Shown piece after piece: positions 1-64,000 of a DNA stretch of 64,000 bases. This DNA is from Podarcis melisellensis (lineage: Eukaryota): NCBI GenBank assembly GCA_964234715.1, contig OZ174290.1, one strand, 5' to 3'. The position numbers and the translations under genes are program-made. Within the stretch, counting starts at the first letter, position 1, and every line of letters begins with the position of its first letter. The notes beneath the pieces are model-generated. The model was not told where the DNA came from, made no database searches, and was given only the letters and a program-made list of their open reading frames with translations.

Positions 1-1627
1 TGAATACAGATTTTTTATTTAGTTTAAAAAATAATATGAAAAAAGTTTCTGTGGTTAGCTGGCTTACCCTTTGGAGTGCATGGGGAATGCTGAACATGGC
101 TGCTTATTTCTTCCACTTGCCCAGCCCCACCCCCTTCCTTTATTTTTTCACAGGTTACAACAAAACAAGGAGAGGGAGAGCAAATGTGATGTAGGTGTGC
201 ACCCTCTTATTTTGTTATTGCAAGAGTGATTTGGACTTACTGCATTCCCAGTATAACTTACATGGGCTGTACTATGCTGGAAGGGTGAACATGTGAAGAA
301 GTTTAATCTTATTCAGTTTGATTGATTCCTACCTCCTAGTATTTATTCATTTACTTACACATGCTGTGACATGTTCCTTATCGCTGCCCAAGGTCCCCAG
401 GATTCTCACAGCCCCAGAGTGAGTCTTATCTCCAAACAGTGAGTCCCTTACTCTTAACATTTGGGTCCACTTCCATAACAAACCTCCTACAGCTCTCCTA
501 CCTCACCACTGGGGTTGCTAGATCCAGATCCAGCTCTTTGTTGTTGCTTCTAACCACCTTTTTGCTAAAGCTGTCCTCATGATCTAACTTTCTTTCTGCC
601 TTCTGCCCCCATGGCTCCAGGCTCCTACCCTCTTTGCCCAGGACTGTCTCAGCCACGTCTGAGGATCAGACCTGCATAGCCAAAGAGATTCCCCACCCCG
701 GGTTTTTAGGAGAGGAAGGTGGATGTCATCAAAGGGACATGCTCTCCATCAAGGCTGTTGGTTGAAATCAATCATATTTAACAGCCTAAGGTATTTAGGG
801 AACAAAGAATCTGATTTCCTTTCAATACATTACTAAGTGTACCAGCTTATTCCACAGATGTTCTATTACTGTTTCTACACTAGACATTTATGGTATCTGC
901 AGGTAGTCGACAGACAGTTTAGGCTTGGGATGGGTTTTCTTTGCTGAACCTTTATTGTCTGAGTGAGCTTTAGATATGAAAGCAATAACATATTTCCTCC
1001 ACTTTATTTATTTACCACATCGCTGACGGGCTTCTCCTGCTGAGGTGCACACATATTACTTTATGAAGGCCGGGGGCAAAAGCTGTCATTTAGTCCAGAA
1101 TGCAAAGCAAGAGATTTGGTCTAAAACAAAAAACAGTGGTGTATAACTAGATTATTTCATTCTATTTGAGACATGAATCAGAGCACTGGGCGACAGCTTT
1201 CGCAGCTGAAGCTGTGAATATGTTCATGTAGCTCCGTTTGTGTGTCTGTTCCAGGAGGATGTGGAGCATCAATTTTAGGTTGAAATGGGATGTTACAAGA
1301 GTCATCAAGAACCCACTGCCTAGAATCACTTCTCTGCTATTTCTTGTAATGTCTACTGTAACATTGTGCAAGCACTGAGAGCCCTGCATAATTCCTTCAA
1401 ATTGAGAACTCGGGTGGTTGAGTGTCGACACTATTGCATGCAGAATGGCAGTACCGATAAATAAGAGGCAGGGATTAGCATGCCTGGGAGAATTCTGAGG
1501 TATGCAAAAGTACTAAATATTAGGAGGAAAAACCAAAGCAAATGCACACCATGCATGCTCAGTGGTTTCAAGGAGCCACAGAATGTTGGATGTCAATTGT
1601 GCAATTCTGTTAAGAGGTAACTATCCT

Positions 1628-1963
1628 GACGTGGGTGGCACTGTGGGTTAAACCACAGAGCCTAGGACTTGCCGATCAGAAGGTTGACGGTTCGAATCCC
1701 CACGACGGTTGCTCAGTCCCTGCTCCTGCCAACCTAGCAGTTTGAAAGCCTGAAGTGCAAGTAGATAAATAAGTACTGCTCCGGCGGGAAGGTAAACAGC
1801 GTTTCTGTGCACTGCTCTGGTTCGCCAAAAGCGGCTTAGACATGCTGGCCACATGACCCGGAAGCTGTATGCCGGCTCCCTCAGCCAATAAAGCGAGATG
1901 AGTGCCGCAACCCCAGAGTTGTCCATGATTGGACCTAATGGCCAGGGGCCCCTTTACCTTTAC
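1628..1963 (+). mobile_element. Sauria SINE
   Basis: tRNA-like head GACGTGGGTGGCACTGTGGGTTAAACC...GGTTCGAATCC, body CTCCTGCCAACCTAGCAG, (TTTACC)n tail. Confidence 0.93.
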
Positions 1964-3900
1964 GTATACTGTTCCAGGTCCCACTTCTCCTCTGTCTCCC
2001 CTATGATACAAACTAATGGGATGTATCTAATGCTCTTGTGCTAGCAGATGGGTGGGTTTTAAAACTGTGCAGCAGAGGAAACCAAGTCACCAGCTGTGCC
2101 AGCAGAAACTAATTGCACAACAGATTGAGCAACCAAGTCACCAGCAACCTACACATGCATTCTCTTGCTCAACAACTTTCCCCTGGTGCCAAACATTACA
2201 CCAGCAGAACAAGGATAGGACTTTAACTAAGTGATTTTAACTTGGCGCTACCTTGGATACAGACCAATTTTTTTATTTTAACAGATTGTCTTAATTTGCT
2301 TTAAACCTTAGCTGTATCGTGCACAGTTCTTTATTTAAAATCCTATTCATTGCCATTCCCTGTCGCCTGAAAGATGAGCATTGCTCCTATTTTCTTCACA
2401 GACCTTGATTTTGACATTCTTCAGATTATAATATCATTGAATCACCCAAGTCTATAATTCTGGGGAAACCAGTCAGGCCAGTAAGGAAACCACTTAACAA
2501 TAATAGGCCAGAGCAGGTCATATAGTATTTCCTTATTTATTTATTTTTTAAAAAGCATTCAAAAGCCACTTGCTCACTGGTCAGAGCAGAAGAGGATTCT
2601 CATAATGATTTGGAACAGGATCACCAATAGTCAACAAACAAGTCTGAGGAAGGTACAATAAGAAGCCCTAAACCCAACTCTTCAGCAACGGTGGAAAGAC
2701 TGTTCTTTATACTTATTAGCACAATTGCAGGGACTATTTTTGTATTGTATCACCTGCCAACCTTCGCTTAATAAACAAGAGGCACTCCTCATCTCAAGGG
2801 AGGTTCTGCAGCTATCTCTCTTATCAAATAAGACTTCGCTGCGAATTTTGACTCAGATGACATCAGGGATCTTTCATCCTTCCTCTAGAAAAAAAAACCT
2901 CCATCATTCAAATTGCCATCTTGACAGCTTGCTAGGAGTGTGTGTGTGTGTGTTTGTGTCTCCATCCCACATTACAGGCGCAAAAAAAAAAAAAAAGGCA
3001 TTTTCAGAGATGTTGAGGCCTGGAGAGTTTATAGCACCCATGTGCCACTAAATTCTTACACTGCCATATATCTACGTGTCTTTTGATTTATAATCCACTC
3101 TTTCCACATAGGCTCAGAGCAAGCAGCAACATTATAAAAACAAGCTAACACCATAAAATTAGTGATGGGCGAATTCCCCTTGGCTTGCCTCAAAACACAT
3201 TTTTTAGAGCTTTCTGAGACATTTTTTTTTTAAAAAAAAGCTTTAAGGTTTCCCCCCCGCAAGTATTGTCAAGGAAAGCTTAGAGGAAAACGAATGAACA
3301 ATGGAGGGCACACCCCTTCCTTTTGAGCTGCTTGTACCCTCCTCATAAACAGCACCTCCATCTTTCAGAAGGGAGGAGGAGTAAGCAGTGCTGAGGAGAG
3401 CTTGCTAGAAAGAAGGGAAGCATTTTCAACCTCTCTTTATATGAAACAGACACCCCCAGGCATGTTCAAAAGTGTTACTTCCTTCAGGTAATGTGGGGAT
3501 TGGAAATTGCTCTGCCTCCAGATTCAGACTCTGTTTTGAGCCAGAGCCACATCATATCCCTCAACTGTCCTGTTTTAAGTGGGACATCCCAGAATGAAAG
3601 AAGCTATCCTGGCTTCTGATTGGATCCTGGAATGTCCTGTATTTTGGTCCAGTGCTCTGGTGCGAGTCAGCTGGCTCACACCAGAGCACCGGACCAAAAA
3701 AACCTTCATTTGTTTGTTTTTTGTCTTGCCCTTTTGTGTGAATCAGCTAGCTCCCATGAGAGCTCAGGACCAAAAAAGGAGCAGGTTGTTGGAGGTTATG
3801 CCACATTTGAAAAGATCTGGGTGTCTGCTTCTAGACAATGAAAAGGATACTAGTCCAAGTATGGTTATATGCTAGGAAGGGATGGGAAAATTTGTAAATA

Positions 3901-4113
3901 CAGGGGTATGAACGGGATCCGTTTTGGAGGCCCGTTCACAACATGAAAAGAATGCAACCCATGTCTGCGCGTATGCGCATGACATCATTTTGCACGTCTG
4001 CGCATGCACAAGTGACGAAACCCGGAAGTAACCCTTTCCGGTACTTCCAGGTCACCACGGGATGTATCCTGAAAGAGCATAACATGAAGCGGATGTAACA
4101 TGAGGTATGACTG
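3901..4113. mobile_element. Tigger-like MITE (CCGGAAGT-containing family)
   Basis: TA flanks; right TIR GAGGTATGACTG; left end partly deleted. Confidence 0.72.
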
Positions 4114-4351
4114 TATCAGTTTCTCATTTTTCCAAGCTTAGGTTTCGTTCTCCACATCACTTTGCAATTTTTAAAAAAGTCCTCATGAAAATTCACCAGC
4201 ATTTTAGGGCAAACGACCCCTAATGTACACATTTTTGTGCAATTTTTCCTAATACACACTTTTGCAAAGCAATTGCATCTAATATAAACCTAAGAGCTTG
4301 CTGGAGCAGTCCAATAGACCATCTAGTCTAACATCTTGTTCTCACAGTGGC

Positions 4352-4603
4352 AGAAGAAGAAGAAGAAGAGTTTGGATTTGATATCCTGCTTTATCACTAC
4401 CTTAAGGAGTCTCAAAGCAGCTAACATTCTCCTTTCCCTTCCTCCCCCACAACAAACACTCTGTGAGGTGAGTGGGGCTGAGAGACTTCAGAGAAGTGTG
4501 ACTAGCCCAAGGTCACCCAGCAGCTGCATGTGGAGGAGCGGGGAATCAAACCTGGTTCACCAGATTACGAGTCTATCGCTCTTAACCACTACACCACACT
4601 GGC
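4352..4603 (-). mobile_element. tRNA-derived SINE, Squam3-like
   Basis: Minus-strand head GCCAGTGTGGTGTAGTGGTTAAGAGCG...GGTTTGATTCCCC and a (TTC)n tail. Confidence 0.82.
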
Positions 4604-5810
4604 CACTCGAACGCCTGCTGAAATCCCACAAGCAGGACCAGAACACAAAAAGCATTCTTCCTTACTGTGGCTTCCAGCAACTCACTCACTGAGCTATGGT
4701 TCTTCTCTGTATTTACAGCCTTTCTCCCAGATGATGGAGAACTGGGAAGCTGGATACCTGGGTCAAGATGCTGTACCTGAGGTGAAATGGGATTAGATTC
4801 AGGTGGGCTTTTTGTGCTTACGTATTTTAAACCTCCAGAAAGGTGAATTGCTTATAGCACGGATGAGAACCAATTTAGAATATAAACACAAACTTTAAAA
4901 ATTACACTATTAAAATAACATTAAGTCTCTTCATTAGAATACTGTACATGTGCAAGTGCACGCACACACTTTGATACCCAGTGAAAACACGGAAACTATA
5001 CTGAGCATGAGTCACCACCAGACAAGTGTTCAGACCTAACTAAAATATATGTATTAGCTGTGACCGCTCACTCTAAAGTATCAGAAATTTCACAAGAAGC
5101 TTTCCATTACTATGCTGAAATTAATCTGAAACCACTACGTTTGCCAAAGAATGCATCATGCTTCAGAGGTGGGAATCTGGATCTCATTTGTTCTGACTAG
5201 TAATATGTAGAGATGAGCAGATTATCCTCCGTTTCTTCTTCTTGATCTTTCCTACCAGAAATTCAGCTTATCCACAAAAAAATCATAAACTTAATTTTCG
5301 AAATGCGCCGAGTTCCTTCAGCTCATTTCAGACTTTTTGCCCATCGACACTGATGCATATTGCTGAAGCACTCTGCAAACAAACAAATCCTATTGATGGG
5401 ATTGCTTATATTATGGGTGAGGAACCTTGTTTGTTCCATGGGCCAGATCCTTATTGGGCTCAGCCTCATAGGCCAAATTTAGCAGGTGGATGGGATCACC
5501 CACCTGGCAATCACATGACATCACAATAATGTCATGTGCATGACACTTTCAAGTGCCAAAGTTGGGACTTCAAAACACCTTGCAAGGCACTGTTAAAAAG
5601 AAGGCTTTATTCCCTTGTTTTAGCAGGGGTTTCCATGGATCCCCTCCTGAAGTGATGGTAAAATACCCTCTTTTTCAGCACACCTTCTTCCGATTCAAGG
5701 AGGAGTACATCTGAGATTTGTCTGCAGAATGGGCCCCAACCATTGTTTTAGCAGGGGATCCTACGCTGGTTTTCATGGAATTCATAGAATTCCCTGCTAA
5801 AACAATGATC

Positions 5811-6179
5811 AAGGTAAAGGTAAAGGTACCCCTGACCATTAGGTCCAGAAGCGGATAACTCTGGGGTTGCGGTGCTCATCTTGCTTTACTGGCCAAGGGA
5901 GCCGGTGTTTGTCAGCAGACAATTTTTCTGGGTGATGTGGCCAGCATGACTAAGCCGCTTCTGGCAAAACCAGAGCAGCGCACGGAAACGCCGTTTACCT
6001 TCCCGCCGGAGTGGTACCTATTTATCTACTTGCACTCTGATGTGCTTTCAAACTGCTAGGTTGGCAGGAACAGGGACCGAGCAATGGGAGCTCACCCCTT
6101 CGTGGGGATTCGAACTGCCCAACCTTCTGATTGGCAAGCCCTAGGCTCAGTGGTTTAGACCACAGCACCACCCATGTCC
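5811..6179 (-). mobile_element. Sauria SINE
   Basis: Reverse complement of the same consensus; (AAGGTA)n at the left end; flanked by degenerate TSD TAAAACAATG. Confidence 0.93.
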
Positions 6180-7101
6180 GTTAAAACAATGGTTAAAACC
6201 CCTCAATTTCTGATGCACAACCCTCCCTAAACAAGGAAGGAGTCCTATTTGGAATCCTCTGCTAAAAAGAGGGTTCTTATGATTATAGCAGGAGATCTCA
6301 CACACACAACTTTACATGGAAACACCACAATAGTTAAAAATCCCTCTGTTTCCACAGGCACTTCTGTTGCACACCCCTTCCTGATTCAGGGAGGCACATG
6401 CTTTAGAATTCCCCACTATGGGGGCAGGTTCCCATCATTTTAGCAGGAGATTCCATGCAGGCTTGCATGGAAACTTCTTCTAAAATGATGGAGGGAACCT
6501 TCTGTTTTAGCAGGGAATTTCAATGCATGGGATCCTGCAGAACTGAGCAGGATTTAAACCTTCCCTAGTGCCCGTCTGATGATGTCAAGAGCAGGTGGGT
6601 GTGGTTTGAGGAAAACAGCTTTGCAGGCCAAGTTAGACCCCTCTGGCGGGAGGAAAAGTGATATACAAATGTATTAAGTAAGTAAATAATGTAGGAGCAT
6701 GTGAACTGCACGAACTGAAAGCTCCACCAAACTCTACAAACTCTGCAAATAGTAATAATATCAATTTAGCCCTATAAATAATAGCTTCAGCCCTAAAAAT
6801 CAGTGAACTATATGTGCTCCCTATTGAAAAAGATCTCAAAATCTTTTCTCTGGTGTGTTTGAATATTTTTCCATCAGCAGTTCTTGAGTGGAGGTTCCAT
6901 GAAAACCCCTACTGTCAAAGTCCCTGTGAATCTGGAGAGGTGCAATTGATAGCTCATGTTCTTATGTAATGCTCTTTTTATCATGATAAATATAATATTT
7001 TTACTCAATGATTTTTATGGAAAACCCCAGGACAATCAGATACATTTTTATCCTTTTCGACTCCTTTCAAATCAGAAGGCATCCATCTCTTTCAGGGTGT
7101 C

Positions 7102-7517
7102 TGTCAGGGAACTGCCATCAGTGCCGGAGGGAGAGAGCAAAATCCAGAGGGATTCCAGAGAGCGTCCCGGGATTGGGAGAGGCAGCCCATCTTCTGGGGA
7201 AGAGAATCAGCGTAGCACCAGTGGAGAAGGGGGGCAGATGGGGAAGCGGCGAGGTGGTCCCATGACTCCTTGCCGGGGACCAGCGGGGAGAGTAGGGGTC
7301 CTCCGCTGCCTACGCCCTCCTTGCGCAGAAGGCTTTTGCGCAGAGAGAGTAGGAGGAGACTAGGCGTCAAAGAGTTTCTTTGCTGGAAGAAGTTTAAGAA
7401 ACGCCCACTGACGGATTCTGCCAGCGATTGAGACAGCCACGGGTGAGTGGCTGTCCGGACAGAAAAGGTTCACTCAGGCAACCGGCTTACGCACGAGCAA
7501 CCCCTAGAACCATTACA
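7102..7517 (+). mobile_element. Solo LTR (probably Ty3/Gypsy type)
   Basis: TGTCAGG...ATTACA termini; perfect 5-bp TSD GTGTC at 7097-7101 and 7518-7522; homologous to 17746-18172. Confidence 0.9.
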
Positions 7518-7859
7518 GTGTCTAAACATTGTGCTGCTGCATATAAAAAACCCCAGGGGTTAATTTTTGCAAACCTACAGTTTTGTTTTCTATGCCTGGC
7601 ATTCTATAGTACGATACAGTTATTAGTAATTATACTGTTATGGTTTTCTATTATGTTTTGTTTGGTATTCTTTTATATATGGGTATGAAGTTTCTTTTTG
7701 AATAATTGATTGTGGTCCCTTCCAACTATACAATTCTTTGAATCTATGATTCCGTGTCACTGACCATAGTAAAGAGATCGATTGACTGAATAAGTTGAAT
7801 CAGAATCAGAATAAAATGGGAGGATTCCTATTTCATCATGTCCTGTATAGGAACAAAAC

Positions 7860-8480
7860 AAGCGCTGGTTTTGACATACAAAGCCTTAAACAGCTGAGGA
7901 CCTCAATACCTCAAAGACCAACTCTCTCCATATGAAACTACCTGGACCTTGAGATTATCATCTGAGGTCCTTCTTCATGTGCCTCCTCCATAAGAGGTCT
8001 GGAGGTTGGCAACATGAGAACAGGTCTTTTCTGCAGTAGCTCCCCATTAGGCCTTTGTGTGATTAACTTTCTATACCCTTTAAAATATGTTCGTGTGAGA
8101 GGGAGAAGAATTATTGGTTTGTTTTGTTCTTATTAGATGCTCTCATACCTTGGAAGTTGAACTGAATCCATTCCGGAAGTCCGTTTGACTTCCAAAATGT
8201 TCGGATACCAAGGTGTGGATTCCGATTGGCTGCAGGAAGCTCCTGCAGCCAATCGGAACCCACGGAACCTGCATCGGATGTTCGGGTTCCAAAAAACGTT
8301 TGCAAACTGGAACACTCACTTCTGGGTTTGCGGCATTCAGGAGCCAAAACGTTCGATTCACAAGGCGTTCAACTTCTGAGGTGCGATTGTATTTAATATT
8401 TCTTATCTTGTCTTTTTATGTTTTGAACCACCCTGAGATCTATGGATGAAGGGCGGTATACAAATTTAATAAAAAAATAA
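7860..8480 (+). mobile_element. L2-type LINE 3' fragment interrupted by a MITE
   Basis: AAAGCCTTAAACAGCTGAGGACCTCAATACCTCAAAGACC... and tail GAAGGGCGGTATACAAATTTAATAAA. Similar tails near 43070-43250 and 55500-55655. Confidence 0.62.
8139..8389. mobile_element. Tigger-like MITE with internal palindrome
   Basis: CATACCTTGGAAGTTGAAC / GTTCAACTTCTGAGGTGCG ends; internal hairpin CCGATTGGCTGCAGGA-agc-TCCTGCAGCCAATCGG. Confidence 0.75.
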
Positions 8481-9266
8481 AATAAAAAAAAGAGAATTCC
8501 AGATGCTTCCCTAGTAATGTATGGATGCAAGGCGGGCAGCTTATTCCTTACTGAAAGCATGATGTCTGGGGAGGAGGGTTAGGGATGGAGCAGGGGGTTC
8601 ATTCTAAGAGTCATCTTTGTAGGACACACATTAATCCAATTGACAGGTTTTCTTCTAGGTTTTAAATACAACCACTTAGATGCTGCTAGTAATGTTAATG
8701 ACAGCAATAATCTTCTTCCCTGAAAGGGACAATAATTGCTGTATGAATAATAATCAATATTTAGCTTCTTCTTAAGAGGATTTCTAAAGGCTTTGCACAT
8801 TTTATTGCACTAAGTGTCGCAAAAGTATTAGACCCATTTTATGAGTCGCAGGAGAGTGGGGGAGGAGAGGAGGACTTAACCAAGGCAGGAAAGCAAGCTG
8901 AGCAAAAATCAAGAAGCAATTCCATGGTAGAGCAAGGCTCAGCAGAAACCCTTTCCCTATGTTCTCCTTCTGGGTAACAGAATCGACTACTGAGGCAACA
9001 GAGAGAACGTAAGGAGCACTCACACTTTACATTGTGGGTGCCCTTTGGGCGTGGAGCTACAGTTCCCAGGGAGCTTACTGGCAAAGAGGGGCTGGCTTGC
9101 CTCTCAGTACTAATTTTTGGAGTTTCACACCCAGCCTCAGTAATCAAGTTTCTTGCTGGGAGGTGGGGCCAGTCCCAGTTTAAAAAGGTAGTGGAGCCGA
9201 CAACAGACAGGCAGCCAGCTCTGGAGATTCACCCTCCCTACTCTCCCTTTGTTTAATGTTTTCCAG

Positions 9267-9848
9267 TTTGCAGGTTAACTTTTTCGTCCTGTTTAGCTGG
9301 TGCTGCTACGGTCTTTGACTGGTTGCTGCTGAAGGACCGGGAAGAAATTTTCCTGCGTTGGCAGGTTTTGTCTTCCCTGTAGTAATTAGTCACAACTTTG
9401 GTGGTTTATGGCCTTGGGTGGAATCCTTTAGTCTTTTCTTCCCTATAATGGTGGGGGCATGAAGTGGTGACTCACCCCCCTGTGGCGGCGATTCCAGGGT
9501 CCCTCTCTTAAAGGGGTTATATATATGGATGTCATCAGCCATACACTGGAAGGCTGTCAGTGAACTACCCTACATGGTGCGATATGGGATTGGTTGCCTG
9601 CTACACATACGTCTCGCAGAGCACCCTGATGTTCCCCAGTTCCCCCAGCTGGGGAATACACACCCACCGCCTAAGCCAAGGTCTTCCTACATTCAGAAGT
9701 TTAATAAAGTTGTGGCCTAATTTAATTCCATAACACATTGTCAGAGTCTTTATTCCTTTCCTATGATTTTGTCTTCCCTGTAGCAATTCGTCACAGCTTG
9801 GGCAGTTATGGCCTTGGGTGGAATCCTTTAGTCTTTTCTTCCCTATAT

Positions 9849-9936
<88 letters not shown>

Positions 9937-10311
9937 GGTGACTCACCCCCCTGCAGTGGCGATTCCAGGGTCCCCCTCTTTCTTAATGGGGTTATATATA
10001 TGGGTGTCACTGGCCATACACTGAAAGGTCGTCAGTGAACTACCCTGCGTGCAGGGATATGGGCTTGGCTGTCTGCTACACTTACGTCTCACAGAACACC
10101 CCCATATCCCATTTACCCTGATGAGCCCCAGTTCCTCCCTGGCTTGGGGGCTGTGAGGGATACACGCCCAAGGCCTCAGCCAAGGTCTTTCTACATTCAG
10201 AAGTTTAATAAAGTTGTGGCCTAATTTTAATTCCATATAACGTTGTCAAGAGTCTTTACTCCTTCCTTATGCTCCCTGGGGACTGGGGCTGTCGCCGCCT
10301 GGTCATGCAAT
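9267..10311 (+). mobile_element. Unclassified LTR-like repeat with two tandem units (may extend left to ~8815)
   Basis: 9267-9765 is nearly identical to 15317-15820; a second, more diverged unit starts near 9767; both loci end GGGGCTGTC...GCCTGGTCATGCAATG. Confidence 0.75.
9851..9932. repeat. Compound (TG)n(AG)n microsatellite
   Basis: Read directly from the sequence. Confidence 0.98.
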
Positions 10312-12437
10312 GACTCCACGTGTGTGCTTGCAACCAAAAGGCAAGTCAACAAAATGGACAGCAGGATGACACTGGGATTCACTGCCGCAAGAAATAGTGA
10401 TACCAACTATCTTTAAAAGGGGATTAAACAAATTCATGGAGGATCTTGGCAGGGGCTGGGTGGTCTCCCCCCACCGCCCTCTCTTCACAGAATGTGGCTT
10501 GGCTTATTTTCTGGAGACATCCTAATGCAGCACCATGTTCACACAAACTAAAGTTGGGCAAATATGAGGTTGATCATAGGACCATTTCATCCCATTTTAA
10601 GCATTTTGTGCAGACTTTAAAGAACAACAACCATAAGATGTACATTTTCAATGCTTTTCAGTGCATTCACCCATAAAATAAGCAGAGATTGTAGAAATGC
10701 TTGCTGCACTAAGTTGAATATATATATATATATATATGGGATAGTAAGGGGATGTGCTGGTGTCAGATCAACATCTAAAGCTTAAGAAATTTGATTAGCT
10801 GCCTTATTTCTAGCTGTACTGAGGATTAATTACGTGTATTGCCTGTTGTGCCATAAACCAGCGATTTGTACATGCATGGCAGCAATCTAAACAGTAAAGC
10901 CTTTGGAACGAATCCTCCTTTGAGTCCAGCAACTAGAAGCCAGAGCAGGGAGCTGGATTCCAATCTGTAGGCAAGTTTGGGAACATCTGATTTTGCCGTT
11001 TTTGATGTCAAAAGTGGATCAAACTAATTCCTTCTCCATCCACCACACAGTCAGTGTTTACCAATCTCCGTGCTGGTTCAAACTCCACAACCCCCTCCAG
11101 CAGGTTAGTGATGGGCAGGATTTGGAAATGTGTTGGAAAACACCCCAAGCCTGATAGTCTTACTGTGAAAGGAACTTCTCTTCCCTTCAGCAACCTCTTG
11201 GGTTCAAACGAAGTAACTCTCCTCTTGGGCAACTGAATCCTTCTTCTGCATGCTTATGAAATGGCATGCATTCTGACTGTGGCCAACTCAGAATGGCGCT
11301 GAAGTTTTGAGAGTTCACAAGTTTAAAAAGCCCATGGCGTGCTGTGTAAGATGGCAACTGATCCAAGTGTGGAATATTCCCATCTCCCATACACTGACGC
11401 AACCGCCTTGTTTTCTAAGCTTTTGTTTGATGCCTGCACTGGTCTATTGGATTACCCGGGAGTTAGAAGAAGCTGATAAACAGATAAGAGTCTCCCTCGG
11501 AGAATGAGGCCTGATTACATCTTTCCAAATAAGTGGTTATCATCCCCCAGTTATTCATGCAGCTATGAATTATTGATTGGCTCCCAGCTCATTAAATAGG
11601 AGATCCAAGTAAGGGGGAGGGGAAAATGGGATGAATAGAAATCAGCGGCAGCTCTTAACATCTGTAAGTTGGCGAAATGATGGTAACTCATTACCTCCCT
11701 ATTCAAAGTCCATCAGAGGAGAAGAAGAGAGAGATTGGGAGAGAATGAACAGAACCGTTGTCCATTATCCATTCAACGCAGACACAGGTCTGATTTTTTA
11801 TTGAGAAGCTGTGGCGGTGGAGGCTGGCCTCCTAATTTTTAATCACACACACATAAAAGTTAGCTCTTCCGCTGTTCATTCTGAGTTTCAATTTTTCATA
11901 TACAGTATGTAAAAACTCAGGAGACGTTGCTTCACAAAGCAGTGATCAGGTTAACATTGTGAACATTTGCGCAGGTGGGCAATTCAAGGACAAGATGGCA
12001 AGACCTGACCATTTTCATGTACTAGCAACTGGATCATAACTTCAAAACCCAACATCCTGCAATGTATCTGAGGAGAACAGGCAAGGTTAAGGGGCCACAG
12101 CATTCTGTCCTGGAATGCCTTGCCATGCTGCTTCTTGACCCCCAGGATCTATCCATCTGAGGGGGCAGCCATACTCAGCCAGAGGAATTCACCACTATAT
12201 ACACCAATAATGTTTCATTCAGTTTATGTCAAACTGGAGCTCAGTCTGGGGCTGAACTGTTGCTGAGTGTATCTCCTCAAAATACAGCTTTCACGCTGCA
12301 AACACAGCCTTTTCATTTCTGAAAGCAGGACCAGATGTCTGCAGAGATTTGAATGCTCAAGGCAGGAAACTGAGAATATACAGCAGAGATGGCTAAAATT
12401 ATATCCCACATCTGTCCCCTGCCCCCAATTCAAGATA

Positions 12438-12679
12438 CAGTGGTACCTCGGGTTATATATGCTTCAGGTTACATATGCTTCAGGTTACAGACTCTGCTAA
12501 CCCAGAAATAGTGCTTCAGGTTAAGAACTTTGCTTCAGGTTGAGCACAGAAATCGTGCTCTGGCGGCACGGCAGCATTGGGAGGCCCCATTAGCTAAAGT
12601 GGTGCTTCAGGTTAAGAACAGTTTCAGGTTAACTACAGACCTCCGGAACGAATTAAGTACTTAACCCGAGATGCCACTG
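12438..12679. mobile_element. Tc1/mariner (Tigger/pogo-like) MITE
   Basis: TIR CAGTGGTACCTCGGGTTA; TA on both flanks; repeated CTTCAGGTTA motif. Confidence 0.88.
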
Positions 12680-13864
12680 TACCCCCAAAATTTGTTGTTG
12701 TTTTAATTTTTTTCATTGGCCATGCCCACTTTTGGTAATGGGCTAATGAAGCTCTCATCCCAAAAAAGGTCAGCTAGCCCTGGTATACACTGCAGACCCA
12801 GGACTGAAGACATTGATGATTGGTCATGGGGGTTCTTGCTAGTTTGAGGAATTTGAATTCCTTTTTGAAATGTCTTAATCCAGACCAATTGCTGCTGAAT
12901 TTAGGGATCTATTCAATTTTGCACTTCTCCCAGTGTGGAGATGCCATTCCAGACTGTTTAAACTCAGTTTGTGCTGAAGTTTTTGGTCAGACTTGTTTTC
13001 TAAAAAGTGATTTCACTGGGTGGGGATCAAGTGAAAATGCCCCCAAAGATAATTGTGGTGGTGGGATATATTATCAGAAATATCCTGGAGTGGGGCTATG
13101 CTACCTGCCAGAATAACAACATCCAAAAATTACAAGTTGGGAGAGGTAATTGATTATAGGGCAGAACTGGTCCTGTGCTTTAGAAAGATGTTTTCACTGA
13201 ATATATTTCTTACTACAGCACTGAGAGTTGCCCACTCCAGATAGCAGCTGATCAGCACTGTTATATGTTTATCCCAATATTACTAATTAGTCATTATTAT
13301 TTTATTGCTTTCCGTCATGAAATAGCCAGCTGGACATCACTGATGCCTGAGACATTCTTAATTATTATCTACATTTCTTTTGAATTGCAAGTCATTCCCT
13401 GGAGACAATCCCCTTTTTGAATGCAGAGGCGGGGGAACGAGGAAATGACACCACACAACGAAATCTCCCTCTAATTAATTCCGATTGCTGTCTTCTGCAT
13501 CACATTATCTATCAATTTGTGCAACATGCATTTTCTTTTTAGGGGGGAAAAAAAGTACTAACGAAACTATCCCAGATGCTCATTAATGGAAAATGGCCAC
13601 ATGGCTGCTGGAGTGGAAGCGTATAATATACCGAATCCAACTTTTTCCTCCCTTGCTTGCTTTCAAAGAAGGTGGATAGTTTGGGGAGTTGGTATAATAA
13701 TCAAAACATGTAGTGAATATTCAGTGAATATCCTGGAGCAGGAGTGAGGAACCTGCAGTCCACAAACAGGTTTACCGAAACAGTGAGAACTAGGCCTTAG
13801 TGAGAGTCATGGAGGGCAGTGTTTGAATAAGTACAACCAGTTCATTTCTTCTTTGCCTTTGGAG

Positions 13865-13900
<36 letters not shown>

Positions 13901-14894
13901 GGGAGCCTGCACTTGGAAGCTCCGATCTGGTCACAACACCATGTTTGTGTATTCATGCATTGCCGTGTAGGCTTGTCAACTAGGCATGTTTTCTCTCCAG
14001 GAGACAAGCTGAGATGATGAGGGCACCACCATGGACTTGCTCTGTATCACTGTTCACAGATCCCACCTGTCATCTGCATAAAGTCACTTGCTGTCTTCAA
14101 TTCTTTTAGATGTATGGTTTTCTTCCTTTGGAAAGGCTAAGAGGCTTTCGTTTTGCCAAACTCTACTTTGTCTGATATGTGCAATTCCCAGCATCTTGGG
14201 CCCAGACCTGGCTTCTACTTGATGTAATCTTAATTTATATCATGTACTTCAAGTATGAGTTGACTGGGTACCCGGCAATCCTCTGAAGGATGATGCTGAA
14301 CAGATCTGAAGGAAAGCAGCCGTTTGATCTATATTAAGGACTCTATGTAAATAGGGCTGTTTGGGGGGGCGGGTGTGAGTTCAACAATAAGCTCAGTTTT
14401 CACAATGAGTTTAGCAAAGCAAATAATTAATTAGCTCCTGCACTTCTTTCTGTGAACAGGCACTCGCCTTGACTTTGGAACATCCCATTTACAGTTTAGC
14501 AACTCTCCAGGTGTGACTTCCTTTTGAAGCTGGAATTCAACCTTCACAGTACCCAGGTAAAAGAAGGAACCATCCTTTCCAAAACAGGTGAAAAAGGAAC
14601 AAATGAAAAAAGCAGGGCTCCAGTCCTCCTACAGCTAGTCATAATTCCTAGGGAAATATTTTATTTATATGCCCAGGAATGGCAGGGGTTTACCTATGGG
14701 TGTGGGAGAAATTCAGTGCAGTGAGCCTACCTAATTCACACTTATTGAAATAACACATGAATTTAAACACAGCTGCCCTTCAAAATTTGCAAATCTCTGA
14801 ATTTAGCAGTGTCAGATGCCAGCAAAGTACTGTTTACAAAAACACATATACTAGGATAGAGTGTGCATAAAAATGCACAAATTAGTGAAAATAC

Positions 14895-15136
14895 TAGGGT
14901 TGCCATACATCTGGAATTTCCAGGACATACCCAGAATACTGCAGTGTCCAGGCCAAAATTGGCTAAATGTCTGGGAAAATCTGGATGTATGACAACCGAT
15001 GTCAGCAGTGTCGCTCAAAAATGTCATTTTTAAAAATTTTCTTGTGGTTTTGCCGCAAAAGCTCAACAACTTTGCCAAAAAAAAAAAGCAGCTTAAATCA
15101 GACTGGATTTTCACTTTTTGAAATATGGCAACCCTA
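14895..15136. mobile_element. MITE with TAGGGTTGCCATA TIRs, nested in an older repeat
   Basis: Perfect 13-bp inverted termini; no clear TSD. Confidence 0.75.
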
Positions 15137-15299
15137 AGTTCCATAGAAAGTAGATTATATTGGGGAAAAGTTGTGTAGTGTAGTGAAAACTGCATAAACA
15201 CATGCAATGGTATGTTTATTCAGAGAAATTCACACTAAAATGCTGATGAATTTTAGGAGGATTAAAAAAATAAATCGGCAGGTGTGGAAATCTGAAGAA

Positions 15300-15860
15300 T
15301 GAGTACTCGCACTTTATTTGCAGATTAACTTTTTCTTCCTGTTTAGCTGGTGCTGCTACGGTCTTTGACTGGTTGCTTTTGAAGGACTGGGAAGAAATTT
15401 TCCTGCGTTGGCAGGTTTTGTCTTCCTTGTAGTAATTAGTCACAACTTTGGTGGTTTATGGCCTTAGGTGGAATCCTTTAGTCTTTTCTTCCCTATAATT
15501 GGGGGGGGGGGCATGAAGTGGTGACTCACCCCCCTGTGGCGGCGATTCCAGGGTCCCTCTCTTAAAGGGGTTATATATATGGATGTCATCAGCCATACAC
15601 TGAAAGGCTGTCAGTGAACTACCCTACATGCTGGGATATGGGCTGGGTTGCCTGCTACACATAGGTCTCGCAGAGCACCCTGATGTTCCCCAGTTCCCCC
15701 GGCTGGGGAATACACACCCACCGCCTAAGCCAAGGTCTTCCTACATTAGGAAGTTTAATAAAGTTGTGGCCTAATTTAATTCCACAACACATTGTCAGAG
15801 TCTTTATTCCTTTCCTATGATCCGTGGGGGCTGGGGCTGTCACGGCCTGGTCATGCAATG
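15300..15860 (+). mobile_element. Unclassified LTR-like repeat, single-unit copy
   Basis: Near-identical to 9267-9765 plus the shared 3' end; its first bases GAGTACTCGCACTTTA resemble 9014-9029. Confidence 0.75.
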
Positions 15861-17711
15861 GAATTTAAGATGAGGAACAAGATGTCCAGATGTGTCTACC
15901 TGTATCTCCATGTGGGGGAAACCTCGGATAATAAGCCTGCATCAAAGCCCCAGTTCTACAGCAAGCTTAGCATCATGGTTAAGCCTGCTCTGTGTATCTT
16001 TTCTCTCCTAGCTGCTCTGGTGCCATTTCTCAGCCTTCCTGCAAAAGCTTCTGACTCACTCTTGCATGTGATAGAGCTCTTTCTTTGCAGTGATTCACTG
16101 AAGGTCATTTGTTTGGAAGATCTCTTGATGGCAATAAAATGTAGCATGTGAGGAACAAAATAATCCATTACTCCTCTCCCAGCTCCCAATGCAATAACCA
16201 GCCCTTGCCTTCATGCAAGATCCCACTGTGCTGTGATATTATGCAAATGAAAAGCATTAGACCAGTTGCATAACATCCATCGCCTCCCTTTCTTTATGAT
16301 TAAAGCTGGTGGTCTGTGGGGGTGATGGATCTCTAGCACTGTTTCCCAAACGGCTGAGAAATAAGGCTCATTATTATTTGAATTAAAAATGAAAGCACAC
16401 ATCACCCTTACGCTGGGAAAGATTTACTTTTAAGAGTGTGTAAGAGGGAAGCCCATCTCTCCTGCAATTCTGCTTGAATCACGTATCTGGGCATGCAGAG
16501 ATGCAATGGGCAGCCTCCTCCAATCCATTGTGTTTATGCATTAGGAGTGATCGATCTGAACGCACCTGAGGTATTGAGACAGGTCGCTTCCAGAATGCCA
16601 CAATTTTGGGGTGGGATTTAATCACATCCCGGCAAATTAAAGCTGAATAAGTCAAGCTGAATTGGGAGTGCTTGAAAAACAAACCTGCTTCCCCCCTCCA
16701 AAGAATGGATTTCTTGCGATAAGGAAAGTGATGGGGGGATACGCTGCAGAGTGTGGGATAGCACTTACCAGGCACAACAACTTCAGCTAATCTCTCCTCA
16801 AACAAATTGAGAGGAATGCTCAATAAGTAGTTAATGTGGTCTAATCTCTACACAAACATATCAGGCTGAAGGCTCATTAAACCAATTGTCTGAAAGTGAC
16901 CACAGAAGAAACATTTGACCACCACACCCCCTGGACCATGGCTAGAAGGAGCAGACTTGTTATTTAGGCCCTTCCATGAGGGTGGAGGGGACAGTTGCAC
17001 ACCCCCCTTCCTGATCAGCCATAACCCACAGTTGCCCAGCTTTCATTTCTGAAAAGGGCAAGTTTCTCATGGTTGTAGAATCTGAGATTTGAGACAAAAT
17101 GCATGGTAGAATTATTTTTATGGGTGTGTGAGAAATCAGCATGCTTTCAGTGTTTTACTTTGGCCCACCGACCCACCCCGGCAAAGTCCTGTGTACGTCC
17201 ATGCTTGCCATTAGAAATGTTGTAGGGCATGGTCTAAGATGCATTAAGCCTGATATGTTTAAGTCCACAAGATGCCTGAAACAGGAGAAAGAAGGAAGTG
17301 GGATGGTTTTGTTCTCTCTAAATAGGCCAGATTCAGTGCTTCATTCACTCCAGGGCCCGACATGGGAGGGAGAAAATGGGTTGGTATGAGGTTTTTGCTA
17401 GAAGTGGGATGGAATCCCACTGCACCCTGTCCCACCTCAGGCTCTGGTTGTGTCAACGATGAAGGAAACAAAATGTAATTTTATTGCATTAAAATATAAG
17501 GGCCAGGTGCTTATCAGTGCTTGCTGCATTCATTGGCCATAATGTGGGAAGATGGGAGGCAAGTTTATATGTCAGCGAGCATTTCAGTAGAATCCTGAGT
17601 GCATACTTTCCTTCATCTCCCCACAATTAATAGAGATCGCCATTGCCACCACCATGATCATACCTGTCTACATTCAGTGTCCAGCATAGAAACAACAGCA
17701 GAAGTTATATT

Positions 17712-18292
17712 CAGTGCTTTTTTCCCTTAAAAAATGTTTAGGGGTTGTCAGGGAACTGACATCGAAGTGGAGGCAGGGCTCCCAAGCGATGCCGGAGAAG
17801 GGCCAAGCAGAGAGAGAGGGGACTCATCGGCTGGGGAAGGAAATCAGCGTAACACCAGGGATAAAGGGGGCGGATGGGGGAATCAGAGAGGGGGCTCCAG
17901 GACTCTTCGCTGGAGACCAGCGGGGAGAGCACAGGTCCTCCGCTACCCACACCCATCCTGCGCAGAAGACTTCAGCGCAGGGAAAGTAGGCGTAGACTTG
18001 GCGTCAAAGAACTTCTTTGCTGGAAGAAGTTCAAGAAACGCCCACTGACGGATTCTGCTAGCGACTGAACAGCCACGAAGTGAAGGGCTGTCCAGCCAGG
18101 AAAGGTTTAACCAGGCTACCTAGCCAGGAGTGGCGGCAACTTACGCACGAGCAACCCCATATAACCATTACAGGGGTAATCTCATTTTCCTAGTCATATT
18201 GAAATACTGCCCCTCAGTGAGGCCAAACCTAGATTCACAAAATGTTTAGGGGTATGTTTACCCCTGTGTCTCCCCAGGAGAAAAAAGCACTG
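17712..18292. mobile_element. hAT-type MITE (CAGTGCTTTTTT TIRs) hosting the solo LTR
   Basis: TIRs CAGTGCTTTTTT / AAAAAAGCACTG; perfect 8-bp TSD GTTATATT at 17704-17711 and 18293-18300. Confidence 0.88.
17746..18172 (+). mobile_element. Solo LTR, same family
   Basis: TGTCAGG...ATTACA termini; perfect 5-bp TSD GGGGT at 17741-17745 and 18173-18177; nested in a hAT-type MITE. Confidence 0.9.
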
Positions 18293-18757
18293 GTTATATT
18301 GTATTTTATGGTGGTGAACACCATGAAGAAATAAAAGTATTCAAGCAAAACTGCTTGGCTACTGACTTCTTCAGCCATCGTGAAGTGAATGCAGGTGCAG
18401 AACATATGCTGAAAGGATGAGGCCTAGAATGTCTCCTCATCCTAGCTATGATCCTGAGAAAGAGATAAGAGGAGTCCTCGGGAAGCCTCTTTGGGGAGTG
18501 GATAACAGGACTGCCAGAGCCTTTAATGATTTCATTCACACACTTTCCAGAATACATGCTGGGTAAAAGATTCCCTTCCGACACAACAGTTCTATGATAA
18601 TATGATTAGAGTGGTCTATAGAATTACTTGCCTAGTCGATATTTAGTACCTGGACTTCATACGTTTTTTACGGAATTTTAGTTGAATTTGTCAATGGTAT
18701 TTTTGTGTGTGTGTGTGTTTGCATGTCACTTGAAGAACGTTGGATAGCAAGTGACTA

Positions 18758-18758
<1 letters not shown>

Positions 18759-18813
<55 letters not shown>

Positions 18814-18964
18814 AGTCGTATTGGGATGTGCGCACAGCAAACCCGGAAGTATTTTACCGGGTTTCGCCATGCGTGCATGCGCAGAAGTGGTCCTTAGGCT
18901 GCGGAAACTTCGGGATCCGACCGGACCTCCGGAACGGACGCAGTCCACAACTGGAGGTACCACT

Positions 18965-19006
<42 letters not shown>
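18759..19006. repeat. (AAT)n microsatellite split by a MITE
   Basis: Arrays at ~18759-18811 and ~18966-19006. Confidence 0.97.
18813..18965. mobile_element. Tigger-like MITE inside an (AAT)n microsatellite
   Basis: TA-CAGTCGTA...GGTACCACTG-TA with AAT arrays on both sides. Confidence 0.82.
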
Positions 19007-20071
19007 GGTGTTGAAATGCACCAAGGGCAGTGGGCTTATTTGCAGGACCAACGTACATACATAGCAGGACTTTATTTTTACACTGGAACCCATGGGTTAA
19101 AAATAATAATAATGTAACAGCACTGCTTCTATAGCAGCATACCAATGGCGAGCTGTCTTCCTAGGGATGAATGGAGAAGGGAGCAAAAAAAGAACAGAAA
19201 AGAAAGACGCAGGGGAATAGAGCGGTCTTGGGAGAGGGAGGAGCTGCTGAAAAATAAATCAAAAGGAACTCGAGGACAGCAAAGAAAAATAGCGATGAAA
19301 GTTTAAAAGGTGCATCTCTCTCTTCGGCCTATTTGTCTTGTGGTGAGTTTCTGTGTGGATGTGTCTGAGAGGCAGAAAGGGTGGGTGGGAGGGAGAGATG
19401 ATGTCTCACTTCCAGCGCTAGAGGGAGTGACGAAACGTATCATGCTCCAAATATCTTAGGGCTTGGCGGAGAAACACTGACATGAGCATTTTTTATTACT
19501 TGGCTGTCCGGAAATGGGGATTGCTGCATTGCTATATAAAAGGCAGAAAGGAGAAAACGGAATGAAAAGGCAAAGGAAAGGGGGGAAAGCATGCAATACT
19601 TCCCTGTTATTATGCTCATAATATGTTTTTCGCTCTCATAGCTGAGCACATGTGCTTTTTATTGCATGGCGTGTACATAAAGGCTGCAATCTTACATGTC
19701 GAGGACTGGGAAGTAGGAGTCCTCCAGGTGTTACCAGACTCCCAGCTCCCCTTATCTCCGCCCATTGGCCATGCTGGTTGGGGCTGATGGGAACTAGAGA
19801 TCAGCAACTTCTGAAGGACCACAGGCCCCCAGTCCCTGAAGTACACAGTGACAACCAAGCAAGTGCCACTGAAATCAGTGAGACAGAGTCGAAATGTTTT
19901 TAATTGGGCTGAAAGTGTAATTAAAGGCTTGCTTTTAAAAAGATAGCTCTCTAGAATAGCTCTCTGTTATGGGTGCTGAGAATTGTTAGGAGACCTTTGT
20001 TCCTCTCACAGAGCTAGAGTTCTATCACACTTCATATAGAACTCTGGGAATTGCAACCCTGTGAGGGGAAT

Positions 20072-20458
20072 AGGTAAAAACGTAAAGGACCCCTGGATGG
20101 TTAAGTCCAGTCAAAGGCAACTATGGGATTGTGGCACTCATCTTGCTTTCAGGCCGAGAGCCGGTGTTTGTCCACAGACAGCTTTCCAGGTCATGTGGCC
20201 AGCATGACTAGACCACTTCTGGCATAACGGAACACCGTGACAGAAACCAGAGTGCATGGAAACACTGTTTACCTTCCAGCCGCTGTGGTACCTATTTATC
20301 TACTTGCACTGGTATTCTTTCAAACTGCTAGGTTGGCAGGAGCTGGGACAGAGCAATGGGAACTCACCCTGTTGCGGGGATTCGAGCCGCCAACCTTCTG
20401 TTCTGATCGGCAAGCCCAAGAGGCTCAGTGTTTTAGACCACAGCACCACCCGTGTCCC
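20072..20458 (-). mobile_element. Sauria SINE
   Basis: Same consensus, reverse orientation, full length. Confidence 0.92.
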
Positions 20459-20475
20459 TATACAGGTCTCCCAGC

Positions 20476-20938
20476 CAGAGGTGTAGCATGGGGGACCCAG
20501 CAGGGGGGGGGCGGTTAGCTCTGGGTGCACAATATTTAGCGGATGCACACCCACACAGGGCTCCCCACCTGCCACCAGGGATCTCTGGCCTGGCCTGGCC
20601 TGGCCTCAGCGTCGGGTCCGCAGCCCCTTCACTGAATGGCCACCTGGGCAGTGTTGAGGGGGGATTTGCCTGCCAAGGACGCCATTGGCTGGATGGGTTC
20701 ACCCCTGCATGGGTGGGCAGGAGCACATTGCAGCCCTGCTTGGCTCCAGTGGCTAGGGCTAAGCTGGCACATGAGTTCCATCAACCTTCCATGCCCTGTG
20801 CATGCACGTCTGGTGGTGTTGGTAGCGAGGGCTGGCCCGGCTTGGTGGGTTCTGTTGTCCCGGCTTCGCCCATCCCCACCTGGCATGCGCGCACATGTGC
20901 AAGCACCCTGGGCCCTAGGAAAGAATGCCACACCGCTG
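20476..20938. mobile_element. GC-rich hAT-type MITE
   Basis: Degenerate TIRs CAGAGGTGTAGC / GCCACACCGCTG; TSD CTCCCAGC/CTCCTAGC. Confidence 0.72.
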
Positions 20939-22098
20939 CTCCTAGCAACTCTGACCATCCTTAACAAACTACAGCTCCCAGCATTCTTGGGGGAAAGCTA
21001 TGGCTGGCTAGCATAGTGCTTTAAATATATGATGTGAACATGGCCTAGCTCTGAATAGCACTGCACCTGGACCCATCTGTCCCAGTTTGGCTTTTTTAAT
21101 GTGGCTCATGAATAAACACTCCTTTAAATTCTGCATTCAGCCCTGAGAAACTTTGGAAAGAAGTATGAGCCATCTCTCCAAGCATTGGCACGGATCAAAG
21201 AGTTCCTCTGTGCCTGTGAAGAGCTGCCCGTGCCCTTGGAGTGCTTTCGTTTCAACTGCAGGGGTGTTGGAAACCATTAATGAGAGAGCTAAATGTCTGA
21301 CCTTTGGTGGCTGTAACTAATGGCTGCAATTCGGGCTGTTAAAAAATGAAGGGAGGTCAGGAGGAGACTATCCATGTGTGAAAGGAATGATGAGAGGGCT
21401 GAGCGGAGTCCTGGACTCTCCAGCTGGGTACTCACATGCTTCCCATTGCCATAGAAACTAAGCACCTCTCAGCCAATAATGGATTTGTCTCCTTTTAGCA
21501 AGGGAAGTGCCATTAGCTCCATTTCACAGATGAGGGCCCTGAGGTACCGAGACAGTATGGAGTTATAGCTGCCACAATCACCTCATGTTTTCTGCAGGCA
21601 TTGTAGGCACCATAGAGACCACAATATCCTGAGTGGTTTTTTAAAAATCATAACATTGGTTCACTGAGTACAAACAGCAGGGGCATGTGGAGGTATTTGT
21701 GATGGTTGTTCCAGAATATAAAACTCCCTCTCACCTAGAGCATGGTTGGGGAACATGTGGCCATTCAGATGTTGTTTGATTATAGCATCTGTCATCCCTG
21801 ATCTCTAGTCATGGTGGCAAGGGCGGAGGGAAGCTGAAGTCCTACAATGGATTGTACGGATCCCTTGTACATGTGTAGCAGCTCATGTGTTGGACTTTTA
21901 CAGACTTCTGCATGTGACATGTGGTTTTTGACACGAGAAGGCTCAATGGTGGAGCTAAAAGGAAGGACCCACTGCTTAAGAATAATGTGTAAATATAGTG
22001 TGTGCCAACGTTCAATCAGTTGGTGTGCCAATGTTACAGGCTGTGTTGTGAATTGTTGCATCCCCACCCAGCTGCTACCTACAGGTAGGACAGATATT

Positions 22099-22247
22099 AT
22101 AATAATAGCTCAGTCAGTAGATTATGAGACTCTTAATTTCAGGGTCATGGGTTTGAGCCCCATGTTGGGCAAAAGATTCCTGCCTTGCAGGGGGTTGGAC
22201 TAGTTGACCATCGTGGTCCCTTCCAACTCTGCAATTCTATGATTCTA
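22099..22247 (+). mobile_element. SINE with tRNA-Lys(CUU)-derived head and CR1-type 3' tail
   Basis: TAGCTCAGTCAGTAGATTATGAGACTCTTAATTTCAGGGTCATGGGTTTGAGCCCCATGTTGGGC matches tRNA-Lys(CTT) with CpG decay; followed by GGTTGGACTAG...GGTCCCTTCCAACTCT...ATTCTATGATTCTA, a CR1 3' end. Confidence 0.85.
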
Positions 22248-23819
22248 AGAATCACTGCTAGACAGGATGCATGTGAGACTGGACAGACCTTTCTAAGGGG
22301 CAGTAAACTAAATAAGCAACAACAACCCAGTGAGCATTGTGTTGCTTCTGTTGTTACTTTCCCATGAGTTGCAAATGGTCCACAATCACTTTAGGGCACT
22401 TGGCCAGCAGGTTTCAATTTACCAATCCTAGCTGACTTAAATAGGAGGGGGAGGAGATGAGGATATAAGGAGGCAGCTATTTCCATACCACCCTGTTTTC
22501 ATTACAATCAGCAGTGCTTCCATTCTACTACAGGTCAGCGTCTGCTGAAACCTACATTGTTTGCTTCACTATTCACTACAGCTAAAACTCATGGAATAAA
22601 TTATGTCCTTCATTACGCAATTAATTTCAATGGAAAGATAAAAAATGCAGAAAATAATGAAATTATCTGCATAGCATTTGCAAACTAAAAAGCCAACAAG
22701 AGCGAATGCCGCTTGTATTCACTTGTGTGATTTCCATTCCTGACCTCCAACAAACTTGTGAATTGTGGCAATTTCCACTCTGACATAGTTCTTCAACATC
22801 CTCTTGGCATTTGGTGATGGATGTTGGGCACTGTCACCCGTGAGACTGAAAAATTACAGGCACACAGTGTCATGACTCAATTTTAATTTGGAGATAAGTT
22901 TCTCCTATTTTGGGACTGGGAAGGATTGATTTTTAACAAAGGTGAATGGATGTTTTCTCTCCCCTCCACCCTGCCTTCTCCCCTTCTCTCTCTTCTATCT
23001 AAAGGGCAAGCATTTATTTGAAACAAAACAAAACAATACAAAACGAAAAACAAAGCTTAAATCTAAATTGCTCGGCTCAGGAGGGTTTGTGTGTTACTTG
23101 TGCTCAATTCTTCTTTCCTGGGAATAATAGGCAAGTCTAGATTTGGTGGTTGCTGAATTTTGATAATAAAGAAATAAAGAAAAAAGAAAAGAAAACTGAT
23201 TAAATAAAAAAAGAATGAACAGCAAAACCTTGGCAAGGGTGAGTAAATCCACTCAAACTGCTTCACCTGGTTTTCCAAAGGTCATTTAACCTGTAATTTC
23301 TCCACCGACCATCCTATCCATTTAGAGTCCTCGGTACTTAATTTGTAAAGTAATATGTGGCAGAGCTCATAGCTGCACAAAGCAAAATGAAGCCTGAGCT
23401 TGAAAGCTTGTATGCTAAGGAACTATTCTCAGAGTTCTTAGCTATGACAGCAAAAGAGATCTCCTGTGTTCCAAGGCAGTGTACTTGGAGCAAACAATGA
23501 GGCAGGACAATTGTTTTCATGCCATTCTAGAAGCTTCAGGCTGGTTACTATTAGAAGAGAGAGGAGTCTTTCAGGGCCTTGAAGATAGGTTCTGTTGATT
23601 CCATTCTGGAAACTCTATGCACACATCACTAATGTGCAGGACATATTCCTGTACAGACTGGAAGAGGGCTCACTCTCTTAAAGTGTCCAATGCCAGCTTT
23701 TCTTTTTCAGAAAACCACCACCGGTCCAAACAGGAAAGCTGATGCACCAGTGCTTCCCAGCTTCTGCACAACTGGGACAGCTGATCGTGTGAGTGTCCCA
23801 ATCATGTAGATGCCCTGCA

Positions 23820-24025
23820 AGTGAGGAGGTTACAGTGTTGGGCCAGGACCTTGGAAACCAGAGTTCAAATCCTCACTCAGCCATGAAGCTGAGTGGGCCA
23901 GTCACCATCTCTCAGCCTAACCCACCTCCCAGAGTTCTTGTGAGGGTAGTCTGGAGAGGGCAGGGAGAGAGCCATGTATGCCACTTCAAGCTCCTTAGAA
24001 GGAAGGTCAGCTAGAAATGTAATAC
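23820..24025 (+). mobile_element. Old tRNA-derived SINE (Squam3/CORE-like)
   Basis: B-box GAGTTCAAATCC followed by TCTCTCAGCCTAACCCACCTC...TTGTGAGG core; decayed. Confidence 0.65.
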
Positions 24026-24537
24026 TAAAAGCAACACACACAAAAGCAAGAGATGATGTAGGGGGCAGGACTAAAAGTCTGTACTTGAACATACACTATG
24101 GTACATAGGTTTACTGATTCACTAGAAACATGTCAGGATCCTATTCACTACAGAGACATGGGAAGACCTCTTCCAAAAACCTTGAGGAACCCGCTGCAGT
24201 GCAAAGCCAGTCTGAAGAGCCCCTTCCTAGGCACTCATGACCCTATCCCAAGCCTGGCCTTGATCCTTGATTCTTTCCCATCACCACCTGGGCTTTGGAA
24301 ATGAAGGCAAGAGTGAACCTAGTGGAGCTTGGGGAAGCACATCTTCCCCTCCCCAAGGTACCATGGCTGTCCCAGCCAGTCTTGTGATGACGGTGAACTT
24401 TTGTTGGTGTGAACTTTCTAAATCTGTGGAGACCCCCTGTGCTCTGCCAGGGTTCTCAATGACTCTCCACAGATACCCAAAGAGTCACATGAGCTGATGG
24501 GGGAGGCTAAATGCACATCACCATATTCTATCCAGTC

Positions 24538-24728
24538 CAGTGGCGTAATGTGTGAGGGGAAAGGGGTGGTTGTCCCGAGTGTAAAATTATTAGGGGCGCA
24601 AAATTTCGCATCTCTATGGCTGTGATCTTCTGGGTGACACTGTTAGGCAGCTGAACGTACTCCATTCATTTCCTTCCCTCCCCCCCTCCGTGTGGCCCCG
24701 GGCACTGGCAACCCATGCTACGCTACTG
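24538..24728. mobile_element. Older hAT-type MITE related to the CAGTGGCGTA family
   Basis: CAGTGGCGTA...TACGCTACTG termini; TATCCAGT on both flanks. Confidence 0.72.
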
Positions 24729-24990
24729 TATCCAGTTGTCTCTTCTCCTGTTTTGACAGCTGAATAGGGATCTAGAAATCTGTTTGTGGTTGACAATCTT
24801 TGAAATTAATATTGCCTTAAGTGTAGGCTAATGGTATTAGGTAGATTCTTCACATCCCCATTTATTTGCCTCACACTGTCTAGTTATTAGAACCAGTGTT
24901 CCGACTTATGATTTGTCAATTAACAGGGTCTTGAGTAATCTGTCTGACTCAAAGATTAAAGATCTGAAATGGTAGCACTTTTGGATGTTT

Positions 24991-26577
24991 GTTGTTGTTG
25001 TTGTTTAGTCGTTTAGTCGTGTCCGACTCTTCGTGACCCCATGGACCAGAGAACGCCAGGCACCTCTGTCCTCTACTGCCTCCCGCAGATTGGTCAAACT
25101 CATGCTGGTAGCCTCGAAAACACTATCCAACCATCTCGTCCTCTGTCGCCCCCTTCTCCTTGTGCCCTCCATCTTTCCCAACATCAGGGTCTTCTCCAGG
25201 GAGTCTTCTCTTCTCATGAGGTGGCCAAAGTACTGGAGCCTCAGCTTCACAATCTGTCCTTCCAGTGAGCACTCAGGGTTGATTTCCTTCAGTATGGAGA
25301 GGTTTGATCTTCTTGCAGTCCATGGGACTCTCAAGAGTCTCCTCCAGCACCATAATTCAAAAGCATCAATTCTTCGGCGATCAGCCTTCTTTATGGTCCA
25401 GCTCTCACTTCCATACATCACTACTGGGAAAACCATAGCTTTAACTATACGAACCTTTGTTGGCAAGGTGATGTTTCTACTTCTCAAGATGCTGTCTAGG
25501 CCTGTCATTGCCCTTCTCCCAAGAAGCAGGCGTCTTTTAATTTCGTGGCTGCTGTCACCATCTGCAGTGATCATTGAGCCCAAGAAAGTAAAATCTCTCA
25601 CTACCTCCATTTCTTCCCCTTCTATTTGCCAGGAGGTGATGGGACCAGTGGCCATGATCTTCGTTTTTTTGATGTTGAGCTTCAGACCATATTTTGCGCT
25701 CTCCTCTTTCACCCTCATTAAAAGGTTCTTTAATTCCTCCTCACTTTCTGCCATCAAGGTTGTGTCATCTGCATATCTGAGGTTGTTGATATTTCTTCCG
25801 GCAATCTTAATTCCGGCTAGAGATTCATCCAGCCCGGCCTTTCGCATGATGAATTCTGCATATAAGTTAAATAAGCAGGGAGACAAAATACAGCCTTGTC
25901 GTACTCCTTTCCCAATTTTGAACCAATCAGTTGTTCCATATCCAGTTCTAACTGTAGCTTCTTGTCCCACATAGAGATTTCTCAGGAGACAGATGAGGTG
26001 ATCTGGCACTCCCATTTCTTTAAGAACTTGCCATAGTTTGCCGTGGTCGACACAGTCAAAGGCTTTTGCATAGTCAATGAAGCAGAAGTAGATGTCTTTC
26101 TGGAACTCTCTAGCTTTCTCCATAATCCAGCGCATGTTTGCAATTTGGTCTCTGGTTCCTCTGCCTCTTCTAAATCCAGCTTGCACTTCTGGGAGTTCTC
26201 GGTCCACATACTGCTTGAGCCTTCCTTGTAGAATTTTAAGCATAACCTTGCCAGCGTGTGAAATGAGTGCAATTGTGCGGTAGTTGGAGCATTCTTTGGC
26301 ACTGCCCTTCTTTGGGATTGGGATGTAGACTGATCTTCTCCAATCTTCTGGCCACTGCTGAGTTTTCCAAACTTGCTGGCATATTGAGTGTAGCACCTTA
26401 ACAGCATCATCTTTTAAAATTTTAAATAGTTCAGCTGGAATACCGTCACTTCCACTGGCCTTGTTATTTGCAGTGCTTTCTAAGGCCCATTTGACTTCAC
26501 TCTCCAGGATGTCTGGCTCAAGGTCAGCAACCACTCTACCTGGGGTATACGGGACATCCATTTCTTTCTGGTATAAT
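24991..26577 (-). mobile_element. Bov-B (RTE-clade) LINE, 5'-truncated, young copy
   Basis: Uninterrupted RT ORF; 3' end ...GACACGACTAAACGACTAAAC followed by a (CAA)n tail on the minus strand; ~12-bp TSD TTTTGGATGTTT at 24979-24990 and 26578-26589. Confidence 0.97.
25005..26561 (-). CDS. Bov-B ORF, C-terminal part (reverse transcriptase domain; endonuclease lost by 5' truncation)
   Basis: 518 aa without stops; RT motifs NYRTIALISH, QAGFRRGRGTRDQI, FIDYAKAFD, GVRQGCILSP, LRYADD; Bov-B-type C-terminus LEKTLMLGKMEG...HGVTKSRTRLND. The start Met is an artefact of truncation. Confidence 0.93.
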   Translation of the reverse strand: MDVPYTPGRVVADLEPDILESEVKWALESTANNKASGSDGIPAELFKILKDDAVKVLHSICQQVWKTQQWPEDWRRSVYIPIPKKGSAKECSNYRTIALISHAGKVMLKILQGRLKQYVDRELPEVQAGFRRGRGTRDQIANMRWIMEKAREFQKDIYFCFIDYAKAFDCVDHGKLWQVLKEMGVPDHLICLLRNLYVGQEATVRTGYGTTDWFKIGKGVRQGCILSPCLFNLYAEFIMRKAGLDESLAGIKIAGRNINNLRYADDTTLMAESEEELKNLLMRVKEESAKYGLKLNIKKTKIMATGPITSWQIEGEEMEVVRDFTFLGSMITADGDSSHEIKRRLLLGRRAMTGLDSILRSRNITLPTKVRIVKAMVFPVVMYGSESWTIKKADRRRIDAFELWCWRRLLRVPWTARRSNLSILKEINPECSLEGQIVKLRLQYFGHLMRREDSLEKTLMLGKMEGTRRRGRQRTRWLDSVFEATSMSLTNLREAVEDRGAWRSLVHGVTKSRTRLND

Positions 26578-27518
26578 TTTTGGATGTTTAGGTGGCATTT
26601 ATGGTACCTGGTAGGGGTATGAAACTCTGGAAAACCTGAGAGAGACTCCTTTCCTTTCTGCCATGTTACATAGAAACTTTTGGTTTGTTTGTTTTGGCTT
26701 TTGATTGAGGAAAGCCCTTGGGCTATGAAAACAAATGGTTTTGTGCAATACTAGTCGAGGTTCCCAGGTGTTAGTTTGGATGAAGATATATAGGAATCAT
26801 CCCTGATTGTCACAGTTCATGAATTCATGACAGCAAATGCCACATGGATTACTTTACAATGGAGAAGTTTCAGACAAAGATAATCTATTGGAAGTGTAGT
26901 CAACATGGTGAAGTCATGGACTATCCCTGACCATTGACCATGCTGGCTGGGGTGATGGGAATAGCAGCCCAAAACATCTGGAGGGCACCAGGTTGGCTAT
27001 CCTTCATCTTACTGGTTGCATGGAGAGACAGGCTGGCTATGGATAAGTTGCTCCAGCAAGACACCATGTTAGATAATTAAAGACAGGGAATTCTCTAACC
27101 CAGCTTGCCTTATTGGGTTTCAGACATCTGTGCTTTTACTTATGATGTGGCAAGATAACCTCAAAATAACATTTCCCCATGATTTTCATTAGGGCCACAA
27201 TCCTGCAAGCATGGAGAATAGGGTACAAAGTGTCTAAAAGAGTGTAGGTGGCTGCTATGCTTAGTGCACCCTAAATGCAACCAGGTAAATAATCTGAACT
27301 GTAAGGTCTCCTGCACTTAAAAAAACAACCCTGGGAGCATCTGGCAGCACAATCCTCTCCCTGGCACAGAGACTACTCTCAGGAGAACCAGGATTGGTGG
27401 ATCTAGATCCAAGCTGCATATGGGGTGAAAATTGAGCTATTAGGTGCTTCTAAGTAAGCAGTTTCATCTTCAGTTTACATCTATTACCTGGCTGCAGTAA
27501 GGCATGTCTAGTACAACA

Positions 27519-27999
27519 TCTTAAAAAGCAGAGACATCACCTTGCCAACAAAGGTCCGTATAGTTAAAGCTATGGTTTTCCCAGCAGTGATGTATGGAAG
27601 CGAGAGCTGGACCATAAAGAAGGCTGATTGCCAAAGAATTGATGCTTTTGAATTATGGTGTTGGAGGAGACTCTTGAGAGTCCCATGGGCTGCAAGAAGA
27701 TCAAACCTCTCCATTCTGAAGGAAATCAGCCCTGAGTGCTCACTGGAAGGACAGATCATGAAGCTGAGGCCACCTCATGAGAAGAGAAGACTTCCTGGAA
27801 AAGACCCTAATGTTGGGAAAGATGGAGGGCACAAGGAGAAGGGGACGACAGAGGACGAGATGGTTGGACAGTGTTCTCGAAGCTACTAACATGAGTTTGA
27901 CCAAACTGCGGGAGGCGTGGAAGACAGGAGGGCCTGGCGTGCTCTGGTCCATGGGGTCACAAAGAGTTGGACACGACTAAACGACTAAACAACACAACA
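27519..27999 (+). mobile_element. Bov-B LINE 3' fragment, frameshifted
   Basis: Highly similar to the 3' end of the 24991-26577 copy (PTKVRIVKAMVFP...); ~14-bp deletion near 27770; CAA-type tail; AGTACAACA duplicated at 27510-27518 and 28000-28008. Confidence 0.95.
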
Positions 28000-28207
28000 A
28001 GTACAACAGTGCATGGCAACAATGTGGAATGGGGGTGAAAGCATTGCAATGGACCTCTCTTTGGATGTCCCTCACACCTGCAGTATGAATGCACTCCTCT
28101 GCATTTCTGGATGCACTCCCTACCTGTGTCTGAAGAATGCTGCTTTCCAGTGGGTCTCCTGAACACAGTGGCAAGTTTTCTTATGGAACTTCACAATGGG
28201 GTAAGCA

Positions 28208-28530
28208 TGAGAACATAAGAAGAGTCTGCTGGATCAGGTCAGTGGCCTATTGAATCCAACATCCTGTTCTCACAGTGGCCAGGCCAGATCCCTAGGCGAA
28301 GCCCACAAGCAGGACCTGAGTGCAGAAGTACTCTCCCCATCTTCATATTCCAGCAATTGGCTGGAATACCTCCAACAGAGGAGGTAGAAGATAGCTGACA
28401 TGGTAAGTAGCCACTGATAGCCTTATCCTCCATGATTTTGTCTAACCCCCTTTGAAAACCATCCAAGTTGGTGGCCACCCCTGCTACTTATGGTAGCAAA
28501 TTCCTAAGTTTAATTATGTGGTGCATGATA
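28208..28530 (-). mobile_element. Old CR1/L2-type LINE tail
   Basis: AGAACATAAGAAGAGTCTGCTGGATCAGG...CATCCTGTTCTCACAGTGGCC. Other copies near 4290-4690, 43600-43870, 44240-44750 and 51140-51940. Confidence 0.7.
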
Positions 28531-30135
28531 GCTTAATGGCACCCATGTCATTTTGAGCAACAAATGGCAGTCCTCCCTGTCCTCAGTTTTTGTTTATTTA
28601 TTAAAAAGATGACTGCTACCCATGGCCAGCTAAGCTATTCAGGCATCTGAGGTGGAAAACCCCACCTGGCAGTAAAACCATAATAGCAACAAATGAAATA
28701 ATTATTTGCTGTCATTTCACGACGCCCCAAGTCAGTTGTCTGAGAGGCAGCTGCCTCATTCTGTCTAATGGAATGGCCGGCCATAAAAACACACTTTTTT
28801 GCTGTGTTTTTTTAAGATGTTTCTGTTGATAGGTGTTGCAAACACTGTGGCTGTCTGAGAAAGAAAGCGAGAAAAGGGAGTCATGTACAGACAACCGCTT
28901 GAATGAATTTGAATGACTGATGGAGAAAAAGATCAGGATAAATGGAGAGAAGGATCTAATTGCACACTTTTTGTGCGTATAGTTTCATCCCAGAAAATCT
29001 CTGCCCGCTGGACCCTGATGCTAAGGAGGAGGGGGAAAATGATCTGATGGTTTTCCATCAACTTTCTTACAAATTGATCCTGAAAGATGTTTTCCTGACA
29101 AGCAGTTTATAGCTCGACAACTGCTAACGCTGTGATATTAAGAAGCTAAAGGTGTAGCAAAGTTACATACATAATTCATTAACTATATAAGTGCTTTTAC
29201 TGGCTTAAGAAAAAGAAAAATGGAAATGTTGAACTATAAACCAAATGTCTTAAGATGCCAACAGGCCACAGCAACATGGTGAGGTGATGACCACTGACAA
29301 TATCTGCACAAATGATTAATTCAGGGGAAGCGTTGGGCCACACATTTCTCAGTGCAAGCACAGGTTAGTGGAATGTATGGAGAAAACTGCCTACATGACA
29401 AGTAACTGCACATATGAATACTTTGAAAGCATTTTGTATGCCATTGTTCAGTCAAATAAGCCTCCTGGAATGGCTTACAAATGTCAATGATAATACAGTC
29501 CCTGCCCACAGGCTTACAATCAAAAAAGACATGGCACAAAAGGAAAAGGGGCTGAGAGGAAGGAGAAAAAGAAACAAAGTTGCATATGCTGGCTGTTTGT
29601 ATCAGCATTGATGTGCAGGAATTTTAAGTGGTGCCTCGTCCACAACACGTTCGTTTACATCTAAGAGTACTTGGGGACCCATCTCACATCGTTTCATCTG
29701 CACTAGGCATTTAAAGCAGTTTCATACCTCATGAAACAGTCATGGCTTTCCCCAAAGAATCCCTCTTTCCAGGGAACTCTGGGAATTGTAGCTCTGTGAA
29801 GATAGCCTAGGAAAACACATGGTGCAGAACCTTCTCCCACAAGCCTGTAGTTTTTTGAGCTTTTGACTGCCAGAGTATTGTTCTTCTATCAGGTCCCCTC
29901 TATGCCTCATGGATTTCTCCTAGTCTTTCCCTGCAAAACCTACCACTCTGTAACAAGGCACCAAATTGTTAGGAGACTCCTATTCTCCTCTCAGTTCCCA
30001 GGGTGGTTCAACAACCAAATCCCTCTTTACAACTCTGGGAGGAGAATAGGGGTCTCCTAAGAACTCTCAGCACCCTTAAGAAACTACAGCTCCCAGAATT
30101 CTTTGGGGGAAGGCATGACTGTTTAAATTGGTATC

Positions 30136-30490
30136 AAGGTAAAGGATCCCTGGACAGTTAGGTCTAGTCAAATTCAACTATGGGGTGCAGAGCTCATCTC
30201 AGCTTTCAGGCCAAGAGAGCCGGCGTTTGTCTACAGACACCTTTCCAGGTCACGTGGCCAGAATGACTAAACCGCTTCTGGCACAACAGAACACCATGAC
30301 GGAAGCCAGAGCACATGGAAATGCCATTTACCTTCCCGCCGCAGCAGTACCTATTTATCTACTCATGCTGGTATGCTTTCGAACTGCTAGGTTTTCAGGA
30401 GCTGGGACAGAGCAACAGGAGCTCACCCAGTCACGCAGATTCGAACTACTGACCTGAAGAGGCTTGGTGGTTTAGACCACAGTGCCACTG
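30136..30490 (-). mobile_element. Sauria SINE (older, diverged)
   Basis: Same consensus, reverse orientation, with a small deletion in the head. Confidence 0.9.
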
Positions 30491-30926
30491 TGCTTTAAAT
30501 ATATATGAATGTGGCCTATTTTGTTATGAGTTTGTTGCGTATTACTATGCACTGGCGGGAGAGAGGGAGTCTCGGGCACAGGAGCCACCTGCAACCCCCC
30601 AGGCCTCTCTGTCAGATCCTTGGGTCCAGGCCACATACACCCAATGCTCGGATAACCCCGACATACCCCAGAGGAAAACCAGGATGTGTCTTTTGGGGCC
30701 TTGTTCCCGTATGAGTTATGTGACCTGTGTAAGAGCACAGCACCCCAAAACATGCCTCTTTCAGGGATGTGATGCCACAGGAGCCTGGTGACTTGCAAGA
30801 GAGAAAGGTTCCTGAAAACAGGATGTCCCAATTAAATCAGGACAGTTGAGGAGTATGGTCTCTGCTCTGTACTCTGCTCTGCTTTAGTGATTTTACCTTG
30901 AATGTGTCCTTAGCTGTGATAACACC

Positions 30927-31073
30927 CAGTGGCGTAGCGTGGGTTGTCAGCACCCGGGGCAAGGCAAGTAATTTGTGCCACCTAACCCGTGGATTTGCGC
31001 CCCCTAACCCTAACCCCCAGATGTTGTGCCCGGTGCGGCCGGCCCCCCCTGCACCCCCCACGCTACGCCACTG
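30927..31073. mobile_element. 147-bp hAT-type MITE with internal CCCTAA repeats
   Basis: 17-bp TIR CAGTGGCGTAGCGTGGG; perfect 8-bp TSD ATAACACC. Confidence 0.92.
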
Positions 31074-33415
31074 ATAACACCTCCTGTTAACCTAGATGGA
31101 AAGGAGTGTTTGTCTGGCCTCACCCACACCGCTAAGCAGCCCCTGGAACACTGCCGAAGAGGGAATAATAGAATTGTAGGATTGGAAGGGACCCCTGCAA
31201 TGCAGTGCAGAGAATGTGGCCTCAGGCTGAAAATAGCTCTCTGTCCCTGGTATATCAATAATAAAATGAACTCTTATCAGTCCTCTGGTGACCCCCGAGT
31301 TTCTCACAGCATAAATATTAGCAGTATCTTACAAAATGCTACAACTCACACTATCCTCAGTGGGTGCTGCAGGTGGGGATACAGACTGAATAGTAAGGTT
31401 GTGAATTTGCAATGAGAAAAGCGGTTATTTTAAAAAGAACCCAACCTTCCCCCCCCCCTCAGGTCTATTTGGCACATGTCCCAGTATGACTGGATATGGC
31501 TATTAACTGCGTGTGTTGTTCAGGCAGACCCCTTGGGTATCTGCCTCTTCAGCTGGTGAAATAGAGAATGAGCCCATTTCCAATGAATACTAGCTGAAAA
31601 CCCAAAGGTTGAAAGGGGCAACTTTCTCCCCCAGCCACTGCCTTGTTTTCATCTAACTTCCGGTGCAGAATCTGAGACCTGGGGCCTGACTGTGCCCCTT
31701 TATGCCAATGTATCTGCCCTCAGAACTCTCCCCACCCTTCACTGGTCCTGTTTTACACTGCAAAAGCTTTTGCTTGACTGGAATGTGTCCTTGAACTCTG
31801 ATAAGGCCTCTTATTTCTCAGGATGGAGGATAGGTATGTGCTTGTGTGGAGAAACTAGCGTACTGCAGGAAGGTAAAATTTACTTTTGCCTCTGGCCTCA
31901 CACTGGCATATGATTCTTGGAAGCTTGCCCTCAGAAGGAGATGTGACCTTCAGTCTGAAAAAGCTCCCCTACTCCTATTCTAACCTTTTCAAGGGGCAAA
32001 GCAACACCGGGATCTCCTGTCTCCACGCAGCTGAATGTGTCACTCATGCAAGCATCATTCAGGCAGGGCAGAAGACTCTGATTAGAAGGTGTATTTCTGA
32101 AAATGTAGCTTCTATCAATCACTTTCTGTTTCCCACTGCATTGAAAGGAAGAGGTCCAAACAGGGAGGTTTGCTTACACTGGAGATGATTGAGGAATTGG
32201 GATCTTTGCGAATTCTGATGTCAACTGATCTGATTTGCACCTCCCAAATGGAGGTGTGGGTGGGGAAGAAAGTATGCTTCTGTTTTTGCAGTGCATTTCT
32301 TGGCTCAAAAACCATGCCAAAATGTGCTTTGAAATAAAATACTTTTAGAAATGCATACCTTGAGATAAAACACATGCAGATACCAGAATAAAGTGAGAAA
32401 CTATGTCCAAGAAACATAAAGAAACAGGAAGCTGCCTTATACTGAGTCAGCCCATTGATCCATGACACTACAGATGACATTGAATACCAGTCAATGAATA
32501 CCAGACCTCGGAATATCAGTTGCTGGGGAAGAGCAATGGGAGAGGGCTATTGCCCTAATCTGCAAATGTGTGAACTTCCTAGGGCATCTGGTTGGCCACT
32601 ATGGGAATCAAAGTTGCATTGGTTTGATTTAGCAGCACATCCTATGGGTTATGTGAGCTTATTTATATTAATGAAGGAGATCAGCAGCACAAGTAAACAT
32701 ATACTCTGACCAGTTGCCCTGTAGAAGGTTCCAGGGGCAGGCCTGGAAGAAGGCTTCTGCTAGCAATGGCCAGGAGTTTGGAGGCTACCTTCCCCACCCA
32801 GAGATTAAATACGACAGGAAACAATTATATAAGACCAACTGAATCCACATGACAGACAAGGGGACAACATATTACCTGGAGATCCGCAGCTAGGGATCTA
32901 GCTCTCACTTTTGTTTTCCCCCTGTCTTTCTTTTCTTTCTTTCTTTTTCAATCTTCAGGTCTCCGCATTTTCACATCAAAACCCCTCATCAGCATTTTAT
33001 TGTGCATTTCTCCTAATAGACACATTTTTTTACACATTTCCCCCCCAATGCAATGCATTTTTGTATCTTATCTTCACTAATATTTGGATTTTATGCATGT
33101 TTTACCTTACTATATGCATTTTTGTACACACTGCTTGGCTGGAGAACTGCCTTGCAAAATTCAGAGAAGTGTAAATTTCGAAGGACAGCTGTGTTTCAAC
33201 TCACATTGTTTGAAAAAGTGTGAATGAGGTATGTTTGACTTTAAATGCAAAGTGAATCAAATTTCTCTCCCTGAATCCCTATCTGCAGAGGGGACTATGG
33301 GATTACATCCTGAGCAGGTGGGGTAAATGGGGGACTAAGCAGAGACTTCTCCTTTAACAGCAGTGGATCAGCAAAGGGAAATAGATTGCAAACAATCTCT
33401 GAAGAGCAGCCAGGT

Positions 33416-34232
33416 CCACTGAGCCTCTTGGGCTTGCCAATCATAAGGTTGTGTCAGGGGACTGCCATCGGAATAGAGTAGGGAGGCAGAGGGGCCGTTG
33501 GGATACAGAGAGCCTCCGAAACTCCTGAGGAGCAGTTCTTCTTCCAGTGGTGGGAAAAGCCATACCTCCAGTGGAGAAGAGAGGGAAGGGGCCAGCCAAG
33601 CGTGTAAAGCGCTTGAGGATGCTGCTGAGAGCCCTAGCGCCTCACCTTGCCAGGCTGGCCAGGAGGGACGCACGCCACTTCCGTCGCCCAGCTTGCCAGA
33701 GGGTGGAAATGCAAGGAGGGGAGGAGGGGGCCTGGGGTGCCGAAGTTCTTATGTTGGGGGAGAACCCGGAAGGGGCCACTCCCGGATTCTGCAAGTGACT
33801 GAGAGGGACATGAACTATGTAGATCTGCACTGTAAATAGTTTGCACAATAAAACCTGTAAAAGACAGGTCGGAGTCCTGACTGGTTACTCAAGAGCAACC
33901 ACCAGCATCATCTGACATGTTGGCAGTTCGAATCCATGTGACGGGGTGAGCTCCCATTACTCTGTCCCAGCTCCTGCCAACCTAGAAATTTGAAAGCATA
34001 CTGGTGCATGTAGATAAATAGGTACTGCTGCAGCAGGAAGGTAAACAGCGTTTCCATGTGCTCTGGCTTCCGTCATGGTCCTCTGTGCACCAGAAGCAGT
34101 TTAGTCCTGCTGACCACATGACCCGGAAAGCTGTCTGTGGACAAACACCAGTTCCCTTGGCCTGAAAGCGGAGATGAGTGCTTCACCCCATAGTTAAATT
34201 CAACTGGACATAACTGTCTGGAATCCTTTACC
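33416..34232 (+). mobile_element. Sauria SINE interrupted by a solo LTR
   Basis: Head CCACTGAGCCTCTTGGGCTTGCCAATCATAAGGTTG ends at 33451; the SINE resumes at 33918 (TGTTGGCAGTTCGAATCC...) and runs to a CCTTTACC tail. Confidence 0.9.
33452..33917 (+). mobile_element. Solo LTR, divergent relative
   Basis: TGTCAG...CTGACA termini; AATAAA near 33847; TSD GGTTG/TGTTG; splits a Sauria SINE. Confidence 0.87.
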
Positions 34233-34441
34233 GATAAGGGATTCCCTAGGTTTGGCACTCAAGTGCTTTGGGACATAGAAGTATGGAAAGGAAGCCTTCT
34301 GACTTTGCCTAGATTGCATACTGAGTTTCTTGGGGTTCAAAGGTGGGGAATAGCGATTTGGGAAGGTGTATCTTACCACCACAGGCATGGTGATACACCA
34401 GAGCCCCCTTAAGGAGGGGTGCTGGGTCCCAATGCTGCGTA

Positions 34442-34443
34442 TT

Positions 34444-34519
<76 letters not shown>

Positions 34520-34520
34520 T
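34442..34520. repeat. (TTTC)n microsatellite
   Basis: Read directly from the sequence. Confidence 0.98.
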
Positions 34521-35108
34521 TAAATAATTCTCTGCCACAGCGGCCAGCCGACAGGGTGAAAGGCAACCTGTGACACCAATGCTGCGTCTTTCTAAATGAA
34601 TTTCCACAGTTATTAATTTAGTTGCAGACCTCCTTTGTTAATACTTTAAAAGTTGTGGCCCGAGTTAACTTAATATACACATTGTGCTTCTTTATTCTGG
34701 GTGTGGGCACAACTAAAGTGTCTTTAGAGTTTCTCTGTGCATTGGGTCATCCAGAACACACAGAGATGGCAGCTGTTTTAATCTTGCAGGGGAAGTAATG
34801 AGGATAAATGTGGCATGAGAATCCTATGGGGAACATATAAAAACCACAGGAAAAATGCAAAGGACCAAGTGTTTACTCAGACCCTCTTTCTGGATGTGTC
34901 TTAAATCTTTACCCAGAGCTTGCTTGCTTACTTTTCCATTCCTTTCTTTCCACAGCATTTATTGGACCCTGGAGTGCTTTTAAGGGTCCCCTTGACTCTT
35001 GGTGAGGCCAAGCAGATGCTGTTATTGCATTCCTCTTGCAATTTAAAACACTAGGCTTAAAAGATATGTGTGTTCAAAACCTGTTGCAAATATAAATCCA
35101 TACAATTT

Positions 35109-35110
<2 letters not shown>

Positions 35111-35156
<46 letters not shown>
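35111..35156. repeat. (AT)n microsatellite
   Basis: Read directly from the sequence. Confidence 0.98.
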
Positions 35157-35159
<3 letters not shown>

Positions 35160-35600
35160 GGTTTTGGTGTCCTCGGGTGTCTTCCCGTGTAAAAGTTGGG
35201 GTGTCTAGGCGACGTTTCGACGAGGTCTCACTCGTCATCTTCAGGCTGGTGCTTTCGGCTTCTTGTTACTGGAACAGAGCAGGATCTCAGTGTTTGAGTT
35301 CCTATAAATACTGTTGAGGGGGTGTGGTGTATAGCCTCCAATGTTCTGGGCAGAGAGGAAGTTCCCAGGCTAGTGTGCCTTTTCTTCTTTTGTTCCTTAA
35401 TTACTTGAGGGATATCTTGAGTGATTTCTTGAGTGATATCCTGAGTACCACTTAGGTGGGTCATTAGGTGTGGATTAGTTGCTAAAGTCTTTGTGTCTTG
35501 ACCTCTTGAACTTTGTGAAGAGTTTTTCTGAGAAGATGGCTGTACTGCACTTAGTTGTGCTCTGGCTTGGCTTCGTGTATAGGGGCGAGCTGTGGTTTTG
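35157..35600 (-). mobile_element. Penelope-like retroelement 3'/pLTR fragment inserted in (TA)n
   Basis: Minus-strand CTGAAGA...GAAACGTC hammerhead motif near its end; (TA)n on both sides (35111-35156 and 35601-35613). Confidence 0.75.
35207..35248 (-). ncRNA. Minimal type I hammerhead ribozyme motif
   Basis: CTGAAGA-t-GACGAG-tgagac-CTCGTC-GAAA-CG-TC; perfect 6-bp stem II; stem I is weak (about 2 bp). Confidence 0.6.
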
Positions 35601-36049
35601 TATATATATATATGATCAGTAGCTGGTTAAGGAACAGGAAGCAAGGAGTGGGAATAAATTAACAATTCTTGCAATGGAGGGATGTAGAAAATGCGGTCCC
35701 AAAAAGATCAGTATTGGACCAACAAAAAAGGATTGTGTAAAGCCCCAAAAGGATTTATCCAGACTGTAAGTAAGTGTTAAGTGATGCAAACTGGTAAGTG
35801 TGTGTGTTTGTGTGTGTGTGTGTGTAATCTCCTAACTTCACTTAATAAACTTATTAGGTCTGAGTAAAAATATTAATGCAAGAGTTTGAAATCACACTTT
35901 CATGCCAAAACTGTGGTGCGTATTTTGGGGTGGCAAACACCAATTTTGGACTTAAAATTTGAACATTGAAATTGACATTGATTTATTTATATCCAGATCC
36001 TTTCTTTTTTCCTTCCTTGGAAACATTTCAAGGGTCGGATGATGTAGAT

Positions 36050-36299
36050 CATGGGTAGGCAAACTAAGGCCCGGGGCCCGGATCCAGCCCAATCGCCTTC
36101 TCAATCCGGCCTGTGGACGGTCCAGGAATCAGCATGTTTTTACATGAGTAGAATGTGTCCTTTTATTTAAAATGCATCTCTGGGTTATTTGTGGGGCATA
36201 GGAATTCGTTCATTTCCCCCCATAAAATATAGTCTGGGCCCCCAAAAGGTCTGAGGGACAGTGGACCGGCCTCCTGCTGAAAAATTTTGCTGACCCCTG
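36050..36299. mobile_element. hAT (Charlie-like) MITE
   Basis: CATGGGTAGGCAAAC...TTTGCTGACCCCTG termini; perfect 8-bp TSD ATGTAGAT. Confidence 0.88.
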
Positions 36300-38249
36300 A
36301 TGTAGATGATGAGGATAGAATCAGAAGACAGGAAAGCAAACAGGAGCTACTGAAATGTTGGCAGCATGGCACTAGTGCAAAATGGTATCTACCCTCCAAA
36401 CATGTGGTTCATCTAACATAGACACCATTCTGCAATTGTTCAGAATCTTAAGAGGCATATGTAACTTTTACTTAGCAACTGCTACTGGATCACACTGTAG
36501 TGTGACCAAGAAACGGAACCGAAGGCAGGGCTATGCAGATGAAGGGGAGACTCAATTCCCAATGGCTCTCATTAAGCAGGATGGGAAAAGTATTACGACT
36601 GCAAGGGATGGGGGGAAGAACCTGAGAAGCTCAGTTCAGGAAACTGAGGTCATGGGAGGCAGGTTTGTGTCTCCAATAGCGACACATATGCACACATTTT
36701 TACGCTCTTGCATGAAAGTGAACAGCTTATAAAGGGAGTTGAGTTATTCTACATTTTGGATTGAAATCCAAACCAGAGAATAACTTGCTATGCTTGTCTG
36801 AAATTAGGGCTGAGTATTGGAAATTGCTATGGAGGTACATATTCCAAGCCAAGTAATGCAAATTTCAGATGATGTTCCTTACTGTTGTTTTGCTTAGGGA
36901 CATGAAATCAGTCTTTTTGCCATGTGTTTTATTTACAAATAAGTGCATTTTGGAACTTGAAATGAAGGATTTTAGCAAGGAGGGATTGGGGATGTTTGTG
37001 CTGTTGGGAACTCAGGAAGCTGTGCTAATACCGAGTCAGACTGTGGGTGATCTAGCTTAGTAGCATCCATACAAACTGCCAGCAGTTTTCCAGGGTTTCA
37101 GGCAGGGGAGCTTCCAGCTCTACTCAGAAATGTTAGGAACTGAATCTTGGACCTCCTGCATGCAAACCACACCACTAAACTGCAGTCCTACCCAAGGGGT
37201 GGCAGGCTCTCTTGCCAGACTTAAGGCTCCAGTTATTGCTTGTTCTTGCCACCCTCTAACCAGCTATGGTAATATTGTTAAGAAAAGCGCCAGTTCAAAT
37301 GAACAGAGAGAAAGAGTGAACCTCGGAAATGCAATCAGAGAGTTACTCTTTCCTTCTTCCCAAGGACAGTAATCTGGGGCTGTCACTGTCTCAAGTTCCG
37401 AACACGGCAGAGCCTCAAAACATAGAGAAGCTCACACAGCCAAAGACTTTATTTTACAATTCTTTCACATCCCAGGCGACACCATGGCACAAAAGCCTCT
37501 GAAGGGATTGACAGAAACCACCCAATTAAGAGACTGAGGAGCCCAATGTAAAAATAAAGGAATGAAATTTCATTACTTTCCCAAGTACTGCAGAAAGTGA
37601 TGGTTTTTTTAAAATAATAATGATAACAAACTTTCAGTTAACTCTGTATCGTTCGGCAGAGTCAACACTCACTTTTCTTCCTCCTTGTGCTTACAACACT
37701 GAGACAAAACGTTTGCTGGAAAAAGGAGGCAAGGTGAGATTTCTGGCTTCTTGTCAGCCTCCATGACAGGTGTTAACCTTTTGGAATGGGGATCGTTGGA
37801 GGTGCTTCTGGTTACACTACAAGAGCAACTCCATGGCAGCAAGATAGATTTCCCAACAACGTTTTACAGATAGAAAGGCTGCCTGCATTACCAGCAGTAT
37901 CTATCAAAGTCCCTGTACTGTCCATGAAGGGTTTAATCAATTTTGGCCATCCATGGTCAGGCCGAACCTCCTCTATTATCATTAAGCTACCCAAGGGCAG
38001 GGAGGGAGGGAGAGAGGAGAAAAAAGAGAGAAGAATTAAAGACCCAAGGACAAAAGATTGCATTACGCACCTGAGGTCCAGCACGCAGAAGGACTGATGC
38101 ACGAAGCTGCTCTATGTGCATGTGTGTGAGAGCAGGAATGAAGGGGCAACCCAGGTGACATTTATTTACTTATTTGAACAGTATCCCTCCTTGCTAATGA
38201 AATGCCCAAAGGGCTTACAAATTACGGCAAACAGGAATGCTCACACACT

Positions 38250-38390
38250 GTATCAACCATTCCCAAGATGGTGCCCTCCAGATGTTGCTGGAATGCAACT
38301 CCCATCACCCCTGAAGATTGGCCATTTTGGATGGTGGGGTCAATGGGAGATGGAGTCCAACAACATCTGAAAGGCACCAGTTCTGCCTCT
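38250..38390. repeat. Short palindromic MITE-like repeat
   Basis: CCAGATGTTGCTGGA...CTCCCAT / ATGGGAG...TCCAACAACATCTG. Decayed copies near 19700-19840, 21740-21850, 26910-27000 and 48765-48870. Confidence 0.7.
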
Positions 38391-38424
38391 CTGCTCTTGT
38401 TTCTCACTAAAAGTCAGCCATGGC

Positions 38425-38571
38425 CAGTGGCGTAGCGTGGGTTGTCAGCACCCGGGGCAAGGCAAGTAATTTGCACCCCCTAACCCGTGGATTTGCGCCC
38501 CCTAACCCTAACCCCCAGATGTTGCGCTCGGTGTGGCCGGCCCCCCCTGCACCCCCCACGCTACGCCACTG
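38425..38571. mobile_element. 147-bp hAT-type MITE, second near-identical copy
   Basis: Same TIRs and length; TSD GCCATGGC/GCCGTGGC. Confidence 0.92.
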
Positions 38572-39770
38572 GCCGTGGCCTTTGTTCCTGCAACTCAAAT
38601 ACTCACAGGTCTCCTCCCTTTTATCTCGTGCACCAGTTATGATAATGGTGGATGGGGACTTACGACCTGATAAATCAGATGCAAGTAATTCAAAAAGTTT
38701 ATCAAAATTGAGGTGTAGAATCCACTTCCCGGGAAGGCTCACTATTCAGTTCAAAAGCACACCTTGATTCCTCTGCATTCCAAAACATGTTAAGCAATCC
38801 CTGCATACCAACAAAAAACAGCTCCCTGCACAAAAAACTGAATGAATGCTCAAAAAAGACCGGGCATAGTCTAACCTGTGTGGAAGCAAATCAGAATCAA
38901 TGTTCATTAAACAGATCACCCAGAGAGGCCCTGAAATTAGGGATGGCTTGTGAGAAATTCAGTTCACATTTAAAGGCCAATCCTACCTTATTTCCACTTT
39001 CTGAAACATAGCAAAACACAAACATTCTTAAAAATGTGCACTTCTCTGAATTTTGCAGTGCAGTTTTCCACCCAAGTAATGTGTACAACAATGCATATAT
39101 TGGGGTAAGTAAGGGGTGCATAAAAATTGTGCATTAGTGAAAATGGCAAAAACAAATCTATCAGGCAAACATGCATATAGCAATTAGAAGAAACTTGCGC
39201 TAAAATGCTGAGGAAATTTCATAAGGACTTTTTAAAGGTCACAAGCTAATATGGAAATGTGGAGGACTGAAACTTAAGGTTGGAAGAATGAGAAATCAAA
39301 AGAAACTGAAATTGACAGATGCACCCATTCATGCCATCCTAAGTTTTGTACTAGAGAGGGAGAGAGATGAGTGAACTCTGCATTGCAGCCAGAATTCTGG
39401 CTCCCTATTTCACAGCAAATGATTCACCCCCATTTGGTGACATTTGCTGAATGCCCAGAGTACGCCTGAAGCAAGCCTATGAAATCCTGTCATGTTGGGA
39501 CATACATCCACATTGTGCGGCGCCACTGAAGTCGCTCCTTGGTCTGAGAGAAGCAAAGGTGCTGAATCAATCTATCATGCAGCCTCTCCTGAGGTCTGCG
39601 TGGGAAGAGGAATACGGCATGAAGTAAGAGGGCTATTTTTTGGGTTATTACAATTGAATTGCCAAACTACAACTCTTTAATTGGCCATTTCCAAGGCGAC
39701 TGCACTCAGGAGTGTGTTGGGGCTATCAAAACACTTCATATTGCAAACTCTCATATTCGACTGCATAAAG

Positions 39771-39771
39771 T

Positions 39772-39847
<76 letters not shown>

Positions 39848-39849
39848 TC
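39771..39849. repeat. (TTTC)n microsatellite
   Basis: Read directly from the sequence. Confidence 0.98.
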
Positions 39850-39994
39850 ATCTCTCCCTCTTCCCGCCCCAAAGTCTTGGAAGAAACAATATAGTTTCAG
39901 CTTCTGTGCATCTGCCAATCATAGCTGAGCTGTTCTGGCTAATTATTTTTATTCTTAGTAACCTGTACGAAATGCAGACAAAAAAAATAGGACG

Positions 39995-39996
<2 letters not shown>

Positions 39997-40056
<60 letters not shown>
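39997..40056. repeat. (CT)n microsatellite
   Basis: Read directly from the sequence. Confidence 0.98.
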
Positions 40057-40059
<3 letters not shown>

Positions 40060-40850
40060 CGCCAGTGTGGACTAATGATTCTGTATAAATTAGAGCTGAA
40101 TGTCAGGAGGATTTCCATCAGCTGCGTGTCAGCAAGGCAGCTTTTCTGACGGGCTGCTCAGCTTGTATGCTTCTCCCATTTTCCATGAAACCCTGGGAGA
40201 ATTTTTTGGCTATTTCCCCCGTGGCACACCCTGCTCTGTTTCAACTGCCCATTCTCATACTAAGTAGCACCAGCAGAACAAGGTGTGTGTGTGTGCGTGC
40301 GTGTAAGAGAGAGAGGGGGCAGGCAGGCAGGCAGAATATGCACAGACAAGGTGCAAAGATCTGAGTTTTAAAAACCTTTCCTGCAAACTAGAAGAATATC
40401 CAGTCAACCTCCAACACATTCTAAGGCAGCGGGGGGATCCTTTTCTCATGGGAAATCTAGTGGTGGGTTGAGCCAGAGGCAAAATTAGGTAGAGAAACCA
40501 ATGCAACTCTTGCCTTTGTGCAGCAGGAGACATTCCAGCTGAGCAAAAGTCAGAGGTTTTCACATAGTCTCACGCATGCACGGACACACACATATTTGCA
40601 TTCAGAGGCATGGTGCTGGCACAGTTCAAGAACAGATTTCAGACCAGGCTAAAGCATTCAAGAAGGGGCCAGAGCAGGGCCAGTGAGGGGTGTGGTCTAA
40701 GGAAAGTCCTAAGGACCTCATCCCCCCACCCTGTTCTAATCAATGACATAGAAAACTAATTACAGATAGGTAGCCGTGTTGGTCTGCCATGGTCAAAACA
40801 AAAAAAATTCCTTCCAGTAGCACCTTAAAGACCAACTAAGTTAGTTCTTG

Positions 40851-40888
40851 GTATGAGCTTTCGTGAGCACGCACACTTCTTCAGATAC
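40851..40888 (-). ncRNA. Minimal type I hammerhead ribozyme motif (minus strand)
   Basis: GTAT-CTGAAGA-a-GTGTGC-gt-GCTCAC-GAAA-GC-TC-ATAC; 4-bp stem I; one mismatch in stem II. Confidence 0.68.
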
Positions 40889-40892
40889 ACTT

Positions 40893-40926
40893 CTGAAGAA
40901 GTGTGCGTGCACACGAAAGCTCATAC
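40893..40926 (+). ncRNA. Minimal type I hammerhead ribozyme motif (plus strand, stem I truncated)
   Basis: CTGAAGA-a-GTGTGC-gt-GCACAC-GAAA-GC-TC-ATAC; perfect stem II; the 5' arm of stem I is lost at the palindrome centre. Confidence 0.58.
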
Positions 40927-41190
40927 CAAGAACTAACTTAGTTGGTCTTTAAGGTGCTATAGAAAACTAATATATACAAGGCATGAGCCAACAATGATGT
41001 GGCGAGGCGTCGACAGGGGCAAAGAGTTGACGCCACGTACCACTTGTAGGGCTCATGCTACTTTCTTTCATGCTTCCCACCCAGGACTTGGCCAGGTGAG
41101 GACAGGAAACATTGGTTCCTCCTCTTGCCCTCACTCTCACTTGATTTCACGTTGAAAGTAAGGACAGCATGATCAGTGAATAGGTGGCAC

Positions 41191-41348
41191 CAGTGCTTTT
41201 TTCTGGTGGTATGCAGGGGTACGCATACCCCTAAACGTTATGTGAATCTTTGTACTTTTGTCCATTTACTGTATTTATTTTCCCCGATTTGAACTATAAA
41301 ACGGTGATTTTCTTTAGTGAAAATGAGAGTACCCCTAAAAAAGCACTG
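41191..41348. mobile_element. hAT-type MITE, same family, opposite orientation, no LTR
   Basis: Same TIRs and ATACCCCTAAAC subterminal motif; degenerate TSD GGTGGCAC/TGTGGCAG. Confidence 0.8.
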
Positions 41349-42378
41349 TGTGGCAGTAGCAAAAATAAAATGCAAACAAAAACGGGCACCCCCCCATAAA
41401 ACTTGTCACCCCCTCCTGTCACATGCAAGAGAAAGCTGTTGATTCTCAAAGTTCTCAAAAGAACTTTCTGCTCATTGCTAGTAGGTACACAAAATTCTTG
41501 GGAGAAACTACACATTGCATTTAATGTGTAGGCTACAGCAATGGGCCTGCTTTTTCTAAAGCAAAGTTAAGCACTGAGGGTTTGATGCAGATTACAACAG
41601 CAGCACATGGGGAGGCTTAATCCTTTGCTTCACAGTTGCACCCCACCAAATTCCAACCACATGCAACAGTTAGTTACAGTAAAAAGAAAAGGCTCTCATT
41701 TGAGCCCATTTCAGCCTTCTTCTTCTCTATTGTGTGTGTGTCTGATGGTAATAAGTTTCAGGGAGTTCACAGCTATGTGGGAAGCATTCAATCTCCACTC
41801 CCTGCACGCTGTGGTCCCAGTCTAGATTTGGCATTACACACTCACTTTTGATTAAGAAAAATGTGCCTGTGTAGCTGCAGGCTATGTGTTAAACTAAACG
41901 TGTCGTTTGACCTTCAGTTTAAAACAATTCATTGCACAGGTGCAGACTGAGCTGGCTTTGGACTGCCTGCTTGTTTTCTGGCTTGGGCTGCTAACTTGCC
42001 TCCAGAACACCAGCACTGCTACTATCCAAGGCAGTAATCATATTTCACTCAACTTGGGCAGCTATTCTGATTTGGGTGTGTGTGTGTGTGTGTCTAGTTG
42101 CCACAGGATGTTGCTTTCAGGAATACCCAGCTGGAGTTCAGCTTCTTGACATCTGCTGGAGCTGGTCCCTGGCAAATAACAATAATCTATCCAGGCAATG
42201 GCTTTGAACGGGGAGGACTGCTAAGGGCAGGAATAGTGCACCAGTTGCATTGGGCATTGGACCCCAGCTTGATGTTCTCTGTGTAGGTTTGCGGATCTCA
42301 TCCCCCTAGTGGCAGGTGGGGTTGATTTTGAAAGGTTGGTGGGTTCCCCCTCCCAGGATTGTTCCTCCCACCGCTGTA

Positions 42379-42628
42379 CAGTCATACCTTAGGTTACAGA
42401 TGCTTCAGGTTTTTTCGGGTTATGGATGCGCCGAAACCCGGAAGTACCAGAATGGGTTACTTCCGGGTTTCGGCAGTCACACATGCGCAGAAGCGCTAAA
42501 TCGTGCTTTGCGCATAAGTGCCGAATCACAACCCACGCGTGCGCAGACACGCCGCTGCGGGTTGCAAATGCTGCAGGTTGCAAACGTGCATCCTGCACGG
42601 ATCATGTTCGCAACCCGAGCGTCCACTG
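42379..42628. mobile_element. Tigger-like MITE (CCGGAAGT-containing family)
   Basis: TA-CAGTCATACCT...GTCCACTG-TA termini. Confidence 0.82.
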
Positions 42629-44333
42629 TATTCTCTAATGGCTCATTAATGCAAGAATTGGAGATGGACTGGAGTGTCCACACATCATTCCACTTTATTA
42701 GTTGTTCTGTGATGTTTCCCCACTGATATTGCATCGTTGCCATTTGGAGGGGCATTCTTACTCTGTAAGCTCACTAATGCACCATGAGCACAAATAATGA
42801 TGAATGCTTCGTGAAAAGGTCATCTGCAGATTTCCCCAACATGATGCTCTCCAGATTGGCTTTGGTGGCTGGATGGGTGCTGAAGTCCAAAACAACTGGA
42901 GAATACCAGATTGGTATCAGGCACTAAGTTTCAGGCAGAAGTCTTTCCCAACCCTACCTGGAGACAACCAGGACTGAACCTGGACTGGAGTAGTGAGCTA
43001 GAGGGACCAATGGTATGTATGACTTGGTATGAGACGGCTTTCCATGTTTCATTAGGCCTGAATGCTACTACGAGTGCATGGCAGAGGGCTTTTGGAAATC
43101 GAGGAGTGAAAGTCATTCCCCTGTTCAGGGAAGTTTTTAATGGTTGATGTTTTATTGTGTTTTTAATATGTTGTTAGCTGTCCAGGGTAGTTGGGGCAAC
43201 CCAGTCAGATGGGCAGCATATAAATTGTAATAATAAAATGATTATTATTATTCTGCTGATAACTATTCTCTTCTTTAAATATATAACATAGCAGCATGAT
43301 TTTCCTTTGGATGCAGCCCCTCCCAAGGTGTAGAGGTACAGATTTCATGATATTGTAGTGATTGGGAGTTCAAAGGGCTGGAACACTGGGACTGACATCT
43401 TGCGAAGATATAATGAACCCTCCAATTAAAATTGCCTGTTGCTTGCTAAGGTCTCATTCATAGGGACGTGCTTAGTGGACAATGCAGCATCAAAGTCTGT
43501 TGCTTTGCTAATTGTTGCTCCCTTATTCTCCTCTTTCCTTATCTGAATGGTGGTAGAGAGAAGTATTTCTTTCGACTTCCAAGACACTAGAATCCATGGT
43601 CGTTCACTGGGATGTTTGGCAATAGATTCCCAGCAGACAAATTAAGGTGGTTCTTGATTCACTGCTACAAGATGTAACAATGGCTCATTGGCTTAGATGA
43701 CTTCAAAGGGAGGTTGGACAAAGTCATTGAGGATAAATCTATCAACGGCCATTAATCATGGCTGAGCCTTGAGGTTCAAAGGCAAAATGAAAATGAGTAC
43801 CAGTTGCTGGGGAGGTACTGCCTTCATGCTCTGCTGGTGGTCTTCCTGATGGACCTTTGATCTTCTTATGTTATGCTCACTTTAACAGAACACGGTTCTG
43901 TCCCCATTAGCAACAGTGAAGGATACCCAGTGAGAGGCAATTGCAGGGGGGAAAAATAGCAGTGTGGAATGAATCTCTTTATGGTAAATTGAACTTTCTA
44001 TGATGCTGGTTTTAATATACTTCATTTCTGATGTAAGTAATTTGCATCAATGATAAGCATGTGACACCAAGCGTGGGTGGAATGTGGGTGCGGATTGACA
44101 ACTCTGGACATGAGGGCCATAGGAAATCCATTCCAGGACTCTGAGAAATCTTTTAACAGTTTGTAATGGTTGGTATTTAAAGTAGTGAATGGCTTGGGAA
44201 CAGATGCATGCCCTGAACATAAGAACGTAAGAACACTGAACATAAGAACATAAAATAAGAATAGCCTTGATGGATCAGGATAGTGGCCTATCTAGTCCAG
44301 CATCCTGTTCTTAGAGTGGCCAACCAGATGCTT

Positions 44334-44682
44334 GGCTGCAATACCACCAGGTGAATGATTTGTTAAAAGAGGATAAGAGGAAGGTGGGTTTTGATGATAA
44401 AAAAATCAAAATTTAATATAGAAGTAATAGAAGGCAAAAACAAAACCCTGTCCAGAATCTATGATATACGAGTGAATTTAAGATTATAGATTGAAAATCA
44501 AATACGTAATGGAAGGAGATATTTGATACTTATCAAAAGGATGGAAGGAAGTTCAGATTGTGTGTTTTTCTTTTTTCGGATGTGTTTTTTTTCTCTCTCT
44601 CTCTTCTTTGTAATTTTTTTTCTGTATTTTCTTATATGTCTGTTTTTGTGTATAACTTCAATAAAAATGTATTAAAAAAAAA
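44334..44682 (+). mobile_element. 5'-truncated polyadenylated retroposed insert, probably an L1-type 3' UTR
   Basis: AATAAA near 44660, A-tail at 44674-44682, perfect 22-bp TSD TAGAGTGGCCAACCAGATGCTT at 44312-44333 and 44683-44704. Confidence 0.8.
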
Positions 44683-45977
44683 TAGAGTGGCCAACCAGAT
44701 GCTTATGGGAAATCCACAAACAGGACCTGAGTTCAAGAGCACTCTCCCTTCCCGTAACACGGCAAAAAGAGAGAGATGGCCTTGCTTGGATATTGGCCAA
44801 TGCTGGAATTTTCAAGGGGCTACTCTATCCTCTTCTGTAGAGTGGACCTGTATTTTGCCATGCTGTGCTCATAGGTGGTCAGCCTTTGTAATAAAGTTTA
44901 TCAGCACGACATGTGAAAGTATTATGCTATTCTATATTCAATACTCAAAGAAAGATGTAACACTGAAGCTTAATCCAGATGCATTCAACCTGTGCTAGAC
45001 TGGGTAGCAGTCTGCTTGAAAACATAGGTTCATAGTCTGGGGATTTGTGGAAACAGCTTTGCCCCTAAAAGTTCAAGTGGCAGGTCTTGCTAGATGTGCC
45101 TTTGCAGAGTTTAAGCTGGTGCACCATCTGCACCCACTGAACTGTATCCAGTATACTCTTTCCACTAATGCAAGGGCTTTTGCACTACCAGGTGGATGAG
45201 TTTTAGCATTTTGCAGCAGACGAATCTAGTGCAACAGCTGTGCTAGTGAAAACGTGTTGTACAATCATTTGCCCAAAGAAGTTGCAAGCAGCCTGCTTGT
45301 CCCTTCTCTTGCACGGCAACATTCCACTGGTGCAAAACATTTCGCCAGCAGAACAAGTGTCCTGCTAAGTGATTTTAACTTAGTGCTTCACTGCATACAA
45401 CCCATTCTACTTCTCACAACTTTGGAAGCCAATAGCAATTTCTTAATGAAGTTATAAGCAAAATTTGCACTATGCCCTGATTTAAATTTGGGAGTGTTGA
45501 AAAGGGTCAAAGCAAATTGCTCACATGAACCACATTTGACTCATGGGCTTAAATACTTAGCAGGCATGCACACACACACACACACACAAACAAACAAACA
45601 AACAAACAAACACACACTATGTTGAGTGGAGTTGCTTTACCAACCTCTGTGATTCAAAAAGCAGAAAATGAGAAGCCAAACGTTTGGAATGTGGACATAA
45701 TTCAAGTTACTAAATGCAAACTTCATGATTTTGGATGCAAAAAGTAATAATAATAAATGGATAGCTTGGTATCTGAATTAAGAAACCTTTGAGTATTTTG
45801 CTTTTAAAACTTGGTAGCAGGTTTAGCAGCCAATCTAGTAATAGCTGTTAACATTCCCTACAGGCCTGTAAAAGCAGCATATCTACTTACTGACACTACA
45901 CACACACAACTTGTACAGACTCCAATACAAATGCTAACCACCTGTGTAAATACAAGCCTGCCATAACCAGTCCCAAC

Positions 45978-46410
45978 CAGTGGCGGAGGAACCCTCTCCG
46001 GCACCCGGGATGGGGCGAACCACTCGGTGATGTACAGGCGACATCCGTACGGACTGTGCATGTGCGGCATCCTGTATGGAGTGCACTTGCACAGCGACTG
46101 TACAGGCTGCTGCTCATGTGCGCTGTCCATACAGGTGTCTGTATGGGCTGCCACGCGAGCAGCATCCCATATGGAGTGCGCATGTGTGGCATCCCATACG
46201 GAATGAGCACACGCGGCAGCCTGTATGGTCGCCGTGTGAGAGGCAGCCCATATGGATGCCCATATGGATGGTGAGTGAGGGCGGCGCCCATACTGACTGC
46301 ATGTGCCCTTGGCCGCTCTACAGCTGGGAAAGGCAGGGGCCATCTTGTCACCCCCCCGAGGGGCACCCAGGGTGGACTGCCCCCTCCGCCCCCCACTTCA
46401 TACGTCCCTT
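45978..46410. mobile_element. hAT-type MITE with internal 27-bp repeat array
   Basis: Left end CAGTGGCGGAGGAA, decayed right end TTCATACGTCCCTT; TSD GTCCCAAC/GTTCCAAC. Confidence 0.7.
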
Positions 46411-49400
46411 GTTCCAACAGACAGGTAGTTAATAGCAAAGTTAAGAACGAAATGCCAATTCCCAGGCAAGTCACTGTTTCTTACATCTATAGTTTATCAG
46501 TACCTCATAGTGACAGTCACTAAAAAACCCACAACTCTATAAGACCAAAGTATCTCCTCTCATTAGTTATCCATGAATGGCAGCCATAGGAAACTCATGT
46601 GTTAAGAATGGTGCAGGCTGCCTTTGACTGCAGCACAGCATTGTGACTCTCCTTTGAAGGGGGTCACCATCGGAATAATTGCCTTATAATTATTTCTCTT
46701 GCCATTCAGCACTTGGGCTTAATCACTCCCTCCATTCAGCTCAACTTATGAATGGAACAGGGCTCGACCCCCTCCCAGCTCCCCTGGGGACTCAGTGTTC
46801 CTGTCCCTCTGGGTTGCCAAAGTGGCCTAGCGGGTCTGAACAGGAAGCGTCAGAACACCGCTGCATTCAATCTGGGCACCTGGCCTCAACGGCTATTGTA
46901 ATGCGAGACAGATTAACACGCTGCTTCACCGTGACCTCCTGTTCTCTCATCACGCAGCCTCGCAGAACAATATGGGGGAGGAAATATACAGGAAATAATT
47001 AAGGCTGACAATGTGCCATGGAGAGAGAGGGCCTGGCATTCTTCGTGGGGAACAAGGTGTTAAAAAGGACCGGGGGTCATGCCAGTGGCAGAGCAAACAA
47101 GAATGCATTAAGCAAGTACACAGTTCTCCCCGCCTCCGCGAGAAACAAGATTGGGCTACCTCCGACTTATTTCCATTTGCTCCATTAACTCCTCTTTGCT
47201 CGGGCAACCCGAGTGACAGGCAAAAGCTGGCACTGCTGGAGAAACAAACATTCTCTAAAAGCCAAATTCCATTTGCTTAGGGGGTTCCCCATTTTGCACC
47301 AGGTATTGGAATTTTGCATTGTTTAACATCTCAGAATATGTACTATGCATAATTTTAAGAACAGCGCTGAGTGCATAACCCCCAGCTGCCACTAAATAGA
47401 CTCTGGCCCAGATCCAGGAAATCCCATTCTGCATACATAGGATTTTATTCCGAAAACCCTTTCTTGCCCACTGAACAGAAATCTACTTCGCTGACAACCT
47501 CCCCCCGAAGTTCAGAATCAGCTGCTGATGCAAGCCTGGGGAGGCTGCTGTTTTGTGTTTCAAAAGGAAACTAAAATGCCCATAGCATGTCTGTTAGATC
47601 AAATAAGCCTCCAGAATAACAAATGGGACAGCTGGCAGATGTCTTGTAAATTCGAACTGAAATCAGATCCAAACCAAAGGGGTTGTGACATACTTCTCTC
47701 TACCCTGTATTTTAACATCTTTTCCTGTGTATGTGTAAAGTCAGTGTATTTGGTGTTTGAATCAGAAAGGGCAGACTGTAAAAACCCTTCCACGCAGTGT
47801 TTCCCCATCCTGGTACTTTCCAGATGTTTTTGACCAGCATCCCCCAACCTGGTGCCCTCCATATGCTTTGGTTGATGCTGGGAACCTTCTGCACGAAAAA
47901 GTGAGTGTTCCACCACTGGGCTGTGGTACCTCCCCACATTTGATCCTTGGATCCCATATTTTATTCTCCTTGCTGGCATACCTTATAAATAATGTGAATC
48001 AGGAAAAGTAGACTCAGAAATAGCTTCTACTCACTAACAGGAATGGAAGGAATTGTTGATTTTGGTTCTCCCAGTTGCTCAGTTTTCCAATCTTAAATGT
48101 AGGTATCCACATTACTAAACCAGTTATTTGAATCCAGCCCAGAACATTCCAATTTGATGGGTTCCCCATAAAATGCAAATTGAAACAAATTTCTTCCCCA
48201 TCCTTAGTCACAACCCTGGGGTGTGCTAGGATCTCTGTGTCTTTAACAATGCTCCATCTTCTGCAGAATGAACTATTGATTGAGAACATTAACTATTACA
48301 CTCTTTTAATAAATTGGCACCTTATGTAGAGCAGAAAGGTGAGGCACTAATCAGTTATGAGTGTCTAATTCATTATTTCCCTGATGACCTCTAACCCTAT
48401 GTTCTGAGAAAAGCAGCTCCACTGTCACTCATTCCCCTTTCATGGATCTTGCCAAAGCCACTGTTGGAAAATTAGGCACTTGAACAAAAAACTCAAGGTG
48501 TGAGGTAGGTGCTTAGTGGGCGACTCTGGGCTCTGTGTGTTCAGGTCTCAGAACCCATTGCAGTTGCAGAAGCAAGTGTGCAGCTACAGTCCCAGGAACT
48601 AGCAGGCTGTAAGAAATTTCTAGCTGTGCTCAGGCCTTGCCTTCTGCCATTGTCTGGTCAACATAGCAGTACTTTTCTGCTTGCTACACTCTAATGTCCT
48701 TCCAGCATTTCCATATGGTTCAGGTCACTGACCAGGGGAATTCTAAGCTGGAAACCCTATAGATCAAGGGTGAGGAACCTGAGGCTCTCCAGATGTGATT
48801 GGGACTCCAACACCCATCAACCGCAGCCAGCATGGACAACGGCCAAGAGTGATGGGAGTTGTAGTCAGAATGGAAATCACGGGATTTCTATATTGCTGTC
48901 TGGTTACACTGGCCTTTTCGAGTTTAGGTATTTGTGATGTTTTGTTGCATATGTGCTAATTAGTGTGGTGCCGTGATTAGATTGTTCAGATTTGCTTGGG
49001 GCTGCACCAAAATCTGCTCAGCTGGACACAGTGGGCAATACTGGACCAGGAGCACAACCTCTTTCACAGTGTTGTTTGGGGGATACAATGGGGTAACCAA
49101 TATGTATACCACTGTGGGAGGATATAAAGTAAGACTTTTCTCCAGCAAGTTATCTTGGTCTTGGCCACAGCCAGCCAGAGAACGGAGGGACCATGAAATT
49201 AAGCAAGTGGGAAGCAACTGCCTAAAGAGAGCGCAGCAATATTTCAGGGAAACAAAGTGCTATAATAGCACCTGTCTTTTTACAAAAGCCTGGCACACAT
49301 GCAGACAAAAAGTTGGCAAACTAGGGCTATTATTTTCACAAACCCACTTTCAAAACATCAATACAATAAATTTAAAAGTGGATTAAGTGGCTGCAGGTCA

Positions 49401-50227
49401 CCTGGAATAAGACAATAGTCTTGCCAATGTTTGTTTGGAAGGAGGAAAGCAGGGGGAAGAAAAGAGAAAGATGTTGAATGACTGGCTCTGGTAGGTAACC
49501 TTGCTCAAGCATTGATCTTCCTGAAATGATTAATGAGCCTTGCTAATGCATGAATCATCATCAGTTTGTTTAATGGTCTTCCACGCAGCTTCCTTGTGTT
49601 GACACTGGGAGGAAAAGAAGGCACCCTTTCCATAGGGCTCCTCTGCACTCACTGCAAGAAGCTAGTTGTGTAATTTGTGCAACCCATCATACACCTGCCA
49701 TATCCCCAGATGCCCCTCTCACCTACTGTGCATTTCCCATATGAACCTTCTTGTGAAGAAGAGGATGGAGCCAGTCCTAGACTCCCTTTGGCCTTAGCCA
49801 AAATGGAGGGACCTGGAACCTCTCCCACCTATATCTAGCAATGTTCTGACATACACCTGTGCTTGTACACCAAAGGAGTGGTGTGTGAATGGGCACATCA
49901 ACCCACTTCTTGTCCTTGTCACTTTCTTATATTTGTCCCCACAATTCTCCTCTGACCTACTTCTGTATTAATCTGCCAAAAATAAAAAAGAATCGAAAAA
50001 TATTGAACATTCACATTTTTTTTTAAAAAACTAATAATACAGATTTTTGAAGTCCTTTCTCTCAAAATTCTATATTTTCTACACTTTATGTCGGTACATG
50101 TTTTCATCCAAGAATATCATCAGAATATTTGCGAAGTGGGAAAGCTGGGGGATTAAAAAAAAGTTCAAATCTGCACATTCATCTGGGATGTGCAGACCAG
50201 ATCAGTTTGATCCCTATCAGTGTGATA

Positions 50228-50428
50228 TGGGAAGGGGCATAGCTCAGTGGTAGAGCATCTGCTTTGCATGCAGAAGGTCTCTGGTTTGATCCCTGGCATC
50301 TCCAAGTAGGGCTGGGAAAGCCCCTATGCCTATGCAAAAAACCCCAGAGAAGCACTGCCAGTTAATGTGCAGGGTAATGAACTAGATGGACTAATGGACT
50401 GTCTCAGAATAAGGCAGATTCCTATGTT
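50228..50428 (+). mobile_element. SINE with tRNA-Ala-like head
   Basis: GGGGCATAGCTCAGTGGTAGAGCATCTGCTTTGCATGCAGAAGG...CCTGGCATCTCCA, then a LINE-derived tail CTAGATGGAC...AAGGCAGATTCCTATGTT. Decayed relatives near 37000-37190, 47880-47935 and 57300-57400. Confidence 0.78.
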
Positions 50429-50624
50429 TGCATCAGAATTTGCAAATATCGGGTCCCCTAGGCTTTGTTTTGAACCCATGCTGAGCCTTCCACATGTGAG
50501 TTGCTTTGGGGGTGGGATGAACAATTCCTTCAATTCTTAATCAATGAGCTAAAGAAATAGGAAAAAAGAGCCTAGGCAAATAACCAGTCAGTTAATGAAA
50601 CAGAGTTTTCTTTTGATCTCTTTT

Positions 50625-51060
50625 AAGGGCCTGTGCTGTTGAACATCTTCATTAGCATCCTGGAAAATATATCTATATCTAGTTGAACAGGAAAATGGCA
50701 ACATTTCCAGATGATGAAGAAAAGGAATCAAAATACTTAAGCTTCAAGCAGATTGCAAAGACTTAACACTCGATAAGGCGGCATGAAAATGGCCCATGAG
50801 ATGTGAAATGTCGCAAAATGATGCACATCAGGGGAAAATAATAATAATATCACACAATGCATTGTGCAATTTGGGGCTCTAAACTAGCTGTCATTACTCA
50901 GGAAGGATATTTTGGAATAATTCTAGTTAGCTTGCTGAAAACAAGAGCTTAGTCAGCTGCAGCTGTCAAAAAGGCAAATAAAATGTTAAGAATTATTACG
51001 AAGGGGGTATAAGAGCAGAAAACATAATAATAACTCTATAAATCAATTGCGCACCCACCA
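50625..51060 (+). pseudogene. Very old CR1-type RT fragment
   Basis: Decayed translation GPVLLNIFISILE...FPDD, and GTCAAAAAGGCAAATAAAATGTTAAGAAT (VKKANKML); many indels. Confidence 0.55.
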
Positions 51061-51428
51061 ATGCCATCAATTCTCTGTGCATTCTCAGTCACCCCGTGTA
51101 ATGCATGCCAGGGAAAAACAAGGGAAAGTTGCTGTCAAGAACTTAAGAGCCTGATGGATCAAGACAATGGCCCATCTAGTCCAGCAGCCTGCTCTCCCTG
51201 TGGTCCTCTAGATACCCATGAGAAACCAACAAGCAGGATGCCTATGGGGAAGCCCAGCCATGAGAGCACTGTCCCCTTCCATGGCTCCCAGCAATTGGTA
51301 TTCAAAAGCTTTATTGCCTCCAACCCTCAAGGCAGAACATACCATCCTGGCTAGTTAGTAGCCAGTGACAGCCCTTCCCTCTGTCGATTTGTCTGATCCT
51401 GATTTAAAGCCGTCTACATTGATGGCCA

Positions 51429-51773
51429 GGGACGTGGGTGGCGCTGTGGGTTAAACCACAGAGCCTAGGACTTGCCGATCAGAAGGTCGGCAGTTCGAAT
51501 CCCTGCGACGGAGTGAGCTCCCGTTGCCCCTGCCAACCTAGCAGTTCAAAAGCACGCCAAAGTGCAAGTAGATAAATAGGTACCACCCCGGCAGGAAGGT
51601 AAACGGTGTTTCCATGTGCTGCTCTGGTTCGCCAGAAGCGGCTTAGTCATGCTGGCCACATGACCCGGAAGCTGTATGCCGGCTCCCTCGGCCAATAAAG
51701 CAAGATGAGCGCCGCAACCCCAGAGTCGGTCACGACTGGACCTAATGGTCAGGGGCCCCTTTACCTTTGCATT
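51429..51773 (+). mobile_element. Sauria SINE
   Basis: Full consensus; 14-bp TSD TACATTGATGGC(C/T)A at 51415-51428 and 51774-51787; inserted in an older LINE-tail repeat. Confidence 0.95.
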
Positions 51774-53654
51774 TACATTGATGGCTATCACTGCCTCCTG
51801 AGGGAGCGAGTTCAATAATTTAACTATGTGTGGTGTGAATAAGTACCTTTTTTTAAAAAAACCTCTCCTGAAGCCTCCAACACTCGGCTTCATTGGATGT
51901 CCGTGAGTTCTAGTGTTAAGAGAGAGGGAGAAAAACTTTATCTGCTTACTCCATGTTCAACCAGTCTCCTTCCAAGGCAGATTCTATGGCTCTGTAAGGC
52001 AGGGATGGAGAAGCTTTTTTTTAGCTGGACGGACACATTATCTTCTGGGCCACATGCCAGCAGGGAGGGCAAAAACAAAAGTGGGCAGAGACACTAATGC
52101 ACACTCACGCACACACCTCTATATCCAAAAGAGTAAGTAATGCACTTATACACACTCCCGTCACTATCCAAAATCCAGACAAACAAGAGGAAGTCTAAGA
52201 ATTCAAGGGCAAATTCCCACCAGGCAGTAACAGTCAAAGAAGCAGGACCCGTGGGGTGTGTAGCCTGAGGAAAGGGTGTGTGGCCTGGATGGCTCCATTC
52301 AGTTCTTGGATGTGAGGTTCCCCACCCTTGCCTTATAAGACAGAGCTAAAATGGAGTACATTCATCAGAAGAATCTCTATGTGGAACACCTAACCTGCGC
52401 AAGGTCCATGGGGAACCCTGGGGCAGTTTGATCTGTATACCAGCCAGAGGTCCTCTGGGACCCTCTAGACTAAATGTATTTTCCCTCTCAGTTTCACATT
52501 TTATACTTATTTAGGTATGGTTGTTAAAAAACAAAACAAAATTCAAAGACGTGCAAAGTCTTCCATGCCATCGCAATCAAAGAGATGTGGCTCAGATCCT
52601 GCCACCATTTGTAAAGAACATATTCCTTGAACACTCCTAACTAAATCATCCAGTGCCCTCCATGAACAACCAAGGGCTCTTTTGTACACTTCCTTTGTAG
52701 CAGTTGATTCCAGTTCCAGAAGCAAAAGAGAGAGTGAGCTGACTGGATCTTTAGTTTCGTCAGAGCAGGCTCTAATGAGTTTTCACCTCTTGTCTAATGG
52801 TGAAGCTGAGCCTGAGCTGAGCATTTACAATAAACCCAGAGGCAAGGCTTATGAGAGGGAGGGAGGGAGGGAGGGAGGGAGGGAGAGAGAGAGAGAGAGA
52901 GAGAGAATAATGAAGATGGGAGGGAAGAACACCTTCCTACCCTTCATCTACTCTAGTTAATTTTAGCTTAATTTAATTTACAAAGTTCTTCTGTAAATAT
53001 CATTCTTTCCTCAATGTCAGAAAGAACAGAGACACTGCAATTGTTAATCTAATCACCCAGTGTATCATAAAAAGACTTTCACTGTTAATTGTTAGGAAGG
53101 ACCAGAGTTATTTTGTGTGTCAGGTATGGGACAGCAGAGAGAAATAATTACAATCAGATCTAATTAGTAATTATAACCAATCTCTCATAGAAATTGTTTT
53201 TAGTGTGATATTCCCATAGATGCTTTAATAGACTTTTTAGTGCTATTGTAAGGAGTTCTCTGGGTTGAACACCAAGACTGTGACTTGAATGCAGAAGTGC
53301 TGCCGTCCAAGTAACTCCGGCCCTTGGCTCCAGACCATGAAAACTCTCTTACGTTGAGTAGCACACAGCTGCTCTGGGGAGCCATCTACCGCTTGGCTGC
53401 TCTGAAATGTGAACAGCTGACTCTTTGAGGATGGTCAGTTGCTTTGGAGCTGGGCCAGTTCAAAAGGGGGAGCTACACGTTTTGATTCTTCTGGCAAACA
53501 CCAGTTTTCGGACCTGTATCGAAACTGCCTCCCAGCAAATTTTAACTTCACAGCCTGGTTTGCAAGCAATGAAAAGGAGTCTGGATTTTCATTGATCTTT
53601 TCAGCTGGGCTTGTAAACAGAGTTGAAGTTTCGCCCATATTAGCAACGAGAAGG

Positions 53655-54100
53655 AAGGAATGGAGAAACACACCAATTTGTTATTTTCTCCATTTCTCAG
53701 TTTCCCGGTCTTCAGTTCAGTCCACCACATCTTTGTACCAGTTTTCAATCTTTTTCTTTAAAAAGCTTCTCATGGAAATCCATCAGCGTATTAGTGCAGA
53801 TTTCTCCAAACACACACATTTTTGCATGCATATTTGCCTAAAGCATACATTTGTGCAAAAAAATTCCTCTAATACAATGCATTTTATGTATGTTATTTTC
53901 ATCAATGTCTGTATTTTATGCACACTTCACGCTAGTATATGAATTTTTGTACACATCACTTGGTTGGAACTGCACTGCAAAATTTGGAGAACTGCAGATT
54001 CCAAAGGATGGCATTATTTCAGTCCGTGTATTGTTTCAGAAAGTGTGAATTTGCTAAGTTAACCTTTAAATGGAGACAGGTCAAAGGCAGTTCCACTCCC
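53655..54100 (+). repeat. Abundant AT-rich interspersed repeat (probable non-autonomous DNA transposon)
   Basis: Shared core GGCTGGAGAACTGCATTGCAAAATTCGGAGAAGTG. Further copies near 3875-4290, 14690-15300 (minus), 32890-33280, 38937-39330 (minus), 48040-48205, 55405-55965 and 60800-61165. Confidence 0.75.
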
Positions 54101-55613
54101 CTCCCTACTGCACACAACTTGCTTTCCAGACACACAGTATTTTCTTTCTTATTATCAGGGCCAGCGCTGCCATTAGGCAAAAGTGAGGAGGCTTCTTCTG
54201 GCAACTGATTTGGGGTGTTATGAATGGGCAGCAAAATAGTTAATTAATACGTTTATTTGTGCTGAATTTTCCCTGCCAGGGAGGGGAAGAGGTGCTTACA
54301 GGATTCTCTGCTTCATTTACCAAAACAACCTGGCCAGCTTTGGATAACATGTACCTGACCAGGAGAGTTGAGGGCACAATTTGCTGTTCTGCCTTAGGCA
54401 GCAAAATATATTGGGCCTGCCTTGCCTCTGGGTCTTGGTTTCAGACTAACACATTGACAAGAGAGACATTCTGATGCAGTACAGTATGTGAACTACAAAA
54501 GGTTATGCTACAATAAAGTTGTTAGCCATCAAAATTTCCGCTTTTGCTTCAGAACAGGATAACAAGTCACTCTTCTGAACTTCAGGAAACTACTTATTGC
54601 ATGATATATTGTCCCAAGAATTATGGTGGAAGACCTTTCACTGGCAATGCCAGGAACCAAACTAGGGACCAAATAAACAAAGCATGGGCTTTGAGATAAG
54701 GGCCCTCCCTTATGCAAAGGAGAACAAAGCATCACTAGAACTATATAGAACAACCTGAAAAGGGCATATTTCACCATTAACCTCTGGGCACTCTAGCTGC
54801 CCTCCAAAAACATCTTCAGCATCTAACTTGTAGGACTATAGCCATTTAATCAATTTAGAGCTGGAGTGGTTCCATCTGAATGCAAATTCACTGCTCCAGC
54901 TCACTTTTCTTGTGTCTACAATATGAAAAATCTGGTTCATTGGTAACTTTGGAAGCACAGGTGAGGGAGGCGGTATTCACACAGCTTTCTATTCATGGAA
55001 TGAGCATCCCTGGATGGAATCGATCCTTTCTGTGTGCTCTAAGCAGGCACAGGCAAAGGAACCAGGGGAATATGTGCAGAACTAAGACACTTGAGCACAA
55101 GCTGTTGCCTTCTAACCAGATCCTCAGTGGAGTGTCCTTTCGTGACAAGGTAGACACTGGGGCTACAGTTCCCAGCATCAGGGATGGAAAAGTAGAGCTA
55201 TTCCCATTACTTTCTTGCAGAATCCTGATGCCCCAGTTGGAAGGAAGCCACCACAACTTCCTCCTTTTCCACTACCATCTCCCCCTTTTCCTGTCCTGGA
55301 CAAGGGTCTCAGGGGTTCAGGGAAAGAAAGACACAGAGCCACGTCCTTGGAGTGCTGGCTGAGCAGACCCTGCTCATTGCCACTCAACCTCCACCTACTT
55401 GTGAGTAAGGATGGGCAAAACTTTCAGTTTTGGTTCCTCATTTCATCGATAACCTGTAAATTGCAAATGGATTTGGGAAGGTGGAGAACTTAAGTAAAGA
55501 CATCTGAAGGGAAGCTTTTAATGTTTGATGTATTACTGTATTTTAATATTTTGTTGGAAGCCTCCTAGAGTGGCTGGGGAAACCCAGCCAGATGGGCAGG
55601 GTATAAATAATGA

Positions 55614-55656
<43 letters not shown>
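55614..55656. repeat. (TTA)n microsatellite at an L2-type tail
   Basis: Read directly from the sequence. Confidence 0.95.
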
Positions 55657-55657
<1 letters not shown>

Positions 55658-57417
55658 GATTAGGAAAAAAATCACCAGCATTTTATTATGAACGTAAACA
55701 TATTTCTGTGCCATTTTACCTAAAATACACATTTTTTTGCAACACAGAAGCCCCTAATATAGTTTATTTGAATATGCTGTTTTTACTAATATAAACATAT
55801 AGCCTTTTGTATGCATTACTTGGCTGGAGATCTGCATTGCAAAATTTGGAGAAGTTTGAATTTCGAAGGATGGCTATGTTTTGGTTCATGTGCTAATTTG
55901 GAAACTGTGAATTAGCTAAGTTCACCTTTAGAGGTGAACGGAATTGAATTTCCCCCATATCCCTACTAGTGAGTAATTGAAGCTTGCTTTGCACGTGCTT
56001 CCTAACCTCCAACAGCAGCGCACATCCAGTTCAAGGCCCCTCTGAAGCAAAGTAATTCAATTAAGCCTAGTTCACAGAGAGTGCTAAAAAAAGAAAAAAG
56101 GAAAACAACTCTCACGAGAATAATTTTCTTCTATGGATTTTTTTAAGACCAGCGGCTGGAGAATCACTTTCTAGTGTTTGTGCTGCCTCTTCAGTCAATA
56201 AATAAGGCGGAAATAAAGGATTTGAGAGAAAACAGAATGCAGTCAAAAGGTAAATTGTGGTCTTTAATGCTCCTAAGAGACTGCCACCAACTTTGAAATG
56301 TTTCCTAGTTTGAGAGCATTTCCTCCCTGCTCCATGCATCCCAGTCCCCCAATTTACATCTCTAGGAGGTAATCTTTAAAACTGATTTCCCTCTGGTTGC
56401 ATTTCATTGTCAGAGAAACTAAACAGGCAGCTGCATTACAGTAATAATGTCAATGTTTCTCAACCACTTTTGCCTTAATTATTTTTTTGTTTTTGTCAAT
56501 GGAACCAGTTAAATAAGATTTATTTGGGGGGAAGAAAGGAGGAGGTGTTGACAGTGTATATACGACCATCTAGCCAAAGCGCATTGTGCTGCTTTGCATT
56601 TGTGAACACACGCACACAAAAAGATGCGATAAACAGTTTGAGACACGCAAGAAATAATATTGTCAGCGGTTCCCCAGCCTCTCTGCCTTAATTATGCCTT
56701 TTTGCAGCCTCGCCACCTGAACCAGTTTAGATAAGATGTCTGTATGGATAAGAAGCAAAGGTTTCTATTCTGCCTAGCAGATAAGTGGCTCTTTCAGCCG
56801 TGAAGAGGAAGAGAGAATACCGTTCGCACAGCTATTCACAGATCTTCCCTGGATTTCCAGCAGCTTCTCAGTTGTAGGCTGACAAACTTTAGAGCTCATA
56901 ACAATTTGCAAACTAATAAGGAAATAATAAAATAGACCATCAATTTAAAAAACAAATTTTATGCCTTTCTGATTCTGCAGATTTATTCCTCAGCCATCGC
57001 CTTTTACAGTCAGAATGCACTGGAAATGGTAAACAGGGAATTTACCCCCTTCCCCTTCCTCTTATCACCAATGATGAATTTCAGCCGCCCATCTCATACT
57101 AGAAGGTTAAGTGGTGGTAGGTTATCCCATTTTAAACGACACACCCTTTTCTGAAATGAAAAACTGAAGGCACTTCACGGTTACATCTGGAAATATTTTA
57201 CTTTGGGGGCCAAACTATATGCTATATTGAAAACTTTTTTAAAAGAATATGCTTAGCAGCAGCCATATCTCTTTCATAATAATCCTCAGAGACTTTCAGT
57301 AGGGCTGGGTAAAACCTTCAACCCTGGAGAGATGCTGCCAGTCAGTGTGAGCTAGATGGAGCAGGGGGCTGACTCAGTGTTGGACAGCTTCTGGTGTTTC
57401 ACAGAAGTCTCCAGTTA

Positions 57418-57630
57418 CAGTGGTACCTTGGGTAACATACGCTTCAGGTTACATACGCTTATTACCTCGGGTTAAGAACTTTGCTTCAGGATGAGAACAG
57501 AAATTGTGCAGCGGCGGCACAGTGGCAGTGGGAGGCCCCATTAGCTAAAGTGGTGCTTCAGGTTAAGAACAGTTTCAGGTTAAGAACAGACCTCCAGAAC
57601 AAATTAAGTTCTTAACCCGAGGTACCACTG
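57418..57630. mobile_element. Tigger-like MITE, same family as 12438-12679
   Basis: CAGTGGTACCT...AGGTACCACTG termini; TA flanks. Confidence 0.88.
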
Positions 57631-57651
57631 TATTTTGTTTCTCATAGTATA

Positions 57652-57899
57652 CAGTGGTACCTCAGGTTACAGACACTTTCTTGTTACAGATGCTTCAGGT
57701 TACAGACTCCGCTAACCCAGAAATAGTACCTTGGGTTAAGAACTTTGCTTCAGGATAAGAACAGAAATCGTGCAGCGGTGGCAGCGTGGCAGCAGTGGGA
57801 GGCCCCATTAGCTAAAGTGTTACTAATGTGGTTAAGAACAGTTTCAGGTTAAGAACGGACCTCCAGAACGAATTAAGTTCTTAACCCGAGGTACCACTG
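57652..57899. mobile_element. Tigger-like MITE, adjacent copy
   Basis: Same TIRs; TA flanks. Confidence 0.88.
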
Positions 57900-60800
57900 T
57901 ATTATCATGTGTAAGGGAAGGTGACAATGGACTTAAATCAAGGAAATTTGGCAGAGATGTGCAAACTTCCTTGCTCTGTGCTATCAGGACAGCTTCCAGG
58001 AGGAGCAACAGGCAGGCCTGAACCTTGCTGCTCCACAGCACCCTCCCTGGCAGTGGTGGGAAATGAAATTGCAATCGGTCAGCCAAACAGGCATCAGGGG
58101 ACCCGGAATATGCTGAACACACATGTTCTCTCTGTGTGGAAGAAGAACCCTAGCCTTGTTCCCTTTAGCTACCTGCTCCAGAAAATGGCAGCCAGTCTAT
58201 TTCAGACTACGTTGTCTGCTTTTGGATTCTTGTTTGCTAACTCTGTAACACTGGCCACTTGCCCACATGAATAACACTATTTGCTGCTGAGCCCACTGGG
58301 TCCCTGACAGTGAACCCTAGAACAATTCCACACAGTACATGCTCCAGCTGCAGCATATATTTCTCCTTTTTTAAAATCCATGGCATGTGTAATTCCCTAA
58401 CATCATCTCAGGAGTTTTATCAGAGAGGAAGGTAGGGATGCCTTAATAGTTAGTTAGACATAATATATTATGCTAAAAGCACAACTGAGGTCACAAATGG
58501 GTCTCATCTGATGTCCAAACTCCACAGCAGCTCTCAGCATCATTTCACACATCCTTAAACACTGCTGGGGGAAAAATGTGGTAAAATGGCAGTCACTATC
58601 CATCCTTTGTTCATTTCTACAATGCGTTCTGTTTACAAGGCTGACTATAAATCACATGAAAATGCTCTTCCTCCTTAATCCCACATGTGATAGTTTCATG
58701 GCGAGGGAAAGACAATCCGCACATGCTCAGAGGTATCCTTTTCTTTACCATTCCAGGCATTGTACCATAACCATTAAAACAGATTTCTAAGCCGTGGTTC
58801 TAATCTTTGGGCTTCCCCATGGCATCTGGTGGGCTACTACGAGATGCTGGGCTAGATGGGCCATGGGTCTAATCCAGCAAACTCTTCTTTTATTCTTAAT
58901 GCTGTAGTTTCCTGCTGTGCAGAGTCAGTCCCCTCCTCTGGCATCAGAGTGGTGGGGAGTGACCAGAGCTCAGTGGCCGAGCGCACACTTAGCACGCAGA
59001 AAAATCCTGTATTAGTTTAGTTTAACATTATTGTATTAATCTACAAGAGCCTTAACACCTTGGGCGCAGATAGTTTAAGGGCCACTTGATCCCTTATACC
59101 CCTGTCCAAACACTGAGATCTGTGAAGGGAGTCTCTGTTGGTGGTCCTTCATGGCTCAGCTGCATGATCCATAATGACTGAAAGCCATACATGTAATGTG
59201 GAACTCCTGACTGAGATGAGCCGGGTACCCTACTGACTAAGGGTGGGAAATATGTTAGTTTCTTGTTTATAATGGTAGCACTTTCGTTCCATTTCCCAAT
59301 GTTCCTTTCATACTGCAGCACCTGTTGCATTGTGGAGCTGTGGCCTTTTGACCAACATGTGGGCATGCCATGTTAAATTTCATCCACACTCATGGGTGTG
59401 GTGTGACACAACAAGCAATGAACATCACTGGGCAGCATCTACTCCCCCACCCATTCTGCACGTGCATGCATGTGTCTGTTCCCTCATGATCCTCCCTCAA
59501 AAATACCAGGGAATTAACATGGGAATGAGTGCAAAATGTTATGGTAGTGCTCAATGTTACGATGACTTTTTAATTGTGTTTTGTTTTCTATGTGGATTAT
59601 TTTTATGCACACCTCTTGGAAATGCTAATGATCCAGTGGTACAAAAATGTCTCAAATAAAAACAAACAAACAAATAAATGCAATCCCAGGTTCGGTCGCT
59701 GACCCCTCGAGTTAAAAGGATAAGGGAGCAGTGGATGGGAGAAGTATTTTCTGCATGAGAGCCAGAAAGAGGCATCACAAGTGGAGTAGACAATAGCTGG
59801 AAGGTGGAATTGGCTGACCTAGCGTAAGGCAGCGTCTGATGGTGCTCTGGAACTCTTTCAGAACATCGTTGCTGCAGCAACTACCGCAGAATCCCTGCCA
59901 AGCAGCGTATCTTCAGCTGCCAACACTCTTGACATCCCTGCATATGGAGGCGCCTGTGTGTGTACAAACATTTACCAACACCTTGATTGATGTGTGAAAA
60001 TGTAATGGGTGTTCGGCTGGCTTCCTATGTTGGGGTGTGGCGAAGGAGGAAGGGTGCTATACGGCTGCTTATTTCTTTGCTTCTATTAAAAATTAAGCAT
60101 TCAAAAATGCCGTCAGAATCACGTACAGGCCTGAGACGGAGGGAAATTAAGGCAAGCAAAGAGGCACAGAAGCCACAGAAAAGTAGGCTTTTAAAAAAAT
60201 GGATCCACATGGGAAGTGAGTGAGGGATGTTATACACCTGTGGAATTCTGTCGTGCATTAGAATACTGAGATGCAGCAATTGTACCTCATTCAGCACCAG
60301 CCTAGAATGACTTTCAGACATAAAGCTGCTGTAGTTTTTAGTCCTTACATGCATTTGTTGCACAAAGTCTATTTTGCTGACTGCATTTTCATTCTCAGCA
60401 CTGACACCCACCAGGGATTTGTTGCAAGTCCTGGGTGATGCTAGAGTTCTGAAATCCTGTGCCCTTGGTGGAAAATGGGGAAACCTTTTTGCCTGAATCC
60501 TGCCACTTTGTGGCCTTTCTCTTAACTCTGGTTGGGCAATGTACCTGCAGTTCTATTAGATTCAGTGGCATGATGGAAAGATGGTGGGGGTACGGCCAGG
60601 GTGCTAGCCCTTCAGTGGGGTCTGCCTCAGAGGTCCAGTGACTGAGGGCTCTGGTTCTGGGCTCTTGGATTCAGAAGGTACCTGGCTGCTGCCCTAAGTC
60701 GTGTCAGGGTCCAGATCCAGTGCCTCTGTAGGCTGTGCTACTAGCCTTCTCCCTCTGATTCAGTGCCCAAATCACTTTAGGAACTCTGGGTCATGACTGG

Positions 60801-62080
60801 GAAGAGACAGATTTATCCATTTCAGTTTCTCATTTCCCCCATCTTAAGTTTGCGAAGTTTGCTATATATATTTTTTAAAAAAGAAAAAGCTCTCACGAAT
60901 ATTCGCCAGCATTTTAGTGTACATTTCTCCCAACAGAAACATCACAAGCAATAACCCCCTAATGTATAATACATTTTGTATGGTATTTTTTGCTAATCTG
61001 TGCATTGTAATTCACATTTGCATTTCTACGTACATTTTCTGGCTGGAGACCTGCAGCACAAAATTCAGAGGCATGCAAATCTTGAAGGACATTTTCATGT
61101 TGGTCCATATATCCCAAGAAGTGCAAATTAGGTGGGTGTGCATTAAACTTCCTCCCCCTATTCTTAGTCACAACTCCATCATAATGTCTCCCACACCAAA
61201 CTTTTCCTTTGGTGACGCACTGAAAGAAGGAGCAGCAGTTATTTCCATGACGAAGTGCCCTACACGTTCTGAATGCCCCCTCCTCCTGCCAGACATCCTT
61301 GTCCTGCAGATCCATTATACTTACTGATACTCCACTGGTCCTCCATTTTACACAGCTTCACCTCTCTGCCTTGGGAACACGTGGGATTATATTGGGGCTT
61401 CATCTGTAAGTACAGCCTCCTGCAGGCCTAATCATGTAAAGTGGCTATTTGAATAACAGTTTTCGGTGACTGTACTTTTCTGTAATTTCCAAAAGGAAAC
61501 AAATCTATGCAGACTGCAATTTTGTGCCTATGAATTTTGAATGAATATCACTAAGTGCCTTTTGTGCGAGCTCAATTCCCTGCTTTTATCCTTCCTGGCT
61601 TCCCTTTCCTGAGCCTGGCAGATCACTATGAAAACTGAATGTAATTTACAGCTTCCGCCCGCAAAGCTTTGGAGAAGGCCAGGATGACCAGATCTGATAA
61701 AAGGCAAAGTATCTCTGAAGAAGATACCTTATCACAAAGGAAATCTGGGCAGGTGAAGCTTCCTTCACCCCTCCAGCACTGTTATGTTCGCCAGACCTTA
61801 ATCTGGTCATTGTGTCTAAAATTTCCAGTGGGCCAATGCAAAATGAGAGGAAAGTAACTTCACCGGCAGTAGATGAGGGTACAAGAAAGGAGGACTAAAG
61901 AAGGTGGAGGACTAAAGGACCCTGAGCAGAAGCAGTTCAGCAGAGAGGGAATAGTGAACCACTGTGATAGCTTCCTTGTAGGTGGGTCTTTCGAGGAATG
62001 AAAGATGAGGACAACATGGTGCTAACACATTGGTAGGAGTACTATTGGTAGGAGTACTATGCCAGGACTAATGCCACACT

Positions 62081-62386
62081 CAGGGCCGTCTTACCCATAG
62101 GCACTAGGGCTGCGAGGCACCCGGGCACTGGGCTCTCAGGGGTGCCAAGAGTCTGGGACCTGAGAGTTGAGTCTGGGGAAGAGCCTGCCCGTTGGTCGGA
62201 GCACCACAGTGGGCTCTTCTGCTGCGGGCGGCTCTGCACCGCAAGTTTGGGGGCAACCAAGCCAGCAAGATGCTGAGGCAGCCAGCTGGCTTCGCCCTCC
62301 TGTGCACCTGGGACTGGGCAACCTGTGGGGGGGGGCACCGGGCAGATCTTTGCACCCCGGCGCTGCATATGCTTAAGACAGTCCTG
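62081..62386. mobile_element. hAT-type MITE
   Basis: TIRs CAGGGCCGTCTTA / TAAGACAGTCCTG; TSD GCCACACT/GCCTCACT. Confidence 0.82.
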
Positions 62387-63202
62387 GCCTCACTCCTCCC
62401 CTGTCGGTAAGCAACAGTGACCCACCTGCTGGGAAGCTAGCACAGTGACTCCACTCTACCTGGCAAGCCACTCTTCATGCTCATTTTGGATCTGATGTGA
62501 ACCCCTGACACTTTTGCTCTAGAGATATGTGTCTTGGTGACATCTCCAGCTGAACTTGCCAGTATTGTCTCCTTCAGTTTAGAGGCCACCTTCCAGACAG
62601 ACGTGAGCCTTAGAATCTATCAATTAAAAAAATTAAGCATCAAGCGGTACTAGGTACCTGAATTGAGGATGTTCATCAATGAAGGGTGGTATGCAAATTT
62701 AATAAATAATAATAATAAATAGTAACAGATTGTTGCTCTGAAGAACATTGAAAGAAGTCTTTGTGGCTTCCTTGCTTTATTTGTTGAATTCCCCCTGTGT
62801 TAGTGTGCCTTTTTTAAAAAAAAAAAAATGGTTGTTTTAAAGTGTTTTTACAACTCTCTTTTATTGCAGAAGTACTGCTGGGCCTCCCTAGCGCCCTGAG
62901 CGTGCTGAAGGAGGGGGCACATTTGCGGCAATTACACTGTGCTGCCGAATCACTTGCTGTCGTCTTCTAGAGGGGTAGCCAGAATTTAGCAGCTGATGGA
63001 ATGCTTCCTATACAGCAAGGTTCCCCCAACTTTAAAATCCATGTATAAAGCAGCTTTGTGATCACAGCAGATAAAAGGCACTATATAAAAGGTAAATCAT
63101 TATCTTTAAAAGCCTTCTGCATCTTTTAAACCTAAGTACTGGAATATAATAAAAGCAAGAACAGTTGGGTATGTTGTGTGTACATGCTGAACTGAATCAA
63201 AA

Positions 63203-63416
63203 ATCATAGAATTGTAGAGTTGAAAAGGGACCCTGAGGGTCATCTAGTCCAACGCCTTGTAATGCAGAAATATCAACTAAAGCATCCATGGTAGATGGTC
63301 ATCCCACCTCTGCTCAAAAACCTCAAATGAAGGAGAGTCCACAACCTCCCAAGGGAATCCGTTCCACTGTCAAACAACTCTTACTATCAGAAAGTTCTTC
63401 CTGGTGTTTAGTCGAA
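63203..63416 (-). mobile_element. CR1 LINE 3' end
   Basis: ATCATAGAATTGTAGAGTTG...GGGACCCTGAGGGTCATCTAGTCCAAC...GTTCCACTGTCAAACAACTCTTACT is the reverse complement of a CR1 terminus. Confidence 0.85.
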
Positions 63417-64000
63417 AGAAGTGAACCTGGGTGATGTGAGATTATAATGCTTTTATTTTCCTCTTTGCAATTGGTGACCCAATATCTGATTTGGAGGCAG
63501 AAATGTGTTGAGATGTTGTTGATGCTTCCCTAATTAGCAGTAAGTTCAGAATGCAACATTACAGGGTTTAAAGTTTTCTTTGTATAAGAGATGACCCTGA
63601 AGTCCAGACTTCTGTGTTTTTGTGATATCTGCTTATTTTCAAGCATAACCTTTGGACACAGGGGAGCAAGCAAGCACTCAACAGGTAGTGCTAGAGACTA
63701 TCAATCTATTTCAGATTCCCCCAGAGCAACAGCATGTCTTTCTGGAGCCCATCACCGCTGTGAATCTTACTTGCAAGCCAGCTGCAAGAATCAGGTCTCT
63801 CTCTGTCCTGTTAGTTGAAATGCCAGCAGCTTCCTCAGTCGCACACATGCACACCCTGATGGAAAACTAATCACATGGCTGAACTACATATTTGGTGATA
63901 GACCAAACTTGAGTGCAGGTACAGAGTGGGTGCAATTCAGAGTGGAGCAGTAGTAGGTGGGGCACATAATTATTCCTCCCATCATCAATTCTCCTCTGCA

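What the first reader, a model, noticed from the sequence alone, without database searches (positions are those of the whole stretch)
7102..33917. Three solo LTRs encode a ~110-aa Ser/acidic-then-basic peptide conserved at the protein level
Seen: the LTRs at 7102-7517, 17746-18172 and 33452-33917 all open in frame from base 2 (VRELPS, VRELTS, VRGLPS). After copy-specific frameshifts (and an early stop in the third copy) they close at the same stop, at 7429-7431, 18066-18068 and 33800-33802. The C-termini are PPLPTPSLRRRLLRRESRRRLGVKEFLCWKKFKKRPLTDSASD*, PPLPTPILRRRLQRRESRRRLGVKELLCWKKFKKRPLTDSASD* and TPLPSPSL/ARGWKCKEGRRGPGVPKFLCWGRTRKGPLPDSASD*. At conserved residues the DNA differs synonymously: GV ggc-gtc vs ggg-gtg; LCW ctt-tgc-tgg vs tta-tgt-tgg; Ala gcc/gct/gca; Ser agc/agt; Asp gat/gac. 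Established: some retroelements encode protein in U3 (HIV nef, MMTV sag), and Ty3/Gypsy pol frames can run through the polypurine tract into the 3' LTR. Inference: there is no ATG at the LTR start, so this is the tail of an internal ORF reading into the 3' LTR, either a pol/integrase extension or an accessory protein. It was apparently under purifying selection between subfamilies and has an NLS-like basic cluster and an LCW motif. I do not recognise this domain.
Basis: partly seen in the sequence, partly recalled or inferred. Interest (0 to 1): 0.72.

Follow-up and report, generated by a model that had tools for sequence, protein, structure and literature searches.

The report
Lizard retrotransposon integrase tail inside LTR
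These three repeats are broken leftovers of a lizard jumping gene whose integrase reading frame runs on into its end repeat, and this long tail, kept by natural selection, likely docks on host nuclear proteins to steer where new copies land.

Summary
Confirmed, and the frame is explained. The three repeats are solo LTRs with 5-bp target duplications of a lacertid chromodomain Ty3/gypsy lineage. In full-length relatives one natural frame runs integrase core, GPF, chromodomain, an acidic stretch, the polypurine tract and the 3' LTR up to the same stop (15 of 20 loci; Pol proteins of 1,275-1,344 aa). The peptide is therefore the end of Pol, not an accessory gene. Purifying selection acts on the last 44 codons (dN/dS 0.06, CI 0-0.17), much less on the first 65 (0.64). 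An 11-nt self-priming site puts the inferred transcription start near codon 102, so a solo LTR would not encode the peptide. New leads outside the window: the chromodomain lacks two of three cage aromatics, and the internal tail holds two conserved helix/acidic-linker/FxGF repeats shaped like the motifs that cell proteins use to bind LEDGF. That binding is untested.

The parts
7102..7517 (+). Solo LTR, subfamily A (416 bp), target duplication GTGTC on both sides
   Evidence: related copies
7103..7431 (+). Remnant of the Pol C-terminal frame in LTR A; shifted near 7239
7297..7431 (+). Conserved last 44 codons in A (Pro-rich, Arg cluster, LCW, Lys cluster, PLxDS end)
7407..7417 (+). 11-nt site complementary to the primer-binding site of full-length elements; inferred 5' end of the transcript (U3/R border)
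   Evidence: complementarity shown for B and E elements; same 11 bases in A; start site inferred
17746..18172 (+). Solo LTR, subfamily B (427 bp), target duplication GGGGT
17747..18068 (+). Remnant of the Pol C-terminal frame in LTR B; shifted near 17763 and 17865
   Evidence: continuity with chromodomain in L076, L079, L080
17934..18068 (+). Conserved last 44 codons in B
18044..18054 (+). 11-nt self-priming site in B
33452..33917 (+). Solo LTR, subfamily C (466 bp), target duplication GGTTG/TGTTG, inserted in another interspersed repeat
33453..33802 (+). Remnant of the Pol C-terminal frame in LTR C; stop at 33474-33476, shift near 33696
   Evidence: chromodomain-PPT-LTR junction in L106
33778..33788 (+). 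Position matching the self-priming site in C (2 mismatches in the one old 5' junction seen)
33847..33852 (+). AATAAA, possible poly(A) signal of LTR C, downstream of the stop
   Evidence: sequence; function inferred

Best explanation
The three repeats are solo LTRs of a chromodomain Ty3/gypsy retrotransposon lineage, and the peptide is the last 100-117 residues of its Pol/integrase frame, a tail predicted to be disordered that likely docks on host proteins to bring the integration complex into the nucleus and onto chromatin. Shown: in full-length elements the frame runs integrase core - GPF/SH3 - chromodomain - ~100 acidic residues - polypurine tract - all of the inferred U3 of the 3' LTR; three short islands of the tail are as constrained as the chromodomain while the spacers drift. 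Inferred: (1) only the 3' LTR of a full-length RNA is translated; the transcript of a 5' or solo LTR would start at the self-priming site near codon 102, so the window copies are non-coding relics; (2) the LTR-encoded block (Arg cluster, LCW, PLxDS) likely works as nuclear-import signal with an embedded hydrophobic docking motif, as in the Ty1 integrase tail; (3) the two internal helix/acidic-linker/FxGF repeats likely bind LEDGF/HRP2-type TND domains and would replace the methyl-lysine reading that the cage-less chromodomain has probably lost. My odds: architecture about 0.95; docking/import role of the tail about 0.7; LEDGF/TND as partner about 0.4.
For: Continuity: L076 gives an unbroken 416-aa frame with SH3_Tf2-1 (E 4e-20) and Chromo (E 1e-9) ending in the LTR peptide; 15 of 20 loci found by a PPT+LTR pattern are open from integrase core to the LTR stop, 2 more from the chromodomain (1,005 matches, 0 in the control); Podarcis muralis UniRef Pol proteins and two ORFs called on short contigs carry PR-RT-RH-IN-SH3-chromo and the same tail; subfamily C has the same junction. 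Selection: net dN/dS A vs B 0.06 (0-0.17) for codons 66-109, 0.36 (0.21-0.61) for all 109, near 1 in the other two sense frames over the whole frame; 0.07 (0-0.20) for codons 66-101, upstream of the primer site; family-wide indels inside the frame are 3 and 18 nt, those after the stop 1, 1, 1, 2, 9 nt. Islands: pN 0.10-0.19 chromodomain, 0.11-0.21 and 0.17-0.26 FxGF repeats, 0.14-0.24 LTR C-block, against 0.38-0.43 and 0.24-0.40 in two spacers (19 copies, 3 subfamilies). Residues 214-416 have pLDDT mostly <50 with short helices at 216-219 and 396-400. Both repeats have an 8-9 residue acidic linker with CK2-type sites in 7 of 7 proteins, fitting the TIM description in PMC9987994; two matches arise in at most 1 of 20,000 shuffles and none in five Pol bodies of about 1,040-1,140 aa. 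Cage position 3 is aromatic in 0 of 54 rows of the lineage, position 1 is Tyr in 2 of 54. Self-priming: exact 10-11 nt complement in 3 of 4 B and 12 of 12 E junctions with two compensating changes between B and E; at most 9 nt in 70 control flanks.
Against: No functional step was tested. Sequence and profile searches of the FxGF repeats against the PDB did not retrieve the solved LEDGF-TIM fusions even at E 10. The first repeat has L or M instead of the first F in subfamily E and in P. muralis; I widened the pattern to F/L/M after seeing this, single matches occur in 0.9-1.9% of shuffles, and the two repeats may come from one duplication. In the single damaged C copy the second repeat reads FLRF. 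The bipartite-NLS pattern (recalled consensus) matches 19-31% of shuffled B, C and E peptides, and its second basic cluster is missing in the distant relatives P0037 and P0038. The split at codon 66 was chosen after seeing the peptides; the alignment was protein-guided and pS is saturated; many rows are near-identical copies. The antisense frame that shares third positions also has low dN/dS (0.11) and is stop-free in 23 of 30 C copies. Low pLDDT from a 10-sequence alignment is weak proof of disorder.
Confidence: 0.7

Rival explanations
1. The tail is real Pol but only a nuclear-import signal on a flexible spacer; the FxGF repeats and LCW serve something other than chromatin tethering (particle assembly, stability, another partner).
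For: Strong Arg cluster in every relative; integrase C-terminal NLSs are known (PMC3605345 passages; PMC7459421 section 6); no PDB hit to TIM structures; first FxGF imperfect in the youngest subfamily.
Against: The most invariant residues of the LTR block are L-C-W, G/V and P-L-x-D-S, not basic ones; FxGF repeats are as constrained as the chromodomain and coincide with loss of the aromatic cage, while family D keeps the cage and has no FxGF.
Confidence: 0.2
2. A separate small accessory protein (nef/sag-like), made from its own start or cut off Pol by the element's protease.
For: A and B have a Met near codon 46 (9 of 9 A with a Met at 24 or 46; 26 of 27 B); protease release of a Pol tail cannot be excluded from sequence.
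Against: Met in only 4 of 14 intact C copies at scattered places and none in the E LTR part; frame is continuous with integrase; inferred transcript start lies downstream of almost the whole frame.
Confidence: 0.06
3. Conservation reflects DNA/RNA signals (promoter, primer) or an antisense frame, not this protein.
For: Codons 102-106 overlap the 11-nt primer site; U3 must hold the promoter; the shadow antisense frame has dN/dS 0.11.
Against: dN/dS stays 0.07 upstream of the primer site; window copies differ mostly at third positions in codons 66-109 (5/2/12, 18/10/25, 20/9/26); antisense frame has a fixed stop in 10 of 10 A and 30 of 30 B and no link to an upstream gene.
Confidence: 0.03
4. 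The solo LTRs in the window were co-opted by the host to make the peptide.
For: One P. muralis ATPase gene model ends in 46 residues of this peptide, so exon capture may occur elsewhere.
Against: All three window copies are frame-broken; within-family pN is 0.02-0.09 with many copy-specific changes, as for neutral decay; no Pfam hit in 109 window ORFs of 88 aa or more other than one RT.
Confidence: 0.01

Closest known systems
Tf1/sushi group of chromoviruses (Ty3/gypsy, Metaviridae)
   Same: Gag with CCHC, PR-RT-RH-IN order, GPF/SH3 module, chromodomain, TG...CA LTRs, 5-bp target duplication, primer site complementary to the LTR instead of a tRNA (self-priming described in PMC4600332 passages). 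Best PDB hit Ty3 Gag-Pol, E 3e-52.
   Different: About 210 extra residues after the chromodomain, half inside the LTR; the fish relative P0011 ends right after its chromodomain (record marked partial). Cage N/S/M/H-W-E instead of Y-W-Y.
Plant CRM group A (CR motif) and Tekay/Bingo chromoviruses
   Same: Pol frame extends into the 3' LTR and the LTR encodes the putative targeting end of integrase (PMC3059260 passages; PMC3605345 passages). Group II chromodomains lack cage residues 1 and 3.
   Different: Vertebrate host; chromodomain is kept upstream of the PPT in addition to the LTR-encoded block; no Pfam family on the LTR peptide; homology to the CR motif was not tested directly; copies lie on many chromosomes. 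Both papers state group II had been seen only in plants.
TND-interacting motifs / IBD-binding motifs of JPO2, IWS1, MLL1 and others binding LEDGF/HRP2
   Same: Helix with bulky hydrophobic residues, 8-9 residue acidic Ser/Thr linker, FxGF, in a predicted disordered region (PMC9987994 first part; 10.1101/624023 passages).
   Different: Found in a retrotransposon integrase; lentiviral integrases bind the same host domain through a folded surface instead (PMC6382798 passages). Binding not shown; no profile hit to the solved complexes.
Ty1 integrase C-terminal bipartite NLS with targeting linker; MLV integrase tail peptide
   Same: Unstructured integrase tail with short conserved docking motif between or beside basic residues (PMC7459421 section 6; PMC4027182 passages).
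   Different: No sequence likeness; the MLV consensus W-x7-P-L-K-[IL]-R is not met (here W-x6-P-L-x-D-S); neither is encoded in the LTR.
HIV nef, MMTV sag (recalled, not looked up)
   Same: Protein-coding sequence in U3.
   Different: Those are separate genes; this is the end of Pol.

Membership tests
Ty3/gypsy chromovirus | PR-RT-RH-IN domain order in Pol | tested here: met
   Pfam on P0033/P0034; L071, L109-L111
Ty3/gypsy chromovirus | GPY/F module and chromodomain after the integrase core | tested here: met
   PF24626 and PF00385 over cut-off on P0001; HP1 hits
Ty3/gypsy chromovirus | Paired LTRs, PPT before the 3' LTR, 5-bp target duplication | tested here: met
   L071, L110, L111; LTR pairs differ at 9-13 of 435 bases
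Tf1/sushi group | [quoted passage not shown] | tested here: met
   Complement of 10-11 nt in 15 of 17 junctions, 1 and 2 mismatches in the other two; the transcript start itself is inferred
Tf1/sushi group | RT phylogeny groups with Tf1/sushi | not tested
   Only pairwise identities of the integrase end: 34-40% to a fish element, 40-45% to family D
Group I chromodomain | Aromatic cage Y-W-Y | tested here: not met
   Third position aromatic in 0 of 54 rows, first Tyr in 2 of 54; 4 of 4 rows of family D and fish have Y-W-Y
Plant CRM group A | Pol frame extends into 3' LTR | tested here: met
Plant CRM group A | CR motif in place of the chromodomain; tRNA-Met primer; plant host | tested here: not met
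   Chromodomain present upstream of PPT; self-priming site; lizard host
TIM / IBD-binding motif | Helix + acidic linker of 8-16 residues + FxGF | tested here: met
   Second repeat FRGF in 7 of 7 proteins, first repeat FxGF in 2 of 7 and L/M-x-GF in 5 of 7; helix predicted only for the first
TIM / IBD-binding motif | Sequence similarity to solved TIM complexes | tested here: inconclusive
   No hit at E 10; short low-complexity motifs are poorly found this way
TIM / IBD-binding motif | Physical binding to a TND domain | not testable with these tools
   Needs a binding assay
Classical bipartite NLS | Two basic clusters 10-12 residues apart (recalled pattern) | tested here: inconclusive
   Present in A, B, C, E and P. 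muralis proteins but common in shuffles and lost in P0037/P0038
Classical bipartite NLS | Importin-alpha-dependent nuclear import | not testable with these tools
   Needs cells
MLV-type BET-binding tail | W-x7-P-L-K-[IL]-R | tested here: not met
   Consensus from PMC4027182 against alignment A2
LTR accessory gene (nef/sag type) | Own start codon and mRNA, separate from Pol | tested here: not met

The most novel reading that the evidence does not exclude
A very successful lizard chromovirus lineage has traded the heterochromatin-reading cage of its chromodomain for a 210-residue tail that copies, twice, the cell's own LEDGF/HRP2-binding motif and ends in an LTR-encoded import/docking block: a retrotransposon that reached HIV's chromatin tether by short-motif mimicry and would aim at transcribed gene bodies.
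Probability: 0.4. Interest if true: 0.85.

Novelty: new variant of a known kind. Interest (0 to 1): 0.63.

Why it matters
It shows that what repeat annotation treats as non-coding LTR is, for this lineage, about three-quarters integrase-coding sequence under selection, present in roughly a thousand PPT-linked copies and many more solo LTRs in one genome. How vertebrate chromoviruses choose insertion sites is open; this gives short, directly testable candidate motifs and a built-in comparison (family D, intact cage and no FxGF, in the same genome). If LEDGF binding holds, it would be, as far as my searches reach, the first mobile element using the cellular TIM/FxGF route, whereas the review that covers viral mimicry of these domains names only lentiviral integrases (PMC9987994 passage). 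It also warns that LTR-derived basic tails can end up in gene models.

Tried and rejected
Protein atlas: not answered or sequence not held. Word-indexed homologue search with the last 72 residues among proteins of 228-728 aa: 0 of 2,055 candidates. Profile of the last 55 residues against 1.84 billion representatives: 5 hits, 4 real-looking but unnamed (P0035-P0038), 1 spurious repeat protein; so I cannot say how far beyond lacertids the tail reaches. Pfam on the LTR peptides: none. PDB searches with the FxGF repeats: nothing relevant. Expression: no RNA holder listed; contigs of four guessed-RNA runs cover the stretch in short pieces, none of the listed pieces bridges the PPT/LTR junction; not used as evidence. 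Of 30 B-type junction loci only 8 gave a readable LCW frame and 3 had the chromodomain in it; most of the other 22 are near-identical damaged copies on one contig. The background count was cut at the wrong motif and was redone. Homology of the family D tail to A/B/C/E: not supported (phmmer scores below 5 bits). MLV BET motif rejected. A test of gene-body preference was not possible: no gene annotation is available for G000. Earlier scan notes held nothing on this. Three primary TIM papers (Tesina 2015, Sharma 2018, Cermakova 2021) were not held; their alignments and supplements could sharpen or weaken the motif match. Not-in-print statements rest on listings of searches, which miss most subscription journals (for example Butler 2001 on vertebrate Tf1/sushi elements, seen only as a reference) and Repbase.

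Full report
Observation. The peptides, stops and synonymous differences are as described. Each window copy is frame-broken, but their best genomic matches are mostly not: the frame from base 2 is open to the same stop in 9 of 10 A, 27 of 30 B and 14 of 30 C copies, and no other frame is open in A or B. The host is a lacertid close to Podarcis muralis: a PSIP1 exon of G000 is 100% identical to the P. muralis protein over 72 residues.

What the frame belongs to. Two B-type LTRs 5.4 kb apart on contig C19 enclose gag, protease, RT, RNase H, integrase, GPF and a chromodomain, then an acidic stretch that reads through the polypurine tract into the 3' LTR. That copy is broken inside the chromodomain, but another natural copy gives one 416-aa frame from the integrase end through SH3_Tf2-1 and Chromo to the LTR stop. 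A pattern of eight purines plus the LTR start has 1,005 matches (control 0); in 15 of the 20 loci taken, one frame is open from the integrase core to the LTR stop, in 2 more from the chromodomain, 1 has an in-frame deletion and 2 are broken. Most belong to younger subfamilies (E, F). P. muralis UniRef Pol proteins of 1,275-1,344 aa and two ORFs called on contigs of 4.4 and 5.1 kb carry the same tail. Subfamily C has the same chromodomain-acidic-PPT-LTR junction in one damaged copy. The peptide is the C-terminus of Pol.

Selection. Using a DNA-only alignment of 70 natural copies and net divergence between subfamilies, dN/dS in the Pol frame is 0.36 (0.21-0.61) over 109 codons for A vs B, 0.06 (0-0.17) for codons 66-109 and 0.64 (0.32-1.34) for codons 1-65; against C, synonymous sites of the last 44 codons are saturated while pN is 0.29. 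The split point was chosen after seeing the peptides. The other sense frames give about 1 or more for A vs B; the antisense frame that shares third positions gives 0.11, as expected for a shadow, and has a fixed stop in all A and B copies but none in 23 of 30 C copies. Family-wide indels within the frame are 3 and 18 nt; those after the stop mostly are not multiples of three.

Where transcription starts. The bases just after the 5' LTR are not a tRNA-type site; from offset 2-3 they are the exact 10-11 nt complement of the LTR bases under codons 102-106 in 3 of 4 B junctions. I then predicted the different letters expected for subfamily E and found them in 12 of 12 junctions (the first four letters were fixed by the search pattern; two compensating changes relative to B). 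The fourth B junction has 1 mismatch and the one C junction 2; 70 control flanks reach at most 9 nt. This is the self-priming arrangement described for Tf1-type elements (PMC4600332, passages). Inference: R begins there, the frame fills all of U3, the promoter lies inside coding sequence, and a solo LTR's own RNA would hold only the last few codons. Part of the PLxDS conservation may be RNA-level, but dN/dS upstream of the site is still 0.07 (0-0.20).

Anatomy of the tail. After the chromodomain come about 210 residues with low-confidence, coil-like prediction. In 19 copies of three subfamilies three islands are about as conserved as the chromodomain, and the spacers between them are not (protein-guided alignment, saturated pS). 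Two islands lie upstream of the PPT, outside the window's LTRs: each is an aromatic-rich short segment, an 8-9 residue acidic linker with Ser/Thr in CK2-type context (consensus recalled) and FxGF or L/M-x-GF. PMC9987994 (first ~10,000 characters and passages) defines TND-interacting motifs as helix, 8-16 residue acidic linker phosphorylated by CK2, and FxGF, the last mattering most for LEDGF and HRP2; 10.1101/624023 (passages) shows the same motif in a fly kinase. Two matches occur in at most 1 of 20,000 shuffles and none in five Pol bodies, but the pattern was widened after inspection, the repeats may share one origin, and PDB searches did not retrieve the solved complexes. The chromodomain has lost cage positions 1 and 3 (0 of 54 rows aromatic at 3; 2 of 54 Tyr at 1; many rows are near-identical), unlike family D and a fish element (4 of 4 Y-W-Y). 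PMC3350952 and PMC3605345 (passages) say such group II domains were known only from plants.

The LTR-encoded block. It fits a bipartite NLS pattern (recalled) in A, B, C, E and P. muralis, yet 19-31% of shuffles do too and two distant unnamed relatives lack the second cluster while keeping the Arg cluster, L/F-C-W and mostly the P-x-D-S end. The invariant hydrophobic core suggests a docking motif inside or beside an import signal, as in Ty1, whose targeting residues lie in the NLS linker (PMC7459421 abstract and section 6). The MLV BET consensus is not met (PMC4027182 passages). No Pfam family matches.

Mechanism. Shown: Pol continuity, selection on three islands, primer-site complementarity, cage loss. 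Inferred: integrase is released from Pol with the tail attached; the basic LTR block brings the integration complex into the nucleus; the FxGF repeats tether it to LEDGF/HRP2-type readers and so to transcribed chromatin; recombination between LTRs then leaves solo copies such as these three, which decay. Rivals are an import-only tail (0.2), a separate accessory product (0.06), nucleic-acid constraint (0.03) and host co-option (0.01).

Comparison and novelty. It is a member of the Ty3/gypsy chromoviruses with Tf1/sushi-type priming (RT tree not built). Pol running into the 3' LTR is established for plant CRM group A and some Tekay elements (PMC3059260 and PMC3605345 passages), so the layout is a known kind; it is not a CRM. 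A survey of LTR structure that includes Sushi LTRs does not use the word ORF (PMC3601003 passages). Listings of searches showed no description of this lizard tail or of an FxGF motif in a retrotransposon; that library lacks most subscription papers and Repbase. PMC6382798 (passages) and PMC13175633 (passages) gave background only. The scan's earlier notes held nothing on it. Verdict: new variant of a known kind, interest 0.63; the LEDGF-mimicry reading has about 0.4 probability and would deserve 0.85.

Noticed in passing
L071:2501-3030 and onward; L112-L143: A second LTR family (D) nested in an RT gene. Its elements have a Y-W-Y chromodomain and also read through the PPT into the LTR (a 624-aa open stretch in L142): 120 acidic-then-basic residues with an RRSARL motif like the HMGN nucleosome-binding core (recalled) and an ATG at LTR base 5. 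Integrase end only 40-45% identical to A/B/E and tail not detectably homologous, so LTR-encoded tails may have arisen twice or diverged beyond recognition.
   Followed up: partly
P0010 (UniRef A0A670JKR6), residues 1006-1051: A P. muralis phospholipid-transporting ATPase model ends in 46 residues 91% identical to the LTR peptide: exon capture or a gene-model artefact.
   Followed up: no
window 24999-27994: About 500-bp inverted arms (90-94% complementary) enclose a 581-aa minus-strand frame with a reverse transcriptase domain (E 2e-40) that runs into the left arm; type of element not determined.
   Followed up: partly
G000 contig C19: 34 of 40 best matches to the B internal junction lie on C19, many as near-identical damaged copies about 110-130 kb apart: a repeat refuge with segmental amplification, possibly a W chromosome (inference).
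   Followed up: no
G000 C2:112.4-114.5 Mb: 11 of the 52 listed PPT+LTR matches on C2 fall within about 2 Mb: a local cluster.
   Followed up: no
L150: A young copy with a large internal deletion that stays in frame, joining the RNase H/integrase border to the first FxGF repeat; possibly a non-autonomous derivative.
   Followed up: no
window 33420-34218: LTR C sits inside an interspersed repeat with several copies in the window, probably a Sauria SINE (label recalled).
   Followed up: no
L072:595-5427: A LINE with two long open frames (358 and 1,251 aa) inserted just upstream of a B-type 3' LTR, inside the acidic tail region.
   Followed up: no
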